Source: a virus. Taken from it: a DNA stretch of 64,000 nucleotides. How positions within the stretch are numbered: the first letter of the stretch is position 1; the number at the start of each line of letters is the position of its first letter. The position numbers and the translations under genes were made by a program. Shown here one piece after another: positions 1 through 64,000 of the stretch. Under the pieces are notes generated by a model that searched no databases, had not been told where the DNA came from, and was given only the letters and a program-made list of their open reading frames with translations. The stretch lies in IMG/VR virus record IMGVR_UViG_3300028601_000033, positions 3,219 to 67,218 of that record; one strand, written 5' to 3'.

Positions 1-234
1 GGTGACGAATTACATGAGATGTGGCAAAAAGAATTAAGAGAAAAAGGATGGGTTTATGGGGAGACAATAGATTTTGAAAATAAAACTCATCCTTTCATTG
101 ATACCTCTTTTCTTAACTTGCCGTTGTTACAACAAGCTATTTTAGTTGTACTGCCTAATTTCATTTTTGCATCAAGTATACTTTCTATTTCCGGTACCTA
201 TGATGATTTCATAGCAGGCCTTAAAAATGTCTAG
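1..234 (+). CDS. RyR-domain-like phage protein (5' truncated by window edge)
   Basis: Frame open from base 1; LHEMW..E...GWVYGE..D...KTHP resembles the RyR repeat domain found in small phage proteins. Confidence 0.55.
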   Translation, partial: GDELHEMWQKELREKGWVYGETIDFENKTHPFIDTSFLNLPLLQQAILVVLPNFIFASSILSISGTYDDFIAGLKNV

Positions 235-451
235 ATCGATTCGTAATATCTACGGTATTACTGTCACGGAAGAAGGCGCAAGTATCGATAGCGCGTTATC
301 TGACTTTGGCTTATCAAATTATATAAGGGGAGCGCTGCAAAAGGGTTTATTAAATCTAGAATTGGAGCAAATACAAGAAATGTCGGGTTGTTATTTATGT
401 TGGCCATATTTAATTGGCGATGAGAAAAATGATTGGATGCTATACAGCTAA
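227..451 (+). CDS. hypothetical protein
   Basis: ORF overlapping the upstream stop, in a packed + strand gene run. Confidence 0.5.
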   Translation: MSRSIRNIYGITVTEEGASIDSALSDFGLSNYIRGALQKGLLNLELEQIQEMSGCYLCWPYLIGDEKNDWMLYS

Positions 452-473
452 GGAGGGTAAAAGAGAGGATGAG

Positions 474-674
474 ATGCCCGCTAAATCAAAACATCAACGT
501 AGATTCATGGGATACCTCTTAGGTTTATTGCGTGCTGGAGCAAAACTTCCTAACAACATTACAATGTCAGAGAAACAATTGAGAGACTTTGCAGGAACAC
601 CTGATAAGAAACTCCCTGAGAAGCTGCAGAGTCGCCTAAAAAGAAGGTCAACATCTTACAAGAAAAAGAGGTAA
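474..674 (+). CDS. small basic protein, DUF3008-like
   Basis: GAGG RBS before ATG 474; MPAKSKHQRRFMG...MSEKQLRDFA pattern. Confidence 0.55.
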   Translation: MPAKSKHQRRFMGYLLGLLRAGAKLPNNITMSEKQLRDFAGTPDKKLPEKLQSRLKRRSTSYKKKR

Positions 675-676
675 CT

Positions 677-1024
677 ATGGACGATATGCATAAGGTTAAT
701 GAAGAGCTCCTTCAATATTTTAAGAATGTATACATGGAACGCTTAGATAATCTCAAAGCAAGTGTCCATAGTACAATATTTCAAGATTCCATGTTGATTA
801 AACCTGAGCCAGTAGCATTGGCGAATTTCTTGATTGATAAAATGAAACGCTTCACTGAACAAACAGTGAGTGATTGTACACCCTTTCTGCACAATGATAA
901 AGGGACAGTTCCACATGAATGCTTTGAAAAAGTAACAATGAAGTATATTCTTGATTATGTTCAACACGAACGATTCAGCAAAATCATTATTTACGCTTTT
1001 AACATTGCAACGGAGAATAATTAA
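677..1024 (+). CDS. hypothetical protein
   Basis: GAGG RBS, 115-aa ORF, stop overlaps next start. Confidence 0.6.
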   Translation: MDDMHKVNEELLQYFKNVYMERLDNLKASVHSTIFQDSMLIKPEPVALANFLIDKMKRFTEQTVSDCTPFLHNDKGTVPHECFEKVTMKYILDYVQHERFSKIIIYAFNIATENN

Positions 1025-1593
1025 TGTATTATATTGATCATTCTGGTATTTGTAAACGTAATGGAATTAACATTGAAATAGTAATCAAACGTCAAGGTGG
1101 GAGCTCTATTTCAAGTTGGTTGAAAATGGGTAATGATGCAGTACAACTCTTGAACAGTGGTCTCGATATTAACCCGCAGGATATTGTATTCAAATACGAT
1201 ACAGCACTGCTACTCGTTAAGCCTACCGCTCCATTATACCATTCTACAATGGTTCAAGAGGTTGCTAGAAAGAAAAACTCATTTGCAATTAATCCTTTTA
1301 CTCGACAATTCACGATTGTAACTAAAACTGATATCGAAAAAACAAAGACATTGGTTAACGAAGAGATTACATGTCAATTTAAGTTTTTTGATATTACGTC
1401 TGAAGCAAATATCAGTGTACAAGTTAGTCTTCGAACTGCAAATGAGTTTGCCATGCAGCTGAGTGCCATAACAACGAATATCTTATACGGGATATTGAAA
1501 TTTAGTAATTCTCCTGATTTTATTGTCTATAATAATAGTCTTCCAGAATTCATGTCCAAGGCGTTTGCCGCATATTCTAAGTTAAAACTCTAA
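1024..1593 (+). CDS. hypothetical protein
   Basis: 189-aa ORF, TAATG coupling, GGAG RBS. Confidence 0.65.
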   Translation: MYYIDHSGICKRNGINIEIVIKRQGGSSISSWLKMGNDAVQLLNSGLDINPQDIVFKYDTALLLVKPTAPLYHSTMVQEVARKKNSFAINPFTRQFTIVTKTDIEKTKTLVNEEITCQFKFFDITSEANISVQVSLRTANEFAMQLSAITTNILYGILKFSNSPDFIVYNNSLPEFMSKAFAAYSKLKL

Positions 1594-1631
1594 AATCTAA
1601 TTAAACTCTATAGCTAAAAGGAGGTACAGAA

Positions 1632-1880
1632 ATGCATAAGAGATGTGCTAAGTGTAACCATCACATTTGGCTGAAAGAGTCTGTAGAAAGGGGGATGGGA
1701 CCGGTATGCGCTAAGAAGGACACTTCACAAAAACTTGTGTGGAATTTTAATCGTATACAATTCGAAATCAAGAGAAAGGAGTGTTCAAATGCATCACAAT
1801 TTGATCTGTCGAAATTGCGGTCTGACTTTCTCAAGTCACAAACAGAACAGTCCATTTGGTTTCCAGTGTCCTCTTCATGA
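1632..1880 (+). CDS. Zn-finger protein, DUF6011-like
   Basis: GGAGG RBS; CxxC...ES.ERGMGPVC motif. Confidence 0.6.
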   Translation: MHKRCAKCNHHIWLKESVERGMGPVCAKKDTSQKLVWNFNRIQFEIKRKECSNASQFDLSKLRSDFLKSQTEQSIWFPVSSS

Positions 1881-1995
1881 GGGTTTCGAGGATTGGCCAG
1901 ATCCTGAAACTGAAATGACGACTTACTTCAGTGCCACAGATAATTACCGAGATATCCCTCTGGGCACACCTTCAAAAAGGCTCACAAATGGCTGA
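1789..1995 (+). CDS. small Cys-rich hypothetical protein
   Basis: AAGGAG RBS before ATG 1789; CRNC...CPLH; overlaps the previous ORF. Confidence 0.4.
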   Translation: MHHNLICRNCGLTFSSHKQNSPFGFQCPLHEGFEDWPDPETEMTTYFSATDNYRDIPLGTPSKRLTNG

Positions 1996-2173
1996 ATGGA
2001 CAAATGTACCTGTAAAACAATTATCGGACACTGATGCAGAAAGGAAGGTAAAAGACTCAATAATTTTATTATCCACCGAGCCATACCTTCTGGATGACCC
2101 GGTGTTAGCTAGCAGTTTAAAAGGATTGGCAATTAAATTAGAATCTATTAAACCTAACACTAACCTGGAGTAG
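1988..2173 (+). CDS. hypothetical protein
   Basis: AAGG RBS before ATG 1988. Confidence 0.45.
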   Translation: MAEWTNVPVKQLSDTDAERKVKDSIILLSTEPYLLDDPVLASSLKGLAIKLESIKPNTNLE

Positions 2174-2176
2174 AAC

Positions 2177-2596
2177 ATGGATTGGTTAAATAGGCTACAT
2201 GGTCGTACACTGAAAAATGCAATCGATGATGTACATTGTAAGCTATGTGCAAACCCCTCTAATGAAAGATGTCTAAAGGCCTTGAGGGATCATTGCAATG
2301 CATGTAGGGAATGTATTGAAATTGCGTATTCATTGGATGTTATTGACCCTGTAGCCCACTTTCAATTACTATATACTGTGCCTTTATTTAAACTTATCCT
2401 ACAGGGTAGGATTAAGATTAATCACGGGGGATTGCAAATTGCACCATTATCAACATTTATCAAAAGTCAGGAGCCATTCAATTACGATTATAAATATATT
2501 GGCACATGTGGAGGGTGCGGTCAGAAGCGGGTAAAAATAGTTGAACTAGACTTTTGTTGGAACTGTTTCGATCTTTGGCAAGCAGGAAGGCTGTAG
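2177..2596 (+). CDS. Cys-rich (Zn-binding) hypothetical protein
   Basis: GGAG RBS; several CxxC motifs. Confidence 0.6.
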   Translation: MDWLNRLHGRTLKNAIDDVHCKLCANPSNERCLKALRDHCNACRECIEIAYSLDVIDPVAHFQLLYTVPLFKLILQGRIKINHGGLQIAPLSTFIKSQEPFNYDYKYIGTCGGCGQKRVKIVELDFCWNCFDLWQAGRL

Positions 2597-2724
2597 CCAA
2601 AGGATACGCCAGATCTATCGATGTATATTATATTATTTTCTAATACGGAGTGGATTGAAAGCATGAAGAGTAATAGTGGTATTTCTAAACCTAAACATGG
2701 AAACAGCGATCTGAGCGTAAAAAG

Positions 2725-2777
2725 TAATGCACCACCGTAGTATCCTTTAAGGTTTCTTATTGGGCGGTGGTGTATTA
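2725..2777. repeat. intergenic inverted repeat (13-bp stem, one G-T pair)
   Basis: TAATGCACCACCG ... CGGTGGTGTATTA. Confidence 0.5.
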
Positions 2778-2802
2778 GAGGGCAGCTTTTTCGATTTTAG
2801 GA

Positions 2803-3024
2803 GTGAAGATGTTAAAGATTATTATTGATTATGAAAATATGCTTTATCCTCAAAATAAAGAAATGTTTAATAAGACAATTCCAGAAAAGGTCTGGTTCAA
2901 ACTACGTGAAGAGGCTCAGCGACTTCTTGATATCGGTACAGGCTCTCAAGAAGTTAAAGATCATTGGCGATCTATTGTTAAGGGGACGGTCCCATTTAAT
3001 TACTCAGTGTTGCCGGAGGATTAA
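2803..3024 (+). CDS. hypothetical protein
   Basis: AGGAG RBS; 73-aa ORF. Confidence 0.55.
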   Translation: MKMLKIIIDYENMLYPQNKEMFNKTIPEKVWFKLREEAQRLLDIGTGSQEVKDHWRSIVKGTVPFNYSVLPED

Positions 3025-3148
3025 TGCTTAAGATTGGCGATTTTATTTACGGTCTAAGGAGTGCAGCTGCACTTTAATGATATTTTAATAAATAAATGCA
3101 ATAAACTCTTAACATTTACAGTTACATATAAGGAAGATTGGTATATTT

Positions 3149-3352
3149 ATGACAGCTAGAAATCAACTCAAGATAGGTGATCGTATTGTCGTAAAAGATT
3201 ATGGACTTCTTGAGCTTGTCCCTGAGATAGATGACTGTGAGGGTTGCGTCTTTCTTGATAAAGATGGTTATCAATGTCTGGACCCGATGTATCTTAATTG
3301 TGGACTTGGTCATTTTATTGTCGTGAGGAGATCAGATGGGGACTCTAAATGA
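3149..3352 (+). CDS. hypothetical protein
   Basis: 67-aa ORF with CEGCVF...C pattern. Confidence 0.5.
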   Translation: MTARNQLKIGDRIVVKDYGLLELVPEIDDCEGCVFLDKDGYQCLDPMYLNCGLGHFIVVRRSDGDSK

Positions 3353-3600
3353 TACTGAGCGAAATACTTATTTAAGTCGTATTAGTGCATTGGAAAAAGA
3401 AATACGTATCTTAAGACGTCAGATGAAAAAGATCCGTAAATATGGTAAAGCTCAGCATTGATCTTATTGAGAAACAAATTCGATAAAGTCAAGTAATACT
3501 CATTAAAAAGCGTTCCTTTAAATGGCTTAAATCTAAAATTACCAAAGATTTTTATGTGAACCTATTCAGATACTTAACAGAGATTAGAGGAGAAATTAAC

Positions 3601-4350
3601 ATGCAAGAAAATTTAACGCCTATAGGTGAAATCATAGTTGGATATAAAGCAACTGATGCTAACATGCAATGCCGTGGTTTTAAATATGAACTCGGTAAAT
3701 GGTATGAACATGATGGAGAAATAGTACCATGTAAATCTGGTTTTCACTTTTGTGAACATATGCCTGGTCCTTTGTGTTATTACAATCAAGGGCGATTATT
3801 TAAGTGTGAAGCTGAGCTTGTTTTGAAATCTTATTCACCTGGCGTCGGTAGAAAACATGTTGCAAAACGTATAAGACTGATCCAAGAAATCGCGATTTTG
3901 GAAAGATATACCACTGGAAATGGAAACTCCGGAGATGAAAACACCGGATGGAGAAACGACGGAGATAACAACACTGGACATGAAAACTTCGGAAATTTCA
4001 ACACTGGAAATGAAAACTCCGGAAATAGAAACACCGGAAACTGTAACATTGGAAACAGAAACTCCGGGAATGATAACGTTGGAAATGGGAATACCGGAAA
4101 TGGTAATGTCGGCAATTATCATAGTGGATGTTTAAATTTTGGCGAAGCACCTTTTTATATCTTCAATAAGCCGACCAAACGAGAATACGTTGATTTCGAG
4201 CTTGTCTATCAGCTGTCAAGAGAACTTAGGAGAGACGTAGATATAGACCCGTCTCCGTATTTATCTTTGCCTAATGCGAATGCAAAAATAATCAAAGTGT
4301 TACATGAGGCATACAAAGAAGCCCGTAGAAAAATTGAAAATAACTCATAA
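3601..4350 (+). CDS. phage protein with N-terminal YKA..CRGFKY..CKSGFHFC domain and NxGxx pentapeptide repeats
   Basis: GAGGAG RBS before ATG 3601; about 15 tandem N(T/S)Gxx repeats. Confidence 0.75.
   Translation: MQENLTPIGEIIVGYKATDANMQCRGFKYELGKWYEHDGEIVPCKSGFHFCEHMPGPLCYYNQGRLFKCEAELVLKSYSPGVGRKHVAKRIRLIQEIAILERYTTGNGNSGDENTGWRNDGDNNTGHENFGNFNTGNENSGNRNTGNCNIGNRNSGNDNVGNGNTGNGNVGNYHSGCLNFGEAPFYIFNKPTKREYVDFELVYQLSRELRRDVDIDPSPYLSLPNANAKIIKVLHEAYKEARRKIENNS
3910..4130 (+). repeat. 15-nt-period coding repeat (pentapeptide, beta-helix-like)
   Basis: Recurring AACAC(C/T)GGA / AACTCCGG units every 15 nt. Confidence 0.8.
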
Positions 4351-4468
4351 TTATCCATCATGCAATACCTTTAGAGTACAAGATAAAGGTTGTGCGTCTA
4401 GAAAGAATGTAGCATCTAACCGATATATTGTCCGGTATGCGATGAAAAGATTGGTAAATAATTTAAAT

Positions 4469-4525
4469 AACCCTCCGGTGCTGCCCTTATGGGTGGTGCT
4501 GGAGGGTTCCCTTATTTTTTTTTTC
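4469..4525 (+). terminator. long GC hairpin followed by T-tract
   Basis: AACCCTCCGGTGCTGCCC-TTAT-GGGTGGTGCTGGAGGGTT then a run of about 10 T. Confidence 0.6.
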
Positions 4526-4607
4526 GCATACAACTTGGGTACTTCTAAGCGGGTGTCCCCATAACACCCTTTTCATCGTTCTAAGCGAGGACACACAAAC
4601 CTTTGAC

Positions 4608-4640
4608 GAACCCGTTAAATTAACCTAAGAGCTGTACCCC
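4608..4640 (+). promoter_or_regulatory. conserved phage motif copy 1 (putative phage RNAP promoter) upstream of packaging genes
   Basis: GAACCCGTTAAATTAACC+TAAGAGCTGTACCCC; recurs at 20701, 42692, 50114. Confidence 0.75.
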
Positions 4641-4966
4641 TGAGTTACCTAGAATATCCTTTATTTAGGTAGTATTTATTAATATATTTAAATATAAGTA
4701 TATATAAGGATATAGATATAGATATCTATGTAGACCTCCTCTCTAGGGACTTTAGAAGAACCACTTCGAATGGCAGGGCTTCTAAGCAAATTGCCGGATA
4801 CTTCAACCTGAATGATACATTGAGGGAGTACCACAAAACGATTACTCCGAAGTTGTATTCTTGGGGGAGAATATCATTGAGCTTTGAATGAGCTATGAGA
4901 GGGCGACCCAAGAGGTCGTAACCCCTCGAGATTTTAAACTTATGTGTCCAGAAAGGATGCTCTATT

Positions 4967-5425
4967 ATGGGTAAGTTGAAAGTACCTGAGCAACCAGGTA
5001 TGCGCCAAGGAATGACCAAACCGGAAAGACTTCATAGAGGTTCAATTAGAAGTCAAAAGAGATTAAATGCATTAAAGTTTGACCCTATAGGGGAGCTAGT
5101 AAAGCAATATCGTAATCTAGAAGAGGTAGTTGCTTTCTGGGTAAGAATAAGAGATGGTGTTCAAGTAGAACTGACCCAAAAGGGTCGTGTCAAAGCTTAT
5201 AATGCCAAAGCTCATATGGATGCTCATAACGCTCTCATTAATATAGGGGAAAAGTTACTTAGATATAATTATGGTCGTGTTCCTGAAGTTAATGAGGTTC
5301 AGATTACACAACCTACACCTATGTTTGTTCAGTTAACAGATCAGTGTACAGATGTTGTTACCATAAACCCTCCTATTCCCATTGAGTTTGATGTGGATAA
5401 AGATGACGACGAAGAGGACTTCTAA
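4967..5425 (+). CDS. probable terminase small subunit
   Basis: First gene after the motif, upstream of TerL; helical FDPI..L pattern, acidic tail. Confidence 0.5.
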   Translation: MGKLKVPEQPGMRQGMTKPERLHRGSIRSQKRLNALKFDPIGELVKQYRNLEEVVAFWVRIRDGVQVELTQKGRVKAYNAKAHMDAHNALINIGEKLLRYNYGRVPEVNEVQITQPTPMFVQLTDQCTDVVTINPPIPIEFDVDKDDDEEDF

Positions 5426-5650
5426 ATGGATATCTCTAAGAAGATTTGTGACGCTACAGATGAAGAATTGTTGATGGCTTTAATGAAGAGGAATGAACTC
5501 CATGTGGCACCTGCAAGGACAGAACGCTTTGGACTTCATTATGCATCTATTGTAGGGATAGGAAACGATCATACTGCTTTTATTACTGTGTATTGCGAAG
5601 ACTTAGCCAAACTTAAAGAGATCACTAAGGAGTTTCATTTCGATGACTGA
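5426..5650 (+). CDS. hypothetical protein (paralog of 5924-6109)
   Basis: TDEELL..L..RN.L..AP shared with 5924-6109. Confidence 0.6.
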   Translation: MDISKKICDATDEELLMALMKRNELHVAPARTERFGLHYASIVGIGNDHTAFITVYCEDLAKLKEITKEFHFDD

Positions 5651-5816
5651 AGAATACAATCTAGGTAAAACAGCTTATGAAGCTTATTGTGTTTCCGTAG
5701 GTGGTGTAAGTGCTGTATCAGGCGCTCCCCTTCCTTTGTTTCATAAAACAACTAAATCGATCCAAGAAGGTTGGATTGCCGCCGCTAATGCAGTCAAGAA
5801 AGTGTGCAATGAGTGA
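5643..5816 (+). CDS. small hypothetical protein (57 aa, below ORF-track cutoff)
   Basis: AAGGAG RBS; MTEEYNLGKTAYEAYCVSVGG...LP...IQEGWIAAA. Confidence 0.55.
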   Translation: MTEEYNLGKTAYEAYCVSVGGVSAVSGAPLPLFHKTTKSIQEGWIAAANAVKKVCNE

Positions 5817-5923
5817 ACTTCTGATCAGACAAGTTGAGAATGGATATGATATCAATAACCCTGTGTCTTTAGGTAGTTTCATTGCTAATTGGGCAGCCAA
5901 TAAAAGCAAAGAAAGGTCTAATA

Positions 5924-6109
5924 ATGGAGAAAAATGAAGACTTAAAGGACTTCACAGATGAGGAATTGCTTAAAGAACTTCTTTGTAGAAACAAGCTTGT
6001 TACTGCTCCAAATAAGCCGGTATTGTGTCTTATCAATATTAGTGAGAACTTCTCTTCTGTCATCCATATTAACCCGCATGCTTTTAGGGCTTTGAGAGAG
6101 TTAACATGA
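5924..6109 (+). CDS. hypothetical protein (paralog of 5426-5650)
   Basis: DFTDEELLKELLCRNKLVTAP; ATGA overlap with terL. Confidence 0.6.
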   Translation: MEKNEDLKDFTDEELLKELLCRNKLVTAPNKPVLCLINISENFSSVIHINPHAFRALRELT

Positions 6110-7455
6110 GCATATTACTCCATCCGGGACAATCTACGGTTTTTCGAGCAATGTTCATAGAGCGTCTTTATCGATTTATTGTGGTATGCTGCTCTCGTGG
6201 TTGGGGCAAATCCTATATGGCTGCTGTTGCTGCATGTACCGCTTTATACGAACTATTTGAACTTGACGAAAGTGTCCCGAATAAGGTGGTGTATATTATT
6301 GCTCCAACATATGATCAGGTAACAGAGATTTACTACCCTCTACTTGCCTATGACTTAGGTCTAGAGAGTATCGCATTAAAGTCCTCTAGAGACTTAGGTA
6401 GATTTGTGTTTCCAGGTCGTGTAGAACTCAGACTTGTTTCCTATGAAGCTGTAGAACGATTGCGTGGTAAAGGTGCTTACTTTGTAGTATGGGATGAGGT
6501 TACATCTTGTAAGAAAGGTATCTCAGCAAAGAAGGCATGGCAGGGTGTTATCCAACCCTGTATAATCACGCGTTGGTCTGAACAGAATGCTAAAAGGTTT
6601 GATGCTAAGAACCCAGGTAGGGGACTTATTATTAGTACACCTAAGGGTTATGACTTTTTTCATGAATTATATAGTCTGAGAGAATTAAACCCTCTCTGGG
6701 GTAGTTATCATTATGACTATACGCAGTCACCATATCTTGATATCAATGAGATTGAATCAATCAAGAATGACCTTGACCCTATCGAGTTCGCCTCAGAGTA
6801 TCTAGCTTCCTTCAAGGAGTCTGGTAATAGTGTCTTTTATATGTTCGATAGAGATAGACATGTAACCTCTCAGATACCTGATTTCGTCACTTCTAAGAAA
6901 AGTAATGATCTCGGTGAAGATGTCCATGCATGTATTGACTTTAACGTTGGTCTCCAGTGTACTTCTCTATTTGCCCTTAGGGGTGGTCAGGCACAATTCA
7001 TCGATGAGATAAAGGGACATCCTGATACGGAATCCTTAGCTAAAGATCTTAGAAACCGTTTTAAGAATCATCGTATATTTGCTTATCCTGACCCTTCAGG
7101 TAAAGCCAGAAAAACATCTGCACCAGTAGGTGTTACCGACTTTAGTATCTTAAAGTCACAAGGTATTCAAGTGAATGCCAGAAAGAAAGCACCACCAATT
7201 GTTGATAGTGTAGCTGCTGTCAATCGAATGTTGGTTAATGCAAATAATAACACAAATCTATATATTCATCCCAGATGTAAAGGCTTGATATTGTCCTTAG
7301 AGAGAACCAAATGGGTGGATGGAAACCCAAATACAGCTACTATTGATAAATCAGAGAACCTTGAACACTTCTCTGATGGCATTAGATATGGTCTCGAATA
7401 TTTATTTCCTATTCAATCACATACTACACCCGTTAAACGTGGATTTAATTTCTAA
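6106..7455 (+). CDS. terL: terminase large subunit
   Basis: Walker A-like SRGWGKS, Walker B VVWDE, ISTPKG motif, nuclease motifs IDFN, YPDPSG and HFSDG. Confidence 0.95.
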   Translation: MSILLHPGQSTVFRAMFIERLYRFIVVCCSRGWGKSYMAAVAACTALYELFELDESVPNKVVYIIAPTYDQVTEIYYPLLAYDLGLESIALKSSRDLGRFVFPGRVELRLVSYEAVERLRGKGAYFVVWDEVTSCKKGISAKKAWQGVIQPCIITRWSEQNAKRFDAKNPGRGLIISTPKGYDFFHELYSLRELNPLWGSYHYDYTQSPYLDINEIESIKNDLDPIEFASEYLASFKESGNSVFYMFDRDRHVTSQIPDFVTSKKSNDLGEDVHACIDFNVGLQCTSLFALRGGQAQFIDEIKGHPDTESLAKDLRNRFKNHRIFAYPDPSGKARKTSAPVGVTDFSILKSQGIQVNARKKAPPIVDSVAAVNRMLVNANNNTNLYIHPRCKGLILSLERTKWVDGNPNTATIDKSENLEHFSDGIRYGLEYLFPIQSHTTPVKRGFNF

Positions 7456-7466
7456 AGGACAATTCA

Positions 7467-7904
7467 ATGACATCTCTTCGTAAACGTATAAACCCTGGTA
7501 ACTGGAACATAACTGCCAATGATGGCACAACCTTGGTTGCAGTTAATGTTGTAACGGGTGAAGCATTTAGTGGAACTCCTCAAGCATTTGCAGCCCTTCT
7601 AAGGACACCTGTAAGTGAGACAGACCCTGTCAAGGTTTATCCTATTGTTAAAATTCTAGGTAATGAGAACCTAACTGCAGGTATTGCCCATGTAGAATCT
7701 TTGGCTATTGACGCCGAAACAGTCAGAATAGTGACACAAGAGGATATATTCGTTGAAATCGGTGAAAACCCTGTAGCTACAGTAGATTCAACAATTATGT
7801 TGGCTAATTCGTTGGAATATTTTCAGATTACTCGTGGTGATAAAGTGTCTGTCCTCCAAGTAAATGTCGGCGGTATTGTTTCTGTAGCTCCCGTTCAGAT
7901 GTAA
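7467..7904 (+). CDS. hypothetical virion-associated protein
   Basis: AAGGA RBS; N-terminal ~45 aa homologous to the C-terminus of 14160-14429. Confidence 0.65.
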   Translation: MTSLRKRINPGNWNITANDGTTLVAVNVVTGEAFSGTPQAFAALLRTPVSETDPVKVYPIVKILGNENLTAGIAHVESLAIDAETVRIVTQEDIFVEIGENPVATVDSTIMLANSLEYFQITRGDKVSVLQVNVGGIVSVAPVQM

Positions 7905-7914
7905 GGAGGATTCC

Positions 7915-10080
7915 ATGGCTTTTAGTCTTGGTTCAATATTTAAACAAGGTAGGGTTTCTCCTCCAAGAGCTGCAAAGCCGTTCTTTAATGGGATGAATCC
8001 TAGTAGTGATTTTACAATAACAGGAGGTGCATGCTCAACTGTCGATAAGGATGGTATTTTGAGGCCGTCCTATATTAATTATCCTGCCATTAAAGGTGGT
8101 CGATGGGCGACAACAGTTGCGGAAGGGGCGCTATTGGGGCCGGAGTTGGCGCCACAGCCATTAGACCTGCAGCCATCCTCTTGGATAGCCTATGACGCGA
8201 CAAAATTATCTGCCACATCTTATAAAATAACAGCCACAGATGGACGGCTTGTTCGTGCCCTGACAACAGCTGGTAAGCGTTATTTGATTACAGCAGAAGC
8301 ATCCGGGCCTTTCAGACTACGCAATAGCAATACCTCCGGTGATTTATTGGTGGGGAGTGGCTCTGTGGAAATTGTGGCGGTGGGTGCTTATGAGACGCAA
8401 TTATCGGCTACGGAGTTAAATACGGTTGTTACCGTTAACTCTCTTTCCGTCCGCGAAGTCATCCCTCAATGGCTTTCCACAGACATCTATGGAAATGACC
8501 TCCAGCCCTCTAAAGTCATTCGTACAGCCAAGGGTCTCCTCAAGGAACATGTCCTCTATGACACCCTTGACCATGAATCTGACTCAGATTATAGCATAGG
8601 TGATAAAGTCCTGATTCAGACTACAGAGGGTCCTATGTGGATGGAATGTATAGGGGTATCTGAAGCGGGTGATCTTGAAGAAGAAGGTAGTGAATACTTC
8701 ACCGCTTTCAATGGGTTCGAGGATACTGACTACACGTACACCGGTGGCCCCGTCGTTACCGAGGACAACACTGGCGCACTTGTCACTTCCCCCGCAGGTG
8801 TGCTGCCGATTACCGGGATGCGTAACACGGAAAACGGGTGGGTGGATTACACGCTTGATATGGCCAGTATCTACACCACGGACAGCGACTTTATCGGCGT
8901 GATGTACGACACTGCTACGGATACATGGGAGCGCGTAGGGGCGAGTCGTGGAGAGGCCGTCGGGCAACTTCCCCCAGGGTTTATGTCTCATCAGATATTC
9001 AATAAGCTACGGCGTGTAGTGCTGGCCGACGATGGCACGGTTTACAAGGGTATTAGTTGGGCAGACTTTACCAAGCACGACGATGGTACGGATGTAGACC
9101 TGACTGGCGGCAACGGGCAGATAATGATGGAATATCTGCCTGCTTACTATCTATCGGTAGTCGATGGCACTAAGTACGGAATACTTCTCAGTGAACAAGC
9201 CCTTCCCGGATTCCACTTGCACCCGGTGTTTCAGGATTCATCGGCGGTGTATCTCGGAGCCTACGAAGCATCACTGGTGCCAGGACAAACAAAACTGTCG
9301 TCTATCGCGTTGGACCCACGCGACGGCACATCGCCGGTCTGGCCGGTGACAACCCGCTCCGGCGATTGGGGTCATACAAATCTGACCACGGAGGCAACCG
9401 ATACGCTGGCTGAGGCCCGGGGAGCTGGCTGGCAGCAGTATGATTACCTGACTCTCCACTGGCAATGGATGCTGGGACTGGTGGGGTTCGCGGGGTGGAA
9501 TTTTCAGGCTATGGTGGGTTATGGTCGGTCCTCGTTGTCCGGTGGTGCCTGGGAAAATGATTCATACATCGGCAGATGCGGCTTGGGCGACGCCAAGGCG
9601 GGGATGTACAGTGCGGTGCAGGTGGGCGGCAGCGGCGGCTATCTGACCGACTACTCAACGCTGATGGGGATCGAAAACCTCTGGGGCAATGTTTGGAAGC
9701 GCAACGTTGCGCTATTTAGCAATAACGCCGTGTATTATAAGCCAGAGCCTCCGTATGACTACACGACCGTTGTGGGCTGGACACGGCTGCTCGATGCTGC
9801 TGGAGCGGGCGTTACCCTGCCTGCCGTATCCGGTTACGGCAGGGTGCCCTTCTCTGGCCTGGGTTTCGGGTTGCCGGTCGACGTGACAGTGACGTCATCA
9901 ACCAGGCTGACAGACTATTTCTATGCCGATACCGGAGGACTTAGCCTCCGCGTCCCTCTGGTGGGCGGTGCTGCGGATAGCGGTACGGCTGCGGGTCCGT
10001 TCTGCGTGAGTGCGAATATCGCGGTGGCGTCTACGATTGCGTATGTCGGCGGGCGATTAGTTTATAAAGGAGGTGCGTAA
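7915..10080 (+). CDS. mosaic fibre/receptor-binding protein with C-terminal CLec-fold (Mtd-like, DGR target-type) domain
   Basis: GQIMMEY, LPGFHLHPVF, YLGAYEAS, GIENLWGNVW and terminal VGG...AGPF...VGGRL motifs. Confidence 0.75.
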   Translation: MAFSLGSIFKQGRVSPPRAAKPFFNGMNPSSDFTITGGACSTVDKDGILRPSYINYPAIKGGRWATTVAEGALLGPELAPQPLDLQPSSWIAYDATKLSATSYKITATDGRLVRALTTAGKRYLITAEASGPFRLRNSNTSGDLLVGSGSVEIVAVGAYETQLSATELNTVVTVNSLSVREVIPQWLSTDIYGNDLQPSKVIRTAKGLLKEHVLYDTLDHESDSDYSIGDKVLIQTTEGPMWMECIGVSEAGDLEEEGSEYFTAFNGFEDTDYTYTGGPVVTEDNTGALVTSPAGVLPITGMRNTENGWVDYTLDMASIYTTDSDFIGVMYDTATDTWERVGASRGEAVGQLPPGFMSHQIFNKLRRVVLADDGTVYKGISWADFTKHDDGTDVDLTGGNGQIMMEYLPAYYLSVVDGTKYGILLSEQALPGFHLHPVFQDSSAVYLGAYEASLVPGQTKLSSIALDPRDGTSPVWPVTTRSGDWGHTNLTTEATDTLAEARGAGWQQYDYLTLHWQWMLGLVGFAGWNFQAMVGYGRSSLSGGAWENDSYIGRCGLGDAKAGMYSAVQVGGSGGYLTDYSTLMGIENLWGNVWKRNVALFSNNAVYYKPEPPYDYTTVVGWTRLLDAAGAGVTLPAVSGYGRVPFSGLGFGLPVDVTVTSSTRLTDYFYADTGGLSLRVPLVGGAADSGTAAGPFCVSANIAVASTIAYVGGRLVYKGGA
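9946..10062 (+). other. DGR variable-region (VR)-like segment
   Basis: Codons at the usual variable Asn positions are all NNY (GCT, GAT, AGC, TGC, AGT, AAT, ATC, TCT, ATT, TAT) between constant GCG/ACG/GGT codons. Confidence 0.7.
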
Positions 10081-11222
10081 TGGCGGTTAATCTTATACCT
10101 ATCCACACCAGCACCCCCCTGCGCACCCGCAAGGGCACAGTGAGCGTGTACGATGAGAGTTACAAGGGGCCGCTGATCGAACCAGCGAGGACGAATAAGT
10201 GTACGTGTCGGAAGAGTAATCCGGTGGATACGACGAATATCACGAAGTTCGGAGACGCTGCCGCTGTACTGTCGGTGGTGGATGACACGGCTGCTTTAGC
10301 TGCTGCTGGACTGTCAGATATCTGCACCAGTGGTATGGTGTACAAGCTGGACAACTCGGCGGGTACTACAGAAGCCCGAGCAAATATCTCAGGCGCCACA
10401 GGTAACATAAACCAACACTGTCTAAGCTGTTACATCCGCATAACTGGACGCGAAGAAAAATACCCACTTCTTAGGATTTCAAATGGTACACCTGTGCCGG
10501 GGTATGACACGGCTGTTTCAACAGGGTATATCTGTAAAACTATCGGCTATTCAGAGGTGTCGTCGTCAGCTATTCTCCAAGTGTGGGCTCCAGTAGGAGC
10601 AATCGCCTACTTCATCCTCCCCGACCTCCAAGAAGGCACGTTCCTCACCTCGCCTATTTGCAAGGATTTAACCGGAGCCGACCCGCTCACCGCTCTCACC
10701 CGCCCCGCTGCCAACCTGACCCGCCCCACGGCAGGGACGGCGTTGGAGAGTGGCAATAACTTTGCGATTTATGGCAGGGTGGTGCCGAAGGCGGGAGGGC
10801 AGGGGGGTGTTTATTCCTTCGGAACATACTTGGACACAAACAATCGGACCGAATTTTATCAGGGTGCCACAGGTACTATTGCAGGGATATATAAGACGGT
10901 TGCAGGAGCCACAGTAAATGCGGCCACAGCATACACCCACGCAGCCAACACCCCCTTTGAGTACCTTCTATATCAACACTCCGTCCACGGTATGGGTATC
11001 GTTGTGCGCAGTTGGAACGGTTCGGCATGGAGCGCATGGAGTGCGTGGGCCACGAACGCCAACACAGCCAACGCACCGATAGCATCAACGTATCAAATTG
11101 GCGCACGCAACAACTCCAACCATTTCGCCGCCAATTATCCGTTCACGACAGTCATCGCCATTCCCCCTAACGCCAACCCTCAAACATGGTTGATGGACGC
11201 GCTCAGTGCGATGGGCATATAA
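10080..11222 (+). CDS. head/tail fibre-like structural protein, paralog 1
   Basis: LIEPARTN and LQEGTF.TSPI...TR.A motifs typical of phage fibre/spike proteins; GC-rich codons. Confidence 0.65.
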   Translation: MAVNLIPIHTSTPLRTRKGTVSVYDESYKGPLIEPARTNKCTCRKSNPVDTTNITKFGDAAAVLSVVDDTAALAAAGLSDICTSGMVYKLDNSAGTTEARANISGATGNINQHCLSCYIRITGREEKYPLLRISNGTPVPGYDTAVSTGYICKTIGYSEVSSSAILQVWAPVGAIAYFILPDLQEGTFLTSPICKDLTGADPLTALTRPAANLTRPTAGTALESGNNFAIYGRVVPKAGGQGGVYSFGTYLDTNNRTEFYQGATGTIAGIYKTVAGATVNAATAYTHAANTPFEYLLYQHSVHGMGIVVRSWNGSAWSAWSAWATNANTANAPIASTYQIGARNNSNHFAANYPFTTVIAIPPNANPQTWLMDALSAMGI

Positions 11223-11234
11223 AGGAGTAATAGA

Positions 11235-12374
11235 ATGGGACAAACATCATTATTTCCACCTATCGTAAATACAGCCAAAATCGGCCAAGATGTGGTGGAC
11301 AAAGAAGTCCGTTGGAGAGTTGGTGGCATGTATAAGCCTATGCAGGGTGTCTTGATTGAACCTGGAAGGACTAATAAGTGTACCTGTGTTAAGGCTAATC
11401 CGGTTGATACGACGAGCATGGCAGTGGATAGTGGGCGGCCAGAGGATTTGACAGTGGTTGATATGTCTGAAGCCTTGTTAAGGTCTGGACTATCTCACTT
11501 ATGCGTAAGCGGTATGGTGTATCGGTTGGATAACAGTACCAACGCCACAAATAGATATGCTAGATGTATGGGATCAACCGGTAATACCAACCCGCATACT
11601 ATGAGTGCTTATATTTGCGGCACAGGTAAAGGAGGTGTGCGAAAAAGTGGACTGTCAGGAGTGGGGAGTGTTGAAAACATAGCCCTTACAGACAGCTTTG
11701 TAAGGGTATCGGATATGGGCAATGCTGCTGCAACAGTATCGGAAGGCGTTATCATAGCCAATCCATATTCGGTGGTCTACTTCATCCTCCCTCAACTCGA
11801 AGAAGGTTCTTTCTGCACATCTCCTATATGGAGATCTTCAAACTATACGGAACCGAATACCCCTATAACTCGTGCGGCAGTTTGTTGTTCAGCCCCTATC
11901 GCGGACTATATGCGACCTAATAATGTCGCTTTCATGGGAGAAGTTAACCTCAATGGTCTGACCCAAACTGATCATGGTCAATTAGTAGGTACTACCGTCG
12001 ATGCGGATAACTATTTTAGAATAAATTTTCGAACCATATATAATGCTGTATATATCGAAAAACGGATTGGGGGAGTTTCATATTCTGCACCAGGATGTTT
12101 CTATGGTACTGGATTAAACACTACTATCTTCCAATATCAAGGTTTCCTATGCTCCACAAATGGTGTCGGATTGAGGATTCGATGGTATATTGATGGCGCC
12201 TGGAGTGTCTGGACGGATTGGCAGATAAATACCAATACTCAAGATGTACCTCTTGGATCTACATTTGAGATTGGGCATCAAGCCGGTGGATATCAATTGT
12301 CTGCATACCATAGATGGCATCGTACATGGTTCCATAATAATTCTAAAGCATTTCTTGAAGGACTTACGACATAA
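11235..12374 (+). CDS. head/tail fibre-like structural protein, paralog 2
   Basis: Colinear with 10080-11222: LIEPGRTNKCTC, YFILPQLEEG..TSPI, GAWS.W..W. Confidence 0.65.
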   Translation: MGQTSLFPPIVNTAKIGQDVVDKEVRWRVGGMYKPMQGVLIEPGRTNKCTCVKANPVDTTSMAVDSGRPEDLTVVDMSEALLRSGLSHLCVSGMVYRLDNSTNATNRYARCMGSTGNTNPHTMSAYICGTGKGGVRKSGLSGVGSVENIALTDSFVRVSDMGNAAATVSEGVIIANPYSVVYFILPQLEEGSFCTSPIWRSSNYTEPNTPITRAAVCCSAPIADYMRPNNVAFMGEVNLNGLTQTDHGQLVGTTVDADNYFRINFRTIYNAVYIEKRIGGVSYSAPGCFYGTGLNTTIFQYQGFLCSTNGVGLRIRWYIDGAWSVWTDWQINTNTQDVPLGSTFEIGHQAGGYQLSAYHRWHRTWFHNNSKAFLEGLTT

Positions 12375-12389
12375 GTATAGTGTATAAAA

Positions 12390-12419
12390 ATGAGGGGGTG
12401 TCCTTTGCGACACCCTCAT
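12390..12419 (+). terminator. intergenic hairpin, possible terminator or processing site
   Basis: ATGAGGG(GG)TGTC-loop-GACACCCTCAT; weak T-tract. Confidence 0.4.
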
Positions 12420-12514
12420 CTTAGAGCTTTGACGTGGAAAAGATAGATTTAATTAAACAATCTTTTAGGTGTCTTAGAATGGATAACTCTAACCGTGCAT
12501 GTTGGGTGAAATAG

Positions 12515-12943
12515 ATGACTAATACAGTAGAAGCAATTATCAAGTTTAAACCCCCCTATGATACAGATACAACTCTGGGCTTCATTGCTTTGGCTACATT
12601 TGCAAAAGAAACCTTCGGTGAAGGCGGAAATCCTGAGGCTAATATCGTAGAAGATTATCTAGGATATGTCAATACACCACCTTTGAAAGGCTACGTAAGG
12701 ACTAGAATCGGCCAGGCTTACGGTCTTGCTCTTGAGTATATTGAAGAAAATGGTGGAAGCCCTGTTGCTGAATTGATTCGAGTTGAATGGCCTGGGCTTG
12801 GTCCTGGTGCGAAATTTAATGAAGAAACACAGGAAATGGAACCCGATGGTTCGTGGCCGGATATCACTGTAGAGATGGAAAATTACGATGAAGAAGGCAA
12901 TGTAGTTGGGACATATCAGCAGGCTATCGGCAGGATTGCTTAG
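12515..12943 (+). CDS. acidic hypothetical protein
   Basis: 142-aa ORF with genome-typical codon usage. Confidence 0.6.
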   Translation: MTNTVEAIIKFKPPYDTDTTLGFIALATFAKETFGEGGNPEANIVEDYLGYVNTPPLKGYVRTRIGQAYGLALEYIEENGGSPVAELIRVEWPGLGPGAKFNEETQEMEPDGSWPDITVEMENYDEEGNVVGTYQQAIGRIA

Positions 12944-13194
12944 TGAAATGGGTAGCCTACCATAATGGTAAAGAGATTCCATATCTCTTAGGTCTCTTGT
13001 TGGCATTTGACCAGTTTTCAGGAGCATTTTGGCCAGGCGCTGATATAGATAAAACAATTAGTCATAGAGTCGGTCTAAGACGACAAAAGATGGGAGGTAA
13101 GATACCTTTTCTGAAACATCCTTTGGCTGCATCTATAGATTGGCTATGCGAACGTTTTGAAGTAGATCATACAATCAACTCTATCGGGAGTTAA
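12943..13194 (+). CDS. small hypothetical (membrane-associated) protein
   Basis: L.AFDQ....F...D.D.TIS.R.G...IDWL....DH pattern of small phage proteins near fibre genes. Confidence 0.55.
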   Translation: MKWVAYHNGKEIPYLLGLLLAFDQFSGAFWPGADIDKTISHRVGLRRQKMGGKIPFLKHPLAASIDWLCERFEVDHTINSIGS

Positions 13195-13195
13195 T

Positions 13196-13819
13196 ATGGA
13201 CAAATTATACCATGTAATTGCATCTTTAAGTATCATGTTGGGTCTGAGTTTTATAACGTCTATCCGAACCGCTTGTGTAGTAGTAATCGTAATAGGTATT
13301 TTAAAGGAACTTGTCGATAAATTTCGAGGAGGTATATTTGATTGGCAAGACATCATTGTTGATCTTATAGGTGTATTCTTAGGAGCGCTGTTGGCAGCTA
13401 TCCTGCTATGCCCTTCGAATGCTCAAGCATTTGAGTTATCCTATCCTGAGGTCGATAAAATATCTGTTGATTTTACATTTGCTCCACCACATAATGAACC
13501 TGTTATCGGTAATTTAGTGGCTCGCTATCGGGTTCGAAATGTCGTGTCCGCTCATTGGGAAAGACTTTCGTTACTTGCGGAATTCAATCTATGGGCTTGT
13601 AATCGATGGCGAACACCTAGTCAAGTTGGACATGGAATTCCCGATGCTTGGAAAGGCTCTGACTGGTCTATAGATGAGTGGCGATGGGATGCTAACTACG
13701 AGGTAGCTTATAAAGTACATAAGCATTTCGATATATTTACTGAGTATAAATGGACGGAAGAATACAAAGGTCATGACTCTTACTATTGGTTAACCGGGTT
13801 CAGAATTAATTTCCTCTAA
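13196..13819 (+). CDS. membrane protein: hydrophobic N-terminus plus putative outer-membrane beta-barrel domain
   Basis: DK.YH...KE..D....FDW.D...D..G N-terminus; AQA cleavage-like site; alternating aromatic strands ending YYWLTGFRINFL. Confidence 0.55.
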   Translation: MDKLYHVIASLSIMLGLSFITSIRTACVVVIVIGILKELVDKFRGGIFDWQDIIVDLIGVFLGALLAAILLCPSNAQAFELSYPEVDKISVDFTFAPPHNEPVIGNLVARYRVRNVVSAHWERLSLLAEFNLWACNRWRTPSQVGHGIPDAWKGSDWSIDEWRWDANYEVAYKVHKHFDIFTEYKWTEEYKGHDSYYWLTGFRINFL

Positions 13820-13831
13820 AGGAACGAAGTA

Positions 13832-14167
13832 ATGACAATTAATCAAGCTGGTGTTGTACTGTCTTCCTCATTACCTGCTGTAACACTTGCTTCAGAAACT
13901 ATACGTGAAACAACACAAAGCGCCATAAGTTTTCCGTCCAGTGACATTCTACTTTTAGTTATTAACTTAGCAATCGGTCTTATTGGATTCTTTCTTTATC
14001 GCACTCTAAAACAAAATGATGAAAATCATAAAGAGATGTTTAAAAAGATGGATAAGAATCAAGAATCTACAGAGATTCTCGCTAAAAGCTTAGAAAGACT
14101 AATCGGCGCTCATAATACTTACCACCAAACAAATATTGAAACACCGGAGATAAAACACCATGACTGA
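13832..14167 (+). CDS. single-TM coiled-coil protein
   Basis: One hydrophobic segment followed by a charged helical tail. Confidence 0.55.
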   Translation: MTINQAGVVLSSSLPAVTLASETIRETTQSAISFPSSDILLLVINLAIGLIGFFLYRTLKQNDENHKEMFKKMDKNQESTEILAKSLERLIGAHNTYHQTNIETPEIKHHD

Positions 14168-14429
14168 CGTTAAACTTAGCCCTCCTCAACTCCCTACTGG
14201 TGAAATCGTTGAGATTGAAGAAAAGATGGAAAATGAAGATACTACTATGGAAACTCCGACGGATCCTCCAGAGGAACTTGACGGTGAAGAAATTGTAGTT
14301 TTCTATGATACGCAGCCTTGTAATTGGTATATCCGCCCTGTCGGTAAACTGATTGAAGCTAAAAATGATCAATCCGGTGAGAAATTTAAAGGTACCCTGA
14401 AAGAATTCAATAAGCGTCTGAGAGGTTAA
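14160..14429 (+). CDS. small hypothetical protein preceding portal
   Basis: GGAG RBS; PCNWYI...EAKN..SGEKFKGT..EFN..LRG. Confidence 0.65.
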   Translation: MTDVKLSPPQLPTGEIVEIEEKMENEDTTMETPTDPPEELDGEEIVVFYDTQPCNWYIRPVGKLIEAKNDQSGEKFKGTLKEFNKRLRG

Positions 14430-14432
14430 TAA

Positions 14433-16028
14433 ATGGCAGTTACAAACGCTGCTCAATCAAAGGTTAAAACGGTTGCAGATCCAAATGCAAAGTATGAGTC
14501 TTTGTTGGATCTGTGGAAACGGAATAGAGCTGTTTGTGGTGGGGAGCGTTTTGTAAAAGACTTTGACGGCACCCTCGATGTTCTCAGCTTTACAAATCTT
14601 CTTATTCCATTCTCCCCTTCAATGACTCCTGAGCAGTTTCAATTCTATAAAGCAGAAGCGGAACTCCCAGGTATTACTTCCCAATTTGCAAAGATGTTGG
14701 TTGGAGGTTTACTTAGAAAGAAGCCTACTCTAAAGCTTCCCGAAGGTATTTCCACTGATGTACACGATTGGATAATGAATCAATTTGGTGTTGATGACTC
14801 ACCTATGACAACCTTTCTTGATTCAGCACTATGGGATGAAGTCCAAACATCAAGAGTATGGATTTTCGTGGATTATCCTAAAATTCTAAACCCTGAGGAA
14901 TTAACCCGCCAAGAATTGCTAGAATATAAACCTTATGCTATTTTCCAGCGAGGCGAGGCGATTGTTAACTGGCGAGTTAGAACTGATAGGCTAGGAAAAA
15001 CTATTCTAGATCGTGTTGTTGTTCGTGGTTATGAAGAGACCTTCGGGGAAGCAGGTGAAGATAATGAATTCCATCCATCTTTTCGTGATACTGTATGGGT
15101 TCATGAATTAGATAAGGCTGGTTTTTATCAGATTCGAAAATTTCAGAAAGAAGATGTTGAGAGTAATGTAGATGTCATATCAGGCCATATTCAGATAGAT
15201 ACTCTTAAGAATAAAGGAACATTTGTTCAAAAGGAGTGTAATCAGAATATTATGGCTAATGGCCAACGGCTTAACTTTATACCTGCATGGCCTCTTAACG
15301 GCAGTATCGAACCAGTGGAACCGATGCTTACAGCTATTGTAGACAAAGAAGTTGCGCTCTATAATAAGCTTAGTCGTCGTAATCATTTACTTTATGGGGC
15401 TTCCACATATACTCCTGTTATTTGTTCTGACATGACTGATGAGAAATTTCAGGCGATTGTAGATAGCGGTTTAGGTTCATGGCTTCATTTGCAGCAAGGT
15501 GACACCGCTACAGTACTCAAAACGCCTACAGACGCCCTTTCGGACATGGATAGAGCTATTGCCGCTACCATAGAGGAGATGGCGAAATTAGGTATCAGGA
15601 TGTTGACACCTGAAGTTCAACAATCTGGAGTTGCCTTAGAAATCCGTAATGCTGCTCAAACAGCTCAATTGGGTACACTTAATAGCAAAATAGGTAGCAT
15701 TATGCAGCAAGTTATTTGTTGTATGATTAACTGGCGACTAGGTCTTACCTTAAAACCTTCTGATATTGAATTTTCTTTGTCAGAAGATTTCAATCCCGTA
15801 CCTATAGGTGCCGATTGGCTTAGACTGGCAACTGAGTGGTACCAACAAGGGCTTATTCCTCGTTCAGCTTGGATCCTTATGCTTAAGCAAAACGATCTCT
15901 TGCCTCCAGATTATAATGATGAGGTAGCTAAACAGGAAATCTCGGAGGATGAATTTTTAGTGCCTACAACACCTGACAATACAAACTATTTTAATGAACA
16001 GAACAATCAAGAAACCTCTGAAACATAA
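14433..16028 (+). CDS. portal protein (DUF4055-like)
   Basis: 531 aa, head-module position, WIFVDYP and SGVAL.IR motifs. Confidence 0.85.
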   Translation: MAVTNAAQSKVKTVADPNAKYESLLDLWKRNRAVCGGERFVKDFDGTLDVLSFTNLLIPFSPSMTPEQFQFYKAEAELPGITSQFAKMLVGGLLRKKPTLKLPEGISTDVHDWIMNQFGVDDSPMTTFLDSALWDEVQTSRVWIFVDYPKILNPEELTRQELLEYKPYAIFQRGEAIVNWRVRTDRLGKTILDRVVVRGYEETFGEAGEDNEFHPSFRDTVWVHELDKAGFYQIRKFQKEDVESNVDVISGHIQIDTLKNKGTFVQKECNQNIMANGQRLNFIPAWPLNGSIEPVEPMLTAIVDKEVALYNKLSRRNHLLYGASTYTPVICSDMTDEKFQAIVDSGLGSWLHLQQGDTATVLKTPTDALSDMDRAIAATIEEMAKLGIRMLTPEVQQSGVALEIRNAAQTAQLGTLNSKIGSIMQQVICCMINWRLGLTLKPSDIEFSLSEDFNPVPIGADWLRLATEWYQQGLIPRSAWILMLKQNDLLPPDYNDEVAKQEISEDEFLVPTTPDNTNYFNEQNNQETSET

Positions 16029-16043
16029 ATGATGGAGTAATAG

Positions 16044-19000
16044 ATGACCGTTAACGTAAATACTAAAATATCTGATAAAGTAATAGATAGAGCTGCTATG
16101 ATCAGACTCTATGAGAGGCGCATTAATAAAAAGGTTTCAGTAGTTATTGACGGTCATGAAGTTCGGGTAGATAAATTAATCAAAGATGCCAACTTATCTA
16201 CTGCTGGTTTTAATCGACTACGAGATGTTATTGATAAAGAAATCCAGGGGACGTTCAAGGAAATCAAAAACGTCTCTGAACGTTCCCTAGTGGATTTAGT
16301 GACCGATCAAGTATCTTTTGCATATCAAAACCTAGAAACAGCCTTGAGTAAAGTATGGCGTACTCAAAGACCTCAACGAAGAGTAGCTGAAGAGCTAGTT
16401 TTAAATCGTCCTATTTATAATGATAAAACATTATCCGTGGGATGGTCTTCAATAGGTCTTCAAGAACGTAAAAGACTTGAAGCGGTTATTCGGAAAGGTA
16501 TTGCAGACGGTAAAACCCCTAAGGAAATTGCATTAGCTGTTCGAAAAGGGAATGTTCATAATATCACTAGAAATCAATCTCAAGCATTAGTAACCACAGC
16601 GATAACAAGTGTACATGCCCAGGCAGACCACGAGGTCTATAAGGCCAATGAGAAAGTACTTCAAGGATGGCAATATATTGCAGTACTTGACTCAAGGACT
16701 ACTTCACTTTGTGCACATCGAGATGGTCAGATATATCCTATTGGGGATATTGAGCATTTACCTCCTTCACACTATAATTGTCGATCTACTACTACGCCTG
16801 TAGTGAAGTCATATGATGATTTAGCTAAGCTAGAAGGTATCGCCTATGTTCGTAAAAGAAATCTCAGTAAACTCTCTAAGAAGGATATTGAATTTTACGA
16901 TGGACAAACACCTCTTAAAGAGTCATATCATGAATGGCTTTTACGTCAAACACCCGAAATCCAGTTAAAGCATTTAGGTGATTACCGTAAAATGGAATTA
17001 TTCCAAAAAGGTCAGCTTCATGTGGATAAATTTATCAATGACCAAGGAAATTCTGTTGGTATTCGTGAACTAAGGTTGTTAACTGATGGTGGATATACAC
17101 TGCCAGGAGATACTAAGAGATTTGCCATTGCTAAATCTAAGCTCGATAGTATGCATTTAGGTGCTTCAACTCCAGATGATTTCCTCAGTGATAAAACCCG
17201 ACAGAAGGTTTTAGAGGACTATTATGTGTTACAGGCAAATGAGCTAGATGGTTATCTCTCATTGACTAACTATCGTGGTACTTTAATAAGTTCCAAAAAA
17301 GCTGTCCGTCGAAGCGTACTAAACATGCCACCCAGAGAAGACCAGCTTAAGTTTAATCCACTTACAGGTCGTTATGATGATGCCAGACTCTTTCAACCGA
17401 ATTATGGTGTATTTGAAAATAATATGCGATTAGTTCAAGAAAGTTCTGAACTTTTGCCTAGAGATAAGGAATTTATTTCTAGTGTTATTAATAATCTATC
17501 TGAACGACTAGGATTTAATGAAAGAGCTGTAATTGCTGACAATCTCCGTATTGTCTTTGGTAGGTATCGCTCCAACGGTGAGGTGTGGGGAAATCTCAAA
17601 GCTGTCCTCCAAGGACAAATTAAATTTGATGTGATGAACGTATCGGATGCTATTGAGACGCAACTCCGTAAAGATGTAAATGTACTCAAGAGACTAATGC
17701 AAACGGAATATCATGACTCTATTCTTGGGCCACTTCAACTTCAAGATCTACATGACAATTTTGTCAGTAACATTATAGCTAAGAATAAATGGGAAGATAC
17801 TGTTGCTCCCAAAATTGCTGAAGAACTAAGAACAGCTTTCGATTTAGACATTCCTGTGAAAATTAAGATGAGGCTTTCGGATCGTGATTTGCAGGAATTT
17901 TATCTTAAGTTTGCACATCGTTTAAGTCTTGCTGATTTGCCTGATAAAGATCAATTTGCTGTTTCTCTTGGTCGTGATCTATATAACATGGCAAACTGGA
18001 ATGGCAATAGACGAGCATGGTATAATTTAGGTGACAAGATATTAAACTCTAAGAATGCTAAGAAATTCTTTGAATTGGAAACCTTTGGTGTTCAAAAAAG
18101 GAGAATGAAAAGCCGTTTAAGCGGTCAATATTTCGGCCCTTATTATGATTCTTTAGGTTTTAATATCCGTATCACGGATGCGAGAATCCAAGAGTATGCA
18201 TTATTGACCAGAAAGGTTGAACTTGGTTTACGTGTAGGTGTAACTACAAAGAAGAACCGTTTAATCTTTCGTGAAGGTTATAAAACGTATTTTGTGGATA
18301 GAGGTCTTCTCGGTCATTATGACACCCGTATTCCAATCACATCTACTTCAAGCTTCAGTGATTTTCCTGTAGAATTCATAGATAAGAATATGGTTGATGC
18401 TTTGAATTGGGCAGCTAATGCTCAATATAAAGTAGACCCCGATTTCTATGATTTTATACATAAATTGTTGTACTTTGAGGATGATCGCGGTCGTGCTAAG
18501 TATTTCAATGAGCTTAATGAATATCGTAAATATATAGCTTCAAGAGGTGACTCCTATGAACGTTTTAAAGCTATGGAATGGTTGCGGAAAGGGGATTTGT
18601 CTTTTTCTAATCATCCTTTTATTGACCATCGGGCTAGGGTGTATGATCGGGGACTTATTGGCCCACAATCTGGAGAATCTTTTAGGCCGTTTTTAAATAC
18701 TGCTCATGAAAGGTTTCTCGGTGTTGATGGATATGATAACATCAAAGACCAAATAGGTGCCTTCCTAGGAGGTCTTAGTGACTACTTTGAAGGACACTAT
18801 AACTCTCTGTCATTTACAGGACGCCAAAAGATAGCCGATAAATGGCATAAGGATATTGTTGAGATAGGTCAACATATGCTTAGAGCTAAGCCTAATAATA
18901 TTCGTGCTGTCTTGGAGAATCCTGTATTGAAAGCTGTCGATGGTGAAGAGCAAGGTAAGTTCTTGAGGTTTGCTATCGAAATGGCAAAGATTGATAATTA

Positions 19001-20696
19001 TCTTGGTGGTAATTATTCAAAGAAATCCTTAGCAAGATTAGCTGAATATAGAACTGCTTTCGCTCTTGAGCAAGATGCTTCATCATCAGGTGCTCAGATT
19101 ATTGCCTTAACGACTAGAAATAAACAACTCGCTGAACTTAGTAATGTTATCCCGACGTATCAAAAGAGACGTCTGTACGATGAGATTGCGGCGTCCACCT
19201 TCAGAGATCCTAGGTTTCAAGAGATGAACCTTAAATTAGGCCTGACTGAAAAGGATCTACGTAAAGCTGCTAAAGCTCAAAACATGGTAACATTTTACGG
19301 GGCAGGTGAAAGGACTGGTATCCTTAATGTCGAAGGTAAACTAGCCAAAGTTCTGGGTAAAGATAAAGATGTCCTGGTGGTTAAGGCTTCAGATCGAGAT
19401 AAGGTTCTTAATGAGATTTCTGCAAGAATAGCTCGATATGAAAAGTTTGATCAAGAGTTATCTGATGAATTGAGAGCATTACGTGAAAATGTCAAAGATG
19501 TGTTTAACAAAGGGCTAGATCCTGGTGATGACATACTGGAGCAACTCTACTTCCTTGAACCTAAGACTAAAGAGCTTGTCGAGAATCTTTCGCATGCTTA
19601 TACTAAAGTAATCACTCCTTCTGATTTTAGAGATATTGCAAAGATCATGAGTGAGTACTTGCAAGAACAGGTTCCGATTCTGAAGGATTTTACGAGATAT
19701 TTCGGCAGATTGGCCGAAGATTTCCTAAGTAACGCTAAACCTTCTAAGGCGGATTTTGATTGGTCTTCAGTCGCTAAAATACGCCTTCTGAAACATAGGA
19801 ACAAGGGCTACTCAATTCCTCCAGAGTGGTGTCAGCTTCTCGGCACCAAGCCAGGTGAACCCTTGAGTGAAAAACTTCTGCGGAGGCTACCTTTCTGGAA
19901 GCCTAACGGCACTCTCCATGAGCTGATTTATGGAGCTGAAGTGCCGGACGACAGGCGTATCGCAGGGTCTATCTTTAAAATAGAATTAATTAAGGGTAAG
20001 CCGATTATTAACATCAAAGTTCCCTCCACCAAGGGAGGTAAGAAAGCCGTTAAGAATAACTTGCCTAAGAGTTGGACCAATGTTCCTTGGGTTAATTTTG
20101 ACGGTAAAGTTATCGAACAGAATTTTACGCAATCCTTCGAGGAACGTCTTGTTTATAAAGACAAGTATGGAAATTGGATTACCAATATTCTTCAAATACC
20201 TCAGAAGACAGAAGCTACTTGGTGGGAACAGCTTTCTAACAAGGCTGGTCAGATTAATGATATTGCAGATGCCACGAAAGCAAGAACCGCCTTTGCAGTT
20301 AACGGTAATCACTCGAATGATGCTGTTATCGTAAAGAGGTTTCATCTTTGGGGTAAGTCTAAAAACATACCGACATCATCTATACATGATGCCTTCTTTG
20401 CTAATGCTGCGGATATGCTTGAGGCTCGAAAAGCTTTAAGAAGTATTTATGCAGAGGTTCTTCAGAAAAATGTCATTAGACAAATACTGGATGAAATGCT
20501 AGCTAGAGGTTTACCTAAGAAACTATATGATAAGTACTTAGAAGAAGCCATTCTCAAAGGTCTTATTCCGGTACCTGGAAAATCTATTGTTGGCGGTAAA
20601 GTTTTAACGATTAAAGATATACTATCTGTGGATGATATATTAAAGAAGATTCCTGAAGGATTCCTCGATGACTATGGATGGTATGGTGTAGGTTAG
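16044..20696 (+). CDS. MuF/SPP1-gp7 head morphogenesis domain fused to T7-like single-subunit RNA polymerase (putative virion RNAP)
   Basis: N-term AVLDSRTT..C..RDG and PPSHYNCRS; C-term DHRARVY, motif A QDASSSGAQ, motif B RKAAKAQNMVTFYG, motif C IHDAF. Confidence 0.9.
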   Translation: MTVNVNTKISDKVIDRAAMIRLYERRINKKVSVVIDGHEVRVDKLIKDANLSTAGFNRLRDVIDKEIQGTFKEIKNVSERSLVDLVTDQVSFAYQNLETALSKVWRTQRPQRRVAEELVLNRPIYNDKTLSVGWSSIGLQERKRLEAVIRKGIADGKTPKEIALAVRKGNVHNITRNQSQALVTTAITSVHAQADHEVYKANEKVLQGWQYIAVLDSRTTSLCAHRDGQIYPIGDIEHLPPSHYNCRSTTTPVVKSYDDLAKLEGIAYVRKRNLSKLSKKDIEFYDGQTPLKESYHEWLLRQTPEIQLKHLGDYRKMELFQKGQLHVDKFINDQGNSVGIRELRLLTDGGYTLPGDTKRFAIAKSKLDSMHLGASTPDDFLSDKTRQKVLEDYYVLQANELDGYLSLTNYRGTLISSKKAVRRSVLNMPPREDQLKFNPLTGRYDDARLFQPNYGVFENNMRLVQESSELLPRDKEFISSVINNLSERLGFNERAVIADNLRIVFGRYRSNGEVWGNLKAVLQGQIKFDVMNVSDAIETQLRKDVNVLKRLMQTEYHDSILGPLQLQDLHDNFVSNIIAKNKWEDTVAPKIAEELRTAFDLDIPVKIKMRLSDRDLQEFYLKFAHRLSLADLPDKDQFAVSLGRDLYNMANWNGNRRAWYNLGDKILNSKNAKKFFELETFGVQKRRMKSRLSGQYFGPYYDSLGFNIRITDARIQEYALLTRKVELGLRVGVTTKKNRLIFREGYKTYFVDRGLLGHYDTRIPITSTSSFSDFPVEFIDKNMVDALNWAANAQYKVDPDFYDFIHKLLYFEDDRGRAKYFNELNEYRKYIASRGDSYERFKAMEWLRKGDLSFSNHPFIDHRARVYDRGLIGPQSGESFRPFLNTAHERFLGVDGYDNIKDQIGAFLGGLSDYFEGHYNSLSFTGRQKIADKWHKDIVEIGQHMLRAKPNNIRAVLENPVLKAVDGEEQGKFLRFAIEMAKIDNYLGGNYSKKSLARLAEYRTAFALEQDASSSGAQIIALTTRNKQLAELSNVIPTYQKRRLYDEIAASTFRDPRFQEMNLKLGLTEKDLRKAAKAQNMVTFYGAGERTGILNVEGKLAKVLGKDKDVLVVKASDRDKVLNEISARIARYEKFDQELSDELRALRENVKDVFNKGLDPGDDILEQLYFLEPKTKELVENLSHAYTKVITPSDFRDIAKIMSEYLQEQVPILKDFTRYFGRLAEDFLSNAKPSKADFDWSSVAKIRLLKHRNKGYSIPPEWCQLLGTKPGEPLSEKLLRRLPFWKPNGTLHELIYGAEVPDDRRIAGSIFKIELIKGKPIINIKVPSTKGGKKAVKNNLPKSWTNVPWVNFDGKVIEQNFTQSFEERLVYKDKYGNWITNILQIPQKTEATWWEQLSNKAGQINDIADATKARTAFAVNGNHSNDAVIVKRFHLWGKSKNIPTSSIHDAFFANAADMLEARKALRSIYAEVLQKNVIRQILDEMLARGLPKKLYDKYLEEAILKGLIPVPGKSIVGGKVLTIKDILSVDDILKKIPEGFLDDYGWYGVG

Positions 20697-20700
20697 GTTT

Positions 20701-20718
20701 GAACCCGTTGAATTAACC
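20701..20718 (+). promoter_or_regulatory. conserved phage motif copy 2 upstream of scaffold/capsid genes
   Basis: GAACCCGTTGAATTAACC. Confidence 0.75.
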
Positions 20719-20824
20719 TATATTATGATAACATGAGGGGTTTTTAACTCTTCATAATAAATTTTCTAACTAATGGTATGATTGTATCATGCCTAATTGA
20801 GTTGTACTCAAGAAAGTTAATAGA

Positions 20825-21508
20825 ATGCCTGATACAAATGAAAACAATCAGAATGGTGGCGATACTAATAAACAAACTAACGATAATGGTACCACTAATA
20901 ATGGATCCAATGATAATAGTGGGCCCGAAGATATCGCCGCTAAAGTGAAGGCTGCTGTAGAAGCAGAACTCAAAGACATCAAAGAAAAGCTTAACAATGC
21001 CTATAGTGCCCGTGACACTGCATTGAACAAGGTTGCTGAATTTGAACAGAAAGAACGTGACCGTGAAGTTGAGAGGCTTAAGGCTGAAGGTAAACTTCAA
21101 GAAGCCCATGAGTTGGCTATGTCGGAACTCAAGGCTCAAAAAGCAGCACTGGAGCAACGTAATGTTGAACTTTCGAGAAACATAGACGTTCGCAGTGTTC
21201 TGACAAAATTCGAATTTCGCAATTCTAATGCACAAGAAATGGCTTTCCGTGAGATTGTACCAAATTTGGTAAAATCTGACACTGGTGTTTGGGTTCACAA
21301 AGATGGTACTAGCCTTGAAACCTATGTAACGAAGTTTATGGAAGATGATGCAAACTCATTCTTGCTTAAACCTAAAGTTAATACAGGTGGTGGTACTACC
21401 AATAACTCGAATGGTACCTCTTCGATAGCGGGTAAATCCTTGTTTGATATGAGTCAAGCAGAGGTTCTAAAACTCGCCGAAGCAGGTAAACTCCCTAAAC
21501 GTAAATAA
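20825..21508 (+). CDS. capsid scaffolding protein
   Basis: Low-complexity N-terminus, long coiled coil, GGG tail, directly before MCP. Confidence 0.8.
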   Translation: MPDTNENNQNGGDTNKQTNDNGTTNNGSNDNSGPEDIAAKVKAAVEAELKDIKEKLNNAYSARDTALNKVAEFEQKERDREVERLKAEGKLQEAHELAMSELKAQKAALEQRNVELSRNIDVRSVLTKFEFRNSNAQEMAFREIVPNLVKSDTGVWVHKDGTSLETYVTKFMEDDANSFLLKPKVNTGGGTTNNSNGTSSIAGKSLFDMSQAEVLKLAEAGKLPKRK

Positions 21509-21526
21509 ATTAAGGAATAATATAAG

Positions 21527-22702
21527 ATGTCTTCTCCTGCTGGTGCAACTAATTTTGTACTTCAAGAAACTATCAGCGCTTACTCTGACGAAGCATACAC
21601 TAAAGCTAAGAAACTGTCTGGCACTGGTATTGTTGGTGATAACCCCAATATCGATGTTTCTACTGAAACATTTATCGGTCAGGTTCGTTGGTTCAAACCT
21701 TTGAATCCAACCATTAATACTGCATCTCTTACTGATGACACAGCAGGTACTAAGACTTCCTATGCGTCTGACTACCTGACTTATATTAAGACGGTTCGTA
21801 CGCATGGTGCAGAGAAAGTTAATCTGCAGCAGGTTGTTACGCAGCAGGATGGTCTGGCTAAAATTGGTCGTGATTTTGGTGAGACTCGTGCTCAAGACGA
21901 ACATAATGCTCTGCTTGCAGTCCTGCGTGGTGTTATGATTTCTGAGTGTATTAATGGTGCCGCTTCCGGTACTGGTTCAGCTGGTCTTGGTGGACAGACT
22001 TTTGAGAATGATCCTACCAATAAACGCTATGGTTTTTATGTAGACCTCGGTGCTTCTAAAGCTATCGTAGATGCTAGTGCTTCTGTCCAGGGTGCCGCTC
22101 GTGCTGAAGGCTTCTTGCAAGCTTTCGGTATGGCATACAAAGATTACGAACCGGAATACGCTTATCTGGTTGTCTCTCCTGCTACTCTGGCTTCTTTGCG
22201 TTCCGCTAATCTGGTAGACCAAGATCGTGTTAAGGATGGTATGGTTGAATTTAATACTATCTTTAATGGTAAGTTCCGTCTTATCGTTAGCCGTGCTACT
22301 CAGGGTCTTTCCACCGCAGAACTCACTAAGCTGAATACTGGCGCTGGTGTAGATATTGTCGGTACTAAGACTTCTTTTATTGTACTGCCTGGTGCTATTG
22401 CAATGAAACCTCTGGAAGTACCCCTTCCGACTGAAATCGCTCGTGACCCCGATGCTTACCAAGGTGGTGGTACGACTACTGTATGGTATCGTTGGGGTTA
22501 TGTCGCTGCTCCTGCTGGTTACAACTGGAAAGGTAATGCTGAGGCATTCCCCTCTGATGCTGATTACCAGAAAGCTGTTGAGGACGGTACTCCTACTGCT
22601 CTTACCAGTGTTACTGATGCATTGGCAGACACTGTCGGTACTTTCGAGCGTAAGTCTGCTTCGGCACTATCGCTCGGTATCTTGCCGGTATTCCATTCGT
22701 AA
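21527..22702 (+). CDS. major capsid protein
   Basis: 391 aa after scaffold, strong high-expression codon bias, GGG.TT.WYRWG motif. Confidence 0.85.
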   Translation: MSSPAGATNFVLQETISAYSDEAYTKAKKLSGTGIVGDNPNIDVSTETFIGQVRWFKPLNPTINTASLTDDTAGTKTSYASDYLTYIKTVRTHGAEKVNLQQVVTQQDGLAKIGRDFGETRAQDEHNALLAVLRGVMISECINGAASGTGSAGLGGQTFENDPTNKRYGFYVDLGASKAIVDASASVQGAARAEGFLQAFGMAYKDYEPEYAYLVVSPATLASLRSANLVDQDRVKDGMVEFNTIFNGKFRLIVSRATQGLSTAELTKLNTGAGVDIVGTKTSFIVLPGAIAMKPLEVPLPTEIARDPDAYQGGGTTTVWYRWGYVAAPAGYNWKGNAEAFPSDADYQKAVEDGTPTALTSVTDALADTVGTFERKSASALSLGILPVFHS

Positions 22703-22720
22703 TCATCATGGGAGACACAT

Positions 22721-23194
22721 ATGGCACTCGCTAAAGGTACTAATTCTTATGCGACTGTCCAGGAAGCTGACGACTACTTCGCTGATCGGCTTGATTGCAG
22801 TGAATGGAATAATGCGGATGAAACCAAACAGGCACAAGCTTTGGTTACAGCCACATCTATTCTAGATGCTCAGCGATGGGCAGGAATAGCTATAAGTGTC
22901 GACCAGACCTTAGCTTTTCCTCGTAGTGGTTATTATTTCGATCCTCGGTTAGGAGCTATGTCCTTTATGGATCCGGTTCCTAATCGAGTCATCGTCGCTA
23001 CCTTCGAACTAGCCCTGCATTTGTTGAAAAATGAAGGGTTACAAGATGAAACAGGGACAGTTAAATCTTTAGGACTCTCCTCTATCAACTTGAGTACTAT
23101 TATGGAACCAAGTTTGATACCCTCTGCTGTTAAACGCCTTATTCAACCTATTCTTCTAAATAAGGGCGCTAATACGTGGTGGAGGGCTAATTAA
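22721..23194 (+). CDS. head-tail adaptor (DnaT-like family)
   Basis: NSYATV.EAD.YF..R, Q.LAFPR motifs. Confidence 0.75.
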   Translation: MALAKGTNSYATVQEADDYFADRLDCSEWNNADETKQAQALVTATSILDAQRWAGIAISVDQTLAFPRSGYYFDPRLGAMSFMDPVPNRVIVATFELALHLLKNEGLQDETGTVKSLGLSSINLSTIMEPSLIPSAVKRLIQPILLNKGANTWWRAN

Positions 23195-23544
23195 TGAATA
23201 TTAATTTGCTCATTAGCAAAAATCTTGATAATGCTTTTAAACTTCTTAAAAGTCAAGTAATCACGGCAACATTGAATAAAAAAGCTGTGGGTGAATTTAA
23301 CTTTGCAACAGCTAATGTTCCAACCACTCCGTCTACATTGTCTGTAAAAATAATTCAACTTAACTCTAAGCGAAAAGGATATGAGAAACCTTTAGAACTA
23401 AAGGAAATCTTATTGAAATCTTCCGGAGTAGAAGATATTAGTTTCTACGATACAATGACAATTAACGGACTAACTTGGAATATTGGCAATACTATTGCAA
23501 ACGGAAAATTTATAACTTTGCTGGAAATCAATAGAGGTGTATGA
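23194..23544 (+). CDS. head closure protein (putative)
   Basis: Size and position in the neck module. Confidence 0.55.
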   Translation: MNINLLISKNLDNAFKLLKSQVITATLNKKAVGEFNFATANVPTTPSTLSVKIIQLNSKRKGYEKPLELKEILLKSSGVEDISFYDTMTINGLTWNIGNTIANGKFITLLEINRGV

Positions 23545-23948
23545 TGGGAAAATACACAAGATTACAATCTGATGTATTCTCTATCTTTGCTTCTACTGCA
23601 TGGAAAGCAGAGAACCTTAAAACTTATCCCGCTAATCTAATGCCTACCGCTCCTGGAGATGAATATCTAAGGATATCAATCTTAGCTAGCGATCAAGGTG
23701 TAAATTCAAGCTCAACAGCCGGATTATTAATCGTTGAAATATTTACTCCGAGGAATATTGGCCCCAATCGTGCTTTTACGATAGCTGATATTTTGGATGG
23801 GTACCTTGTTAACAAGAACATATCTCTCGGTACAGGTAGGACACAGACAGGAAGAGTTTCTGTCTTAGGTGAACCTCAACCGGACAGGGATAATAGTTCC
23901 TTGTGTCGAACTAAATATAGTATACCATTTAACTTCTTTGGAGTTTAA
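23541..23948 (+). CDS. tail terminator / tail completion protein
   Basis: G..IVEIFTP...G...A..IAD.L pattern; precedes the tail tube gene. Confidence 0.65.
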   Translation: MMGKYTRLQSDVFSIFASTAWKAENLKTYPANLMPTAPGDEYLRISILASDQGVNSSSTAGLLIVEIFTPRNIGPNRAFTIADILDGYLVNKNISLGTGRTQTGRVSVLGEPQPDRDNSSLCRTKYSIPFNFFGV

Positions 23949-23950
23949 TA

Positions 23951-24550
23951 ATGTCTCATCTTTCTTCTATTGGTGCAGGTGTCTTCTCTGACCTTGCTGT
24001 CGCTTGTCCTGCAACTCCGATGTCTGCCGCTTCTCTGGCTGCCCTAGATACTGCTGCAGAATTTCAAGCTTTGTTTGCCACTGAGATTGCTTCTCAAGGT
24101 GGTACTAAGGCTCCCGGCACTTTCGTTCGTATTCAGAATGTCCGTGAATATCCTTCGATGGGTACTCCTCCGAACGTTGTTAACGTTCCTACCTATGGCT
24201 CTAAAACTTCTCAGCAGGTTCAAGGACAGGCGGATGCTCCTTCGATGGAAATCCAACTTAACTTTGTACCGGCTGAATGGGCCGCTGAAGTGACTAACAT
24301 TCTCGGTTCTATGATTGGTGACGGTAAACAGTATGTATTCCGTTTCGCTTTGATGAACTCTGAGCCTACGGGCAGTGGTGATACCAAATATGCTTCTTCG
24401 GAAGCAGGTATCGGTACTGTTGAGAATAGCCAGTATTACTGGATCGGTAAGATTGAAGCCCTTCAGGTTTCCCCGCAGCTTACCGATGCCAATACCGCTA
24501 CTGTAACTATTACGTTGCAGTCGGAATTCTTCGGCGCTTATACTATTTAA
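23951..24550 (+). CDS. major tail (tube) protein
   Basis: VREYPSMG...V.VPTYG...Q.QGQADAP; high-expression codons. Confidence 0.8.
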   Translation: MSHLSSIGAGVFSDLAVACPATPMSAASLAALDTAAEFQALFATEIASQGGTKAPGTFVRIQNVREYPSMGTPPNVVNVPTYGSKTSQQVQGQADAPSMEIQLNFVPAEWAAEVTNILGSMIGDGKQYVFRFALMNSEPTGSGDTKYASSEAGIGTVENSQYYWIGKIEALQVSPQLTDANTATVTITLQSEFFGAYTI

Positions 24551-24558
24551 TTATTAAT

Positions 24559-24635
24559 GCTCTTATAGCTTTAATTGGAAGAGCGACTGACTTGTAATCA
24601 GTAGGTTGTAGGTTCGAGTCCTACTAAGAGCTCCA
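24559..24635 (+). tRNA. tRNA-Thr(UGU)
   Basis: Acceptor GCTCTTA/TAAGAGC, anticodon arm CTGA-CTTGTAA-TCAG, T-loop GGTTCGAGTCC, encoded CCA. Confidence 0.95.
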
Positions 24636-24648
24636 TATCAAACATGAA

Positions 24649-24720
24649 AGTGTGACCTTGATGAATAATCCCTTGGTCCGTTTTAGGATGGACAGCGTAT
24701 AAAGTCCTAAAGGTCACACT
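24649..24720 (+). ncRNA. candidate structured RNA (closed stem containing a possible pseudoknot)
   Basis: AGTGTGACCTT/AAGGTCACACT outer stem; inner hairpin GTCCG/TGGAC whose loop TTTTAGGA is complementary to TCCTAAA. Confidence 0.45.
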
Positions 24721-24746
24721 ATTTTACTATTACTGAGAGACTAAAT

Positions 24747-24989
24747 ATGTCTATTATCGAAAAATTGAAACGCCCTTTTAGCTTGGAATACGTAGTTCGT
24801 ATCACCGCTAAAAACATGCGAAAATGCATTAATGTCAGCATTCAGAAAACCTTTGAACGTATTGAAGAGTTTGCAGAAGACCGTCAGGTATCTGAAGAGA
24901 TCTTCAAAACATTGTCTGTCCTTCATCAGATGAGGAAGCAAATCGATGAACTCCTATCCACCTATTCCAAAGATATCAAAGGAGCCTAA
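24747..24989 (+). CDS. hypothetical protein
   Basis: 80-aa ORF between tRNA and tail chaperone. Confidence 0.65.
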   Translation: MSIIEKLKRPFSLEYVVRITAKNMRKCINVSIQKTFERIEEFAEDRQVSEEIFKTLSVLHQMRKQIDELLSTYSKDIKGA

Positions 24990-24993
24990 TAAG

Positions 24994-25320
24994 ATGGCTG
25001 AAGAAACAAAAGGCATGCGTAGCCTCATTGGTCGGCGAATCACTAAGAATGTTAAATTCATGGGGGCAAATATTGAAATCTCGAAACTTAAAGTTATTGA
25101 GGTTCAAGAGTTGCAAGAAAAAGCTAAAGAACTAGCCCAAGGTGAGGATCAGTCTAATACTGATTTTGAAATTGTAAAACATATTATTCGTGCCGCTGCT
25201 GAAGGTGCTGCTGAGATGACTGATGCTGAATTCGAAGGTTTTCCTTTGGATGAATTGGCACAGCTGTCTAATGAAATTGTAAAATATTCGGGTATTCTTT
25301 CTGAGGGAAAGTCAGCTTAA
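24994..25320 (+). CDS. tail assembly chaperone (gpG-like)
   Basis: GGAG RBS before ATG 24994; ends in slippery G GGA AAG. Confidence 0.8.
   Translation: MAEETKGMRSLIGRRITKNVKFMGANIEISKLKVIEVQELQEKAKELAQGEDQSNTDFEIVKHIIRAAAEGAAEMTDAEFEGFPLDELAQLSNEIVKYSGILSEGKSA
25305..25311 (+). other. programmed -1 ribosomal frameshift site GGGAAAG
   Basis: In-frame X XXY YYZ heptamer identical to the lambda G-T site; -1 frame is open into 25332-25682. Confidence 0.85.
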
Positions 25321-25682
25321 CCGATGAAGACTTGAGTCTCTTTGAGCTAGCTTATACACTAAGAATGCCTGTATATAAACTGGTAGAAGAGATGCCTTAT
25401 GTGGAACTTCTCGGTTGGCAACGATATTTTGAAAGACGACCTGTAGGTTGGAGAGAAGATGATCGTACTGTAAAAATCATGCAAGTTATGGGTTGTAGTC
25501 AAAAACCTCAAGAGATTTTTGAGTCTCTTTCTGTGGTATATGCAGAAGCTAAGAAGCCTAGAGTCAAAGACGGACAGATGAGTGTCGCTGCTCTCCAGGG
25601 TTCTTGGTTGTTTGGTAAAATGATGTCAGCTAAAGGGGGCGATCAACTTCCTGTGTTAAAGGCGGGCTCAAATGATAGTTAA
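25311..25682 (+). CDS. tail assembly chaperone C-terminal extension (gpT-like, frameshift product)
   Basis: No good independent start; FELA..L...V..L...M...EL..W..YF pattern. Confidence 0.75.
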   Translation, partial: VSLTDEDLSLFELAYTLRMPVYKLVEEMPYVELLGWQRYFERRPVGWREDDRTVKIMQVMGCSQKPQEIFESLSVVYAEAKKPRVKDGQMSVAALQGSWLFGKMMSAKGGDQLPVLKAGSNDS

Positions 25683-25980
25683 AGGTACCGGTAAATTCAT
25701 TAGGGATTTCCGTACAGAAGCAACAGTGGCTTTAGACAAAGCAACAAAAATAAAAACTAAAGAAATTGTAAATGCTTTAAAAGAAGCTACTCCTGTCGAT
25801 ACTGGCGAGGCCAGGGATGGCTGGAAAGTCCATAATAATCATATTGAGAATACTGTTTCGCACATTGAGAATCTGAATGAAGGTTCTTCGCAACAAGCAC
25901 CAGCTTTCTTTATCGAAGATACTGTGCTTAAATTTAAAGGTGTTCATCCTAATGGGATGATAACTAAAACTAAAAGTTAA
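25672..25980 (+). CDS. HK97-gp10-like tail/neck protein
   Basis: TPVDTG.AR.GW and LN.GSSQQAP..F motifs. Confidence 0.75.
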   Translation: MIVKGTGKFIRDFRTEATVALDKATKIKTKEIVNALKEATPVDTGEARDGWKVHNNHIENTVSHIENLNEGSSQQAPAFFIEDTVLKFKGVHPNGMITKTKS

Positions 25981-25984
25981 AATG

Positions 25985-26020
25985 AACCCCATTAGAGAAT
26001 AATTTCTTTAGTGGGGTTTT
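25985..26020 (+). terminator. rho-independent terminator-like hairpin before tape measure
   Basis: AACCCCATTAGAGA-loop-TCTTTAGTGGGGTT then TT. Confidence 0.55.
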
Positions 26021-26030
26021 AAACCGTGAG

Positions 26031-29000
26031 GTGGATATGTCCGGTATTATAATTGATGTCAATGCTAAAACAGCAAAGGCTGAACAACAACTTGCGAATG
26101 TAGAAAAAGCTGTACATAATATCGACAAGACCACTAGCAAAACTTCTGATTCAATTAGAGGAATGGTAAAGGCTCTAGGTGCTTTGGCCGCTGGTGGCTT
26201 TGCCCTGAATTACATTAAGAGTGTCTCTACTGAATTTACCAGTCTTAATAATAAGATTGCTACTGTAACAGGTCGCTCTAAAGAACTCCTTACAACTCAA
26301 AAACAACTCTTTGATATGGCTGAACGTACTCGTGGTTCTCTTACAAGTACTGTTCAGGTATTTTCTTCTTTTGGTCGTGCATTGAAATCTACAGGTACAC
26401 CTCTGGACAAGATCTTGAAAGTTACCGAGTCTATTCAGAAAGCTGTTGCTATAGATGATATGGGTGCCCAATCGGCCGCCGCTGCTATTATACAGCTGGG
26501 TCAAGGTATCTCTTCTGGTGTTCTTCGTGGTGAGGAACTAAACTCAGTTTTAGAACAGGCACCTCGTATTGCCAAAGCTATTGCTGATGAATTAGATACC
26601 ACTACTGGTAAATTGCGAGGAATTGCAGCAGAAGGTAAACTTACCAGTGATGTAGTGTTTAAAGCATTACTGAACCAATCAAAGAGTATTAACTCTGAAT
26701 TTAATCAACTAGCACCCTCTTTGGGACAAGCTAAGACAGCTCTTTCTGACTCTGTTAAAATATATGTCAGTGAATTAGACAAAGGTCTTGGTTTAACTGC
26801 CGCAATGGGTATTAGAACATTTGATTTGAGTAAAGCTATTAGACAAGCCTCTAGAGATGCTTTTGAGTTAGGTACTAGAATTGCTTTCTATTACCATCAA
26901 ACTATGGGTGGTATTAAGTCAATCGCTAAACCGATTTTTGGAATCTTTGCAGCACTTAGTAAACAATTCCTCAAAGTTTTGCCCCGTGGAGTCTTGACGA
27001 GAACCTTAAAGAAAGATCTTCGTGATGCCATGACTATCTTAGATAGGACTACTGGAGGATATTTCGAAAAGGTTAAGAACTTTAATCCATTTGCTAAACT
27101 TGATTTTAAATCTGATGTAGAAAAAGCACTTGATGATCTTAAAGGATTAAACCCTAAGAATTGGACCGGTGCTGGATGGAATAAGCTAACACTTGAACGA
27201 TTCTTTAGTCGTAAGAATCTACAGGATTATGCAGCAGGTTTAAAGAATCTTGCAGTAGCTATAGCTAAGAACTATAGTACACTTGGTAGTCGTATAAATG
27301 AATTTGTCATCAATGCAGAATTTGGATGGCGTCGTGTAAAGGACTATTTTAATTTCGACAGCAGTAAACTATTTACATTTAAACGGGGTCACTTAGAAAA
27401 CTTCCTCAAATCTATTAACGAATTTGCAAAAGGTCTTACAGGACTTAGCACTAAGATATGGCAAGTAGGCCGCGTTATTTCAGAGAATTTCTTACCTGAA
27501 ATATATGCAGTAGGCTATACTTTTAAAGAGATCTTTACACTGCTACCTACTATGGTTATTGACTCTTTGACTGTGATAATTAACTATGTAGGTGGTGCCT
27601 CTAAATCTTTGGCAGATACACTTTCTGATTTTGTAAAAGTTTTCTTTATACTTGAGTCTCCTCTTAGTGATCTTTTTGAGACAGTTAAAAGAATCTTTAG
27701 TAAAATCGCAAAGATTATCCGTGCCGATGAAATTCTTGAAGCATTGAGAGATTTCAGTGAAAAGACTAGTGATGAAATCAAGCGATTGTTTGATGGAATC
27801 ATGGATAGAAATCCTTTTACAAAGGCATTGGCAAGCATAAGAGACTTTGGTAAAAAGGTTATTGACGTATTCTTCCGAATCTATGATGCTGTTATTGGCC
27901 ATTCTTGGTGGACAGACACAGTCGAGACAGTCGTTGATACTTCTAAAAATCTCTGGAAACGTGCTAAAGTCGGTTTGGCGACATTCGCTAAAGGTACTGT
28001 TACCGTATTCCAAGGTTTGTTTAGTCGTGTAAAGAATTTTGATATTGCTATTCCTGAATTCAAAAAGTTTAAGCTAGTCATTAGTGAGTTTAAGTTTCCG
28101 AAGGTAAAAAGTTCCAGTTTCATGGACGCCTTTATATCCATTAAAGAATCACTTACAGAACTCATGGGTGATCTCTTTCAAGCATTTCCTTCTTTAATGA
28201 AAGCTGCCTTAGCCTTTGCAGGGGCTGTTCTAGTACAAATGTTATTTCCTGTGAATATCATCAAGAAGTTCCTTTTAGCTGCCCTTATAACGAGTTTCGC
28301 CACAAGCGGTACCATAGTGGCTGAACGATTTGGCGCAGCTCTTACAGGCGACAGTCTGATGGCCACAATAGGCTACAAGATAGGTGAAGCTGTCGGTTTT
28401 GGTCTTCACACAGCCGCTCGTGAACTTCCTTTAATAATTGCTGACCTCGGTAAAGGTATTGCGGGATTCTTTAGAGGATTAATGGAGCAATTCCCTAAAA
28501 TTGCTACTGCAATGAAGGGTTTGTTTAACTTTACTGACTTGATTGATCTAAGTAGTCCTATGGGTATCCTAGGAGCAGTTCTTCTTGGTTCTATCGGAAT
28601 GGATATTTTTAGTGTATTCAAGAAAGGTAAACAAGAGACTACTTATTTTGGAAAGGTATTCAAAGGTCTATCAGATCTTGTTAAAGGGGAACGAGGCGGT
28701 ATTTTCTCCAAATTCATTTATGGTAAACTTGGATCAACTAGAACAATAAGTCTGTTTGGCCTTTTAATTGACCAAATGGGTATGTTTGATTCATTATTTA
28801 GAAACATGCCTGCTCTTAATTGGACTGTTAAGGGTGGAATTCTTGCTGGACTTTGGCAGGGAGATGATCTTGCAAAGAATGTGTCTAGTACGGTTAAGAA
28901 TAGCCTTATAAAGCCACTAACAAGTGAGATTAAGAAATTTATACAAGCTAGCCGTAAACTTGATTGGTTAAATGCTATCATTTATGGTGGAGTAGGCGCT

Positions 29001-32000
29001 GCTAATAGTTCTCTCACTAACACAGTAGGTAAACGTCTTAAATTAGCAGTTGGTGGTGCATTCGATTCATTTACAACATGGGCTGCCGCTAAATTACAAC
29101 CTGCCTGGGACGGGACAATTAATTACTTAAGCGCGATACTTTTTGGTCAAAACCCCGATGCTACAATTAATGGTATAAAACTGCAATTCATGGATATACT
29201 CTCATGGATAAGGACCAAATTAGGCACTCTTTCTGCCTCTAAGTTTGCATTGAATTTAAAAGGTATGTTCTCTAAACCTAGTAATCAAGCAAACATAAAC
29301 CCTCTATTTAACAATTTCACAGGGTTATTGGGCGGTTCGGGTAAAATAAACTTTGGAACAGTCAAGACGAGCTTGTTGAATATTTTTAATTTAGCAAAGA
29401 AACAATTACTTAAGCTAAGTCTATTTACACAACGAATAGCTGGCTCCCAAGGTTTACTTGGGAGATTGTTCCTAGGTAAATTCGGTAAAGTTGCGATTAT
29501 CACAACCATTCTGGCTTTGCTTGCCGGTATCGCATCTGCAAGTGAAACTGCAAATGATGGCTTCAGTGAAACATCCTCACCTTTAGAAGATTTAGCAAAT
29601 ACCTGGAATAAGATTAAACTTGAGAATCCATTTCTCACATTAACCACTGTTATCATTGGTACCACTCTGGTCACATTACTGGGTGCATTAATTAAATTTA
29701 GATCTCAAGTGGCCGCTATTTTCACAGGATTACTTAATCCTTCCGCTATACAACAGAGTTTTGCTCTTTTAAGTGCATACTTTGGTGGTAGTGGTGCAAT
29801 GGTGTTCAAACGTGCAGGTGTTGCTGCTGGAGCCTTTCTGGTAGGGGGTATAGCAGGTAGAGTGGCAAAAGGTAAGACAGAGTTTGATGTTTCTACAGGT
29901 GTCCTTCTTGCTAGCTTGTCAACTCTTATTCCAAAGGCATTCGTATCAGCAATTACCACTGCAATTAGTTCAGCGATAAGTGCTATCGGAGTTGTACCTA
30001 TATTAATTACCGCTGCATTTCTGTCTGGATTTGCTGCTCTCGGCGTCTTAATCTTCGGACCTAAAGGTAAGTTCTGGGAAACCATCGGTGACGGTTTTAA
30101 ATGGGTATGGCAGCATACTCTAGGTTCCTTGCCGAAGGAAATAGGACGATCCGGTCTGTCCAAAGAGATTGAGAAACTTGCGAAATCCAGTGATATTAGT
30201 ATTAAATTCAGTGTCGATAAAATTGACTTTGATAAGCTTTCTGAAAAACAAAGTAAGAAACTTAAGGAAATGCTTAAAGAGTTTTCTGAACAAGTAGATG
30301 CAGCTGATTTCGAAAAGCTATCCACAGGCGAAATTAGTAGCGATACTAGAAAATCTCTTGATGATTTAAACCGTGCCCTAGATAAATACACTCAAAACCT
30401 AACAGCTCTTACCGGTGAGAAAGTCGAGAACTTTGACCAATATCTTGAAAGTCTTAAAACTTTTAAAGAGGCTGGTACTTGGTTTGATGAGATTCAAACA
30501 CGGGCTAAGCAGTTTCAACTAGATCGTGCCTATGCTACCAATAGTAACATGCTTTGGCTTAGAAAGACATTAAATAATGTAACAGGCAGAGATAACACTG
30601 ATACCTTTAATGACATGAAGAAACTAGAGCAGCTTCGAGATACCAAATACAACGTCAGGTATAAGGGACCAGTCTCTACAGATTTCAATTATTTAATAGA
30701 CCTAGAGAAACAGACAAAGAATCTGATGCATACTAATGATCAGATGCAAATAGCAACAGAGGCTCTTGAACGTAAATTTGTAAAAATAGGAGATAAAATC
30801 CAAGATATAGAAAATTCTTGGCATATAACTCCTACACTTGGTCTTGAAAAAGGTATGACTGTCTTACCGGATACACATCCACTTAAGAGAGAATACAATG
30901 ATCTAATAGATAAGCTTATCAAGGCTAAAGAGGCTCAGATTCAATTTAACCAAGAGTCTGAAAATATTTCTAAGTTTCAGAAACGACTTTCTAATCTCCA
31001 AAATACTCTTAAGGATGTCGGAATTACCTTAGATACTTCTGATTTATTTGCAGGAGATGAAGAGTCTCTACTAAGACTAGAGCATCTTAGCACAGCTGCA
31101 CAGCGTATTATGAAAGACATGGCGCAGACAGATAATGTTGCCGATCTAAATAAATATTCCGCTGCATTAGCTGGTGTCAAGATTCAAATCAATGATATTG
31201 TCACTAATTCTAAAATTAATGATAATTCTCGTAAACAGTTTAAATTGAAAGAGTTGGCCGACTCCATAGGAATCAACTGGGTATCTGACCGTTCCTTTAG
31301 AGGTTTAGGCGATACAATGGCTCATCAACTTTATGCTGAAATGCTAAAGTTTAAGAGTAAAATGGAAATGATGAAAACTAAATTTCCCAGCTCTTTGGCT
31401 AATGTCGGTACAACTTATGATAAAGAACACAAAGCTCTTCTCCAGAACCTCGCACCTGATGATCGCGATTACCTATACTTTTTGCGAAAAGTTAGTGTTG
31501 ATGAAAAATCTTTTGTTGAAAATCTAGTTGCTCTCTTTAATGGCAATGCAAGTGCTTACAATTTAATGGCAGGCGCTGGTGCATCGAGAGATCAATCTAA
31601 GAACTTCATTAATAGTTTATTTGCGCAGCTTGTGCCTAGTGAACAAGACTATTTAATGCAACTTGCAGGTGTAGAAGAGCAGACTCGTAAATTCTCGGAA
31701 AATCTTCTTATAGTTCTTAATGATAGTAATAAAGTATTACTTTCAAGCGACCTTGCGGCTAATGCAGGGGTCGATTTGAGTCAAGTAGTGCGCTATAAAG
31801 GTTTTGATAGAAGTCTTAATCTATTGAAACAATTTAAGACTATCCAAGATGATATCTATGCAGCGGAGTCCGCCGGTGATACGCGAGGAATCGGCAAACT
31901 GTATCAGAAGCTGAATAATATTAAAGATACTCTTGGTGAAGTTCCTTCAGATTTACAGTCATTTATCAGTAATGTGTCTTCACTTGGTACATCTTTATCA

Positions 32001-34094
32001 CTTGAAGATATAGCCCAGATGGATAGCAAGAGTGTCAAAATTCTTGCTTCTGCCAATACTCTGGTAAAGAGTATGAACAAAGAACTGGCTAAGACAGATG
32101 GTGTGGTATCAAAGTCCAAAATTGATCGCATATTTAAACAAAAGTTTGCTGCTGCTCAAATGGTCTTTAAGACATTCTTTGCAAACTTAGGGAAGTCTAT
32201 CAGTTCTCAAGTACAACTTTTCAAAGATGCTGGAATCTCTGATTATAAGCAAATGCTTGCTATCCCTGAAGCTATGCGAAATAAAATTATAGATGCCCAA
32301 AAGAAAGTTGTACGTTTAAACCACCTCTTGGCTATTGGTGATAAATCTAAACCATTCAAGCAAATTGTGTCTGAATTATCTGAAGCTGAGAATATTCTCA
32401 ATCGGATGAAAAAGATCTTTGATACATTTGCAGGGAAGCTTGATGCTATCAATCAGGCATTTGGTATGAATTTATCTAGGGAAGAGTTTTCGATGCTTCC
32501 TGAAGATATTCAAATTCAGCTGTCTGATAGTGCAAGAACAATGTTAGACAAGCTTGACGGTACACTGACCAGCTATTTAGCAACTAATGCAACAGCTAAA
32601 GGTAAACCTCAAAATAACGGTACGCCTGGGATTAAGACTGATATCGACTTTAAGGCAGATATAAAACAAGCTACTAATGTGTTCAAAGAACAACGTGAAG
32701 CTACATTTGCTATGCAAAGGAAATACTTGCAGAGTGGTATTAGTAATCAAGTGGCTAAAGATAGCTTTGGCACAATGAAGACGTCTGAGGTCATTGATAC
32801 TGTTGTAGGTGTAATACCTAAACTATCTGACATGAAAGATCAGCTTCAGTTGATATCTTCGATTGATCTACAACGACTTTATAATGCTGCCTTGGATATT
32901 CAACAAGAACGTAAACTGCAAGATATAAACGCTGGTAATCAAACCGCAAGGCAAGTCGCGGATGCAACTACTAGAGTGATTAAGAAAGCAGTTACAGCTG
33001 TTGCAAAGAAAGACTTTGGTGCAGAACTTAAATTTGCACTTAAGGACATGGGTTTGAATATCGAGAATGCAGCTTTTAACATGATCGACGCTGCAGGTAG
33101 AAGTAAAATTGAAGGTTTCGTAAAAGCTATTGAAGCTGAGACTGTTAAGCTAAAAGCTGAAGGTGCAACGCCCGAGCAAATCAGAGCTGCTCAAAATGTT
33201 ATTGATATAACTACATGGGAATTAAACCAAGAAATTGAGAGAGCATCTAAGAATCCAGAGATAGTTAAGAAGGAGTCTATAAAGGCTGCCGGTGAAAATA
33301 TGGCATCTTCCGTACATTCTGGTCTTGTGAGTGCTTTCCAAGGTTTACTCAAGGGTCAAGATGATCTTGGGGACTTTGTCATGAATATCATGAGTACTCT
33401 TACAAACTCTATTGTGGATACATTTATTAATGGTATGCTTGATCCTTTGACCGGTGAAGGTGGACTACTTACTGAGGGTTTGAAATCTTTCGGTACGAGT
33501 CTGTATGATAATGTCTCGGGCATATTTACGGATATGTTTACCGGCATAAAGGATGTTCTGACTAGAGAAAATGGTTTAGGCTCAAAAATCTTCTCTTTCT
33601 TCAATGGCATCATAAACAATATTCAAAATGCCTTCGCTCAAGCAGGCCAAGCCTCAGGTTTCTGGGGTACAACTATGGGCTTTATATCTGGTCTCTTCGG
33701 AGGTGGCGGTACTGTTGCTGCCGCCACAGGTGGTTTTATTACTGGCCCTGGTACTGGTACCTCTGATTCTATCTACGCTAGATTGTCAAATGGCGAATAT
33801 ATTATTAATGCCAAACAAACACGACGCCATAGACGTTTACTAGAAGCTATCAATAGCAATACACTACCTCATTTTAATATGGGTGGTCCTGTAACTGGTA
33901 TCAACTCCACATTACCTATGAGAAATGATGCTGAGCCTGCTAAGCGCAAGGTTAAGGATACACAACAACAGGTAATTAATCTTAACATCACAGGTGACGT
34001 ATCACGTCAAACTAGAGCAGAAATCTTCAGAATGCTCCCAAGTATCGCTAATGGAGTGAATGCTCATAACAAAGAAACAGGTTATAAGGGATAG
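26031..34094 (+). CDS. tape measure protein (2687 aa)
   Basis: QLGQG..SGVLRGEELNSV.EQAP tape-measure domain; C-terminal ATGG.I.GPGTGTSDSI.ARLSNGEY. Confidence 0.95.
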   Translation: MDMSGIIIDVNAKTAKAEQQLANVEKAVHNIDKTTSKTSDSIRGMVKALGALAAGGFALNYIKSVSTEFTSLNNKIATVTGRSKELLTTQKQLFDMAERTRGSLTSTVQVFSSFGRALKSTGTPLDKILKVTESIQKAVAIDDMGAQSAAAAIIQLGQGISSGVLRGEELNSVLEQAPRIAKAIADELDTTTGKLRGIAAEGKLTSDVVFKALLNQSKSINSEFNQLAPSLGQAKTALSDSVKIYVSELDKGLGLTAAMGIRTFDLSKAIRQASRDAFELGTRIAFYYHQTMGGIKSIAKPIFGIFAALSKQFLKVLPRGVLTRTLKKDLRDAMTILDRTTGGYFEKVKNFNPFAKLDFKSDVEKALDDLKGLNPKNWTGAGWNKLTLERFFSRKNLQDYAAGLKNLAVAIAKNYSTLGSRINEFVINAEFGWRRVKDYFNFDSSKLFTFKRGHLENFLKSINEFAKGLTGLSTKIWQVGRVISENFLPEIYAVGYTFKEIFTLLPTMVIDSLTVIINYVGGASKSLADTLSDFVKVFFILESPLSDLFETVKRIFSKIAKIIRADEILEALRDFSEKTSDEIKRLFDGIMDRNPFTKALASIRDFGKKVIDVFFRIYDAVIGHSWWTDTVETVVDTSKNLWKRAKVGLATFAKGTVTVFQGLFSRVKNFDIAIPEFKKFKLVISEFKFPKVKSSSFMDAFISIKESLTELMGDLFQAFPSLMKAALAFAGAVLVQMLFPVNIIKKFLLAALITSFATSGTIVAERFGAALTGDSLMATIGYKIGEAVGFGLHTAARELPLIIADLGKGIAGFFRGLMEQFPKIATAMKGLFNFTDLIDLSSPMGILGAVLLGSIGMDIFSVFKKGKQETTYFGKVFKGLSDLVKGERGGIFSKFIYGKLGSTRTISLFGLLIDQMGMFDSLFRNMPALNWTVKGGILAGLWQGDDLAKNVSSTVKNSLIKPLTSEIKKFIQASRKLDWLNAIIYGGVGAANSSLTNTVGKRLKLAVGGAFDSFTTWAAAKLQPAWDGTINYLSAILFGQNPDATINGIKLQFMDILSWIRTKLGTLSASKFALNLKGMFSKPSNQANINPLFNNFTGLLGGSGKINFGTVKTSLLNIFNLAKKQLLKLSLFTQRIAGSQGLLGRLFLGKFGKVAIITTILALLAGIASASETANDGFSETSSPLEDLANTWNKIKLENPFLTLTTVIIGTTLVTLLGALIKFRSQVAAIFTGLLNPSAIQQSFALLSAYFGGSGAMVFKRAGVAAGAFLVGGIAGRVAKGKTEFDVSTGVLLASLSTLIPKAFVSAITTAISSAISAIGVVPILITAAFLSGFAALGVLIFGPKGKFWETIGDGFKWVWQHTLGSLPKEIGRSGLSKEIEKLAKSSDISIKFSVDKIDFDKLSEKQSKKLKEMLKEFSEQVDAADFEKLSTGEISSDTRKSLDDLNRALDKYTQNLTALTGEKVENFDQYLESLKTFKEAGTWFDEIQTRAKQFQLDRAYATNSNMLWLRKTLNNVTGRDNTDTFNDMKKLEQLRDTKYNVRYKGPVSTDFNYLIDLEKQTKNLMHTNDQMQIATEALERKFVKIGDKIQDIENSWHITPTLGLEKGMTVLPDTHPLKREYNDLIDKLIKAKEAQIQFNQESENISKFQKRLSNLQNTLKDVGITLDTSDLFAGDEESLLRLEHLSTAAQRIMKDMAQTDNVADLNKYSAALAGVKIQINDIVTNSKINDNSRKQFKLKELADSIGINWVSDRSFRGLGDTMAHQLYAEMLKFKSKMEMMKTKFPSSLANVGTTYDKEHKALLQNLAPDDRDYLYFLRKVSVDEKSFVENLVALFNGNASAYNLMAGAGASRDQSKNFINSLFAQLVPSEQDYLMQLAGVEEQTRKFSENLLIVLNDSNKVLLSSDLAANAGVDLSQVVRYKGFDRSLNLLKQFKTIQDDIYAAESAGDTRGIGKLYQKLNNIKDTLGEVPSDLQSFISNVSSLGTSLSLEDIAQMDSKSVKILASANTLVKSMNKELAKTDGVVSKSKIDRIFKQKFAAAQMVFKTFFANLGKSISSQVQLFKDAGISDYKQMLAIPEAMRNKIIDAQKKVVRLNHLLAIGDKSKPFKQIVSELSEAENILNRMKKIFDTFAGKLDAINQAFGMNLSREEFSMLPEDIQIQLSDSARTMLDKLDGTLTSYLATNATAKGKPQNNGTPGIKTDIDFKADIKQATNVFKEQREATFAMQRKYLQSGISNQVAKDSFGTMKTSEVIDTVVGVIPKLSDMKDQLQLISSIDLQRLYNAALDIQQERKLQDINAGNQTARQVADATTRVIKKAVTAVAKKDFGAELKFALKDMGLNIENAAFNMIDAAGRSKIEGFVKAIEAETVKLKAEGATPEQIRAAQNVIDITTWELNQEIERASKNPEIVKKESIKAAGENMASSVHSGLVSAFQGLLKGQDDLGDFVMNIMSTLTNSIVDTFINGMLDPLTGEGGLLTEGLKSFGTSLYDNVSGIFTDMFTGIKDVLTRENGLGSKIFSFFNGIINNIQNAFAQAGQASGFWGTTMGFISGLFGGGGTVAAATGGFITGPGTGTSDSIYARLSNGEYIINAKQTRRHRRLLEAINSNTLPHFNMGGPVTGINSTLPMRNDAEPAKRKVKDTQQQVINLNITGDVSRQTRAEIFRMLPSIANGVNAHNKETGYKG

Positions 34095-34096
34095 TT

Positions 34097-34690
34097 ATGT
34101 ACGGTATCTATGAAAATGGAAGTGTAATTGCTGAATTTGCCGCGCCTTTAACTGTGCGAAGTAATGTGCCTATTTCTGTTTCAGATACCCTTTCTCTTAA
34201 ACGACAAGTATCAAAGAGTACGGCACAACGGTGGGAAATTGAAACTGCCGTTGTGCCTCTCTTGGAGGACGCTAATGACTTCCTTGTCAGTTTAGTTACA
34301 AAGGGTCATTCTGAGACTGTAATGGTGCAAATGCCACAGAATATGGGTGTTGTTCGTAAACGAACCTCTAATTCAATTCCTGCAGCTACTGGCACAGCAG
34401 GTAGTTCATTTGTAAATATTACAAGCAATGTGGGGTTAATTCCTAAAGGAACCTTCGTAAAATTCGATAATCATAGTAAAATCTATATGCTTACTCAAGA
34501 TTTAACAGATGAGGGGCTTATGTATATATTCCCCGTATTAAGGTCAGATGTCACCTTAGACACTGTTTATCACCGTGATGATGTTTTAATGTCTGCATTT
34601 TATGATACAGATGTGATTACGGGTATGGTCTACGAGGATGGTCTGTTAATGACCCCTGGAAGTATAAAGATGGTGGAGCGAATCGTATGA
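34097..34690 (+). CDS. distal tail protein (putative)
   Basis: Follows the tape measure; AQRWE and G.FVKF.NHSKIY motifs. Confidence 0.65.
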   Translation: MYGIYENGSVIAEFAAPLTVRSNVPISVSDTLSLKRQVSKSTAQRWEIETAVVPLLEDANDFLVSLVTKGHSETVMVQMPQNMGVVRKRTSNSIPAATGTAGSSFVNITSNVGLIPKGTFVKFDNHSKIYMLTQDLTDEGLMYIFPVLRSDVTLDTVYHRDDVLMSAFYDTDVITGMVYEDGLLMTPGSIKMVERIV

Positions 34691-35271
34691 TAGAATTTAG
34701 CGAAACTCTTCAAAATATCCTACGGCAACCGGTACTCGAATATTTTTATCTCGTTAGAATTTACGATGTCAATGATAATACTATCTATGGTATCACAACA
34801 TATTTTAATGAGATTACTTTTCAAGATAAAGTTTATGAAGCAAATGCTGCATTGATTTCTATTGATCCTCCTCAGCTAAGTTCTACTGTAGATAGAGAGC
34901 AATATAAAATTAATATAGCTGATCCGCTGTTTACTACAGGTGAATTTGCCGATAATGGTCTTGTGGGTAAACGTGTAGCTGTGTATATTGGTTTTATAAA
35001 CCCTGAGAATAATCAGCCACTATTAAATGATAATGAGATATTAACATCGTATGTAGGTCGAATCGATGCAAATGCGTATAAACTCGAGACAGACGAAATA
35101 GGTGAATCAATTCTTCAATTAACATGTTCAAGTCCAATGTCTGACTTAGATTTAAAAAAGAACTTATATCTAAGTAAAGATGCAGTAAAACGTAGAAATC
35201 CTGAAGATACTTGCTGCGATCAGATATATGAAGGCTCGAATAAATCTGTACTCAAGTGGGGTAAAGAATAA
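34687..35271 (+). CDS. tail tip / hub protein (putative)
   Basis: Position and V.IGF...Y.G.ID...L.C.S pattern. Confidence 0.6.
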   Translation: MIEFSETLQNILRQPVLEYFYLVRIYDVNDNTIYGITTYFNEITFQDKVYEANAALISIDPPQLSSTVDREQYKINIADPLFTTGEFADNGLVGKRVAVYIGFINPENNQPLLNDNEILTSYVGRIDANAYKLETDEIGESILQLTCSSPMSDLDLKKNLYLSKDAVKRRNPEDTCCDQIYEGSNKSVLKWGKE

Positions 35272-38200
35272 TGGGCTCAGTAGTTGGTTTTGTAATTCAG
35301 ATGATAATTGTGGCTGCATCAGTTGCCTATCAAATACAACAGGCTAGAAAGGCAAAGAAAAAGGCTGAAGAAGCCGCTGATGCTCGCAAGGGTTATGAAA
35401 TACCAATTGAAGGTGAACCGAGTAATTTACCATTAGTATATGGTAGAGCAAAAATCGGTGGTGTACGTGTATTTCATAATTCTAAAAATAAATTCAAATA
35501 CACTGAATCAAATGCAGATAAAGTTCTACAAGCAGGTCCACATGAGAGACAATCTGGAACTTTTACTACATTTGAATGGGACTATGACAGTGCGACATAT
35601 GACTCTCTTGGTGTAAGGCGTCCGACAATTAAAACTGTCGAGCATGTATACTCAGGGAGTGATGGAGGTCTTTTAAGTCGAGATCTTGGGGGTAAACGAC
35701 ATTCTTTCCTTTTTGTACAGCAAGCACTATGTCAAGGCCCTATCCATAACTGTTATGATGTAGTTATTGATGAATCAAGATCATTAAAAGATGATGATAT
35801 TGGAACATATGAGGATAATTTTCGACACCCAAAAGCAGCATTTCGAATTGATATCCATAATAATGGTGGTGTGGCTGATGCAATAGCTGCTATTAACTTT
35901 ACTGAAAGAGGTAAGGCCACCTTTGATGATATGGCATACGCCTCGATGGTCGTACGGTTAGATCGTGATGACCCTCAATTCAATGCAGTCCCAGATGTTC
36001 AATTTTTAATTGAGGGTAAACTTGTAAGAACAGTTACAGGTGGTATTCTTAGCACAGAGTTTGCGTACTCAAATAATCCTGCATGGTGTCTCTTAGATTA
36101 CTTGATGGATAATATCTCAGGTAAGGGAGTACCTGTCTCAGAGCTTGATTTAGCATCATTCGAAGCTGCTGCAGCAGTCTGTGACACAATCGTACAGGAA
36201 AATGCAGCGGTAGGTGGATGGTTCTATCAACCTTTCGACGGTACCAGGTTTATAACCCAACGAAATATTCCTCTATATGAATGTAACTTGATCGTAGATA
36301 CAGCTAAACCTATCCGTGAGAATGTTGAAGCTATTCTTGCAACAATGGGTGATGCGCGTCTTGTATGGTCCAGTGGTAAGTACAAATTATCGCTTCAGTA
36401 TCCTTCTTCAAATGAGGTCATTGAAAATATAATTGAGCTTACGGATGATGATCTTTGTCTAGATCAAGATATTGAGATATCCTGGCCAAGTGCTAGTGAT
36501 CGTCTTAATTTTTGTACAATTAAATATCACAACGAATGTGAGGAATTCAAAGAAGACTCCGTCTCTTGGCCTCCGAAGTATAATAAAACATACTTCGAGG
36601 GCGTAGGTGGCTCATACTATCGACTTCAGACTGGTTCCTGGGGTGATACTGTTCTTGGTCAATTTAAAGAGTCATTCGGAGTTTGGGATGGTGACAATGA
36701 TGCAACTCTTTCGTACCAATTTGTAGTACCAAAGGAAAATGTAGGTACCTGTGTATTGGAATATGGTGGTGATATTACTAGTATCACTATTACTGATGTA
36801 GATGCGCAGGAAAAAGTAACCAAGAATAATGTTACCAATTATAGTAGTGCTCCGACTACTGCAGAAGTAAATCTTGGTGATGTAGTTACTGATAAAGTCT
36901 ATCAAATTGACATAGTAATCCATAATGTAAAGACTGATCCAGAAAAGAAATGTGCAGCCGCTGCAATTAGTCAAGGTGGCATGTATATCTGGACCACTCG
37001 TGAACCTAATTATGATAGCTTTATTGTCAAGAATCTTGATGACACTGTCTACTCTGCAATGCTCGAAGAAGATAGCTACATTGAGATGGAGACTGAGATA
37101 TTTGCAGAAGGTATCACAGACTACTATCACGCATTGGCTAAGGCAGAAGAGACTGTACGAACGAGTCGGTCTGCTTTTACGATTAAATTTAAGTATGTCT
37201 TACGTGATAAATACTTAGAACCTGGTGATTTTATCAAACTGGTAAGTTCACGTATCGGAATCGGTTCACCTGAAAACCCACTCTATATTAAAGTAAATAG
37301 TGTAAAAGCTGATGAAGATAAAACTTGTGAAGTAAAAGGTGAGAGATTCGATTATACGCAGTTAGCATGGAACATTGCTGATGATGAGTATATTCGTCCT
37401 AGAAGTTTGTATCAATCTTTTATTTCACGCCCTCAAAATCTTGTATATTCTACTGATTCAATAAATATCTATAACTCATCTGGTAAACTTACTTGGGATC
37501 CAGTTAGCGATGAAACCATTGCAGGATATATTATATATGCGCATCTTGCAGGTGATCCTCGTGAAACAGATACGAATCTCCCATTGTTTACCGAGATAGG
37601 TCGAACTACTGAACCTTTCTTTATTTTACCTGCGCTAGAAGCACCATCTGCAATATTTGCTGTACAGGCTTATTCAGACTCCGGTGCTAAATCTAAGATG
37701 CAGTATACTAGTGAAACTACAGCAACACTTCTCCCTAACTTTTGGGACAGAAGTTTAGTATTGACTGTGGACACTAACCAATTTAAAGAAGTAACCCCTG
37801 GTAATATTACTCCTGAGACAATAACCGTAAATGCAATTTCAAATGGTTTTGTTTCACCTGAGATTACCTGGTATGTTGACGATGTATTGCAAGAAGGTGA
37901 AAATGGAACCTCATTGGTTCTGAGTAGTTTTACTGACACAACATTCAAGACAATTAAAGTTCAATATATTGAGAATACTATAGCTTATTCTGCAGCTGTA
38001 GATATTTTCTATTCATCCATTCCATACATGAATGTTGGTGTGGAAAATTTAAAAGTACAAAATTCAACAGGTGATGGTGTTACCTTTGTTGATCGTGATT
38101 GTATTCTTGAGTGGGATGAGCCCACAGGTATTTGGGAAAATCTTGACTGGCTTAAACACTACCTTGTTGAAGTATACGCAAAAGATGCTGAGAAAATTTC

Positions 38201-41200
38201 AGCTAACGTACTTTATTCAGAGACTGTGGGAAGGAATACAGTTTTTGAATTTACGTTTGCGAAGAATCTCAGTCTATCAAATGGTCCTATACGGGAGTTT
38301 GATATCTTAGTCCATTCAGTAGATACTGATGGAGATGTAGGTACAGGTGTTCAGATATCACCTGTAAATTATCAAGCGACTCAGGTAAGTGGGTTGGGTG
38401 CACATGTCTCATTTGGTACCGCTGAACTTTATTGGAACCCTGTATCTGAAGTGGCCTTGAAAGGCTATGAGGTACATGTTTCTCAGACTGCTGACTTCAC
38501 GCCTTCCTCAGAAACCCTTTATGCAACAGTAGGTAGTGATAGTAATACATTACCTATAAATGTAACTTCTGATGGTACCTATTACTTTAAAGTAGGTGCA
38601 TACGATGCATTAGGCAAAGACAGTATAAGCTACTCAATTGCTTTTGAATTTACCATTGATACAACTTCATCTGCTACAAATGCTGTTGATTTTGCTAAAG
38701 GCTTCAGTAAGGCATACACAGTGCCTGTTTTGGAAGGCGAGGCTTTTTCAGTTGATGCTGGAACTCTTTCTTGGAATGAACATTCTATTTGGTATGAAGG
38801 TGTTGAATTTGTAATAGCAGCAGGCGCTACTACTGATGCCTACGTATATTGGAGTAAGGATACTTCTCCAAATACTTATCAGCACGTCGATGATAAGTCA
38901 GTCTTTGAGGGAATTCTAGACCCTGTAAATCATGTGTGGCAAATTGCTACAAACTGGGGTACTAGCTTTGAATTAGCTTGGAATGCCCAAGCAAATGCTG
39001 CTATAGGTACAGCTGTAATCGGTAAAGCTTCTGTCGAAAATGAAAATATCGGTAATCTTATCCAAAGTAATAATTTTAGTCTTGTTGCAGGAGAATCTTG
39101 TACAGGATGGAGAATTACAAAGGATGGTAAAATAATCGGTACCGATATTGAGATATATGCACCTGACGGAACATTGCTTATTGATGGTGCATTTAATCTA
39201 GATGCATCTGCACCTTTTTGGTCTAATATCCAAGATGATGGAAACAAACCAGATGATAAGGCAGATGTCACCTCAGAGAACATTTCAGCAGATACAGCCA
39301 GGGTTGCCGGAGTTGTTTCTTCGACTCTTGTAGCCGACACCACAGAGATAATCTCACGTGTAGATCAAATGGCAGATGATGGTGTAATTACATCACTAGA
39401 TAAAGCATCTTTGAGGGCTCAGTGGGAGACTGTTTCATCTGAATACTCTGATATCATTAATTATGCTATCTTGAATGGTGTAACAGCTGAAGAATCTGTA
39501 TATCAAGATTTTAACTTAGCTTATTTAAAGTTACAATCATACCTTATTTCTATTGGTGTATGGTCTGATCCTGATACTGCCTATGTGCTCACAGACGATA
39601 CTTTTGATACTTTAACAAATGCATACACAGTTGCTCTTGAAAACATTATTAATGCCTCCGCTGAAGAAATAGCGGCACAGATTCAAGAGGCACGTGATGC
39701 ATACTCTGAAGCCCAAGCATTACTTGCTGAAACTACCGCTAAAGCGTATGCGGATGGTATAGTTACAACGGCTGAACAATCCGCTATAACAACAGCGCAA
39801 GCTTATGCAGATGCTGCTGATGTGGCCCTTCAGACAATTCTTCAAGCATACTCAGATGGTGTTGCAACAGATGCTGAGACAGCTGCCATAGCTGCAGCAG
39901 AAGCTTATGCGGATGCTAGAAAGATTGAAGCACTGGCATATGCAGATGGTGTAGCAGATGCTGCAGAGGTAGCCGCTATAGCTGCTGCAGAGGCTTATGC
40001 AGATCTCAAGAAAACTGAGGCTAATGCCTACGCAGATGGTATTGTTTCAGATGAAGAAGCCAGGGCAATTGCAGATGCTCAAGCAAAGGCAGATGCCGCC
40101 GAAGCAGCGGCAAAAGCCTATGTAGATGCTAATTTTGTAGATGCCACTACATATGGTACTGATATTGCTCAAATTCAATCACAAATAGATGGCAGTATTA
40201 CAACTTGGTTTTATGATGGTCTTCCTACATTGGTTAATCTTCCGGCTAGTAATTGGACTACAACTGAGCTAAAAGATCAACATCTTGGTGATTTGTATTA
40301 TGATACTTTGAACGGTCATGCTTATCGCTTTAAAGTCGTTGATTCAATATATAGTTGGGGTATTATTACAGACTCCGACATCGCTACTGCTTTAGCTACT
40401 GCTCAAAGTGCACAAGATGTGGCTGACTCTAAGAGACGTGTTTTTGTGGCTACACCTATCACTCCGTATGATGTAGGAGACCTTTGGGATACTGGTACAG
40501 ATATTAAACGGTGTACCGTCGCTAAAACCTCGGTACAAGCTTATGAGGCTACTGATTGGTCTTCTATACAGACCGCTGATGCTACAACTAAAGCGGATAC
40601 CGCCGAATCTAATGCAAATTCCTATACAGAAGGTTGGAGTGAGCAAGGTGCAGATGTTACCGGTGCTAATATAGCTGCTTCTGTTGTTAATCAAGGTGCT
40701 TTGGCAACCGTGGATGAAATTAATGAATCAAATTTCGCTACTTATATTAAGTATCTTAATGCAGATGCTATTGCGGTAGGTACTCTTGGTACAGATGTAA
40801 GATCTGAGACAGGTACACCTGGCACATATAGTTTACTATCGCAAGGCGATTTAGTGTTCTATAAGAATTACGAAGCATATAAGTACCTTAAACAAATACT
40901 GACAGGTCAAGCTACAAGCAATAATGAGGTTACTCTTCAAAATCTTGATAGGATTCCAAAAGTACTAGTGTCTTTAAGTAGCTTACGAGCCTATGATGCA
41001 AACTATGCTAATCAAAATCAACGATGGGAAGTATATCATGAGGGTGTTATTGACAATGGGGATGGAACTTACTCATTCACACCTAAATGTATGCTTACAT
41101 TAGATAGTGGTGCTGCTACTTCGCCTTTATCAGATTATTATCAGGGTGCTTCAAACTATACCACAGGTGTAAATACAACCCCTGCAAATACTACGAAGAT

Positions 41201-42047
41201 TTCTATAAATGGTTCAATAAATAGTATTCGTGGTACCGGTACTGTCCCTAATTATTACTATAGAAAAGCTACAGTTACGCTTTATTATAGACCGGATGGT
41301 TCTTCAGATCCATATGATTCGGTTTCTACTGTAATTACAAACGGTAATGATTTGACAGTCGATACCTTGTTTATTGAAACAGGGACTCTTACTAGTGATA
41401 CCTATGACTATTATTTAAGTATAGTATGGGCTGATGCCGGTGGTACTTTTGAAGCTGGCGGTACGTCTTATGAGGAAGGGCCGACGGTAGAAAGATCTAA
41501 TTTGTCACTATTTGCGGAAGCTTATGCAAATGCTTACTCCTCAAGTACTGTTCAAGTGAATGCTTCTGATGAAGAGTTCATGACACTAGCATCCTATACT
41601 CCAGCTTCACCTTATGAGATATATCGTGTTGTATATAGCTTCGAATTAGCCTGGAAACTGTATTGCTTTCACTATCAATCTACAGCCAAGGTATCTCTAC
41701 CTACAGGTACTCAGTTAGATTACCTCTCAGCATCTGGTACGGATGAAAATGAGTCATATAATGATAATGCATCGACCTATCCTGACTATCGGTCTCATTC
41801 TTTTGAGAAGACAAGCTATTTAACCTCTATCGGTTATAAAGCTGAAGCTTCTGCAAAATTCTCAAATGTAAGTAGCCAAGCTAAGATCAGAGCACGAAAT
41901 TTGTATGCCACTATTTACACTCGTAAGCTTGCCTCTAATAATAGTACTGCTGTGAATACAGTAAACTTGGCAAATGCTTCTTTTGTATTGTCAAGTGCGC
42001 AGGTACTAGACAATGCGGGGGTAGTTAACTGGATTGCAATAGCATAA
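35271..42047 (+). CDS. central tail fibre / tip attachment protein (gpJ-like) with FN3-like and coiled-coil segments
   Basis: LPLVYGR, SNNPAWCLLDYL, LEPGD.I motifs; FN3-like W...GY...Y.F.V.A repeats; AYAD repeats. Confidence 0.85.
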   Translation: MGSVVGFVIQMIIVAASVAYQIQQARKAKKKAEEAADARKGYEIPIEGEPSNLPLVYGRAKIGGVRVFHNSKNKFKYTESNADKVLQAGPHERQSGTFTTFEWDYDSATYDSLGVRRPTIKTVEHVYSGSDGGLLSRDLGGKRHSFLFVQQALCQGPIHNCYDVVIDESRSLKDDDIGTYEDNFRHPKAAFRIDIHNNGGVADAIAAINFTERGKATFDDMAYASMVVRLDRDDPQFNAVPDVQFLIEGKLVRTVTGGILSTEFAYSNNPAWCLLDYLMDNISGKGVPVSELDLASFEAAAAVCDTIVQENAAVGGWFYQPFDGTRFITQRNIPLYECNLIVDTAKPIRENVEAILATMGDARLVWSSGKYKLSLQYPSSNEVIENIIELTDDDLCLDQDIEISWPSASDRLNFCTIKYHNECEEFKEDSVSWPPKYNKTYFEGVGGSYYRLQTGSWGDTVLGQFKESFGVWDGDNDATLSYQFVVPKENVGTCVLEYGGDITSITITDVDAQEKVTKNNVTNYSSAPTTAEVNLGDVVTDKVYQIDIVIHNVKTDPEKKCAAAAISQGGMYIWTTREPNYDSFIVKNLDDTVYSAMLEEDSYIEMETEIFAEGITDYYHALAKAEETVRTSRSAFTIKFKYVLRDKYLEPGDFIKLVSSRIGIGSPENPLYIKVNSVKADEDKTCEVKGERFDYTQLAWNIADDEYIRPRSLYQSFISRPQNLVYSTDSINIYNSSGKLTWDPVSDETIAGYIIYAHLAGDPRETDTNLPLFTEIGRTTEPFFILPALEAPSAIFAVQAYSDSGAKSKMQYTSETTATLLPNFWDRSLVLTVDTNQFKEVTPGNITPETITVNAISNGFVSPEITWYVDDVLQEGENGTSLVLSSFTDTTFKTIKVQYIENTIAYSAAVDIFYSSIPYMNVGVENLKVQNSTGDGVTFVDRDCILEWDEPTGIWENLDWLKHYLVEVYAKDAEKISANVLYSETVGRNTVFEFTFAKNLSLSNGPIREFDILVHSVDTDGDVGTGVQISPVNYQATQVSGLGAHVSFGTAELYWNPVSEVALKGYEVHVSQTADFTPSSETLYATVGSDSNTLPINVTSDGTYYFKVGAYDALGKDSISYSIAFEFTIDTTSSATNAVDFAKGFSKAYTVPVLEGEAFSVDAGTLSWNEHSIWYEGVEFVIAAGATTDAYVYWSKDTSPNTYQHVDDKSVFEGILDPVNHVWQIATNWGTSFELAWNAQANAAIGTAVIGKASVENENIGNLIQSNNFSLVAGESCTGWRITKDGKIIGTDIEIYAPDGTLLIDGAFNLDASAPFWSNIQDDGNKPDDKADVTSENISADTARVAGVVSSTLVADTTEIISRVDQMADDGVITSLDKASLRAQWETVSSEYSDIINYAILNGVTAEESVYQDFNLAYLKLQSYLISIGVWSDPDTAYVLTDDTFDTLTNAYTVALENIINASAEEIAAQIQEARDAYSEAQALLAETTAKAYADGIVTTAEQSAITTAQAYADAADVALQTILQAYSDGVATDAETAAIAAAEAYADARKIEALAYADGVADAAEVAAIAAAEAYADLKKTEANAYADGIVSDEEARAIADAQAKADAAEAAAKAYVDANFVDATTYGTDIAQIQSQIDGSITTWFYDGLPTLVNLPASNWTTTELKDQHLGDLYYDTLNGHAYRFKVVDSIYSWGIITDSDIATALATAQSAQDVADSKRRVFVATPITPYDVGDLWDTGTDIKRCTVAKTSVQAYEATDWSSIQTADATTKADTAESNANSYTEGWSEQGADVTGANIAASVVNQGALATVDEINESNFATYIKYLNADAIAVGTLGTDVRSETGTPGTYSLLSQGDLVFYKNYEAYKYLKQILTGQATSNNEVTLQNLDRIPKVLVSLSSLRAYDANYANQNQRWEVYHEGVIDNGDGTYSFTPKCMLTLDSGAATSPLSDYYQGASNYTTGVNTTPANTTKISINGSINSIRGTGTVPNYYYRKATVTLYYRPDGSSDPYDSVSTVITNGNDLTVDTLFIETGTLTSDTYDYYLSIVWADAGGTFEAGGTSYEEGPTVERSNLSLFAEAYANAYSSSTVQVNASDEEFMTLASYTPASPYEIYRVVYSFELAWKLYCFHYQSTAKVSLPTGTQLDYLSASGTDENESYNDNASTYPDYRSHSFEKTSYLTSIGYKAEASAKFSNVSSQAKIRARNLYATIYTRKLASNNSTAVNTVNLANASFVLSSAQVLDNAGVVNWIAIA
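39740..40130 (+). repeat. Ala-rich AYAD coding repeats
   Basis: A(Y/K)AD recurring at alternating 18- and 11-residue spacing. Confidence 0.7.
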
Positions 42048-42055
42048 GGGTAAAT

Positions 42056-42514
42056 ATGTTTATAATTCGAAAAATACGTAATAATCAAGAGCTTCGTAAA
42101 TGTCTTGAAATTTCTCATTCTAATTTCGACATGTATGCCCCTGAAGGATTTATTGTAGATAATATTAAATGTGCAAATAATATAATGACCCTGTCAAGAC
42201 GTGTTAAATATTTTCGTGTCTTGGAATATAAAGGTGAAATATGCGCATGGATCCTGGCTGATATTACAGAGCCGATGCCTTATAGCTCTACTCGAGCTCT
42301 TGGTCAGATTCTATATCACAGTGGATTAAAAGGGATTGTCGCCGTTAAAGCCTTAGTCGCTATCCATGAAGATATGTATCAGTTTGCTAAGCGTCATAAA
42401 ATTCCTGTAGTGACAACCTCTAGTGTATTGCCTAATCGGGATTTATTTGAACGTATTCTCCTTAAAGAAGGCTGGAAATCTAACCCCTATTTCATTTATC
42501 GACTCACGAATTGA
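42056..42514 (+). CDS. GNAT-fold-like protein
   Basis: V.EYKGEI.AWI...A.R......RIL.K.GW pattern of phage GNAT-like proteins. Confidence 0.45.
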   Translation: MFIIRKIRNNQELRKCLEISHSNFDMYAPEGFIVDNIKCANNIMTLSRRVKYFRVLEYKGEICAWILADITEPMPYSSTRALGQILYHSGLKGIVAVKALVAIHEDMYQFAKRHKIPVVTTSSVLPNRDLFERILLKEGWKSNPYFIYRLTN

Positions 42515-42555
42515 GCAACTTCAACCGCCAGAAATGGCGAAATTTGAGCCGTGTT

Positions 42556-42584
42556 GGGTGGTGGTGGAGCGTTCACCACCACCC
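42556..42584. repeat. GC-rich hairpin after the tail module
   Basis: GGGTGGTGGTGGA-GCG-TTCACCACCACCC. Confidence 0.6.
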
Positions 42585-42691
42585 GCAAGGTATCACCCAC
42601 GGTCTCAGGGGTGGCAGTTCTCAGGGCGAATTTAACTCCTGTATTTCCTTATTGGAGATGATACTATCAGAATCCTTTGAATTTCAACGCG

Positions 42692-42725
42692 GAACCCGTT
42701 AAATTAACCCTAGAGCTGTCCCCCC
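42692..42725 (+). promoter_or_regulatory. conserved phage motif copy 3 upstream of lysis genes
   Basis: GAACCCGTTAAATTAACC+CTAGAGCTGTCCCCC, near-identical to 4608-4640. Confidence 0.75.
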
Positions 42726-42806
42726 TATTATCCCTTTAATACTAAGGTATAGTTAGTAAATAGTAAGTAAATAATAAGTAAATATATCAATAATAGGAGT
42801 ATAAAA

Positions 42807-43349
42807 ATGTTACCTGCACTTTTAATGCCTTTAATGGCTAAAGGCTTAGACTTGATCGGAAATGCTGTCTTAGCTAAGGGTAAAGATTGGGTGAAAAATA
42901 AGACAGGTGTAGACTTGGATAAAGAACGCCTCTCGGATGAGGATTATCTTAAACTCAAACAATATGAGATGGAACATGAAGAAGAGCTTATTCGCCTTAG
43001 ACAGGAAGATGATCGACTTGTTAAAGCTGTTCAAGAGATGTATCTCCAAGATACACAATCAGCTAGGAACATGCAAAACGAAGCACTTAACCAGGAGGAC
43101 AAATTCTCTAAGCGTTTCGTTTACCTGTTTGCTTGTGTGTGGTCTCTTGCTGCTATTTTCTATATGGCATCTATTACGTTTTGTACTATTCCTGATGCTA
43201 ACATTCGGTTTGCTGATACTATTCTCGGTTTCCTTCTTGGCACTATTGTGTCACAAATTATTGCGTTCTTTTATGGGTCTAGTAAGTCGTCCCAAAGTAA
43301 AGATGAAATAAAAGATCATATACTACGTAATTTAACGAAAGGCAGCTAA
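42807..43349 (+). CDS. holin-like membrane protein
   Basis: D.QSAR.MQ, two C-terminal TM helices, FFYGSS motif; next to endolysin. Confidence 0.7.
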   Translation: MLPALLMPLMAKGLDLIGNAVLAKGKDWVKNKTGVDLDKERLSDEDYLKLKQYEMEHEEELIRLRQEDDRLVKAVQEMYLQDTQSARNMQNEALNQEDKFSKRFVYLFACVWSLAAIFYMASITFCTIPDANIRFADTILGFLLGTIVSQIIAFFYGSSKSSQSKDEIKDHILRNLTKGS

Positions 43350-43350
43350 C

Positions 43351-43677
43351 ATGACTCTCGGACAACATCAGGAAGCTTTTGCAAAAGATTTAGTGGAACT
43401 TTTGCTTTATGCCTATAAACTAGGGTATAAGGTTAGAATAGGCGAAGTTCAACGTACTGTGGAACAGCAAAAGATCTACGTGAAAACAGGCAGATCTACT
43501 ACTATGAATAGTATGCATATTCATAAGTGTGCCGCTGACCTTCATTTCACGAAAGATGGTATCCTCTGTTACCCTGAAGAACTAGGTGTATATTGGGAAG
43601 CTCTTGATCAATTGAACTCCTGGGGTGGTCATTGGCGCTCCTTCAAAGATAAACCTCATTTTCAACGTAAAGTATAA
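43351..43677 (+). CDS. endolysin, M15-family peptidase
   Basis: RT.EQQ, SMH....AADL, WGG.W..F.DKPHFQ. Confidence 0.85.
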   Translation: MTLGQHQEAFAKDLVELLLYAYKLGYKVRIGEVQRTVEQQKIYVKTGRSTTMNSMHIHKCAADLHFTKDGILCYPEELGVYWEALDQLNSWGGHWRSFKDKPHFQRKV

Positions 43678-43682
43678 CCAAA

Positions 43683-43702
43683 AGTCCCTCTTCGGAGGGA
43701 CT
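43683..43702 (+). terminator. hairpin with UUCG loop ending the lysis module
   Basis: AGTCCCTC-TTCG-GAGGGACT flanked by A-runs. Confidence 0.65.
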
Positions 43703-43772
43703 AAAAAATGCGGAAAATATGGTATCTTATATGGAAGCAAGAAAATAACCAACCCACACATTGGAGGTAATT

Positions 43773-43955
43773 ATGTTTTCCTGTACTGGTACCGTTAAAA
43801 ATGGTGTTGTTATTGCTGATGGTTTTGTTGATAAGGTTGTTTTGTATCCTTCTAACTTTTCTCAACGTCGGTCCTTAGAAGAACTTCCTGATGGTACCGT
43901 CGTACATGTCCAAGCTGATTCGAAGTACAATATAATTGACTTTGATGAAGCTTAG
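43773..43955 (+). CDS. small early-region protein
   Basis: GGAGG RBS before ATG 43773; high-expression codons. Confidence 0.6.
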   Translation: MFSCTGTVKNGVVIADGFVDKVVLYPSNFSQRRSLEELPDGTVVHVQADSKYNIIDFDEA

Positions 43956-43971
43956 TAAGTTTAATTAACAG

Positions 43972-43998
43972 GGGAGGTTTCGGCCTCCCTCTAATTTT
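43972..43998 (+). terminator. hairpin with UUCG loop
   Basis: GGGAGGT-TTCG-GCCTCCC followed by TCTAATTTT. Confidence 0.55.
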
Positions 43999-44121
43999 CG
44001 GAGATAATATGTTATCTAAGTTTAAACTATTAGATGAATTAAAATTATCACTTTTAAAACAAGACATTGATGCTACATTTCAGACTTTATCAAAAATTCA
44101 AACATTAACAGGAGCTCTCTC

Positions 44122-44334
44122 ATGACAACGACGACACGATCAAGAATGATTATGGGTACTTTAGGTGTAATTATCGTATTTCTTTTTGTATCTTTAATCT
44201 CTGTATCAAATTTATATTTTAAAAAAGTAGCTGAGTATAATAAACTAAAAACAATTACACAAGATGCAATGCTTACTGCACAAGAATGTGTTGATGCTTT
44301 ACAAACTTGTCATAGTAATAAATACTGGAGATAA
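44122..44334 (+). CDS. small single-TM protein
   Basis: AGGAG RBS; N-terminal hydrophobic helix. Confidence 0.55.
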   Translation: MTTTTRSRMIMGTLGVIIVFLFVSLISVSNLYFKKVAEYNKLKTITQDAMLTAQECVDALQTCHSNKYWR

Positions 44335-44336
44335 AT

Positions 44337-44606
44337 ATGAAAAACCAATATCGACTTCATGATAGTACTAAAAGAGTATTTTCTGATAGTATATTTACAG
44401 TGATAAAAGCTTTTAAAACGATACGTAAAGCCATTAAGCAAAATAATATTACAGCAGATGAATATAATATGATATTAAAAGAAATCGAGGAAATTCTTAC
44501 ATCTCTTAAGGATCTCAGTACGTGTCTTCCTCACAAGATTATTAGAAGTCCCAAACATAACTATATATCAAAGTTAATCCTTAATATCACTAACTTCTTT
44601 AACTGA
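44337..44606 (+). CDS. hypothetical protein
   Basis: GGAG RBS, 89 aa. Confidence 0.5.
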   Translation: MKNQYRLHDSTKRVFSDSIFTVIKAFKTIRKAIKQNNITADEYNMILKEIEEILTSLKDLSTCLPHKIIRSPKHNYISKLILNITNFFN

Positions 44607-44625
44607 TTAAATAAGGGAGGTTGTC

Positions 44626-45099
44626 TTGAAAGAATCACATGTTGTCCTTTATAGTGTCTTAATACTGATTTTAATCTTGGTAGGTACTGGTAGGAACTCT
44701 CAAAAAGATAAGGTGGAACTAGATAACAGGCAAATTAATCGTCTAACACGATATGATATGCTGTTTAAAGACATCTTACCTAAATGGGACATCGAAAAAC
44801 CGCTCTTTTATAAAGAAGTAGATATAACAGTGTACACAAGTCAAAAAGAAGAAACAGATGATACACCTTATATAACAGCAAATATGAGTAAGGTAAAACC
44901 TGGAGGTATGGCAGTCAGTCGAGATTTACTTGAAGTCCTAGGGGGTTATGGAAAGAGAGTTGTCGTAAAAGGCTATGGAATCTTTGTCATAAATGATACC
45001 ATGAATAAAAGATTTACTAACTCGATAGATATCTGGGGAGGGGACTTAAAGGCCGCTTTAAATCATGGTAGACAGAAGGGAACCATTATATGGCAATGA
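44626..45099 (+). CDS. membrane-anchored 3D (Asp-Asp-Asp) domain peptidoglycan hydrolase-like protein
   Basis: T.YT..ETDDTPYITA, AVSRDL, NDTM..RF...IDIW. Confidence 0.8.
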   Translation: MKESHVVLYSVLILILILVGTGRNSQKDKVELDNRQINRLTRYDMLFKDILPKWDIEKPLFYKEVDITVYTSQKEETDDTPYITANMSKVKPGGMAVSRDLLEVLGGYGKRVVVKGYGIFVINDTMNKRFTNSIDIWGGDLKAALNHGRQKGTIIWQ

Positions 45100-45278
45100 A
45101 TACTTTAGAAGACGAGCTCGAGAATTTAGTTACAGAATACCTCGAAAATGATGACTTCAATAGTGCCGGCTATACTTTTGGCTTAAGCCTCAAGGACAAG
45201 TGTCCTAATCTTACGATGGAACAATTTCAAGAATTCATAAATGGATTGAAAGAAGCCAAAGTATTTCCGGAGGATTGA
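45090..45278 (+). CDS. hypothetical protein
   Basis: Small ORF overlapping the upstream stop. Confidence 0.5.
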   Translation: MAMNTLEDELENLVTEYLENDDFNSAGYTFGLSLKDKCPNLTMEQFQEFINGLKEAKVFPED

Positions 45279-45444
45279 TGCATCACCCTTATTGTGATTG
45301 TGACGAATGTATGGAAAAATTTTATGAAGAAGTAAAGAGAAAGGAGGCAAATAAGGATGCAATAAAAGAACTAGATCGATTGCGTAAAATACTTGATGAA
45401 CACGGAATTTCATACTAACAATAAATCTTAAACAACGGCTTATA

Positions 45445-45696
45445 ATGGAGATTATTATGTTTGCAGAATTACTTAAAAGAAGTCTTATGGCGGGATTCAT
45501 CTTTGGCGTTATTGGTTTCATTATAGTAATTGCCACGGCGCCTTCTTTTTTAGGTGTATTATGGATCACAGCAGGTTCATTTATGGTAGTTGTAGGATGG
45601 GTTGCCATCGGTATTGTTCTTTCAATAATTCTTAACATCTCTAAAGGAAGATTCTTTAAGAAATCTCCTAATGTGGTTGAGTTGAATGAAGAATAA
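45445..45696 (+). CDS. two-TM membrane protein
   Basis: Two hydrophobic helices; similar layout to 45801-46016. Confidence 0.55.
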   Translation: MEIIMFAELLKRSLMAGFIFGVIGFIIVIATAPSFLGVLWITAGSFMVVVGWVAIGIVLSIILNISKGRFFKKSPNVVELNEE

Positions 45697-45800
45697 AACC
45701 CTCATGTGGCATCTGAAATATCTTCTTGTTCTGTTCGCAATTAGTTATACTGTATGATTGTGGACGCAGTTCTTTACGAAACGGAATGTAAAAGGAGATA

Positions 45801-46016
45801 ATGATATTTATGAATCACATCTTTAAGCTGGCCATTAGGCGTTCTTTTACTGCATTCTCGGTTATACTTTTGCTCGCTGTCTTAGGTGCTCCCCAACTGT
45901 TTGGGAGTATAATCTTAACTTCATCCATCATAGCAACTGTATTCTTTTACAGTCTTTTATCATCGGCTATAATTACAACATATACTTATTTTAAAGAAAA
46001 ACATAAATCAAATTAG
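45801..46016 (+). CDS. two-TM membrane protein
   Basis: AAGGAG RBS; two hydrophobic helices. Confidence 0.55.
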   Translation: MIFMNHIFKLAIRRSFTAFSVILLLAVLGAPQLFGSIILTSSIIATVFFYSLLSSAIITTYTYFKEKHKSN

Positions 46017-46236
46017 TTAAGTTATACCTTAGGAGAGCCATTATGAAAGATTTTATTATAAATGTCTTAGTCATAATGGCTCTCCTCTGTCTTTTCACAC
46101 CTTTTCCGTGCAGTATTTGTTGCATTGTTTCTTTAGTATTATGTACAACACGAAAGAGGTGTTAAGTGATTGTTATTGTAATCTGGTCTGTCATTTTATT
46201 TGTATTTAGCAAATTAGTGCGAAAGTAGGAGTATAG

Positions 46237-47832
46237 ATGCGTGCAAGATTAATTGAATCAATCGCACAAAGACTCAAAGAAGAAATCGCACCTCAAAACC
46301 CTATCAAGTTTCTTAAGAAATTCGAGGTAGATGAATATATCGATGATGTAATATCTACAGTGTATTTGTATACAAGAGCTAAAAAGGGAAGTTCACACAA
46401 TACAATATATTTCGTAGAAGTAGCATCAGCTATAGGGCATTCTGTCAGGAATAAATTGAAGCAAAAAAGAAATTCATCTGTTGCTGTCAAAGCAGGCTCC
46501 TTCCTCTTGTATTCCTTTGAAATCCTGCAAATACTTCAAGTTGTATTAGGTCAGGGTAAAAATCATCACGCAAGTTACATTGTCCAGATGTTGGATGATG
46601 ACTGCTTACATGATTTGTGGAATAACATAGATACAGCCACAAATGAAAAATTACCCTCATTAAAACCTTATGCACCTTGGAACTCCTCTAAGCATGAAAC
46701 CGGTATATCAATTGTAAAAACCAAAAATAAAGATGTGTTAAGTATACTACATCCAGATACTCATCCATTAATATTTAATAGTTTGAATAAGTCTCAAGCT
46801 GTAGGTTGGAGAATAAATGAAGATATCTTTAACATTCACTTGTGGGCACTTCGTAACAAAACCAAAGCCTTCTCTGAAATTTGGGATTCTCAAAACCCCG
46901 AGGCTAAAACAACTAAACTGCGAGAAGCTAAAGCGATAGGTTCAATTGCTCAAAGATTTCTCAAATCTAAATTTTACCATCTGTACTATTATGATTTCAG
47001 AGGTCGTAAATACACATCAACAGCATATCTACATGAACAGGGTTCAGACCTAGCTAGAGGTTTATTACTGCGTGATGATTGCAAGCCAATCGGACCTGAG
47101 GGGTTCTTTTGCCTAATGGTGAGTATTGCTTCAAACTGGGCAGGTGATGCAGGCAGAGAAGACGGTGCAAAGACAGATAAAATACCACTGAAAGAACGAT
47201 ATTTATGGGCAATGGATAATGAAGAAATTTTATTATCCTATGCTGAATCACCGAAAATCCATCAAGGTTGGATGGACGCAGATAAGCCATGGCAATTCCT
47301 GGCTGCATGTATGGAACTAAAGAAGCTGCGAGAATGGCAATTTAAGAAAGGTGATCCAATGAATCCTTTCGAAGATTATTCTTATAAAAGTCATCTTGAG
47401 GCTTATATTGATGGGTCGAATAATGGTTCCCAACATCTGACAGCCTTAACAAGAGACGAGGTAACTGCACCTCACGTTAATCTTGTACCGCAATCACTCC
47501 CAGGTGATTTGTATAAATATATTGCAGATCATGTTTGGGAACGGTTGAATGAAACATATTCAAAACTATCAGCCACAGAAATCCAAGAGTGTAATCTATT
47601 CATTGACAAACTTGTCGATCTTAAGACAAAAATACATAACGAACCATCTGGAAGTGAGTTGCGACAAGCCCTTGTCGATGAGATTAAAATCTTAAAAGAA
47701 CAAAGTAGCCACCTAGGAGATAAACCATCAGTAGTCTTTTGGATGAAAATTGTAGATGCTAAACATAAGAGAAAAGTGGTTAAGCGTAATGTTATGACAC
47801 TCCCATATGGTGGAACTGCATATGGCTTGGGT
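46237..47832 (+). CDS. T7-like single-subunit RNA polymerase, exon 1
   Basis: DFRGRKY, DKPWQFLA, motif A IDGSNNGSQH, motif B RKVVKRNVMTLPYG. Confidence 0.92.
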
Positions 47833-48624
47833 TAATTCGGCTCAAGTAAAACTCCTCTAATTGCTGGGACATCCCTCTGGGACAATCAGCAGCGAAGCTA
47901 TACCGCCAATTAGTGTTTATCAAAGGAATATCGAAATGCCTTTTCAGAAATTTACTTTTATAGATTCTCCATCTAACATGAGTACCCGCACAATGCCTAA
48001 ATCAGGCGATTTGATCAGAAACCAACAAAATACCGGTAACTTCATCAACATCATACTTAGTGTATCATCACCTCGGAATGATGATAAGGGTATATTTGTG
48101 TATATTCGGAGTGTTAGATTTGCCAAATATAATGCTAGAGGAAAAACACCTATTACTTACCTAAAAGGCACACGATCTAGAAGTTTTAAATTTTATGTTT
48201 CAGTACCACAACAATCACATTGGCACCTAACTCGCTGTAATTGGCAATTGGTCAAACTACAAAAAGCAGTAGCTTTCAAAGAACAACGACTTTATGAGGT
48301 TATAGTTGAAGATGGTAAAGAAATTGCACGACATATAAGAACAGTCCGAAGGCCTTATGGGTTTGTAGATGTAGATAACCTAGATCAACGTATGCAAATT
48401 GTGGAAGCGTTAAAAGATGTAGATACGACATACAAGGCGCCTGAAGGCGTAAATTAATCATACACTTGGCGGTGTAGAACGTTCAACGACTATCCGTAAG
48501 GAGTACTAGGCAAGTGCCTGGGAAATGGGGAGACACTTAGGTGTAAGATATAGTCTGGTCTATATGGTAACATATAGCTGGTTTCATACCGGGGTAGAAG
48601 TAACGATTCTATCTGAACATAACG
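47833..48624 (+). mobile_element. group I intron (IA2-like) in the RNAP gene
   Basis: P1 CTTGGGT/GCTCAAG with U.G at the splice site; AATTGCTGGG/AATCAGCAG, GTTCAACGACTA, AAGATATAGTC; terminal G 48624; splicing restores YGLG|QQQI in frame. Confidence 0.92.
47936..48457 (+). CDS. intron-encoded protein of unknown family (173 aa, basic)
   Basis: AAGGA RBS; looped out of P6 (ACCGCCAA...TTGGCGGT); no GIY-YIG, HNH or LAGLIDADG motif visible. Confidence 0.7.
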   Translation: MPFQKFTFIDSPSNMSTRTMPKSGDLIRNQQNTGNFINIILSVSSPRNDDKGIFVYIRSVRFAKYNARGKTPITYLKGTRSRSFKFYVSVPQQSHWHLTRCNWQLVKLQKAVAFKEQRLYEVIVEDGKEIARHIRTVRRPYGFVDVDNLDQRMQIVEALKDVDTTYKAPEGVN

Positions 48625-49278
48625 CAGCAACAAATCAATGATGCAAAGAAACATGGTATAGATCTATTGCTTTACATGGAACATAAGTGGGGTGCATTTC
48701 TAGGAAGAGAAGTCTTTGAAGACTGTCGCATATCTTTAAAGAGACCTATGCAGTTATTGTCAATCTTTGAACAAGCAGGTAAACAAGCAGAGATTGATGG
48801 CAGGTTCTTATCTTGGATTGTACCGGTCACAGATTTTCCAGTTGTACAAAATTATGTAGAAGGAAAGATTAAGAAAGTATATGTGCAATATGGTCCTCCA
48901 AGGGGAAAAAGAAATAGTTCTGGTTATTATGACAACACACTTCAGCTCAATGTATGTTTCATCGAAGACCCGATTCCTTCCAAAAGAAAACAAGCTCAAG
49001 GAGCCAGTCCAAATGCAATCCACAGTTTAGATGCAGCGCACTTAACGATGATTGTTAATGCTTGTGATTTTCCAGTAACAACCATTCATGATTCGTTTGG
49101 ATGTTTACTAGCAGATATGCCTGTATTATTCAGGATTGTACGTGAAACATTTGTTGAGTTGTACAAGCACGACCCTTTAACGCAAATAATGAAGTACATT
49201 GGAGGTGATATCAGCGATGTAAAGTTAGGAACATTGGACTTATCTTTAGTATTAGATTCAGAATTCTGTTTTTGTTAA
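48625..49278 (+). CDS. T7-like single-subunit RNA polymerase, exon 2
   Basis: W..P...FPVVQ.Y, SPNAIHSLDAAHL, motif C IHDSF. Confidence 0.92.
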   Translation, partial: QQQINDAKKHGIDLLLYMEHKWGAFLGREVFEDCRISLKRPMQLLSIFEQAGKQAEIDGRFLSWIVPVTDFPVVQNYVEGKIKKVYVQYGPPRGKRNSSGYYDNTLQLNVCFIEDPIPSKRKQAQGASPNAIHSLDAAHLTMIVNACDFPVTTIHDSFGCLLADMPVLFRIVRETFVELYKHDPLTQIMKYIGGDISDVKLGTLDLSLVLDSEFCFC

Positions 49279-49489
49279 GGAGTAACAATGGAATGTTGTG
49301 ACTTAGTAGTCATCACTTGTTCATGTTTCACCAATGATAGTAACTACAAAAGCTGGTCCTGGAAACTTTAACACGTATATTGGAGTGAAATGCTCCGATA
49401 TCTGTCTTATCTGACATCAACGGCGTTACATTTACTGTTGTCACTGTAATACACAATAGAGGCACGAGTGGTTGCCAAAGAGGTATAAT

Positions 49490-49891
49490 ATGAAGCAATT
49501 TAGGACTTTTACAGAGGTTAAGAGTAACGTACCTTCTGATTTAGAATCGGAAATTGAAGATATAGTAAACAAGTTTCGCCGCCAAGAAGATATTGCAGGG
49601 GAGTTCGACTTTGAAGAATATTTTGGAGGTTGTGTGTTCTTGGTGGAGGAACTTTCTGATTTAAAGGAAATTCTAACACATGTCGTAAATATTGAAAGCA
49701 ATGAATGGGACAATTTGTTAAATACGCATTCAAGCTTTGATATTGCGGAATATGTTTGTAATGGAAATTATGCTTTCATCTTTGACATAACTAATAACTC
49801 TGGTGGCCCTTCTTACTACATACCCCGCGCAATTGCAGACCAATGCGATCATGTCGCAATGGCTATTGACCTGTCTGAACCCCTAAGCTAA
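49490..49891 (+). CDS. hypothetical protein
   Basis: GAGG RBS before ATG 49490. Confidence 0.6.
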   Translation: MKQFRTFTEVKSNVPSDLESEIEDIVNKFRRQEDIAGEFDFEEYFGGCVFLVEELSDLKEILTHVVNIESNEWDNLLNTHSSFDIAEYVCNGNYAFIFDITNNSGGPSYYIPRAIADQCDHVAMAIDLSEPLS

Positions 49892-49901
49892 GGAAATTAT
49901 T

Positions 49902-50104
49902 ATGTTGATTACACGTACTTCCATATTTTCTGGTAAAGAACATTCTATGGAAATCAATGTAACAAAGGCACAACTTGAAGCATGGTATAGTGGTACATTG
50001 ATTCAAAAGCCATGCCTAACCTGACAGATGATGAGCGTGAATTTATAAAAACCGGTATTACGGCAGAAGAATGGCGTGATAACTTTAATGCTACAGAAGA
50101 ATGA
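49902..50104 (+). pseudogene. small conserved-looking phage gene with a 1-nt frameshift
   Basis: MLITRTS...GTLIQ continues as AMPNLTDDEREFIKTGIT.EEW only after a shift at ATTCAAAAGCC (50001-50011). Confidence 0.55.
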
Positions 50105-50113
50105 CCTTTATTT

Positions 50114-50131
50114 CAACCCGTTGAATTAACC
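50114..50131 (+). promoter_or_regulatory. conserved phage motif copy 4 upstream of the replication module
   Basis: CAACCCGTTGAATTAACC. Confidence 0.75.
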
Positions 50132-50174
50132 CTTAATCCGTCTTACTAAATTAAATTACAAAAGGATTTAAAGA

Positions 50175-50723
50175 ATGGCTATTATTAGTAATGCACAACT
50201 TTGGTACACAAAACTTGACCCTAAACGTCCTAATGCTCGTTTCGATAAAGCTAACCCCTCTTGGGAAGTTCAAATAAGAACTGAAAGTAAAGAGGTGAGG
50301 AAAGAATGGGAAGCATTAGGCTTGAAAGTTATGGCAGTAATCCCTGATGAAGATGATGCTAAACCCTATTATAAGTGCAATCTACGCAAGCGTAAGTTTC
50401 GTGCCGATGGTTCTGAATCCGAAGCACCTGATGTAGTTGACGGTAATCTTAATCCAGTTGATCCTAACACTATTGGAAATGGCTCTATCGGTAATATTCG
50501 AATTTATCAATATCCATCAAAGACTGAAAAAGGTAAATTGGTAGCGGTCTTGATGCGAATTCAACTTGTTAAACATATTGTTTATCAACATAGTGAGCCT
50601 GACGATGAATTCGAGGTGACTGACACTGAAGTGATAAATCCAGAACCACAAGATAATGACAATGATAATACGTCATCTATCCCTCAGGCGCCAGCTACAA
50701 CTCGACCTGACAAAGCATTTTAA
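50175..50723 (+). CDS. single-stranded DNA-binding protein (T7 gp2.5-like)
   Basis: P.VVD.......IGNGS.G; acidic tail ending in Phe. Confidence 0.75.
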   Translation: MAIISNAQLWYTKLDPKRPNARFDKANPSWEVQIRTESKEVRKEWEALGLKVMAVIPDEDDAKPYYKCNLRKRKFRADGSESEAPDVVDGNLNPVDPNTIGNGSIGNIRIYQYPSKTEKGKLVAVLMRIQLVKHIVYQHSEPDDEFEVTDTEVINPEPQDNDNDNTSSIPQAPATTRPDKAF

Positions 50724-50731
50724 ATAACCTT

Positions 50732-50760
50732 AAAGGGGCTACTATAACGGTAGCCCCTTT
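50732..50760 (+). terminator. rho-independent terminator-like hairpin
   Basis: AAAGGGGCTAC-TATAACG-GTAGCCCCTTT. Confidence 0.65.
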
Positions 50761-50780
50761 GAAATCAATAAGGAATACTT

Positions 50781-51095
50781 ATGTCTAACGAAGTTTGTGA
50801 CGCTAAAGATATAATTAAAAACCATGTTAATCCTTCACACTATCAAGGTTACATTGAAGAATTGCAGTGGATTGAGGCGATGAGTCGTATTCCAACATTA
50901 AAAGACCCTGAGAAATTTAAAGCAGCACTTGAATTACAAGTTCGTAAATACCTAGATCGTAATGGTCAGAAAGACGCCGAAGTACAAGAGTTACGTAAAG
51001 CACTATGGTATATGAAGGCATTAGTGGCTTATGTTATGAATGGTTGCAAACCTCTAAATGTAAATGAGATTGATAAGATTCTCTCGGAGGATTGA
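50781..51095 (+). CDS. DUF3310 / T7 gp1.7-like protein
   Basis: VNPSHY...KYL.R.G.K....EL.KA.WY. Confidence 0.7.
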   Translation: MSNEVCDAKDIIKNHVNPSHYQGYIEELQWIEAMSRIPTLKDPEKFKAALELQVRKYLDRNGQKDAEVQELRKALWYMKALVAYVMNGCKPLNVNEIDKILSED

Positions 51096-52963
51096 TGTCT
51101 AGACTTGTATTTGACATTGAGACTGATGGGTTGTTAGATGAATTAACACGAATATGGATTATTGTCGCGCATGACTTAGATACAAAGAAGAAACAAATCT
51201 GGCTAGAAAGTGATCTGGGTTGGCAAAAAGCTTTTCAAGAAGCTGACTTATTAATTGGTCACAATGTAATAGATTTTGACTTTCCTGCACTAAAGAAGGT
51301 TACTGGATGGGAATTGGAAGATCAAGAAAAAGTACATGATACGATGATTATGTCTCAAGCTTTGGATTACAAAAGGTTCGGAAGTAACGGACATAGTATG
51401 GAAGCTTGGGGTGAATATTTCGGACAACCTAAACAGAAGCATGAAGACTGGACACAGTATTCACCAGAGATGCGTAGTCGCTGTGTATCTGACGTAAACC
51501 TTAATGTTAGGATTTATGACAAACTTCTCGAGGAATTTTTCTATATCTACGGTCGTAATGAGTTAATTAAACCGTATATCCAAGCTGAACATGCAGTCTC
51601 CTGGTGGTGTCAAGAATGTCAAGAAGTTGGATGGCCATTTAAAACTGAAGATGCCAAAGAACTTTTGAAAACACTTGAAGGTGAGATGAATAAAACTTAC
51701 GAGATCTTGTCTTCAAAATTGGGAATCAAGTGTGTCGCTGTAGATAAATGTAAAGGTGTTGTTCCTTGGAAGGAACCTAAATGGACTAAACAAGGTTTTT
51801 ATCACAAGGCTACAGCAGATTGGTTTGGAGTAGACCCTTGTTCTGGATTTGAAGGTGAAGAAAGGTTAATCAAAGGGCCATACTCTAGAGTAAAATTCGT
51901 ACCACTAAACTTGGATTCCACGGATGATGTTAAGTTATTTCTCTTCAGAAACGGATGGGAACCAACTCAATGGAATTTTAAGAATGACCCTGTAACAGGA
52001 GAGAGGCGTAAAACATCCCCTAAAATAACTGAAGACAGTATTGAATTTCTAGGCGGTGACGGTAAGCTCTATACTGAATTCTTAACTGTAAAATCAAGAT
52101 ATGGTGTTACAAAAACATGGGTTGAAAATGTTGATGAGAACAATAGACTCCATGGAACTTGTATGACTATTGGCACACCTAGTATGCGAATGAGACACCA
52201 GATTATTGTAAATGTACCATCTGGTGACAGTGCCTGGGGCCAGGAAATGCGTAGATTGTTTACATGTCCTCCTGGCTGGAGTCTGGTAGGTTGTGACTCA
52301 AAAGGAAATCAAGTTCGAGGTTTGGCACATTTTATCGCAGACGAAAATTTCATTGATGTAATATTAAATGGTGACATACATCAATTTAATGCCGATAGAT
52401 TAACTGAAGTATTAAAGAGTATGGGGATAGACCATACAGTACTCCGACCGCGAGCAAAACGTATTTTATATGCATTTCTTTTCGGTGCTGCTGGCGGTAA
52501 GCTGTGGAGTTATATATTTGATACTGTAGATGACCAAAAAGGAAATAAACTTAGAAATGGATTCCAAAAATCTGTCCCAGGTTTTAAAGAATTGCTTGAT
52601 AAGCTTAAAGCAATCTTTTCTAAAACTAAACAAGACGGTGAAGGTTATATTCCATCATTGGCGGGAACCAGAATCTATGTTGACTCTTACCATAAACTAT
52701 TAGTATACTTACTACAATCTACAGAAAAGATTACCTGTTCAGCAGCATGCTATCTTCTCCGCAAATATCTTAAAGAAGAGAAAATACCATACCAACCATA
52801 CATATTCATGCATGATGAACTAGACTTTGCAGTACCAGATGAATATAAAGAAAGAGCCATGGAATTAGGTATAAAGGCTTTCAAAGAGGGTCCAAAACTA
52901 TTTGGTATTAATATCATGGATGGTGACGGTAAAGTTGGTCTTGATTGGTATGATATCCATTAA
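51095..52963 (+). CDS. family A DNA polymerase with 3'-5' exonuclease (T7 gp5-like)
   Basis: FDIETDG, GHN..FD, motif A GCDSKGNQVR, motif B RAKRILYAFLFG, motif C MHDE. Confidence 0.95.
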   Translation: MSRLVFDIETDGLLDELTRIWIIVAHDLDTKKKQIWLESDLGWQKAFQEADLLIGHNVIDFDFPALKKVTGWELEDQEKVHDTMIMSQALDYKRFGSNGHSMEAWGEYFGQPKQKHEDWTQYSPEMRSRCVSDVNLNVRIYDKLLEEFFYIYGRNELIKPYIQAEHAVSWWCQECQEVGWPFKTEDAKELLKTLEGEMNKTYEILSSKLGIKCVAVDKCKGVVPWKEPKWTKQGFYHKATADWFGVDPCSGFEGEERLIKGPYSRVKFVPLNLDSTDDVKLFLFRNGWEPTQWNFKNDPVTGERRKTSPKITEDSIEFLGGDGKLYTEFLTVKSRYGVTKTWVENVDENNRLHGTCMTIGTPSMRMRHQIIVNVPSGDSAWGQEMRRLFTCPPGWSLVGCDSKGNQVRGLAHFIADENFIDVILNGDIHQFNADRLTEVLKSMGIDHTVLRPRAKRILYAFLFGAAGGKLWSYIFDTVDDQKGNKLRNGFQKSVPGFKELLDKLKAIFSKTKQDGEGYIPSLAGTRIYVDSYHKLLVYLLQSTEKITCSAACYLLRKYLKEEKIPYQPYIFMHDELDFAVPDEYKERAMELGIKAFKEGPKLFGINIMDGDGKVGLDWYDIH

Positions 52964-52974
52964 GGAGATGTTCA

Positions 52975-53286
52975 ATGCAAAAACGATTGATAAAAATTGG
53001 GGACAGTGTAGATTTCCAACCAAAATCTTCAGTGATAAGCTGTGTACCAAGTGAGTTGTATTATACACTATTGTTAGGTCGAATAAAGTTTCGGCATCCG
53101 ATTTGCGAAGATATGTATACGCATATTTTAGTGTTTCACAAACAATATCGACTCTCGTTAGGTTTTCGTTTCAAAGTCATTGTGCTAGTCGAGTCTAAAA
53201 AGGCAAATAAAATATCTCTACACAGTTACTTTAAAGATGCGACCTTGACTAAACTACTGAAGATCGTAGGGGCGCATAGTGCATAA
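52975..53286 (+). CDS. hypothetical protein
   Basis: AAGGAG RBS, 103 aa. Confidence 0.55.
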   Translation: MQKRLIKIGDSVDFQPKSSVISCVPSELYYTLLLGRIKFRHPICEDMYTHILVFHKQYRLSLGFRFKVIVLVESKKANKISLHSYFKDATLTKLLKIVGAHSA

Positions 53287-53317
53287 CATTAATAACAGCT
53301 GATTAAACGAGGTCTAA

Positions 53318-53695
53318 ATGGCAACAATCGCAATTGATTTTGATGGTACTTGTGTACGATATGCTTACCCTGAAGTAGGGGAATCTATAGGTGTTGAACC
53401 CGTATTAGAGCGATTAGTGGACGCAGGTCATCGCTTAATACTTTTAACGATGCGTACTGGTGAGCAGCTTAAAGAGGCGACGACGTGGTTTAAAGAGCGC
53501 AGTATTCCACTTTGGGGTATTAATAAAAATCCAGAACAAAAATACTGGTCTTTAAGTCCTAAAGTTTATGCAGAACTTTACATAGATGACCTTGCTTGTG
53601 GTATACCATTAATTTTAGGTGATACCGTTAAACCTTATGTAGATTGGTCTCTTGTGGAAGATTGGCTTATTGATAAAGAGTTTCTGGAGGCATAA
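53318..53695 (+). CDS. HAD-superfamily hydrolase-like protein
   Basis: IAIDFDGT, LT.R, KVYA..YIDD. Confidence 0.8.
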   Translation: MATIAIDFDGTCVRYAYPEVGESIGVEPVLERLVDAGHRLILLTMRTGEQLKEATTWFKERSIPLWGINKNPEQKYWSLSPKVYAELYIDDLACGIPLILGDTVKPYVDWSLVEDWLIDKEFLEA

Positions 53696-54522
53696 TGAAT
53701 AATGGTCTATTAGCCATCATAGATGGGGATATCATTTGCCACAATGCATGTCCTTATCGTCCTGACTTCCTGTCTACTAATAATATTACTACAATAACAT
53801 ATGATACCGAGGGTCATCAAATACACCCCGAAATGGCCACTGCCGAGAAAAGGCGGTACCTTGAAACTTCTTGGGCTAACTTTCAAAGGCAATTTCAAGA
53901 ATTAGTTGAAGAAGTATTTTGTACGGATTTCGTTATGGCTGTTAAGGGTGAAAATAATTATAGAGATATAATCTACCCTGATTATAAAGCTAATAGAAAA
54001 AGAAATCCTAAAGGTAGAAACCCATTTGTCCCTATTATTCGTCAGTTAGCTGTAGCTGAAGACTTTGCAGTTGAAGCTGAGGGCCGAGAAGCTGATGATT
54101 TGGTTCGTATTTGGGCAAATGAGGCAAGAAAAGCAGGTCGAGATTTCATAGTATGTACATCTGATAAAGATCTCAAGTGTATCCCTGGAAAATATTATAA
54201 TATTGATAAAAGGGAATTATTTATAATTACTGAAGAAGCTGCAACAAGACACTTCTATGAACAGTTATTGAAAGGGGACCCTACCGATAATATACCTGGA
54301 ATCCCAGGAATTGGCCCCGTAAAGGCAACAAGAATTTTAAAAGATTTAAACTCCGAAGCTGATTTCCAAGAAGCTGTAGTTGAACAATATTTAATTGCAT
54401 TTGGTCCAGAACTTTGGCATGAAGCTTTGGTGTTGAATGGTAAACTTCTAAATATTCAAAATCACGTGGAAGATTATTGGGATATCTCACATTGGCCCAT
54501 TATTAAAGAATTAATATTCTGA
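53695..54522 (+). CDS. 5'-3' exonuclease (T7 gp6-like)
   Basis: IDGD, YKANR, EADD, SDKDL, GDPTDNIPGIPGIGPVKA. Confidence 0.9.
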   Translation: MNNGLLAIIDGDIICHNACPYRPDFLSTNNITTITYDTEGHQIHPEMATAEKRRYLETSWANFQRQFQELVEEVFCTDFVMAVKGENNYRDIIYPDYKANRKRNPKGRNPFVPIIRQLAVAEDFAVEAEGREADDLVRIWANEARKAGRDFIVCTSDKDLKCIPGKYYNIDKRELFIITEEAATRHFYEQLLKGDPTDNIPGIPGIGPVKATRILKDLNSEADFQEAVVEQYLIAFGPELWHEALVLNGKLLNIQNHVEDYWDISHWPIIKELIF

Positions 54523-54529
54523 GGGTAGT

Positions 54530-54907
54530 ATGATAAAGGCATATGTAGCAGATAAAATTTATTATTTTGAAGAAGATAATTTTATCACGTTGATTGAGAA
54601 ATTTTGCACAAGTGAGTTTAATCTAATTGGACTTGCTAGCGCTATAATCCCTAAAGATGATAAAAGAGTCAATAAGATACTCCACAAAGATCTAGAAGAA
54701 ACTTATGATCTTATATTTCAAATGAGAGGGCATAAAGTTAATCAAACTACCATGACCTTCATCGAATGTGATATTGTATTAGTTCCAAATGAACTTGGAT
54801 TCAAGCACACTGGCGAGGAGTTTAAGACTACGAAAGCGATTCTAAATGTTAAAAGTCCCCACACTGTCTACAAAGTCACTATTGAAGAAGCCCACCCCTC
54901 TCCCTAG
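54530..54907 (+). CDS. hypothetical protein
   Basis: GAGG RBS, 125 aa. Confidence 0.55.
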   Translation: MIKAYVADKIYYFEEDNFITLIEKFCTSEFNLIGLASAIIPKDDKRVNKILHKDLEETYDLIFQMRGHKVNQTTMTFIECDIVLVPNELGFKHTGEEFKTTKAILNVKSPHTVYKVTIEEAHPSP

Positions 54908-55340
54908 GTTTCAAAATGGCCATTGGCACTTTCCAGAGCAGATGGGTGACGGCGTAGGTTTCATTTATGTTATACGAGATGCTTATCTACGCCGTTTTTA
55001 TTTAGGACAAAAACGCTTTAAAGGTACAGGAAAAATAAACGGAGGTAAAGAATCTAATTGGCGTAATTATAAAACATCGTCTAAATTGATGGCTGACCTT
55101 TTTAAAGAGAGACCTTTAGATGAATTCGAGTTTATCTGTATTGAGCAATATAAGACCAAGGGATGCTTGACATATGCTGAAACATGGTCTCTGTGCTTAG
55201 TGGAAGCTCCTACTACAGTTGACTGGTACAATAAAAGACTAGAAAGGATATCTTGGAATGTAACAGAACGGATTACTGACAGGCATAAAGAGAGATTACA
55301 ACGAGTAATTTCTTGGGACATTTTTAATGAGCTATTTTAA
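54846..55340 (+). CDS. free-standing GIY-YIG-like endonuclease (start uncertain)
   Basis: GFIYVI......FYLGQK, W..Y..SS, E..., YN. Confidence 0.7.
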   Translation: MLKVPTLSTKSLLKKPTPLPRFQNGHWHFPEQMGDGVGFIYVIRDAYLRRFYLGQKRFKGTGKINGGKESNWRNYKTSSKLMADLFKERPLDEFEFICIEQYKTKGCLTYAETWSLCLVEAPTTVDWYNKRLERISWNVTERITDRHKERLQRVISWDIFNELF

Positions 55341-55352
55341 TAAAGGTGAATA

Positions 55353-57002
55353 ATGGGTAAAATTGTAACCTATCATCAACCTTGTTTGAATCCTGATTGT
55401 GGTTCGTCAGATGCACGTAATGTGTATGAAGACGGAACATCATTTTGCTTTTCTTGTCAAACATGGTTTTCAAAAGAGGCCAATGCAGATTTTATACCAA
55501 CTAATAAAACACCTAAGGTCCCTTCATTGAGAAAAGAACTATCATTGTTAGAAATTGCGGAATTGCCGATACGAGGTTTTCAAGAAAGAGACATCACTAA
55601 GCAAGTTACAGAATTCTTTGATGTGAGAGTCTCATATAATGAGAATGGCGAAATAGATACACACTATTATCCATATGATGGTAATAAAGCTTTTAAGGTA
55701 AGAAAGCTACCGAAAGATTTTGTGTGGATTAATAAGTCTACGAACTTATTTGGGATAGATAAGTTTAACAGTGGTGGAAGAAGGGTTGTTATTACAGAAG
55801 GTGAAATTGATGCCTTAAGTGTAGCGCAAGCAACATTAGATAAATGGAATAAGATTTATCCTGTAGTGGCAATGTCATCAGCATCAATGACTAAGTCTTT
55901 ATTGGAAAATAGAGATTGGCTGCGGTCTTTTAAAGAGGTAGTTTTATGTCTCGATGAAGATGAAGCTGGTGAGAAAGCTAGAACTGAAGCAATAAGAATA
56001 ATTGGTTTAGATAAAGTAAAAATTGCTAAACTTCCTGAAAAAGACCCTAATGCTGTATTGGTTAAACATGGCAGCGCAAGACTAAATCAAGCTATCTTCG
56101 ATGCAGCGCCCTATATTCCTGCAGGAATTATCGATAAAGATAAGCTTTGGGCTAGTCTTGAGGACTACAATTCTATCACCTCAGTGCCATTTCCTCCTTG
56201 TCTAGAAGGTGTTAATACTAAGACCAAGGGTAAGAGACTCGGTGAAATAACCCTTTTTATATCTGGGACAGGTTCCGGTAAAAGCACAATAATTCGTGAA
56301 TGTATCTTGGATGATGTTAAAAATAATTTAACCCCTGAGGAAAAGGTTGGTATAATAGCCTTAGAAGAAGGCCCACCTGAGACTGCAAGAAAGCTAGCGG
56401 GGATGGCCATTGATAAAAATCCTGCAAAAGAAGAAATTCCATTAAGTGAATTAAAAGTTGGCTTTGATCAAGTATTTGGAGATGACAAAGTTCTTCTTCT
56501 AGATCACCATGGTTCTATTACTGACAATAGTTTAGTTGATCAACTTGAATATATGTGTCTCATGGGATGCAAATATATCTATATTGATCATATAACAATC
56601 TTAGTTTCGGAGGGTGTAGAAAATTTACACGGCAATGAAGCTCAAGATAAAATTATGAATGACTTACTACGTCTTGTAAAAAGACACCCCGTTTGGATTG
56701 GCTTGATTTCTCATTTAAGAAAAGCACAAAGTGGAAGTAAATCCTTTGAAGAAGGAAAATTACCCTCCATTGATGATATAAGAGGTTCTGGCTCAATAAA
56801 GCAAATATCTTTCGATATAATTGCATTTGCTAGAAATATGATCTCTGATAATGTAGTTGAAAGAAATACTATTTTAATGCAAGTTTTAAAATGTCGTTAC
56901 ACTGGCTTGACAGGTAATGTCAAGGGAGCCAGGTATGTTTATGATACCGGAAGGTTGATTGCTTGTACAACTCCTGCATCTGAAGAATTTCACGTACTTT
57001 AA
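55353..57002 (+). CDS. primase-helicase (T7 gp4-like)
   Basis: Zn finger C...CGSSDA..CFSC, TOPRIM EGEIDA and DEDEAG, Walker A GTGSGKST, IDHI, RGSGSIKQ. Confidence 0.95.
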   Translation: MGKIVTYHQPCLNPDCGSSDARNVYEDGTSFCFSCQTWFSKEANADFIPTNKTPKVPSLRKELSLLEIAELPIRGFQERDITKQVTEFFDVRVSYNENGEIDTHYYPYDGNKAFKVRKLPKDFVWINKSTNLFGIDKFNSGGRRVVITEGEIDALSVAQATLDKWNKIYPVVAMSSASMTKSLLENRDWLRSFKEVVLCLDEDEAGEKARTEAIRIIGLDKVKIAKLPEKDPNAVLVKHGSARLNQAIFDAAPYIPAGIIDKDKLWASLEDYNSITSVPFPPCLEGVNTKTKGKRLGEITLFISGTGSGKSTIIRECILDDVKNNLTPEEKVGIIALEEGPPETARKLAGMAIDKNPAKEEIPLSELKVGFDQVFGDDKVLLLDHHGSITDNSLVDQLEYMCLMGCKYIYIDHITILVSEGVENLHGNEAQDKIMNDLLRLVKRHPVWIGLISHLRKAQSGSKSFEEGKLPSIDDIRGSGSIKQISFDIIAFARNMISDNVVERNTILMQVLKCRYTGLTGNVKGARYVYDTGRLIACTTPASEEFHVL

Positions 57003-57021
57003 CTACCTTCAAGGAGTAAAA

Positions 57022-57973
57022 ATGCTTAAGAAAGAAGATTTGCCAAAAATTGAGCCTGATTGGAGTACCATTGGTTATTTGACATATAAAAGAACTTACG
57101 CTAGACCTCTGAATGATGGCACTGATGCAACTGAAGAATTTAAAGATACCATTTATCGTATTCTAGAAGCATGTTGTCATCAATTTCATTGTGGCTTCAA
57201 CGAAGATGAAGAGTATCGTCTGGCAAAATATTTCCTCGGACTTAAATGTTCAGTAGCGGGGCGTTACCTATGGCAGGCCGGTACAAAGACAGTAGACAGG
57301 CTTGGTCTTGCCTCACTACAGAATTGTGCCTTTACTGTTGTAGATGATCCTATTAGGCCGTTCACGTGGTGCATGGATATGCTTGCACTTGGCTCTGGAG
57401 TTGGCTACAACATTCAGAGAGAACATATTGATAAATTGCCTAAAGTACGCCCTTGGTTTAAAGCACCAACCCGTGTTGACGACGCAGGTGCTGATTTTAT
57501 AGTCCCTGATTCTCGTGAAGGTTGGGTAAGACTTCTTGGCAAGACACTCAAGGCTGCTTTCCTTTCTAAAACACCTAATAAAGGTACTTTTACGTATTGT
57601 ACCATGGTTGTTCGTGGGAAAGGGACACCTATTAAAGGCTTTGGAGGAATCGCATCTGGCCCAGAAGACCTTTGCTGGGGTATTGCCGAGATTTCAAAGA
57701 TACTCCTTAAACGTAGTGGTCGTAAGATTCGACCGATTGATGCACTTGATATTATGAATCTCATCGGTCATATTATTGTTGCAGGTAATGTACGCAGAAG
57801 TGCTCAAATAGCTATTGGAGATCCTGACGATGTCGAATTTCTCTTAGCTAAAAGATGGGATATGGGCAATATCCCTAAATGGAGAGCCATGTCTAATAAC
57901 TCTGTGGCCTGTAATGATATTAACGATTTGCACGAGTATTTTTGGGAAGGTTACGAGGGTAAAGGTGAACCGT
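57022..57973 (+). CDS. nrdJ: class II (B12-dependent) ribonucleotide reductase, exon 1
   Basis: TYKRTYAR, AGR.LW, NCAF, GSGVG, VAGNVRRSA, RAMSNNS. Confidence 0.9.
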
Positions 57974-58800
57974 TAAACCTAGCGGCTTGAGCTGGTAACA
58001 GCTTTTGAATAATCTATCTAAAAACAGGGGATATCCTATCAGGACAATCCTGTGCTAACTCGTTATGAGGAGTGCAACGACTATGAGTGATAACAAAGAC
58101 GTAAGTAAGAGACTCTATTACTATTCTACCTTCGATGGATATCTAGATAATAGAGGTGAAAATCGAAACTCGAGATTATCTGTAACTATGTTAGAGAAAA
58201 ATTCAGATTATATTTACGAGGTCGCTCTTACTCTAGAAGAGGCTGATATTGGTTATATACTTTGGAGACCTGCTCTGAACAGGCATGATGGTTATGCAAG
58301 AAAACAACAAATCAGAGTTCAATCTAAAGCACATCCGAAACTCACAAAGATTCGTAAACGAATATACATAGATAATAAAAAAGTAATTGATCCACATATG
58401 TTAACGCTATTGGATGCTCAAGCATTAGCAATTATTTTTATGGCAGATGGGAGCAGAAAATCTTGTATACTCGCATCTGGGAAAGATAATCCACTTTTCA
58501 GGATACATACTAATGGTTTCAGTTATGGTGACAATTGGCTCCTGAAGAAAGCTATAAAAGAACGCTTTGATTTGGAATTCAATGTTGAGCGACAAGCTAC
58601 GGACAAGTGGGGCTTGTATCTTCGTAAAAAAGACAACGAAAAATTTGAGAGTATCATATCGCCATTTATTTTAGAGAGCTTTCGTTATAAACTCGAACGA
58701 TAGACCCCTGAAAAGGGTGATGATATAGTCTGTTCTGTATGGTAACATACAGAGATTGGCAGAAATGACCAATCCCTGCGAATGCAGAGTAACAAAAAAG
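57974..58800 (+). mobile_element. group I intron in nrdJ
   Basis: P1 CCGT/GCGG with U.G; GTGCAACGACTA and GATATAGTC core; terminal G 58800; splicing rebuilds GEP-Y(T|AT)-GLINL. Confidence 0.92.
58083..58703 (+). CDS. intron-encoded two-motif LAGLIDADG homing endonuclease
   Basis: YYYSTFDGYL and LAIIFMADGS motifs; HT.GFS. Confidence 0.85.
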   Translation: MSDNKDVSKRLYYYSTFDGYLDNRGENRNSRLSVTMLEKNSDYIYEVALTLEEADIGYILWRPALNRHDGYARKQQIRVQSKAHPKLTKIRKRIYIDNKKVIDPHMLTLLDAQALAIIFMADGSRKSCILASGKDNPLFRIHTNGFSYGDNWLLKKAIKERFDLEFNVERQATDKWGLYLRKKDNEKFESIISPFILESFRYKLER

Positions 58801-59774
58801 ATGGCTTAATAAACCTTAAACTATCCCGCAAGTGTGGCCGTATAGGAGAATTTCAGTATCCTGATATAAAAATACAGGGCTATAACCCCTGTGGAGAACA
58901 GTCTCTTGAACCTTTTGAGACTTGTTGTCTAGCTGAAGTATTCTTGCCAAATGTTAAATCTAAAGAAGAATTGCTTGATATTTGTGAATTGCTTTATCGC
59001 ATAAATAAACATTCCTTGATGCTTCCATCCCACCATCCGGAGACCGAAGAAGTAGTTCATCGTAATATGCGCATGGGAATTGGAATGACCGGGATATTGC
59101 AAGCTTCAGAGGAACAAAGAAGTTGGTTGAATGAAACTTATGAATATCTTAGAGACTTTGATATAGAGTACTCTGATCTTCATAACTTTAATCGCTCAAT
59201 TAAACTAACTACAGTGAAACCTTCCGGCACATTAAGCTTGTTACCTGGAGTAACCCCTGGGATTCATCCTGCAATTGCACAATTTATGTATAGAAGGATT
59301 CGAATTGCATCTGAGCATATGCTCGTAGAGATTTGTAAGAAGAACGGTTATCCAGTTGAATTTGTTAGAAACTTCGATGGTTCAGAAGATTATGGTACTG
59401 TCGTTGTAACATTCCCCTTCAAATACCCAGATGGTACTGTTCTTGCTAAAGACATGACTGCATTGCGGCAGCTAGGCGAAATCAAAAGGATGCAAGAAGA
59501 GTGGTCTGATAATAGTGTCTCATGTACAATCTATTACACAAAGGAGGAAATGCCTGAGATAAAAGAGTATTTGAGAAAGAACTATTCAGATAATCATAAA
59601 AGCCTATCTTTTCTATTGAGATTTGATCATGGCTTTGACCAAGCACCCTATGAGGAAATCACGGAGGAACAATACTATGCGTTACTAAATTCGACTAAAA
59701 TGATCAGTAGTATTGAAGACGCTAACTTTGAAGCATTTGATGAATGTGCTTCTGGTGCTTGCCCTATTCGTTAA
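58801..59774 (+). CDS. nrdJ: class II ribonucleotide reductase, exon 2
   Basis: NPCGEQ active site, TTVKPSGT, NSVSCT, QAPYEEI, C-terminal CASGACP. Confidence 0.92.
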
Positions 59775-59791
59775 GTGAGGATTCTAAAAGA

Positions 59792-61120
59792 ATGACCAGC
59801 TCAGAAATTATGAATCTCTTATGTTTAATTGCAGAAACTCCCGGGACAAATGATAAAATCTATTTCCTAAAGGAATTTCTACAGGAGGATGATTTTCGTA
59901 GAGTTATCCAGTTGGCCTATGATCCTTATCTCACATTTGGTATAAATAAGCTTGATTTCATTGTATCTGAACCAGGAGATCAAGATTTTGATATCAATAC
60001 ATATTTTATTCTTCAAGATTTACAAGATAGAACACTTACAGGTAATGCCGCTAAAGGTGTTATCAATGTTCTATTCTCTCAGCTTAATCGACAATCAAGA
60101 GATTTATTTCAGCGTATCTTAGAAAAAGACCTTAAAGCTGGGTTCCATGCAACAACCGTAAATAAAGCTTTTAAAGGTCTTATTCCAATACCGGCTTATA
60201 TGCGTTGTTCTTTACCCAAAGAGACAGATGTCTTAGCATGGCCTTGGATAGGTGGTATCATCAGTCAAGAAAAGTTGAACGGCTCGTTTCTCAATGTAAT
60301 ATCTGAAGATGGAATCAGTTTAATGACTCGCAAAGGTCAATTCTATCCTTTAGAGCAATTTGAGGAACTGGTTGATGCCATAAAAATGTGCTTTCCGAAT
60401 CAATACCATGCGCATGGTGAAATGCTAGTAGAACGAAATGGTACCATTCTCGATCGTAGTACAGGCAATGGTATTTTGAACCATGTAAGGCAAGGTGGAG
60501 CATTTGCATCAAATGAGAAACCTCTCTTGAATTTGTGGGACATTGTGCCTTCAAGTGTTATTAAGAAAGAAAAGAAAGGTGAGCCTTATGCAGTTAGATA
60601 TCAAGCCCTTCAAGATATCTGCAGGACTCACTCAGCCGTTTTGAAGGTTATTGATAACAGAATATTGTATAGTTATTCTGAAGCTCTTGAACATTTTAAA
60701 GAGGTACGTGCCAAAGGCGGTGAGGGTACTGTTATTAAACACCCTTATGGTTTTTGGCAAAATACAACTTCAAAATTTCAAGTAAAAGTAAAAGCTGAAA
60801 AAGAAGCAGATTTAAGAATTATTGGTACTAAGCCAGGAAAAGGTAAGAATGCTAAGACTTTTGGTTCACTCATATGTATAACTGAAGATGAGAAACTGAT
60901 TGTTGCTGTGTCTGGTTTTACTGATAGTCAAAGGGAAGAGATCTATAATGACTTAGATAAATATATGTATAAGATCATTCCCGTTCTTTTTACTGATTTA
61001 AGTAAAGCTAAAAATTCCACAACATATTCGATGGAAAATCCTAGAGTGTCTTCGGATGATTTTGAAGTCCGTACAGACAAAGATGAAGCCGACACATTAG
61101 ATCGTCTACTCAAAATGTAA
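59792..61120 (+). CDS. ATP-dependent DNA ligase
   Basis: EKLNG, HGEM, WD, GEGTVIK, KVK motifs. Confidence 0.9.
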   Translation: MTSSEIMNLLCLIAETPGTNDKIYFLKEFLQEDDFRRVIQLAYDPYLTFGINKLDFIVSEPGDQDFDINTYFILQDLQDRTLTGNAAKGVINVLFSQLNRQSRDLFQRILEKDLKAGFHATTVNKAFKGLIPIPAYMRCSLPKETDVLAWPWIGGIISQEKLNGSFLNVISEDGISLMTRKGQFYPLEQFEELVDAIKMCFPNQYHAHGEMLVERNGTILDRSTGNGILNHVRQGGAFASNEKPLLNLWDIVPSSVIKKEKKGEPYAVRYQALQDICRTHSAVLKVIDNRILYSYSEALEHFKEVRAKGGEGTVIKHPYGFWQNTTSKFQVKVKAEKEADLRIIGTKPGKGKNAKTFGSLICITEDEKLIVAVSGFTDSQREEIYNDLDKYMYKIIPVLFTDLSKAKNSTTYSMENPRVSSDDFEVRTDKDEADTLDRLLKM

Positions 61121-61130
61121 AGGAACCCAA

Positions 61131-62129
61131 ATGGCTGGAGTGAAAAAGAACATCATTCGTAAGATTCTTCGTAACAAAATTTCAAAGTGGATCAACAGTA
61201 TTGAAGACCCTGAGGTTCGTAAAATCGCTGAAGAGAATACCATAGTTGCCGGTGGTGCAATTTGTAGTCTCTTGGAAGGTAGTTCGCCTAATGACTATGA
61301 CTTGTATTTTAAGACGAAAGAAGCAACACTAACTATTGCGTCTTATTATGCGAAAAAGTTTATTGAACTCAGACAAAAAGAAGGTAAATTAACAGAACGT
61401 CACTATAAGCCTGTAGTGAAAACTATTACACGTAAAAATATTAGAGGTGAAATAGAAGAACGTGTAGTTGTTTGGATCCAGAGTTCTGGGGTTGTTTCAG
61501 AGGATGAAGAGAGTAATTATGAATATTTTGAAACAATGCCAGAAGAATACACCGAGGATTTCATTGAATCTTTGATAAGTACTGATATTGATGAAGATGA
61601 CCCCGTGCAAATGGCTCAAGAGCTTCTCAAAGATAAGAAGCAAAAGAAGCCAATATATCGTCCAGTATTTATTACCGAGAATGCTATCAGTCTCTCCGAC
61701 CATATTCAGTTAGTTATTAGATTCTTTGGTGAACCTGATAAGATTCATGATAACTATGATTATGTTCATGCAATGAATTATTACGATTATGATCAAAATA
61801 TACTTGGGTTGAAACAAGAAGCAGTAGAAGCTATCTTATCGAAGACCTTGATTTATAAAGGTAGTCTGTATCCGATTGCCTCTTTATTTCGGATTCGTAA
61901 GTTTATAAATCGCGGTTGGAGGATTACTGCAGGTCAAATGCTGAAGATCGTAATGCAATTGAACAAGGTTGATCTTACAGATAAGGAGATCCTACAAGAA
62001 CAATTGATTGGTGTCGACCAAGCTTATATGATCCAACTTTTGAAAGCAATACAAAGTACCGATGATGCGCAAAAGATAGACGCTACTTACATCATTCAGC
62101 TCATTGATAGCATTTTTGAGGAAATCTAA
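61131..62129 (+). CDS. Pol-beta superfamily nucleotidyltransferase-like protein
   Basis: VAGGAI.S......NDYDLYF, YDYVH, R..KF..RGW. Confidence 0.65.
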   Translation: MAGVKKNIIRKILRNKISKWINSIEDPEVRKIAEENTIVAGGAICSLLEGSSPNDYDLYFKTKEATLTIASYYAKKFIELRQKEGKLTERHYKPVVKTITRKNIRGEIEERVVVWIQSSGVVSEDEESNYEYFETMPEEYTEDFIESLISTDIDEDDPVQMAQELLKDKKQKKPIYRPVFITENAISLSDHIQLVIRFFGEPDKIHDNYDYVHAMNYYDYDQNILGLKQEAVEAILSKTLIYKGSLYPIASLFRIRKFINRGWRITAGQMLKIVMQLNKVDLTDKEILQEQLIGVDQAYMIQLLKAIQSTDDAQKIDATYIIQLIDSIFEEI

Positions 62130-62255
62130 TGCTGAACTTAAGAACATTGTACAATATTACCACTATTTTACTAGCCTTAGTTTTGGGAATTTATTGTGCA
62201 CATAGTTTTTATGTTGATATCTATAACTACATTATTAAAACACAGGAGCAGTCTC

Positions 62256-62483
62256 ATGGCTAAGAAATACGGATGGTGTTGTCCTTATTGTAATGCATTC
62301 AAGAATTCCGATGATAAGTCTGAAGTAAAGACTTTCAAAAATTATCACAAACGAAATAAACATAAATGTGATCTTGTTCTTACCAAAGCAAAGACTTTAG
62401 CACGTAAATCTCTCGCTGAACACTTGGATAATATTAAATATAAATATCTAAGTAAGCCATTGAGAGCAAGATTTAGCCATTAA
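62256..62483 (+). CDS. small basic Zn-finger-like protein
   Basis: AGGAG RBS; CPYC...H...H. Confidence 0.5.
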   Translation: MAKKYGWCCPYCNAFKNSDDKSEVKTFKNYHKRNKHKCDLVLTKAKTLARKSLAEHLDNIKYKYLSKPLRARFSH

Positions 62484-62490
62484 CAGTAAC

Positions 62491-62518
62491 AGGCCCCTAT
62501 GTAAAAGTAGGGGCCTTT
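62491..62518 (+). terminator. terminator-like hairpin
   Basis: AGGCCCCTA-loop-TAGGGGCCTTT. Confidence 0.55.
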
Positions 62519-62521
62519 AAA

Positions 62522-63025
62522 TTGGAGATTAACTTGAGAGAGGGTACGAAGAGTTGGCTATTTGGATGCCATAGTATAGTTCATTCATATTATGTATGGA
62601 AAGCCTGGAAAATCTTATATGGTAAATATCCGAATTTCATGGAAACTATTTGCATTCTCCTACATGATATTGGATATATCGGTAAAGATTATTTAACAAA
62701 CAAAAGTAATAAAGGCCATTCTTATCTAGGGGCTAAAATAACTTCTTGGTTATTTGGTATCAAAGGTTTTAATTTGGTTGTAGGTCATTCAAGAGCAGAC
62801 TCAGCGACATTAGGAATCCCATTAAGTAAACTAGAAGCGCCTGATGATTACTCTTGGATTATAGCCGCCGATTGGTGGTTAGATTTTAATAAATTAATTG
62901 AACCACAATTAGCTGGTCGTATCTGGAAAAAGAAAGTAAAAACAAACTGGAGTTCTGGGAATAGGGTCGGAGGAATGGAGTTAGGTTTTTATGGTAATGA
63001 AACGAAGAGCAATCAGTGTGAATGA
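62522..63025 (+). CDS. HD-domain protein
   Basis: H...LLHDIGY...H...H...D metal-binding pattern. Confidence 0.65.
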   Translation: MEINLREGTKSWLFGCHSIVHSYYVWKAWKILYGKYPNFMETICILLHDIGYIGKDYLTNKSNKGHSYLGAKITSWLFGIKGFNLVVGHSRADSATLGIPLSKLEAPDDYSWIIAADWWLDFNKLIEPQLAGRIWKKKVKTNWSSGNRVGGMELGFYGNETKSNQCE

Positions 63026-63166
63026 GTTAGCATTTGAGCAACACAATGACGTAATTAATGTTGAAATTATCAGGACTATCATTGTTTTCATTCGCTGCTG
63101 AAACCCTTCACACCTATCTTTTTACTGTGGTCAAGGATAAACATCTCGAATTACTAGGGAGCCATA

Positions 63167-63604
63167 ATGTTTTCTAAATCTAGTGTTAATGACAAGGTTA
63201 CATGCTTGATATTCGGTGACGGTGTAATAACTGAAATAAAGCCCGATGAGATCGTAGTAAATTTTGAGAGCCACTAAAAATGTTATCTTAAGAGTGGTCA
63301 GATATCTCCTTCGGCTCGACCTACCTTATTTCATCCAGGTATATGTGTTGAGATAACCAATATACATGTATATAGTACTCGGTATATAAATATATATCAA
63401 GATATAAATGGTAGAATTAAAATCGACGATAATACTTATGAGACGGAAGAAGATGCTATTAAAGCTAAATTCAATTACCCTTATATTATGTGCTCGCAAT
63501 GCGGGGGAACGCTGCAATGGAAACCGCACGCATGGAACCCGTTTTCAAAAATGCAAGCAGAAGAGGCGATTTTGAACTTTGTGCAGGACGGACTTGATAA
63601 GTAG
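63167..63604 (+). pseudogene. hypothetical gene interrupted by an in-frame TAA at 63275
   Basis: GGAG RBS; frame is open on both sides of the TAA through to TAG 63602-63604. Confidence 0.4.
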
Positions 63605-63615
63605 GGGCTTTTGTA

Positions 63616-63819
63616 ATGACTAAAAAAGATGCTATTAGATACCAGCAAGCGATAGATTGCTTTATGGATTCTGCCCAAGACAGAAAGTGGCTTGCTGATT
63701 GTGTTTTGAACAGCTCTCCGTTGATGACAAACGAGCAGTGCAGGATGATAGAAATAACACTTGCAGATGGAAAAGGCTGCGGGTTTACGGCAATGGAAAA
63801 TACATTTGGAGGACTGTAA
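63616..63819 (+). CDS. hypothetical protein
   Basis: 67-aa ORF with RBS-like AGGGG. Confidence 0.5.
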   Translation: MTKKDAIRYQQAIDCFMDSAQDRKWLADCVLNSSPLMTNEQCRMIEITLADGKGCGFTAMENTFGGL

Positions 63820-64000
63820 ATGAATCAAATACGGTTGAATGGCCCGGAAACACTACCGACAAACGGTCAGCATATATTGTTGTTTTTGCATGACGGAACA
63901 GTTTGTAGTGCGTGGTTTTCTAATGTTGCTCCGGAGAACGACGCGAAAGACGACGGCGAGTATGATTGGATATGTTGTGAAGATAGGTTCTTGATAGATG

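Follow-up and report, generated by a model that had tools for sequence, protein, structure and literature searches.

Gene layout of the locus

The window, i.e. the whole stretch of 64,000 nucleotides that was analysed, spans positions 3219-67218 of a virus record that is 67,218 bp long. The 67-kb genome is of the siphovirus type and encodes a tape measure and a long tail; PHROG matches support the module assignments made in a first-pass annotation of the same DNA (Table 1). IMG/VR labels two related records (G008 and G011) as 'direct terminal repeats', but the module in which a contig breaks differs between relatives.

Two RNA polymerase genes had been recognised at the locus, and both are real. 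The first encodes RNAP1 (MuF-RNAP), in which a MuF minor head domain is fused to a T7-fold RNA polymerase; the gene lies between those for portal and scaffold. Pfam finds the domains Phage_Mu_F (residues 145-250, E-value 1.7e-12) and RNA_pol in the protein, and the polymerase motifs DDRGR (DxxGR), A, B and C are present. Since phmmer against PDB sequences gave 0 matches for MuF-RNAP, a fold search was needed to place it: the AlphaFold model of residues 560-1550 (pLDDT 78) has, according to Foldseek, the full T7/mitochondrial RNAP fold (E-value about 1e-17), with no N4 entry among the top matches listed. The fusion of polymerase and head protein is kept in at least 164 related IMG/VR contigs. 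Its MuF domain and the position of the gene beside the portal suggest that MuF-RNAP is packaged and injected.

The second gene, previously placed at 46237, does encode an RNA polymerase (RNAP2), but what had been taken for the gene is exon 1 alone. A group I intron of 792 nt follows, which carries a 198-aa ORF (47861-48457) and corresponds exactly to the DNA that is extra to the uninterrupted gene of a related record (G002); at its borders, T ends exon 1 and G ends the intron. The gene is uninterrupted in relatives. The intron matches Rfam Intron_gpI under the gathering score (34.6 bits, E-value 8e-7); at gathering scores, Rfam gives tRNA only. A mir-335 match at 46028-46099 (E-value 0.0028) was dismissed as fortuitous, the matching sequence being an inverted repeat of 16 bp. 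The joined exons encode 749 aa with T7 motifs A, B and C, a specificity loop and a C-terminal FxFx. RNAP1 and RNAP2 both look complete and active.

Table 1. Features of the locus, in window coordinates
Feature	Position	Strand	Description
18-bp GC hairpin	4469..4508	+	terminator-like; -33.1 kcal/mol; followed by T run CCTTATTTTTTT
ML site 1	4608..4627	+	promoter-like, exact match; 342 nt before next gene; heads packaging and head module
Terminase large subunit	6106-7455		PHROG match
Portal	14433-16028		PHROG match
RNAP1 (MuF-RNAP)	16044..20696	+	1550 aa; Pfam and PHROG matches
ML site 2	20701..20720	+	107 nt before next gene; heads scaffold, capsid, tail module
Scaffold	20825-21508		PHROG match
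Major head protein	21527-22702		PHROG match
Strong GC hairpin	42546..42594	+	-30.7 kcal/mol; ~110 nt upstream of ML site 3
ML site 3	42692..42711	+	98 nt before next gene; ahead of two lysis-region genes
Endolysin-like	43351-43677		PHROG match
8-bp GC hairpin, TTCG loop	43683..43702	+	between lysis genes and E site; likely transcript end or barrier
E site	43707..43736	+	candidate early promoter (AATGCGGAAAATATGGTATCTTATATGGAA); cross-genome conservation and logo
Early block	43761..46165	+	~10 small ORFs between E site and RNAP2; no ML
RNAP2 exon 1	46237..47832	+	532 codons; domain matches
Group I intron	47833..48624	+	792 nt, within RNAP2
RNAP2 exon 2	48625..49278	+	joined with exon 1
ML site 4	50114..50133	+	44 nt before next gene; heads SSB, DNA polymerase, replication module
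gp2.5-like SSB	50175-50723		PHROG match
DNA polymerase	51092-52963		PHROG match

A directional motif at module heads

Four copies of a 17-letter motif, AACCCGTTRAATTAACC, had been reported at the locus. The motif is named ML here and has a ~20-nt consensus, RAMCCCGTTAAATTAACCCW. The copies are exact (4609-4625, 20702-20718, 42693-42709 and 50115-50131), and all are on the + strand; 0 of 100 shuffles hold any match. Allowing up to 3 mismatches still gives four sites (0.40 expected). Four is the correct number for the window but not for the genome, which has five, a further exact copy lying at record 2181-2197, ~1 kb upstream of the window; over the whole record there are 5 forward and 0 reverse copies. 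They are intergenic, at the heads of gene modules and on the coding strand. ML site 2 starts 6 nt past the MuF-RNAP stop codon, and site 4, the first ML after RNAP2, lies 837 nt from the RNAP2 stop codon. The motif is missing from the RNAP2-bearing block and present again downstream of RNAP2: between 43683 and 46237 there is no ML, as had been stated, because the 3-mismatch scan yields just the four sites.

Strong hairpins lie about 100 nt before two of the ML sites (sites 1 and 3) and directly before the E site described below, giving a terminator-then-promoter layout. The last of these had been called a lysis terminator; the hairpin exists, but a T run does not, since A's follow it on the + strand. 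Sites 1 and 3 share a downstream extension, AGAGCTGT.CCCC, with an AT-rich leader; this extension (GCTGyCCCCC) and the AT-rich tract behind the two sites count against the relay proposed below. A 63-aa ORF (42511-42702) that overlaps site 3 is a mechanical call across the strong hairpin.

The scan was extended to relatives, where conserved directional sites were also found. Five related records hold 1 to 7 copies of ML each, on the coding strand throughout. In 80 loci (699,750 nt) chosen around MuF-RNAP genes 58-84% identical to RNAP1, there are 75 + strand versus 3 - strand matches, nearly all directly behind the MuF-RNAP gene, as ML site 2; 9 further genomes hold 41 copies on the coding strand and 1 on the other. 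Such counts, and the p-values given for ML and E, overstate independence because the sites come from related genomes. A syntenic ML precedes the SSB gene in three related records (G002, G003 and G005), as does site 4 here. The logo of 78 unique sites, from which the limits of ML were taken, is asymmetric, with ~20 conserved positions. Conservation over ~20 nt, the coding-strand bias and the same module heads in relatives support the earlier promoter reading, ML behaving as a directional, phage-specific promoter.

A second motif upstream of the early block

Comparison of intergenic gaps between genomes revealed a second motif, E, which was missing from the first-pass annotation; repeats searched inside the early block alone gave nothing. 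Its consensus, aWYGCGSAAAAnnnRGTATCTTATATGAWR (logo of 37 sites from 13 records), forms a contiguous block of ~28 nt that is conserved across genomes of 37-52% G+C.

No relative examined lacks an E site ahead of RNAP2: all 14 records with an E site and RNAP2 (G000, G002-G014) have at least one E upstream of RNAP2, and in none of the 14 does the interval from the nearest E to RNAP2 contain ML. The next ML lies within about 0.4-3.5 kb in 11 of the 13 records counted (G004, a near copy of G005, being omitted). The transcription cascade first proposed for this locus therefore keeps its ML-free RNAP2 block and gains an early signal that each examined relative has kept. The first E site is preceded, in most relatives, by an ML copy at a distance of 60-175 nt; therefore the early block is not insulated from ML, and it is probably also reached from ML later in infection. 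E-like sites are also found outside the early block, one in this record (record 1765-1789) and several in relatives.

In relatives, the sequence downstream of ML folds better than shuffled sequence (MFE -6.05 vs -3.43, p 8e-7), with strong stems 0-3 nt past ML in 19 of 30 cases, their sequences being variable. Downstream of the E core the values are -5.58 vs -2.99 (p 1e-6), and among 22 strong stems there are 15 that begin at 0-3 nt from the core's ATG. The ML and E sites of the window are mostly without these hairpins; among its ML sites only that at 20702 has a strong one, starting 13 nt past the motif. Variable hairpins right after ML and E would look like the 5'-terminal stem-loops of transcripts.

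The proposed transcription relay

ML has several features of a T7-type promoter: it is an asymmetric element of ~20 nt, within the ~17-23 bp of such promoters, in a single orientation, intergenic and before genes, and the same genome encodes a T7-fold RNAP with a specificity loop, with ML downstream of its gene. The comparison of specificity loops finds the loop in RNAP2 and cannot match bases to residues. We favour, with a probability slightly below 60%, a reading in which ML is the middle/late promoter of RNAP2 and E the early promoter of the capsid-borne MuF-RNAP, the two acting in an ordered relay. It builds on the motifs, their conservation and orientation, the wiring of the modules and the completeness of the polymerases; each motif would be paired with its enzyme as stated, and RNA 5' ends would fall at the 3' edge of each motif. 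E is assigned to MuF-RNAP by logic, because the injected enzyme would be the only one to exist at time zero, and RNAP2 is itself encoded within the E-driven block. Of the sequencing runs listed for window 42001-51000, none is an RNA run; there is a single DNA run, from a landfill metagenome that may be the source.

In this relay, MuF-RNAP would be synthesised late, from the operon headed by the ML at 4609, built into the capsid via its MuF domain, and would enter the cell alongside the DNA. It would then initiate at E on double-stranded DNA, leading to expression of the small early genes and RNAP2; the group I intron would be removed from the message before RNAP2 is made. RNAP2 would in turn initiate at the five ML sites and transcribe the modules for replication, packaging, head and tail, and lysis, with the MuF-RNAP gene for the next generation among them. 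The phage thus seems to manage with its own two polymerases in relay and to need the host enzyme little.

Alternative readings

According to an unlikely alternative, host RNA polymerase starts infection, with E as an unusual host-type promoter or with other host promoters driving the early block, and RNAP2 reads ML as in T7. This agrees with the T7 plan, in which the RNAP gene ends the early block and phage promoters occur downstream only; moreover, the E core contains TATCTT/TATAT, its DSS3_VP1 version contains TATAAT, and injection of MuF-RNAP is putative. MuF-RNAP would then have another job, e.g. priming replication or transcribing a few sites, which we likewise consider unlikely. Against a host start, E is a single contiguous block, recognisable even in a roseophage; its logo has no -35-like element, and its conserved bases occupy the region of a would-be sigma-70 spacer. 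Sigma-70-like sites are not enriched at 42-51 kb (27 vs 33.2 expected), and a complete, apparently active polymerase has been kept fused to a head protein in at least 164 related contigs. As for ML, a model with an activator and host RNAP would have to do without a -10 box, because the 78-site logo has no conserved element downstream of ML at fixed spacing.

It is quite improbable that the assignment is swapped, with injected MuF-RNAP reading ML everywhere and RNAP2 reading E. The exchange is conceivable insofar as we infer the pairing of enzyme and motif for both enzymes, and most relatives have an ML close before E. However, temporal order would be lost, and RNAP2 would re-read only its own block; the ML-type motif of DSS3_VP1 is SP6-like, and recognisable sequence similarity to T7 RNAP and its relatives resides in RNAP2 (E-value 6e-22) and not in MuF-RNAP (no match). 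The presence of many ML and few E sites also fits a few injected molecules acting on E.

The palindromic core of ML, GTTAA-A-TTAAC, had led to the proposal of a dimeric regulator operator or an N4-style hairpin promoter; both are disfavoured, and we give this explanation very little weight. Among the 78 unique sites, the right arm of the palindrome never changes, whereas the left arm does (e.g. one position has 12 G and 5 T), and one site only has a paired change on both arms that keeps a base pair. The conservation of ML is not two-fold symmetric, its conserved flanks being asymmetric, and 4 of 123 copies in relatives lie on the non-coding strand; the DSS3_VP1 counterpart has no palindrome. 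The palindromic core is, on this evidence, incidental, because left-arm changes go uncompensated. With 3-5 A/T-rich pairs it would form a very weak hairpin, and neither ML nor E has hairpin potential of the N4 kind; for E, the motif body folds no better than shuffled sequence (-2.61 vs -2.51, p 0.39, 35 sites).

That ML is no transcription signal, but serves in replication, packaging or recombination or is a mobile cassette of intergenic DNA, is hardly tenable: the extra extension and AT-rich tracts at two sites recall transcription-primed origins, yet ML occurs in 5-7 copies per genome at operon heads, 44-342 nt before start codons and in gene orientation throughout, with sites downstream of terminator-like hairpins.

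Comparison with known systems

The nearest named relatives are the roseophages DSS3_VP1 and DSS3_PM1 (Naomviridae) and EBPR siphovirus 1. DSS3_VP1 has the same order of portal, MuF-RNAP, scaffold and capsid, a free RNAP that ends the early block, and two analogous motif classes; its polymerases are 31-35% identical to RNAP1 and RNAP2. Its multi-copy, + strand-only motif, TAGGTGACGTTAAAGARGGG, has 15 of 18 positions in common with the SP6 promoter, itself found 9 times in the SP6 genome, and ML shares only a CGTTAAA core with this counterpart. An E-like pair lies behind a terminator hairpin and upstream of the RNAP. EBPR siphovirus 1 has a MuF-RNAP of 58.5% identity and ML-type sites at 4427, 14131 and 31223. 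In the records of these relatives the fusion goes by no other name than minor head protein or head protein. Pelagibacter phage Kolga encodes a MuF protein without RNAP, plus a free RNAP; its genome (30% G+C) gave no clear ML- or E-like motif in a short-pattern scan that is too loose to be meaningful.

As outlined in PMC4496689, early transcription of coliphage N4 (Schitoviridae) is considered to begin with a T7-family polymerase that travels in the virion, and the early genes encode a second, smaller polymerase of this family, which then takes over; the proposed relay would have the same succession. The differences are several: N4 vRNAP (gp50) has ~3500 aa and is without MuF, whereas the carried enzyme here is a 1550-aa MuF fusion; the promoters of N4 vRNAP take the form of extruded DNA hairpins and depend on gyrase and SSB; N4 RNAPII has two subunits, gp15 and gp16, and uses cofactors, whereas RNAP2 is a single polypeptide of 749 aa after splicing; and N4 late genes depend on host sigma-70 RNAP, whereas ML also heads the packaging, head/tail and lysis modules. 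PMC5512222 describes N4-like virion RNAPs as restricted to N4-like phages.

The alignment of RNAP2 with T7 and SP6 RNAP extends over motifs A, B and C as well as the specificity loop; RNAP2 is the shorter protein (749 aa vs 883 in T7), with a longer specificity loop. In the T7/SP6 group (Autographiviridae), gene 1 RNAP acts on promoters of 17-23 bp; ML is similar in being ~20 nt long, asymmetric, on the coding strand and confined to DNA that follows the RNAP gene, and its sequence is unlike the T7, T3 and SP6 promoters save for short stretches. The present phage differs from that group by its siphovirus-type genome, by the conserved non-sigma-70 motif of its early block and by its second, capsid-linked polymerase.

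Another parallel is the long-tailed Thermus phage P23-45, for which PMC10770324 describes a polymerase fused to a structural protein that transcribes pre-early genes, including a second phage polymerase. However, P23-45 has two-barrel (cellular-type) RNAPs, one in the virion and one not, and the tape measure serves as fusion partner; the present phage has two T7-type enzymes, with a portal-associated MuF protein as the partner.

A literature search found no paper on a MuF-RNAP fusion or a two-polymerase relay of such kind. The term 'RNA polymerase' has 0 occurrences in the main text of the family paper (PMC8323127), whose supplementary gene tables may name polymerases, and 0 in the available text of PMC12669031, whose supplements may name these polymerases.

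Significance

A wider claim, held tentatively and at somewhat less than even odds, is that host RNA polymerase has no part in the entire programme of a large clade of long-tailed phages, most of them uncultured, which would rely on a MuF-welded polymerase and RNAP2, with E as a non-hairpin early promoter and the ML-plus-E arrangement keeping the early block on later. On the same tentative footing, the clade would comprise at least 164 related IMG/VR contigs, with the Naomviridae roseophages, whose DNA contains dU, as distant members. According to the title of the family paper (PMC8323127), dU replaces dT in DSS3_VP1 DNA.

The relay can be tested directly, because cultured relatives exist (DSS3_VP1 and DSS3_PM1). 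If true, it would be a third design of self-sufficient phage transcription, after N4 and the jumbo/crAss/P23-45 types, and one made of two T7-type enzymes in a siphovirus. Such a relay would be simple, with two defined promoter classes of ~20 and ~28 nt, and common across environmental viromes. It would account for the transcription of dU-containing DNA in relatives and would offer synthetic biology two new orthogonal polymerase-promoter pairs.

The ML motif in the window and in related viruses

The candidate middle/late promoter ML, a 17-letter motif (AACCCGTTRAATTAACC) whose conservation in relatives spans about 20 nt, is present, as the first-pass annotation had reported, at 4609, 20702, 42693 and 50115; all four copies are exact and on the + strand. 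Of the controls, 100 shuffles gave no match, and allowing up to three mismatches revealed no extra site in the window. A fifth exact copy lies at 2181-2197 of the source IMG/VR record (67,218 bp, estimated 98% complete), of which the window covers 3219-67218 and which as a whole contains five forward copies and no reverse one. The distance from the end of ML to the next gene is 342, 107, 98 and 44 nt for the four window copies. Genes are oriented on the + strand throughout, and PHROG and Pfam matches bear out the modules first named from the sequence.

Motifs and genes of the window, with related features in other records
Feature	Position	Strand	Basis or remark
ML site	4608-4627	+	
Motif stretches CCCGTT, TTAACCC, GTATCTTATATG	within ML (4608-4627) / E (43707-43736)		
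ML downstream extension	window 4626-4660, 42710-42745; G005 14182, 52934, 77638; G003 11562, 52687; G002 13200		
Terminase	6106-7455	+	PHROG/Pfam
Portal	14433-16028	+	PHROG/Pfam
MuF-RNAP (RNAP1)	16044-20696	+	PHROG/Pfam
Scaffold	20825-21508	+	PHROG/Pfam
Major head protein	21527-22702	+	PHROG/Pfam
Endolysin-like	43351-43677	+	PHROG/Pfam
E site AATGCGGAAAATATGGTATCTTATATGGAA	43707-43736	+	5 nt after hairpin 43683-43702
gp2.5-like SSB	50175-50723	+	PHROG/Pfam
DNA polymerase	51092-52963	+	PHROG/Pfam
Exonuclease, primase-helicase, ribonucleotide reductase, ligase	after DNA polymerase		PHROG/Pfam
Hammerhead-like core	L074:15466-15520 (= G005 55466-55520); similar second core near G005 54940		

A tRNA-Thr (TGT) gene is found between head and tail genes (24559-24635). 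The ribonucleotide reductase gene (56959-59774) is split into 56959-57990 and 58782-59774 by an insert holding a LAGLIDADG homing-endonuclease-like ORF (58065-58703), and is uninterrupted in the related records G002 and G003.

Relatives of both polymerases are common in IMG/VR, with 54-88% identity for RNAP2 and 58-84% for MuF-RNAP. Of at least 164 stretches with a MuF-RNAP relative, the best 80 (699,750 nt) contain 75 ML matches on the + strand versus 3 on the - strand, nearly always directly after the MuF-RNAP stop codon, like the copy at 20702. Within three mismatches, ML occurs 1, 3, 6, 7 and 7 times in five related records, on the coding strand only; in nine further genomes it is found 1-7 times per genome, in total 41 times on the coding strand and once on the other. 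Its places are syntenic: ahead of the SSB gene, of a conserved 195-aa gene and of the terminase module, behind MuF-RNAP, and where the tail module ends.

The logo from 78 unique sites is RAMCCCGTTAAATTAACCCW, and no conservation was found downstream of it. In its palindrome the right arm is invariant; the inner pairs are non-complementary in 20/78 and 12/78 sites. Since the left arm varies, pairing changes are uncompensated (a two-sided change keeping a pair is found in one site of 78) and the conserved flanks are unlike each other, the palindrome is, judging from the aligned sites, incidental. Some ML sites have a conserved extension on their downstream side, GAGCTGyCCCCC and then TATATTA, with an AT-rich tract behind it; in relatives, such an extended ML frequently leads a tandem ML pair spaced 94-145 nt, or else precedes the first E by 60-175 nt.

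The two RNA polymerases

RNAP1 is a single ORF of 1550 aa, in which Pfam recognises Phage_Mu_F (residues 145-250) and, in the C-terminal part, RNA_pol; it contains the catalytic motifs DxxGR (DDRGR at 813), A (EQDASSSGAQ), B (RKAAKAQNMVTFYG) and C (IHDAF). A phmmer search against PDB sequences found no relative. When modelled by AlphaFold with 25 homologues (mean pLDDT 78.2, pTM 0.76), residues 560-1550 matched full-length T7 and mitochondrial RNAPs in Foldseek (E 3e-17 to 1e-14, identity 10-14%), and an N4 entry was absent among the matches listed. In EBPR siphovirus 1, the closest named phage (L013 25771-31144), MuF-RNAP is annotated as three genes, a head protein, an HNH endonuclease and a hypothetical protein, without polymerase annotation, indicating that in this phage a mobile endonuclease cassette splits the same fusion.

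The second RNAP gene proposed in the first-pass annotation is real; the 532-aa ORF alone is only a part of it, relatives having one uninterrupted gene. Compared with the G002 gene (86% identical), exactly 792 extra bases are inserted at 47833-48624: exon 1 ends in T, the insert begins with TAA and ends in G, and it matches the Rfam group I intron model with E 8e-7, below the gathering score. The joined exons encode 749 aa, 88% identical to the G002 protein, with T7 motifs A, B and C, a C-terminal FCFC where T7 has FAFA, and a specificity loop that exceeds the T7 loop by about 10 residues; exon 1 matches T7 RNAP with E 6e-22. In two relatives the open frame ends early, at 531 and 545 aa (G008 39598-41163, G013 19479-21017), near the position of the window's intron, which suggests that introns, whether shared or independent, occur at the motif B region. 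Just upstream of RNAP2, a 40-codon ORF has its ribosome-binding site and ATG inside a perfect 16-bp inverted repeat (46031-46086), a possible control point of translation or transcription.

The E motif at the start of the early block

The early block consists of small ORFs leading to, and ending with, RNAP2. When the intergenic gaps where it begins were compared between genomes, a second common signal, E, emerged. A 25-nt degenerate pattern gave 10 matches in four of five records, on the coding strand only, and none in the reversed control; in nine further genomes the core was found in 2-4 copies each, 25 in total, on the coding strand, with no match in controls. The logo of 37 sites is aWYGCGSAAAAnnnRGTATCTTATATGAWR, in which only the flanks provide independent evidence, because the core served as search key. 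Taken by itself, the window gives no significant core match (1 found versus 0.43 expected); it is conservation and position that lend the match its weight. An E-like sequence inside the DNA polymerase gene (GCGAGCAAAACGTATTTTATATG, window 52451-52475, record 55669-55693; core with one mismatch) is probably due to chance.

As a host sigma-70 promoter E would be unusual: no -35-like element was found in the 37-site logo, and the conserved GCGSAAAA occupies the place of a sigma-70 spacer. E is more probably a phage-specific signal.

The 40 nt after ML (64 unique sites) fold at -6.05 versus -3.43 kcal/mol for shuffles (Wilcoxon p 8e-7) and those after E at -5.58 versus -2.99 (p 1e-6), p-values that are generous because the sites are phylogenetically related. 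The stem begins 0-3 nt after ML in 19 of 30 cases at -5 kcal/mol or lower, with differing stem sequences, and of the strong stems behind E, 15 of 22 begin 0-3 nt from the core ATG. These stem positions may hint at where transcripts start. The body of E shows no hairpin potential of its own (-2.61 versus -2.51, p 0.39). Such downstream hairpins are mostly absent at the window's own sites. In the window, a strong GC hairpin precedes ML by about 100-110 nt at two sites, 4609, where a T run accompanies it, and 42693; another stands directly before E.

Arrangement of the motifs around RNAP2

Fourteen records contain an E site as well as RNAP2: G000, which is the window's own record, and its relatives G002-G014. 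In each of them one or more E sites are located upstream of RNAP2, and the interval from the nearest E to RNAP2 is free of ML. For 11 of 13 records (G004, a near copy of G005, was not counted), the first ML behind RNAP2 is reached after about 0.4-3.5 kb; in G008 and G009 the distance is about 21 kb, and none was found after RNAP2 in the incomplete G014. ML is usually located just upstream of the first E (61-175 nt in G005, G007 and G011-G014; 1 kb in the window, with lysis genes between), a placement that counts against a clean separation of ML and E blocks, and a few E-like sites occur elsewhere, e.g. at 1765-1789 of the window's own record. Hammerhead type III-like ribozyme cores (CTGATGAG...CGAAAC) are found in intergenic gaps of the G005 early block, the one in locus L074 with Rfam E 6.3e-5, below the gathering score; an Rfam search found none in the window.

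The cultured roseophage DSS3_VP1 of Ruegeria pomeroyi DSS-3, a distant relative, has the same layout. The strand-specific repeat most frequent in its genome, aTAG-GTKACGTTAAAGARGGG, occurs at nine or more sites on the + strand and was not found in the block before the RNAP gene; the variant TAGGTGACGTTAAAGAGG differs at 3 of 18 positions from TAGGTGACACTATAGAAG, which is present in nine forward-only copies in the SP6 genome and which we take to be the SP6 promoter. In DSS3_VP1 the early block opens with a terminator hairpin, directly followed by two copies of GAAAACTAAGGCATCTATAATGA, which resemble E.

A putative transcription relay

In size, asymmetry, orientation, placement and kinship, ML is like a T7-group promoter, and such a role is predicted for it. 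RNAP2 would be its natural reader, because it is the T7-like enzyme, its block has no ML ahead of its gene, and ML sites start again downstream. At time zero the only possible phage enzyme would be one that the capsid brings along; the MuF fusion, whose gene stands between those for portal and scaffold in a late operon that ML would drive, suggests MuF-RNAP as that enzyme. A published description of a MuF-RNAP/RNAP2 relay was not found in the literature searched. The proposed design resembles the N4 relay (PMC4496689) in its working but lacks the features that define N4: hairpin promoters, a giant gp50-type protein, a heterodimeric RNAPII and the passing of late genes to the host RNAP. The two-step cascade first proposed from the two polymerases and the four ML copies has gained a candidate early promoter, E; MuF-RNAP may be the enzyme that is injected and reads it, and RNAP2 the one that would then transcribe from ML.

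Follow-up and report, generated by a model that had tools for sequence, protein, structure and literature searches.

A MuF head protein fused to an RNA polymerase

The phage encodes, in a single gene of its head module, a MuF head-morphogenesis domain joined to a complete and apparently active T7-type RNA polymerase (RNAP). We favour, with some reserve, the reading that this protein is a virion RNAP of a new build: tethered by MuF, it would be delivered for the early genes and followed by a second phage RNAP (RNAP2), forming an N4-like relay from different parts. The window, i.e., the whole stretch of viral DNA analyzed, comprised 64,000 nt; the fusion gene, its domains and its neighbors were located as follows.

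14433..16028, + strand, portal protein gene, 531 aa (phrog_145 portal, E 5.1e-50)
16044..20696, + strand, MuF-RNAP fusion gene, ATG start, 1550 aa, stop codon inside the coordinates (ORF list and translation)
16044..17093, + strand, MuF / SPP1 gp7-type head-morphogenesis domain, aa 1-350 (Pfam, PHROG, model)
16476-16793, + strand, Pfam MuF core, aa 145-250 (PF04233)
17094..17735, + strand, helical linker, aa 351-564 (structure model)
17736..20693, + strand, T7-type single-subunit RNA polymerase, aa ~565-1550 (VIA-align, family profile, invariant residues)
20825-21508, + strand, scaffold (phrog_206, E 1.3e-7)
21527-22702, + strand, major head protein (phrog_247, E 4.4e-22)

The fusion architecture is confirmed in this genome. 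The frame at 16044..20696 (+) is open throughout, its translation showing one stop, at the end, and 15 nt lie between the portal end (16028) and the fusion start (16044); the first-pass annotation was thus correct in reporting an uninterrupted 1550-aa ORF directly after the portal. A Logan contig from a second assembler (run X1) spanned 15500-21500 with 0 differences and 0 gaps, this run being probably the source sample and hence not independent DNA.

The MuF domain was recognized by Pfam (Phage_Mu_F, PF04233, at aa 145-250, with 48.5 bits for a cut-off of 29.6) and by PHROG (phrog_241, E 4.3e-63 across aa 1-344). The sequences AVLDSRTTSLC (213-223) and PPSHYNCRS (240-248), already singled out in the first-pass annotation as MuF motifs, were both present, and D216, T219, C223, P240, P241, H243, C246, R247, and S248 were invariant among 23 representatives. 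The structure of aa 1-600 was modelled with a pLDDT of 86.5. Foldseek returned no PDB match for it at E<=0.001; the MuF model had 97 BFVD matches at E<=0.001, including named head-morphogenesis and minor-capsid proteins and the MuF-ADP-ribosyltransferase of Xanthomonas phage Xp12. A disordered, low-confidence hinge (aa ~349-359) separates MuF from the linker in the model. The linker itself (aa 351-564) was modelled confidently and is conserved among homologues; its fold was unmatched, VIA rows starting only at model residue ~214.

The gene order is portal, fusion, scaffold, major head protein, and portal homologues (41-67% identity) were found directly upstream of the fusion gene in all 29 aligned related loci. 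The fusion protein is the sole MuF of the 67-kb genome. Jamet et al. 2017 (PMC5576092) report that a muf gene directly follows the portal gene and that each capsid contains 1-2 copies of SPP1 gp7, bound to the portal. By analogy, the fusion protein may bind the portal, with few copies in each capsid.

The tail module encodes a head-tail adaptor, a major tail protein, a tape measure of 2687 aa, a distal tail protein and a J-like fibre. This set, together with the lack of a sheath family match in the scan of the module, fits the siphovirus label of the first-pass annotation. As a counterpoint to ejection, a tape measure of that size implies a very long tail for a 175-kDa protein, or its unfolded chain, to pass.

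The RNA polymerase part

HMM and structure searches, both proposed as checks in the first-pass annotation, came out in its favor. RNA_pol (PF00940) scored 46.2 bits against a cut-off of 22, so that both this domain and Phage_Mu_F stood above the curated Pfam cut-offs, and the structure models matched T7 RNAP for the polymerase part and BFVD head proteins for the MuF part. VIA-align superimposed the model on T7 RNAP (8dh5_E) with Z 29.8 and an rmsd of 3.6 Å over 531 residues. Model residues 220-1200 were aligned to T7 36-883, including the N-terminal domain, and the model end is the last residue of the protein. The RNAP part consists of the N-terminal domain plus palm, fingers and thumb, and ends at the protein's own C-terminus. 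A profile built from the fusion family matched T7 RNAP at E 1.7e-23.

The catalytic motifs listed in the first-pass annotation were all located: DHRARVY at 861-867, motif A (EQDASSSGAQ) at 1009-1018, motif B (RKAAKAQNMVTFYGAG) at 1073-1088, and motif C (SSIHDAFF) at 1445-1452. R865, D1011, K1074, K1077, Y1085, G1086, D1426, and D1449 were invariant among the 23 representatives (20-66% identity), as were the H and D of the NGNHSNDA stretch. In the alignment to T7 RNAP, D1011, K1077, Y1085, G1086, and D1449 correspond to D537, K631, Y639, G640, and D812, and the H and D of NGNHSNDA to H784 and D787. The polymerase is complete and apparently active, and it may carry out promoter-specific, DNA-dependent RNA synthesis.

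A second RNA polymerase and two classes of promoter-like motif

Elsewhere in the window, we located a second polymerase gene and two promoter-like motifs, termed class A and class B.

4609..4625, + strand, class A copy, ahead of the packaging/head operon holding the portal and fusion genes
20702..20718, + strand, class A promoter-like 17-mer AACCCGTTGAATTAACC, 6 nt past the fusion stop, ahead of the scaffold, capsid and tail genes
42693..42709, + strand, class A copy, ahead of the lysis genes
43684..43701, + strand, GC-rich hairpin closing the lysis unit (read from the sequence)
43708..43736, + strand, class B promoter-like element GCGGAAA-N7-ATCTTATATGGAA, heading a small-ORF region that leads to RNAP2
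46237..47832, + strand, RNAP2 exon 1, canonical T7-like RNAP through motif B (PF00940, 126.5 bits)
47833..48624, + strand, group I intron in RNAP2, boundaries approximate (RF00028)
47861-48457, + strand, intron-borne 198-aa ORF, no PHROG or Pfam match
48625..49278, + strand, RNAP2 exon 2, motif C region to stop (PF00940, 72.3 bits)
50115..50131, + strand, class A copy, ahead of the replication module

The RNAP2 reading frame picks up again past the interruption, within which the RF00028 match (48283-48577, 34.6 bits, E 8.4e-7) lies below the gathering score of 50. The fused RNAP and RNAP2 share only 24-27% identity in the motif A and C regions. A canonical second RNAP was detected in all eight genomes that were at least 83% complete (this genome, DSS3_VP1, and G001-G006). 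The fused RNAP was the only one seen in EBPR siphovirus 1 and G007-G009, four records that are all incomplete (50-68% complete for G007-G009).

Class A occurs in four exact copies in the window, compared with 0.40 expected at up to 3 mismatches, and a fifth copy lies at genome C1:2181; in G005, the homologous fusion gene ends with a copy carrying one mismatch. From the 4609 copy to 20696, there was no comparably strong terminator-like site on the + strand (none with more than 4 G-C pairs). Replication is encoded by a T7-like module with a gp2.5-like SSB, PolA, exonuclease, primase-helicase, RNR and ligase.

A blastn comparison of 43.6-46.2 kb aligned class B to G005 (two copies) and G006; the only other alignment in this interval was a 78-nt match to G005 (44848-44925). 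Ten copies of class B from four genomes could be aligned, and each of them is followed after 30-60 nt by an RBS and ATG. In DSS3_VP1 and G002, related copies stand at the corresponding position and end in TATAAT, so that reading by host sigma-70 is possible there. Sigma-70-like sites were not enriched in 4-22 kb (39 found vs. 42.6 expected).

The two motif classes form a relay-like layout. No class A copy lies between class B and RNAP2, either here or in DSS3_VP1, whereas all other modules are preceded by one. Class B can be recognized both in the clade with 38% GC and in that of the roseophages, but class A is wholly different between them, a pattern that points to a phage-encoded reader of class B that is present before phage gene expression. 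Purely by inference, the fused enzyme would read class B and RNAP2 class A.

The fusion in related phages

The homologue search suggested by the first-pass annotation revealed numerous relatives with the same fusion, cultured Naomviridae among them. PF04233 and PF00940 occurred together in 111 of the 120 best homologues listed; MuF was detected in all 23 divergent representatives and RNA_pol in 19 of them. The fusion was confirmed by tblastn in 567 of 597 IMG/VR stretches, and metagenomic proteins of this build number in the hundreds.

Among named phages, the fusion occurs in the cultured roseophages DSS3_VP1 and DSS3_PM1 (Naomviridae) and in EBPR siphovirus 1, annotated as a head protein only. 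The roseophage protein (YP_010105321.1, "head morphogenesis") is 30.7% identical to the one described here, and gp47+gp49 of EBPR siphovirus 1 are 58.5% identical; the latter gene is split by a group I intron inside the RNAP, not between the domains. All three phages share the order portal-fusion-scaffold-capsid. DSS3_VP1, a cultured phage of Ruegeria pomeroyi (PMC8323127), also resembles this phage in having RNAP2 and a class B/class A-like motif layout. It differs in having dU-DNA; two enzyme families linked to dU-DNA, PF12917 and PF00383, had no match in this genome.

In the main text of the DSS3_VP1 paper (PMC8323127), "RNA polymerase" occurs 0 times, "proteom" is used only of proteomic trees, and a virion proteome goes unmentioned. 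A full-text literature search found no paper describing a MuF-RNAP fusion. Numerous as it is in relatives, the fusion is yet recognized in no paper that we found.

Proposed mechanism and alternative explanations

The fusion gene would be expressed late, alongside the portal gene, and its MuF domain would take the role of SPP1 gp7 and bind the portal during procapsid assembly, so that a few fusion copies would be enclosed per head. The C-terminus of a T7-type RNAP must stay free, which would account for MuF being joined at the polymerase N-terminus. At the next infection, the fusion protein would exit the capsid with the DNA, and the fused RNAP would transcribe the early region from class B without host RNAP. 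The early region would yield the canonical T7-like RNAP2, which would then read class A ahead of the replication, packaging/head, tail and lysis modules. The capsid-loaded, ejected early RNAP put forward in the first-pass annotation is partly supported: it would be in keeping with the fusion being the sole MuF, the co-occurrence of a second RNAP, the relay-like motif layout and the late structural operon, all of which bear on it indirectly.

It is unlikely, though worth weighing, that the RNAP never travels, either because the fusion is cleaved at head maturation or because it acts in the producing cell, e.g., as a late or assembly-coupled polymerase, so that MuF or nothing stays in the head. 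The position of the gene, which puts its expression with the late genes, and the low-confidence hinge at aa 349-359, which sets MuF apart, are in line with this. However, no prohead protease family match was found among the head-module ORFs scanned, and late transcription would already be accounted for by class A and RNAP2. Moreover, the covalent fusion and the linker are kept across clades at about 30% identity, which suggests that selection maintains co-delivery, and the one gene break observed, in EBPR siphovirus 1, falls inside the RNAP rather than between the domains.

Quite improbably, the fusion could be packaged and ejected with the main job of pulling or anchoring the incoming DNA through its transcription or of making primer RNAs for replication, class B being read by host RNAP. 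RNAPs drive genome entry in T7 and N4, and the architecture and synteny are as compatible with such a role as with early transcription by the fused enzyme; the TATAAT box in class B of the roseophage clade and the T7-like replication module also agree with it. However, clades that differ greatly in base composition, one of which includes a cultured Ruegeria pomeroyi phage, have kept the upstream half of class B, and this is hard to reconcile with host sigma factors. The early region also lies mid-record, so that there is no obvious need for transcription to draw the DNA in from one end.

We consider it very unlikely that the polymerase domain is dead or exapted, i.e., that it has retained nothing but the fold and acts as a bulky internal protein of the head or of ejection. 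Identity to T7 RNAP in the structural alignments was low (12-19%), phmmer with the single sequence found no PDB chain, and the model contains two long low-confidence insertions (residues 887-904 and 941-991), all of which could be expected of such a protein. Against it, the catalytic residues of motifs A, B and C and the H/D of NGNHSNDA are invariant in representatives down to 20% identity, and these residues align to their T7 counterparts. That two genes were wrongly merged by assembly or gene calling has a negligible probability. Nothing was found in its favor, the identical single-ORF design recurs across hundreds of independent contigs as well as in three records of cultured or named phages, and the second assembler's contig is identical base for base, even if this probably came from the same sample.

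Comparison with known systems

A close parallel to the proposed early, virion-borne RNAP is offered by coliphage N4 (Schitoviridae). N4 gp50 is likewise a single-subunit RNAP of the T7 superfamily; it is produced late and believed to enter the cell along with the DNA, as we suggest here, and in N4 the following class of genes also has a phage RNAP of its own, N4 RNAPII (PMC4496689, PMC13434306). The difference from gp50 stressed in the first-pass annotation was borne out: gp50 is a podovirus protein of ~3500 aa with its own N- and C-terminal ejection/encapsidation domains, whereas the protein here has 1550 aa, a MuF domain and a siphovirus head module. Its build is MuF, linker and RNAP, with the RNAP at the very end, rather than that of an N4-type virion RNAP. 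Its fold is nearer to T7 RNAP (Z 29.8) and yeast mitochondrial RNAP (27.8) than to N4 mini-vRNAP (20.0) or full gp50 (14.4). In N4, late genes use host RNAP, whereas in this phage the late modules, too, have class A motifs ahead of them.

SPP1 gp7, Mu gpF and the MuF-cargo proteins (MuF polymorphic toxins, MuF-ART, MuF-PBECR, MuF-RelA/SpoT) have in common with the protein here an N-terminal MuF domain, a gene that directly follows the portal gene, and an enzymatic C-terminal domain that varies. Such C-terminal domains have been proposed to be delivered into the host (PMC5512222, PMC5576092). The cargo here would be a 985-aa template-dependent polymerase for the phage's own expression, whereas MuF-cargo proteins carry toxins or enzymes that modify the host. 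The main text of PMC5576092 does not contain the word "polymerase", and the passage on virion RNAPs in PMC5512222 places them only in N4-like phages. The protein is not a MuF polymorphic toxin in the sense of Jamet et al. 2017, which pairs a toxin domain at the C-terminus with a cognate immunity gene and belongs to temperate phages, as its C-terminal part is an RNAP and the next gene encodes the scaffold. No integrase family match was found among the ORFs scanned, which are part of the genome's ORFs.

T7 RNAP (Autographiviridae) and mitochondrial RNAPs share the catalytic motifs and the fold matched over T7 36-883. T7 RNAP, however, is a free protein without virion association, its gene being transcribed early by host RNAP, whereas the protein here is extended by 565 aa at the N-terminus and contains large insertions that separate motif B from motif C. 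Jumbo phages of the phiKZ/AR9 type resemble the proposed scheme in using a virion enzyme early and a second enzyme later, and such a two-RNAP scheme can free the phage from host RNAP (PMC10612078). Their RNAPs, however, are multisubunit, beta/beta'-like enzymes unrelated in fold to the fused RNAP, and the phages are myoviruses with genomes >200 kb.

If early transcription by the MuF-tethered enzyme holds true, the phage's own capsid-borne RNAP would switch on its early genes, including that of a second phage polymerase.

Domain structure of the fusion protein

The fusion gene (window 16044-20696, + strand) translates as one ORF of 1550 aa whose only stop is the terminal one. It starts 15 nt past the end of a 531-aa portal gene (phrog_145, E 5.1e-50) and is followed downstream by a scaffold gene and then a major head protein gene. 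The first-pass annotation, made from the sequence alone, had described an uninterrupted ORF of this size directly after the portal, joining MuF to a T7-like RNA polymerase (RNAP); translation and the portal match confirmed this, and all the motifs it quoted were found where it had placed them. Both Pfam families cleared their cut-offs in the fusion protein: Phage_Mu_F, at aa 145-250, with 48.5 bits against 29.6, and RNA_pol with 46.2 bits against 22. PHROGs placed head morphogenesis at aa 1-344 (E 4.3e-63) and also matched two families of RNAP.

Residue conservation was assessed in 23 aligned family members spanning 20-66% identity. Nine MuF residues (D216, T219, C223, P240, P241, H243, C246, R247 and S248) and eight polymerase residues (R865, D1011, K1074, K1077, Y1085, G1086, D1426 and D1449) were invariant. 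In the family profile, the polymerase residues of the fusion aligned with T7 D537, K631, Y639, G640, H784/D787 and D812. This profile matched T7 RNAP (E 1.7e-23), mitochondrial RNAPs (E near 1e-18) and, more weakly, the two subunits of N4 RNAPII (E 5.6e-7 and 1.3e-4). T7 RNAP was reached with the family profile only; phmmer with the single fusion protein gave no PDB matches.

An AlphaFold model of aa 351-1550 (pLDDT 81.5, pTM 0.75) aligned to T7 RNAP with Z 29.8 and an rmsd of 3.6 A over 531 residues. Model residues 220-1200 corresponded to T7 residues 36-883, that is, to essentially the whole enzyme, including the N-terminal domain and the last residue. Yeast and human mitochondrial RNAPs came next at Z 26-28, and the N4 mini-vRNAP reached Z 20.0. 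A second model, of aa 1-600 (pLDDT 86.5), had a low-confidence hinge at 349-359. It gave no PDB match at E of at most 0.001 in a Foldseek search, which by itself is not proof of a new linker fold. The same model had 97 BFVD matches at this threshold, among them named head-morphogenesis and minor-capsid proteins and one MuF-ADP-ribosyltransferase fusion. Judged from sequence and models, the protein appears to consist of MuF (1-350), a helical linker without a known fold (351-564) and a complete T7-type RNAP (565-1550), the architecture that the first-pass annotation had proposed. T7 RNAP requires a free C-terminus, which would account for the polymerase forming the C-terminal half of the fusion.

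Distribution of the fusion

A search with aa 700-1550 yielded 482 proteins at E of at most 0.001 among 8000 scored candidates. Both Pfam families were present in 111 of the 120 homologues listed from these 482; the remaining nine were 879-1302 aa long, mostly short-contig proteins. Exhaustive phmmer with aa 351-1550 gave only 165 cluster representatives at E of at most 0.001, and in the full-length members the polymerase part always lay behind an N-terminal stretch of 600-900 residues. MuF was detected in all 23 aligned representatives and RNA_pol in 19. In IMG/VR, 567 of 597 pattern matches were confirmed by tblastn.

GenBank phage records covering at least 80% of the fusion protein (four records), with identity to it
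EBPR siphovirus 1: 58.5%
DSS3_VP1 (two records): 30.7%
DSS3_PM1: 30.7%

These records label the gene head protein or head morphogenesis, and a portal precedes it. Homologues with the same fusion are numerous in metagenomes and include the cultured phages DSS3_VP1 and DSS3_PM1. A portal homologue (41-67% identity) lay directly upstream of the fusion gene in 29 of 29 aligned loci, and a portal-sized ORF did so in 33 of 34 loci (four near-duplicates were left out of the alignment). Misassembly, or the joining of two genes, was rejected because named phage records and hundreds of contigs carry the same ORF.

In EBPR siphovirus 1, the fusion gene is broken inside the polymerase (L001 9179-9405) at a match to the group I intron family RF00028 (40.5 bits, E 1.4e-8, short of its gathering score, 50), with an HNH ORF adjoining. 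We rejected this split gene as counter-evidence to the fusion, since the break falls within the RNAP and not at the MuF/RNAP boundary. The gene is invaded in some relatives, this phage and the related genome G005 (C1:12048-18350) among them. At several IMG/VR loci, the match to the fusion gene spans 5.1-6.7 kb, compared with 4.65 kb here.

Longer homologues measured 1626-2073 aa, and Pfam found MuF and RNA_pol alone in the four that were scanned. Four longer forms were aligned (P0040, P0094, P0022 and P0088); P0022 was in the alignment only and P0175 in the scan only. The aligned forms carry extra segments of 97-144 residues after residue 990, with two in P0088, one of 117 residues after 1106 and one of 113 after 1109. 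Inteins were rejected, as the segments in the four aligned forms have no intein-like ends; from the alignment, they may be read as lineage-specific insertions.

Genome context and a second polymerase

The source record (67,218 bp), of which the window is bases 3219-67218, is rated 98% complete, with all large ORFs on the + strand. Its morphogenesis genes form a siphovirus-like module of head-tail adaptor, major tail protein, tape measure, distal tail protein and J-like fibre, which fits the siphovirus label of the first-pass annotation. Apart from the fused one, the genome has no MuF. Its replication module resembles that of T7, with a gp2.5-like SSB, PolA, exonuclease, primase-helicase and ligase.

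Features of the genome (window coordinates unless marked C1, the coordinates of the source record)
7915-12374: block between terminase and portal, with three ORFs of 721, 380 and 379 aa
24559-24635: a single tRNA-Thr (TGT), inside the tail module
26031-34094: tape measure gene, 2687 aa
43708-43736: class B promoter-like motif, right behind the hairpin closing the lysis unit, at the head of a small-ORF region leading to RNAP2
46237-49278: RNAP2, a canonical T7-like RNAP gene (PF00940, 126.5 and 72.3 bits)
56959-57990 and 58782-59774 (span 56959-59774): two ribonucleotide reductase ORFs, both phrog_367
C1:80-146 and C1:67024-67090 (the latter window 63806-63872): 67-bp exact repeat, near both record ends

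The second polymerase gene, RNAP2, is interrupted just past motif B by about 790 nt, within which lies a match to RF00028 (34.6 bits, E 8.4e-7, also below the gathering score); a 198-aa ORF within the interruption had no PHROG or Pfam match. The RNAP2 genes of the related genomes G005 and G006 are likewise broken, elsewhere in the gene. The fused RNAP and RNAP2 were alignable around motifs A and C only, over 63-105 residues, and a recent duplication was rejected given their identity of just 24-27%. Both kinds of RNAP were present in all eight genomes that are at least 83% complete (this genome, DSS3_VP1 and the related genomes G001-G006). In four incomplete records, EBPR siphovirus 1 and G007-G009, the fused RNAP was the only one seen.

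Several other features were recorded. At about 1.5 A per residue, the usual tape measure rule, the tape measure protein corresponds to a tail length of around 400 nm, provided that all of it serves as a ruler. The block before the portal has 51-54% G+C, compared with about 38% elsewhere, and appears to have been inserted into the head module from a foreign source; its first ORF matches phrog_5302 ('tail protein'), and none of the three has a Pfam match. A 212-aa ORF (58065-58703) lies between the two ribonucleotide reductase ORFs, and the interruption is probably a further intron that encodes an endonuclease. In DSS3_VP1, a tRNA-Asn separates the portal gene from the fusion gene. The 67-bp repeat spans an RBS and an ORF start; its two copies could be the starts of paralogous genes, or else a remnant of terminal redundancy. 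Two hairpins outside the window (C1:2937-3027) resemble terminators. This genome had no match to PF12917 or PF00383, the families to which Dtm and Dcd of DSS3_VP1 belong, and a tie between the fusion and dU-DNA was rejected on these grounds.

Two classes of promoter-like motifs

In the window, class A (AACCCGTTRAATTAACC) occurs four times without mismatch on the + strand, where 0.40 occurrences would be expected even with up to three mismatches allowed; a fifth copy lies at C1:2181. The copies precede the upstream, packaging/head, capsid/tail, lysis and replication blocks, one of them lying 6 nt past the fusion gene stop. G005 has four to five near copies, one likewise past the fusion gene stop; none were found in G004 or in roseophage-like genomes.

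Class B has the form GCG[GC]AAA-N7-ATCTTATATG[AG]A. Apart from a 78-nt match to G005 (44848-44925), it is the sole part of 43.6-46.2 kb that aligned to G005 and G006 by blastn. We aligned ten copies from four genomes, each with an RBS and ATG 30-60 nt downstream; a diverged second copy lies at C1:1764. An invariant ATG inside the motif (window 43719-43733 and relatives) opens no more than a mini-ORF of 5-15 codons in several copies.

The arrangement recurs in DSS3_VP1, which carries a recognisably related class B element (GAAAACTAAGGCATCTATAATGA) in two copies just past the tape-measure gene, at about 35.80 and 36.25 kb; small ORFs follow and run up to the RNAP gene of this phage (42436-44634). 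Its other modules are preceded by a different 18-mer (ATAGGGTGCGTTAAAGAG and variants; 13 + strand copies), which is absent from 29.4-45.9 kb. In G002, which belongs with the roseophages, two class B-like copies lie some kilobases ahead of RNAP2. Class B is thus kept between clades and class A is clade-specific, a pattern that fits two polymerases with promoters of their own and an early enzyme present on DNA arrival. In the roseophage clade (DSS3_VP1 and G002), class B terminates in TATAAT, so host sigma-70 use is possible there. Sigma-70-like sites were not enriched in 4-22 kb (39 found, 42.6 expected). A degenerate cross-clade class B pattern with spacing one base off matched a coding site at 60930, which was taken as chance; an 11-mer shared with C1:65830 lies within an ORF and is probably chance as well.

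Discussion

The first-pass annotation had presented the fusion protein as a capsid-loaded RNAP, and we likewise infer its encapsidation, ejection and polymerase activity. The fusion gene would be expressed late, in the portal's operon. Its MuF part would bind the portal, so that the T7-type RNAP is tethered inside the capsid in one or a few copies, and these would leave with the DNA through a very long tail. A passage of the MuF toxin survey describes SPP1 gp7 as portal-binding, with 1-2 copies per capsid (PMC5576092). The ejected enzyme would transcribe from class B, which would act as a short early promoter recognisable across phage clades that infect different bacterial phyla, so that RNAP2 is made and then transcribes from class A. 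Taken together, a large, global siphovirus group including the cultured Naomviridae may be wholly independent of host RNAP, first through a portal-tethered, tail-ejected MuF-RNAP starting at class B and then through a second T7-type RNAP on clade-specific promoters. We put this forward tentatively, as plausible but a little short of probable.

The very long tail implied by the tape measure is a point against ejection. A complex prediction with the portal alignment and MuF aa 1-350 scored 0.00 and gave no answer, speaking neither for nor against binding. Among sequencing runs, the sequence was contained in one DNA run (X1, possibly the source sample) and in no RNA run. Cleavage of the fusion, or a role confined to the cell in which it is made, seems unlikely. 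Ejection in the service of some other role is about as improbable, given that class B is kept between clades. An inactive polymerase domain is very hard to credit, with eight polymerase residues invariant across the family.

The proposed order of events resembles the N4 relay, in which a virion RNAP is followed by a second RNAP. The fusion is not a member of the N4 vRNAP family; size, flanking domains, virion type and nearest structural neighbours all differ, bearing out the earlier suggestion of a route distinct from N4. Virion-delivered RNAPs and MuF-borne cargo are each already known in kind. To our knowledge, virion-delivered RNAPs come from few groups only, namely N4-like podoviruses, crAss-like phages and phiKZ/AR9-type jumbo phages, each with a separate packaging solution. 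We found no description of a MuF-RNAP fusion in full-text searches, which covered the main texts of openly available papers. The main text of the DSS3_VP1 paper never mentions 'RNA polymerase' (PMC8323127), nor does that of the MuF toxin survey mention 'polymerase' (PMC5576092), and excerpts from a polyvalent-protein survey place virion RNAPs in N4-like phages only (PMC5512222).

Identification of the MuF-RNAP corrects a public annotation that reads head morphogenesis or head protein only, and a cultured test system exists in DSS3_VP1 on Ruegeria pomeroyi. If the proposal is right, the compact RNAP and its short conserved promoter could serve as an orthogonal transcription tool, and the fusion would be a natural example of addressing large cargo to the capsid. 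In that case MuF would serve generally as an N-terminal address tag that can bring a working enzyme of about 1200 aa into a capsid, with a ubiquitous portal-associated protein reused for loading. The MuF-tethered T7-type enzyme would be a fourth, independent packaging solution and the first in siphoviruses, and it would explain why a widespread group of environmental phages has two divergent single-subunit RNAPs.

Follow-up and report, generated by a model that had tools for sequence, protein, structure and literature searches.

A putative nucleic-acid-binding protein gene, apparently of an undescribed family, in the P6 loop of a group I intron in a phage RNA polymerase gene

The T7-type RNA polymerase (RNAP) gene of an uncultured 67-kb phage is interrupted by a 792-nt group I intron (positions 47833-48624 of the window, i.e., the whole 64,000-nt stretch of DNA that we analyzed), and the open reading frame (ORF) in the P6 loop of this intron is, judging from its sequence and those of its relatives, a real and conserved gene that appears to be functional. 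In phages, a group I intron is usually regarded as a ribozyme plus a homing endonuclease. The slot of the latter is occupied here by an intact and conserved protein whose family has neither a name nor a relative of solved structure and shows no nuclease features. The reading that we tentatively put first is that the ORF is a non-catalytic nucleic-acid-binding accessory cassette lodged in that slot. Should the protein turn out to bind DNA or RNA and leave it uncut, it would be a clear case for the view that accessory genes can be parked safely in phage introns; a DNA-cutting protein would represent a new endonuclease family and a possible sequence-specific tool. The features referred to below are the following.

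46237..47832, + strand: RNAP exon 1, 532 codons, last residues TLPYGGTAYGLG (from the ORF list)
47826..47846, + strand: putative P1, exon CTTGGGT (47826-47832) with internal guide GCTCAAG (47840-47846), U.G at the splice site
47833..48624, + strand: group I intron with a td/phiKZ-like core, 792 nt (RF00028 and comparison with the phiKZ intron)
47898..47909, + strand: P6 extension stem, 5' strand, paired with 48466-48477 in the minimum-free-energy (MFE) fold
47922..47927, + strand: ribosome-binding site (RBS) AAAGGA, 8 nt 5' of the ATG
47936..48457, + strand: intron ORF (protein P0001), 173 aa plus stop, ATG at 47936 and TAA at 48455-48457
48266..48361, + strand: ORF codons 111-142, 32 residues inserted with respect to the family profile (hmmsearch alignment)
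48466..48477, + strand: P6 extension stem, 3' strand, paired with 47898-47909 in the MFE fold
48545..48555, + strand: conserved AAGATATAGTC, J8/7-P7 region of the ribozyme core (aligned to the Rfam consensus with high posterior probability)
48625..49278, + strand: RNAP exon 2, 217 codons plus stop, first residues QQQINDAKKH

The group I intron and its splice junction

The frame of exon 1 runs into a TAA at the first intron codon, the intron ends at G48624, and its exact removal leaves the same reading frame as in L008 and L009 (relatives with 86-88% identity in the RNAP exon-1 product). These two and a third relative, L010, carry intronless RNAP alleles that are contiguous exactly at the predicted junction GGT|CAG. 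The P1 pairing listed above is one that we infer from the sequence; the junction itself is confirmed by the intronless alleles.

Against Rfam RF00028 the intron scores 34.6 bits (E 1.6e-6), a value short of the gathering score (50), as the model does not extend across the ORF that interrupts it. The homologous phiKZ intron, ORF-less in P6, scores 87.6 bits. The two introns align in two blocks (88% and 72% identical), and the gap between these blocks measures 577 nt in the present intron versus 15 nt in the phiKZ intron. The conserved stretch at 48545-48555 is common to the intron of the relative L015 and to a second intron of the window, which lies in the ribonucleotide reductase gene. We note that the ribozyme core matches 316 phage records, 163 of them from Escherichia phages (a count at the level of records only).

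The RNAP gene of this phage clade is split at at least three sites in many contigs and is among the most intron-crowded sites in these data. L015 has a different intron, with an HNH-AP2 endonuclease, 45 nt upstream of the position of the present one. The stretch analyzed here is present in one DNA sequencing run, which may be its source sample; one contig is identical, and no RNA run is listed as containing the stretch.

The intron ORF

The preliminary description of this DNA had reported an intact 173-aa ORF, basic, beta-rich and equipped with its own RBS, in the P6 loop of the intron, and all of these points were borne out. The ORF runs from ATG 47936 to TAA 48455-48457; a 12-bp long-range stem closes it off when all 792 nt of the intron are folded (MFE), and both this stem and the size of the insert (577 vs 15 nt) place it in P6. 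The 20-kDa protein has a pI of 10.0, with 28 K+R vs 16 D+E, and eight strands that cover 83 of its 173 residues, together with two short helices (DSSP on an AlphaFold2 model). The AAAGGA at 47922-47927 has counterparts elsewhere in the phage, since A-rich AAGGA-type motifs are also found 5' of the SSB gene and of the genes for a 104-aa and a 332-aa protein.

P0003, a full-length homologue with 47% identity, starts and ends at the same aligned residues as P0001, which favors ATG 47936 over an upstream in-frame TTG at 47861 (198 aa). The GC content of the ORF (0.364) nearly equals that of the RNAP exons (0.372), so its composition matches the phage. Sequestration of the RBS by a hairpin over the RBS and start codon was considered and rejected (z -0.85; 34 out of 200 shuffles fold at least as well).

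Relatives and conservation of the protein

An exhaustive scan of 1.84 billion representatives found 43 representative proteins that match the ORF at E <= 0.001, including 7 at E <= 1e-10; most of these relatives are stand-alone genes of a size similar to the intron ORF. When P0001 was compared with a family profile of 43 relatives that was built without P0001, P0003 and P0009, it was matched end to end with 124.5 bits. P0003 and P0009 carry an insertion at the same profile position as codons 111-142 of P0001, so that there are three long members.

Among the 43 aligned members, N38, S59, R61, G78 and R80 are invariant, and the nearly invariant columns include R28, R58, S81, R82 and T164. The columns of His, Asp, Glu, Lys and Tyr, i.e., of catalytic-type residues, all stay below 90% in these 43 sequences. 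A net-acidic tail follows a conserved VDTxY motif in 22 of 49 members.

Searches with the ORF against databases of known families gave little: the only Pfam match (hmmscan, E up to 10) is UBL_USP40 at E 0.16, the only PHROG match (E up to 10) is one unnamed family at E 0.43, and PADLOC and NCBIfam gave no match at E <= 0.01. The earlier statement that the protein has no homing-endonuclease signature is thus confirmed by these four scans, which returned no nuclease family, whether of the HNH, GIY-YIG, LAGLIDADG, His-Cys box, PD-(D/E)xK or EDxHD type. Against PDB sequences, the best E value was 0.55 for the ORF (phmmer) and 0.72 for a profile of the 43-row alignment that includes the ORF (A2). 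Pfam profiles of KOW and Tudor domains matched neither the ORF at E up to 10 nor any of the 43 members at E <= 0.01, and tblastn with P0001, P0004 and P0015 found no match in 50,697 GenBank phage records. In the ESM Atlas, the highest score of P0001 was 0.81, to virus clusters without a name, which serves as a lead only, and nothing was found for P0010. A small literature search found no paper on this protein family. Going by these searches, the family appears to be undescribed, restricted to uncultured phages and mostly free-standing.

Genomic distribution

The preliminary description raised the question of whether homologues are intron-borne or free-standing. One member, P0024, is free-standing: in L002 its gene lies between those for DNA polymerase and exonuclease, in a gap whose content varies among nine relatives. 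The contig of P0009 probably also carries an RNAP gene split at the same site as here, the single basis being its identical size (29,478) and same source. P0025 forms a fusion with a homologue of the 139-aa gene found downstream of the RNAP gene. In P0007, the family domain is C-terminal to NUMOD4 and HNH_3 domains (PHROG 'HNH endonuclease', E 1e-14) and occupies the place that the AP2 DNA-binding domain has in the HNH endonuclease of the L015 intron. Among the 43 relatives only P0007 matches HNH, through this separate N-terminal domain. We note that this fusion is seen in 1 of 43 aligned sequences, that its HNH_3 match scores 18.8 bits vs a Pfam cut-off of 24.8, and that it could be a gene-calling merger of two adjoining genes.

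Out of 58 RNAP loci, 38 were searched as whole viral records, and the other 20, mostly short contigs, as loci only. The family is absent from all 38 whole records, which were picked via their RNAP and of which four are at least 90% complete; two 100%-complete genomes of the clade have no family member. The gene is also absent from L008 and L009, whose records are 18% and 56% complete. Viral-contig scans with A1, P0003, P0004, P0009 and A4 returned no relative, and with P0007 only HNH-domain matches; metagenome scans with A1 and P0003 and a genome-contig scan with A4 returned none. P0024 in L002 is the sole relative whose locus was found. Taken over the loci and records searched, the family appears rare and patchy and occurs at several positions, and its variable placement and absence from 38/38 records mark it as a likely accessory rather than core component. 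The suggestion that the protein is a partner of this RNAP is disfavored if an obligate partner is meant, given its absence from L008, L009 and the two 100%-complete genomes.

Predicted fold

Two confident models were obtained (pLDDT 90.4 and 90.8), and on the strength of weak fold matches they suggest an SH3-like small beta-barrel plus a C-terminal helix. The insertion at codons 111-142 is modeled within a long two-stranded beta arm (strands 103-125 and 128-145), and this arm of the intron form (residues 103-145) holds 9 K+R. The models match SH3-like barrels only, including EF-P domain I (Z 5.9), the UvrD1 Tudor domain (Z 5.8), eIF5A (Z 5.7), an Spt5 KOW domain (Z 5.3) and the N-terminal barrel of Hpy99I (Z 5.1, rmsd 1.8 A over 51 residues, 8% identity). 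The top Z value was 5.3 with the long model and 5.9 with the short one; all are below 6, and the fold tool itself cautions that values under 8 may stem from nothing more than a shared arrangement.

Foldseek gave nothing at E <= 0.001. No nuclease catalytic domain is among the matches listed by four fold searches, Hpy99I being matched only via its non-catalytic N-terminal barrel, and absence from such a list does not exclude a fold. A MazF/Kid-like RNase fold was rejected, as it matched the long model only (Z 4.1-4.5) and was absent among the best 50 matches of the short model. The homodimer prediction scored 0.13 vs a mark of 0.42, which is evidence neither way.

Possible roles of the protein

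According to the reading that we put first, the product would be a small basic protein with an SH3-like barrel and a C-terminal helix that binds nucleic acid, most likely DNA, and has no catalytic centre. The strong basicity and the Arg/Ser-rich conserved surface point to nucleic acid rather than a protein as the target; the conserved Arg and Ser residues could instead be structural. The stem, RBS and ORF would form a compact travelling cassette that has settled in a td/phiKZ-type group I intron, in the P6 loop where a homing endonuclease is usually found, and the RBS of the cassette would serve for translation of the protein from the RNAP pre-mRNA or the excised intron. Such an intron would be unable to home through the ORF protein alone and would persist because it splices cleanly; the nuclease of another element could move it in trans. 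Nucleic-acid binding, lack of catalysis and mode of expression are all put forward here conditionally. Counting against this reading is the fact that peripheral loops of phage group I introns, when they contain an ORF, almost always hold a gene for a homing endonuclease; and if the association suggested by P0009 is lasting, a mobility function would fit better than a hitch-hiker. The proposal of a non-mobility cargo made in the preliminary description fits best among its suggestions, in the modified form of a member of a conserved, mostly free-standing phage family, and its proposal of a new nuclease family is disfavored by the SH3-like barrel fold and by the lack of a near-invariant His, Asp, Glu, Lys or Tyr column, though it may still be true.

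In that case the protein would be the founding member of a new homing-endonuclease family that cuts or nicks the intronless RNAP allele near GGT|CAG, with a chemistry that lacks the usual His/Asp/Glu metal site or relies on residues that only the intron-borne subfamily has; the free-standing relatives would then be mobile genes similar to seg and mob. We regard this as unlikely. The ORF sits in the classical endonuclease slot, close relatives carry intronless target alleles, and a patchy family found in at least three places beside conserved genes of one module shows the habit of free-standing homing endonucleases. There is also the common insertion of the three long members, of which one is intron-borne and another probably so, and the insertion residues E116, D126 and H133 are kept between P0001 and P0003; however, three residues kept between 47%-identical sequences is what chance would give. 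Family-wide, no catalytic-type residue is conserved, a small beta-barrel is predicted, and no catalytic fold of a nuclease was among the matches listed. Moreover, the family domain of P0007 adjoins a separate HNH nuclease domain, which suggests that the family domain is not itself a nuclease. It is conceivable, and to us similarly doubtful, that the family is a new class of mobility protein without known nuclease motifs, i.e., either an unconventional homing endonuclease or a DNA-binding guard or targeting subunit. The guard or targeting subunit would colonize endonuclease slots (the P6 loop, gaps beside polymerase genes, the HNH fusion) and would decide whether an allele is cut or spared when co-infecting phages contest the RNAP site.

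A host-takeover or phage-competition factor that acts by binding a protein, and is merely parked in an intron where insertions are harmless, seems rather improbable; one example would be a Tudor/KOW-like domain that docks on the host RNAP or on the endonuclease of a rival. UvrD/PcrA Tudor and NusG/Spt5 KOW domains are among the best fold matches, and 7egs_B, a UvrD C-terminal domain solved with an E. coli RNAP lobe, was matched at Z 4.8, but likeness of this kind is generic to all SH3-like barrels. The gene would be an accessory gene of the early/replication module, and the acidic tail after VDTxY (22/49 members) could be a docking peptide. A competition role is known for the intron-encoded protein of another phage (PMC11620839). 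The Arg/Ser-rich conserved surface and the strong basicity speak for a nucleic-acid target instead.

We give a still lower probability to an RNA-binding helper of group I splicing, either a maturase or a chaperone, that would serve an intron-crowded phage clade. Barrels of the KOW, EF-P and eIF5A type often bind RNA, and they provide the best fold matches; the RNAP gene of the clade is split at at least three sites, and the ribonucleotide reductase gene of the window has its own intron. On the other hand, two 100%-complete relatives have no family member, the phiKZ and L015 introns have no such protein in the DNA examined, and L002 has a free-standing copy but no split gene in the 12,219 bases searched. 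The known group I maturases derive from LAGLIDADG endonucleases, which also counts against a splicing helper of the present kind.

It is very improbable, and already close to refuted, that the ORF is what remains of an endonuclease gene that is decaying or no longer translated. Defunct intron ORFs do exist (e.g., I-TevIII of T4; PMC2790892), but the present frame is intact and preceded by an RBS, it aligns with the family profile over the full length (124.5 bits) and agrees in start and stop with the 47%-identical P0003, and most relatives are stand-alone genes of similar size.

Comparison with known systems

The T4 td intron, a group IA-type intron in an essential gene, has the I-TevI ORF looped out from a P6 extension with its own translation signals. 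The present intron is alike in having an ORF with its own translation signals in the P6 extension and a ribozyme core that resembles such phage introns; unlike I-TevI, a GIY-YIG endonuclease, its ORF carries no GIY-YIG or other nuclease signature and appears to belong to a different fold class.

In fungal mitochondria, a group I intron of rnl houses rps3, a conserved gene that does not encode an endonuclease, in a loop. This differs from the present case in that rps3 encodes an organellar ribosomal protein of known function and not a phage protein.

With the phiKZ group the intron shares its location in a phage RNAP gene (the phiKZ intron precedes an RNAP CDS). In PhiPA3, gp210 is an HNH endonuclease that is encoded by an intron and acts in phage-phage competition (PMC11620839). 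The differences are that gp210 is an HNH endonuclease, that the phiKZ intron compared here is ORF-less in P6, and that the polymerase in the present phage is a single-subunit T7-type enzyme.

For the T4 nrdB intron, its own ORF, I-TevIII, is reported to be defunct and the intron to be moved in trans by MobE (PMC2790892). This makes nrdB a precedent for an intron with a non-cutting ORF that persists or moves via the nuclease of another element, with the difference that I-TevIII is truncated and belongs to a known endonuclease family, whereas the present ORF is full-length and represents a separate conserved family.

In Hpy99I, an SH3-like beta-barrel lies beside a beta-beta-alpha-Me nuclease (PMC2699513), which shows that barrels of this type accompany HNH-type nucleases, as in P0007. 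The match of our protein to the Hpy99I barrel is at the level of fold only, with 8% identity.

The group I intron in the RNA polymerase gene

The virus record (67,218 bp, rated 98% complete, most of it covered by the window) carries a T7-type single-subunit RNA polymerase (RNAP) gene in two pieces, separated by a 792-nt interval with an in-frame TAA at its start and a G at its end. The features are:

46237-47832, RNAP exon 1 (T7-type single-subunit RNA polymerase), in the same frame as exon 2
47936-48457 (+), intron ORF P0001, from ATG to TAA, 173 aa
48545-48555, conserved core element AAGATATAGTC of the RNAP intron
48625-49278, RNAP exon 2 (T7-type single-subunit RNA polymerase), in the same frame as exon 1

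The intron is secure on three independent checks, namely intronless alleles, alignment with phiKZ and the conserved core element. In two related viral loci, L008 and L009 (exon-1 product 88% and 86% identical to the window, DNA ~79%), the protein matches to exons 1 and 2 meet without a gap exactly at the predicted junction, and the exon matches are likewise contiguous there in L010 (56% identity). Alignment with the phiKZ intron that precedes an RNA polymerase CDS gives 88% identity over the intron's first 58 nt and 72% over its last 148 nt. The phiKZ intron scores 87.6 bits with the Rfam group I model; the RNAP intron of the window scores 34.6 bits (E 1.6e-6), short of the gathering score of 50, as the model is unable to bridge the ORF. 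For P1, the heptamer CTTGGGT that ends exon 1 could base-pair with GCTCAAG (47840-47846), with a putative U.G at the splice site. We note that in phiKZ a 36-codon CDS (PHIKZ072.1) is annotated inside the Rfam-scored group I intron (65391-65707; L066:2463-2779) between PHIKZ072 and the RNA polymerase CDS, and that the stretch of the record viewed carries no intron annotation.

When the entire intron is folded to minimum free energy, the ORF is looped out by a 12-bp stem (47898-47909 with 48466-48477), and the aligned blocks are spaced 577 nt apart vs 15 nt in phiKZ. The ORF cassette has thus been inserted into the P6 loop, where the preliminary description had placed it. The T4 td intron with I-TevI has the same architecture. 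So do the phiKZ-group RNAP introns (PMC11620839). Two further features ascribed to the ORF, its own ribosome-binding site and a basic product, also hold: AAAGGA is located 8 nt 5' of the ATG, the site type found at other genes of this phage, and the pI is 10.0. The ORF resembles the phage in composition (GC 0.364 vs 0.372 in the RNAP exons), and a hairpin over the ribosome-binding site is no more stable than chance.

An unnamed protein family

The ORF is a real gene, and the family to which it belongs has no name. When 1.84 billion representative proteins were scanned exhaustively with HMMER, 43 matched at E <= 0.001, including 7 at E <= 1e-10. P0001 scores 124.5 bits against a profile of 43 relatives that was built without P0001, P0003 and P0009. 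The nearest relative, P0003 (174 aa), aligns from end to end at 47% identity, and in both proteins the alignment starts and finishes on the same residues. Most relatives are shorter (median 134.5 aa for the 48 proteins P0003-P0050), and residues 111-142 of P0001 form a 32-residue insertion at one profile position, where P0003 and P0009 have insertions too. The relatives share the pattern GDLIRN..TG.FINIVL.VS ... IRSVRY ... G.RSRSF ... W..V.E ... L..VDT.Y, in which N38, S59, R61, G78 and R80 are invariant and R28, R58, S81, R82 and T164 nearly so; the family alignment contains no conserved acidic, His, Lys or Tyr residues. A short net-acidic tail follows the L..VDT.Y motif at the C terminus of 22 of the 49 family members and is absent from the intron-borne P0001 and from P0003.

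Searches of the ORF or the family against Pfam, PHROGs, PADLOC, NCBIfam and PDB sequences returned no match except the separate HNH domain of one relative, P0007, in keeping with the earlier remark that no homing-endonuclease motif is recognisable, and the cargo, as far as sequence comparison can place it, is outside all six known homing-endonuclease families. No relatives were found encoded in GenBank phages or, by one motif-based scan, in bacterial and archaeal genomes, and a literature search found no published account of the family.

Predicted fold

Confident AlphaFold2 models, run with the family alignment, were obtained for P0001 (pLDDT 90.4, pTM 0.81) and for the short member P0015 (pLDDT 90.8). 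In both, a small beta-barrel leads into a single helix and then an extended, conserved motif at the C terminus; P0001 also has a long arm of two strands (103-125 and 128-145), made up of its last barrel strand and the insertion. Nothing in PDB or BFVD was matched by Foldseek at E <= 0.001. An exhaustive structural aligner returned SH3-like barrels only (EF-P domain I, eIF5A, UvrD/PcrA Tudor domains, Spt5/NusG KOW domains and the Hpy99I N-terminal barrel), with best Z values (5.3 for the long model, 5.9 for the short) in the range that the tool calls common, so that our claim is limited to the fold class.

Where family members occur

Whether homologues are intron-borne or free-standing can be answered in part. 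The only relative whose DNA context was seen, P0024, is free-standing, directly 3' of the DNA polymerase gene in L002, a phage of the same clade (DNA polymerase 58% identical). Nine relatives have a collinear replication module with variable content in the polymerase-exonuclease gap, and the family is present there in L002 only. This gap holds 103-aa and 125-aa ORFs in the window (52964-53694, between the DNA polymerase and 5'-3' exonuclease genes) and the family gene plus two 74-aa ORFs in L002 (L002:3793-4596); Pfam gave no match to the gap ORFs of either. On the intron-borne side, P0009 and an RNAP C-terminal fragment that begins three residues past the junction come from the same source and from contigs of equal length (29,478 bp), which suggests that a second intron-borne copy may exist.

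Two relatives are fusions. In P0025 the family domain is joined to a homologue of the 139-aa gene found 3' of the RNAP gene in the clade (E 3e-6), and in P0007 it lies C-terminal to NUMOD4 plus HNH_3, the position that an AP2 domain takes in the L015-intron HNH endonuclease.

With the family profile, no member turned up in the retrieved parts of 58 viral loci bearing an RNAP gene, nor in any of the 38 of these records searched whole (four at least 90% complete), and the same query recovered the L002 copy. This absence indicates that the gene is accessory and rare. The earlier suggestion of an RNAP partner is unlikely to hold in the obligate sense, because close relatives and complete relatives do without the gene.

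As for other genes, 54846-55340 encodes a 164-aa product whose GIY-YIG domain is of SegE type (E 1.2e-13). It is found at the same position in 9/9 relatives compared (47-78% identity), the behaviour of a core rather than a mobile gene. Judged by RNAP exon 2, roseophages DSS3_VP1 and DSS3_PM1 are the nearest cultured phages, with only ~35% identity.

An intron hot spot

Within this phage clade the RNAP gene is a hot spot for introns. In L015, with 94% identity to the window in the exon-2 product, a different group I intron (L015:715-1419; Rfam 81.8 bits) lies 45 nt upstream of the window's insertion site, between ...KIVKR and NVMTLPYGG, with a 157-aa HNH_3 plus AP2 endonuclease ORF 3' of the ribozyme core match. 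Among proteins of 119-380 aa there are 244 RNAP C-terminal fragments (E <= 1e-20), and start positions were classified for 120 of them, some of which may be contig ends: 49 of these 120 start within -10 to +25 residues of the window's junction (several opening with the predicted translation of the conserved intron 3' end), ~40 at or near the L015-type site (TLPYGG), and 13 at a third site (SNNGSQH) 140-144 residues upstream. A near-identical tract spans the insertion sites in two loci:

L008:2609-3215, near-identical tract spanning the intron insertion sites
L009:10321-10927, the corresponding tract

Over these ~600 nt (about -276 to +330 around the sites) most 60-nt windows are 100% identical between L008 and L009 and none falls below 92%, compared with 72-93% in the rest of the RNAP gene; the tract may be a recent gene conversion left by intron gain or loss.

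Possible roles of the intron ORF

P0001 behaves like a mobile accessory gene encoding a conserved basic small-barrel protein, whose function we infer. The reading we favour, tentatively, is a non-catalytic nucleic-acid binder: the conserved residues of the family would be of the type seen in phosphate-backbone binders. P0001 could then serve for targeting or protection, as a module akin to those that HNH enzymes use or, alternatively, be a simple hitch-hiker in a harmless site. Hpy99I has an SH3-fold barrel beside its beta-beta-alpha-Me nuclease, and the barrel makes no contact to the recognised bases (PMC2699513); T4 I-TevIII/MobE shows a route by which an intron can persist though it lacks a working nuclease (PMC2790892).

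The main rival, a new endonuclease family, draws support from the endonuclease slot that the ORF occupies, from the family's hopping distribution and from P0009, if that is indeed a second intron-borne copy, but we think it unlikely, as a pattern without conserved acidic, His, Lys or Tyr residues is hard to reconcile with any metal-dependent nuclease. A protein-binding takeover or competition factor is a rather slim prospect, and a splicing helper seems improbable. An untranslated or decaying remnant is nearly excluded.

Elsewhere in the window, a 212-aa LAGLIDADG_2 endonuclease ORF (58065-58703; E 4.2e-21) lies between two ribonucleotide reductase gene pieces, near a conserved GATATAGTC...GGTAACATA element that is the same as in the RNAP intron; the ribonucleotide reductase gene holds a second intron with a classical endonuclease.

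Follow-up and report, generated by a model that had tools for sequence, protein, structure and literature searches.

Results

Organisation of the polymerase locus

The window, the whole stretch of 64,000 nucleotides analysed here, belongs to a viral IMG/VR record of 67,218 bases with a completeness rating of 98%. Its genes lie almost all on the + strand, and among them is a gene for a T7-type single-subunit RNA polymerase (RNAP), divided into two exons by an insert that carries a protein-coding gene of its own (Table 1). A scan for promoters and terminators stayed at chance level (13 found vs. 15 expected).

Table 1. Position of the polymerase exons, the intron, its gene and its RNA helices in the window.
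Feature	Position	Strand	Details or basis
RNAP exon 1	46237..47832	+	532 codons; DFRGR (D253/R257), motif A (D392), motif B (R512, K516, Y524, G525)
Group IA2 intron	47833..48624	+	792 nt; opened by in-frame TAA at 47833-47835, closed by G48624
Intron gene	47936..48457	+	173 codons + stop; AAGGA 8 nt before ATG
RNAP exon 2	48625..49278	+	217 codons + stop; motif C (H687/D688, spliced numbering)
P1	47826..47846	+	exon CUUGGGU (47826-47832) paired with internal guide GCUCAAG (47840-47846)
P3, 5' strand (CUCCUC)	47852..47857	+	partner 48527-48532
P4 around P5	47862..47891	+	P4: 47862-47867 with 47886-47891; P5: 47872-47875 with 47879-47882; fold
P6 and P6a, 5' strands	47892..47909	+	P6: 47892-47894 (partner 48480-48482); P6a: 47898-47909 (partner 48466-48477); fold
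P6a and P6, 3' strands	48466..48482	+	P6a: 48466-48477; P6: 48480-48482; fold
P7	48488..48555	+	GACUA 48488-48492 with UAGUC 48551-48555; fold, alignment
Elements inside P7		+	P7.1 48493-48502; P7.2 48506-48521; P3 3' strand 48527-48532; P8 48533-48544
P9, P9.1, P9.2	48560..48613	+	P9 48560-48577; P9.1 48578-48592; P9.2 48593-48613; fold

Both parts of the polymerase gene match the Pfam family RNA_pol (PF00940), exon 1 over profile positions 1-174 (E 3.1e-37) and exon 2 over positions 248-366 (E 7.6e-22). Exon 1 ends with ...GGCTTGGGT and runs directly into the in-frame TAA, so that, as a first-pass annotation made from the letters of the window had deduced, production of the full-length polymerase would depend on splicing. 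Exon 2 begins with CAGCAACAA and has no start codon at its opening; the first in-frame starts, TTG 48667 and ATG 48676, lie 14-17 codons in, and a search for a Shine-Dalgarno sequence before these two codons revealed none. Judged by the coding sequence, removal of the insert restores an uninterrupted RNAP frame of 2250 nt, the predicted product being a protein of 749 aa in which YGLG is joined to QQQI at the junction.

Comparison with known polymerases bears out this reconstruction. The 749-aa product matches T7 at every one of the residues D421, R425, D537, R627, K631, Y639, G640, H811 and D812, with D392, K516, Y524 and D688 of the spliced protein aligned to T7 D537, K631, Y639 and D812. On T7 gene 1 the junction maps to R647/Q648, 8 residues past the motif-B tyrosine Y639, in keeping with the earlier placement of the insert a few codons after motif B. 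The RNAP of the roseophage DSS3_VP1 (Naomviridae) is a continuous protein of 732 aa with 35% identity; exon 1 aligns up to its residue 528 (YGGTEYGMG) and exon 2 from residue 529 (QQVIED). The 749-aa T7-type product and its junction, both predicted in the first-pass annotation, are thus exact when set against DSS3_VP1, T7 and the intronless IMG/VR relatives L006-L012 described below.

Polymerases of the coliphage N4 type were also considered. A natural two-subunit split at the junction, as in N4, was ruled out, since the family phrog_2051, which appears to correspond to N4 gp16, matches both exon 1 (314-440) and exon 2 (149-217). The Kayfunavirus polymerases annotated as 'N4-like' were likewise set aside, being ordinary continuous genes of 888 aa. 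Elsewhere in the window, at 16044-20693, the structural block encodes a protein of 1550 aa with a Phage_Mu_F domain (residues 145-250) and a C-terminal RNA_pol PF00940 match (1391-1488). It is a candidate for a second single-subunit RNAP carried in the virion, which by analogy with N4 would transcribe the early genes, leaving later ones to the T7-type enzyme.

Identity and fold of the ribozyme core

At the gathering score, an Rfam scan of the whole window returned a tRNA as its only match and no Intron_gpI. A single tRNA-Thr (anticodon TGT) lies at 24559-24635, inside the structural region. Local searching with Intron_gpI (RF00028) gave 34.6 bits against a gathering score of 50 (E 8.4e-7). The score falls below gathering because the P6a loop of 556 nt, with its gene of 522 nt, breaks the alignment to the model: the confident match is confined to the 3' core (AAGAUAUAGUCU and P9), and the 5' part is matched separately, with 12 bits. 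For the sister intron of locus L013, whose core is free of any gene, the score is 81.8 bits.

When the 792-nt intron was compared by blastn with 50,697 phage records, 370 were matched. Group I introns, known or annotated as such, made up the matches displayed. They included the gp72/gp73 region of phiKZ, matched in two pieces (75.7%, E 1e-10), Staphylococcus phage features carrying the label intron_gpI and the td introns of T4-like phages (79.5% over the final 77 nt). The 5' splice site lies directly after U47832, and G48624 is the last base of the intron. P1 comprises 7-9 bp, and its U47832.G47840 wobble marks the 5' splice site.

For folding of the core, the P6a loop with its gene was replaced by script with a filler of 4 bases. 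The minimum-energy fold contained P1, P3, P4, P5, P6, P6a (12 bp, with the intron gene in its loop), P7.1, P7.2, P8, P9, P9.1 and P9.2, and when the 3' half of the intron was folded alone P7 formed as well, enclosing also the conserved AAGAUAUAGUC stretch. The energy z-score of this half was a modest -1.87, and the argument from folding therefore rests on topology and not on energy. The core pairs, counted with P1 and P6a left out and with the P3/P7 pseudoknot helices included, are canonical in 56 of 56 cases. Of the 56 pairs, 50 are preserved at the aligned positions of the phiKZ core, 10 of them through two-sided changes, and 52 at those of the L013 intron, 18 of them in this way; within P7.2 the two related introns show 2 and 4 compensatory changes. 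The covariation alignment comprises three sequences only and is supportive, not statistical.

Taken as three lines of evidence, homology, folding and covariation settle the group I identity of the insert. The helices named in the first-pass annotation (P1, P3, P4, P7, P7.1/7.2 and P8) were all recovered by folding or alignment, and its intron of 792 nt, with the U.G pair in P1 and a terminal G, stands with the coordinates unchanged. An intein was ruled out by the stop codons and the RNA structure. In the scheme of Michel and Westhof, subgroup IA2 is reportedly marked by two additional helices, P7.1 and P7.2, which follow P7 and precede the 3' strand of P3, and on this definition the presence of both assigns the intron to IA2.

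Intron-containing and intronless relatives

Searching IMG/VR with exon 1 yielded 58 loci which, together with the window, make 59 polymerase genes. No extra nucleotide (0 nt) separates the exon matches in L006-L012 (54-88% identity), and the 49 more distant loci show small length differences only (-165 to +30 nt). All 56 scorable relatives are therefore continuous across the insertion site of the window; L029 was left unscored because the locus ends before exon 2. The alignment to intronless homologues proposed in the first-pass annotation is accordingly seamless, DSS3_VP1 and T7 being continuous too, and homologues encoding the two halves as separate subunits, which it had named as contrary evidence, are absent among the 56.

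These data bear on the notion that the insert is retained in the RNA and that the polymerase works as two polypeptides. It has a precedent in the insert within the g39 DNA polymerase of coliphage 10Gb, from which two subunits reportedly arise (bioRxiv 10.1101/542787). A caveat to splicing also comes from the phiKZ gp72 region, the closest ribozyme relative, where an intron has been predicted since 2002 and where one transcriptome study, under the conditions it used, saw no evidence of splicing in its own data (PMC10914365). Against such an arrangement stand the continuity of all 56 scorable relatives, the intact ribozyme core with its full set of pairs, P7, terminal G and U.G pair, and the beginning of exon 2, whose nearest start codons are the internal TTG and ATG lacking a visible Shine-Dalgarno sequence. 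Two separately translated polypeptides are consequently very improbable, and a spliced group I intron is the reading retained here.

The two nearest relatives, L006 (88% protein identity) and L007 (86%), are both intronless, and the intronless alleles read GGTTTGGGTCAGCAACAA across the junction. L013 (85%) carries a different group I intron of 708 nt (715-1422 of the locus), which opens with TAA and closes with G. It follows KIVKR (T7 R632/S633), 45 nt upstream of the site used in the window, and holds a gene with HNH_3 and AP2 domains after P9. Across the 45 nt between the two intron sites, the four close alleles (window, L006, L007 and L013) differ at one position.

Other hosts of the same intron lineage were sought by a pattern scan of IMG/VR for its P7 region, which produced at least 114 matches. 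Two of the 80 loci fetched, L096 and L149, are flanked by exons of single-subunit RNAPs. In L096, the intron (about 1300-2293, minus strand) interrupts motif B itself, exon 1 ending at the equivalent of T7 L637. In L149, the intron (about 1235-2270; Rfam 91.5 bits) lies past the motif A region, exon 1 ending at about residue 430 in the numbering of the L007 protein. Three sites in motif B (window, L013 and L096) thus fall within 45 nt, with one elsewhere (L149). Introns in single-subunit RNAP genes recur at several sites yet form a small minority: among the 59 polymerase genes, with L029 unscored, an intron occupies the site of the window in 1 and any site in 2.

This distribution also informs the suggestion that the intron is a regulatory gate, through which splicing dependent on GTP or on growth state would time or throttle the production of a middle/late RNAP. 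Such a role would accord with the fact that every full-length polymerase must go through splicing, and with a published idea that splicing of phage group I introns tracks the growth state of the host. A regulatory device would, however, be expected to be conserved, and the sporadic occurrence of the intron counts against one; in L006 and L007 the same polymerase comes from an uninterrupted gene, and L013 has a different intron at another position. The timing or nutrient gate put forward in the first-pass annotation is thus unsupported, and we regard it as improbable. Since the nearest relatives make the same polymerase without it, the intron is dispensable, and it behaves like an optional selfish insert, not a built-in regulator.

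On these grounds, we are confident that 47833-48624 is an optional group I intron of mobile type, subgroup IA2, inserted 8 codons past the motif-B tyrosine of a gene for a T7-type single-subunit RNAP. Its anatomy, its homology to known introns, the seamless junction and the intronless alleles are read directly from the DNA, and splicing itself is what they predict. A search for RNA sequencing runs containing this stretch returned none.

The protein encoded in the P6a loop

The gene in the P6a loop probably begins at the ATG given in Table 1, to which the starts of its relatives align; the 198-aa form in the database, which results from gene callers starting it wrongly at TTG 47861, is probably too long. 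Its product has no Pfam or PHROG match, and a tblastn search of the 50,697 cultured phage records found no match. Only one close homologue was identified (P0005, 47%). A HMMER scan of 1.84 billion representatives retrieved 43 cluster representatives at E <= 0.001, the entry from the window included. Family members are mostly 117-140 aa long and match about residues 18-100 together with a C-terminal VDTxY motif. The conserved columns are N38, R58, S59, R61, G78, R80, S81, R82 and W103, and the family alignment has no conserved acidic or histidine column. In one member, P0009, an HNH part (phrog_959, 1e-14; weak NUMOD4/HNH_3) stands before the family domain. Annotation of the rest of the 43 members gave two weak matches, each to a single member: PF21171 (E 0.0023) and the unnamed phrog_37683 (E 2.9e-4).

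Structure prediction by AlphaFold with an alignment produced a confident, mostly-beta model (pLDDT 90.4, pTM 0.81), while the single-sequence model was uninformative (pLDDT 29.9). Foldseek searches of PDB and BFVD with the intron protein returned nothing at E <= 0.001, the ESM Atlas held no match at 0.9 or above, and a search of PDB sequences with the family profile found nothing related (best E 0.72). Comparison with 48,161 chains in VIA-align gave a best Z of 5.3, for small barrels of the SH3/Tudor/KOW type; seven rows, at Z 4.1-4.5 over 80-86 residues, were MazF/Kid, and the tool rates all these matches as within the range of chance. These weak matches, together with the predicted model, suggest that the family may adopt a small beta-barrel fold.

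A known nuclease family or motif was thus found neither by the Pfam, PHROG and family annotation nor by the fold and PDB-profile searches, and by sequence the protein falls outside any known homing-endonuclease family. Active homing by the product of the intron is for this reason no more than putative. The protein is real and conserved, and it probably binds nucleic acid, to judge by its basic conserved residues and its single occurrence as the tail of an HNH enzyme.

In the five IMG/VR loci examined, family members are free-standing genes in co-directional arrays of replication genes; a search for an Rfam intron signal at E <= 0.01 was negative in all five. In L075 the family member follows a DNA ligase. 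In L079, a related contig with the same arrangement of DNA polymerase, exonuclease and SegE as the window, a free-standing member (2848-3339) lies directly after the gene for family-A DNA polymerase and before that for the 5'-3' exonuclease. The genome of the window has one copy, inside the intron. Context searches with individual members were less productive: P0005 had one weak match of 27 residues in IMG/VR (L064) and none in the metagenome collection, P0006 gave no locus, and P0009 returned matches to its HNH part only.

A tentative and rather unlikely proposal is that, with the gene of 173 aa, an undescribed family of mobile-element proteins is seen inside an intron for the first time; the family has about 43 representatives, normally about 125 aa long and free-standing among replication genes, and once fused behind an HNH domain. 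It would then be either a new class of homing endonuclease with none of the known catalytic motifs or a nuclease-free DNA-recognition module that needs a nuclease in trans. If so, the free-standing copy of L079 and the intron-borne copy of the window would record the colonisation of an intron by a mobile gene that had until then stood alone.

Other homing-type elements in the genome

The gene for a class II ribonucleotide reductase is also split, its N-terminal part (56959-57987) being separated from its barrel domain (58782-59771) by a gap at about 57988-58790. A LAGLIDADG_2 endonuclease gene (58065-58700) occupies the gap. On either side of this gene lies an Intron_gpI match below threshold (36.2 and 20.2 bits), and the GAUAUAGUCUG...P9 core is again present; this insert is very probably a second group I intron of the genome. 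A free-standing gene of the SegE type (GIY-YIG) lies at 54846-55337, between the genes for the 5'-3' exonuclease and the primase-helicase; L079 has a similar SegE-type gene at 5179-5634. Together with the intron in the polymerase gene, the LAGLIDADG element and the SegE gene indicate that the genome carries several homing-type elements.

Discussion

In group I splicing, guanosine attacks the 5' splice site, the freed 3'-OH of the upstream exon attacks after the terminal G, and the exons are ligated. In the polymerase transcript, the core helices P1-P9.2 would form in the pre-mRNA, the attack of a free guanosine nucleotide would come after U47832 at the P1 U.G pair, and the freed 3'-OH of exon 1 would attack after G48624, exon ligation giving the message for the 749-aa polymerase. 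A ribosome on unspliced RNA would halt at the TAA with which the intron opens and release a fragment of 532 aa that lacks motif C. The intron gene would be translated from its own ribosome-binding site, and its protein, in which no endonuclease is recognisable, would most likely bind nucleic acid, either as a remnant of the mobility of the element or in its service. On this reading splicing would neutralise the cost of carrying the intron, a selfish passenger and not a regulator.

Among known systems, the T4 td intron, also of subgroup IA2, has P7.1 and P7.2 and carries the gene for I-TevI in its P6a loop. It resembles the window intron in its final 77 nt, as given above, and differs in its host, thymidylate synthase, and in encoding a GIY-YIG endonuclease. 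At the DNA level the closest ribozyme is that of the phiKZ gp71/gp72/gp73 intron (L065, NC_004629), with 168 of 222 aligned bases identical (75.7%) and the 10 compensatory pair changes already noted; the two introns agree in their helices and have the 3' end (CUGAACAUAACG) in common. The host of the phiKZ intron is a gene for a multisubunit beta-like polymerase, unrelated to T7-type enzymes, and its HNH gene precedes the core instead of occupying P6a, which in phiKZ is a short hairpin. The L013 intron shares with that of the window the polymerase gene, the subgroup and both termini, but it differs in its upstream site, in the location of its HNH-AP2 gene and in its core, which is only 65% identical.

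A parallel by description is the g16 intron of the G7C/N4-like coliphages N4G2 and Sz33, for which splicing was demonstrated by RT-PCR (Babenko et al., 2019; bioRxiv 10.1101/542787). It is likewise of group I type, about 800 bp long with an internal gene, and located in a T7-like RNAP gene at a motif-B junction (peptide QAVMTAFYGSEAK). According to the same source, its host gene belongs to a podovirus family and encodes the large subunit (RNAP2) of a polymerase with two subunits, and its internal gene is predicted to be a homing nuclease. The literature searches made for this analysis returned no paper on a group I intron in a gene for a T7-type single-subunit polymerase. For the jumbo phage PhiPA3, a putative group I intron has been described in gp210, an essential RNAP gene, at a conserved site of the catalytic region (Birkholz et al., 2024; PMC11620839); there the host is a multisubunit beta subunit, and the HNH endonuclease of the intron was shown to cut the gene of a rival phage.

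With the motif-B g16 intron and the polymerase introns of jumbo phages already published, the intron described here is not new in kind. The first-pass annotation had treated the single-subunit RNAP as an uncommon host, a view that does not hold in the light of the g16 intron and of L013, L096 and L149.

The consequence for annotation is that this phage group has a single polymerase of 749 aa in place of two genes and a hypothetical gene. The locus provides a clean case with a natural allele series (no intron, the window intron, and an HNH intron 45 nt away) and adds to growing evidence that group I introns land repeatedly in motif B of single-subunit RNAPs. Beyond this, interest centres on the allele series and the orphan intron gene, the latter being the only possibly new opening: its protein, should it prove to act as a nuclease or in targeting, would add to the known homing machinery.
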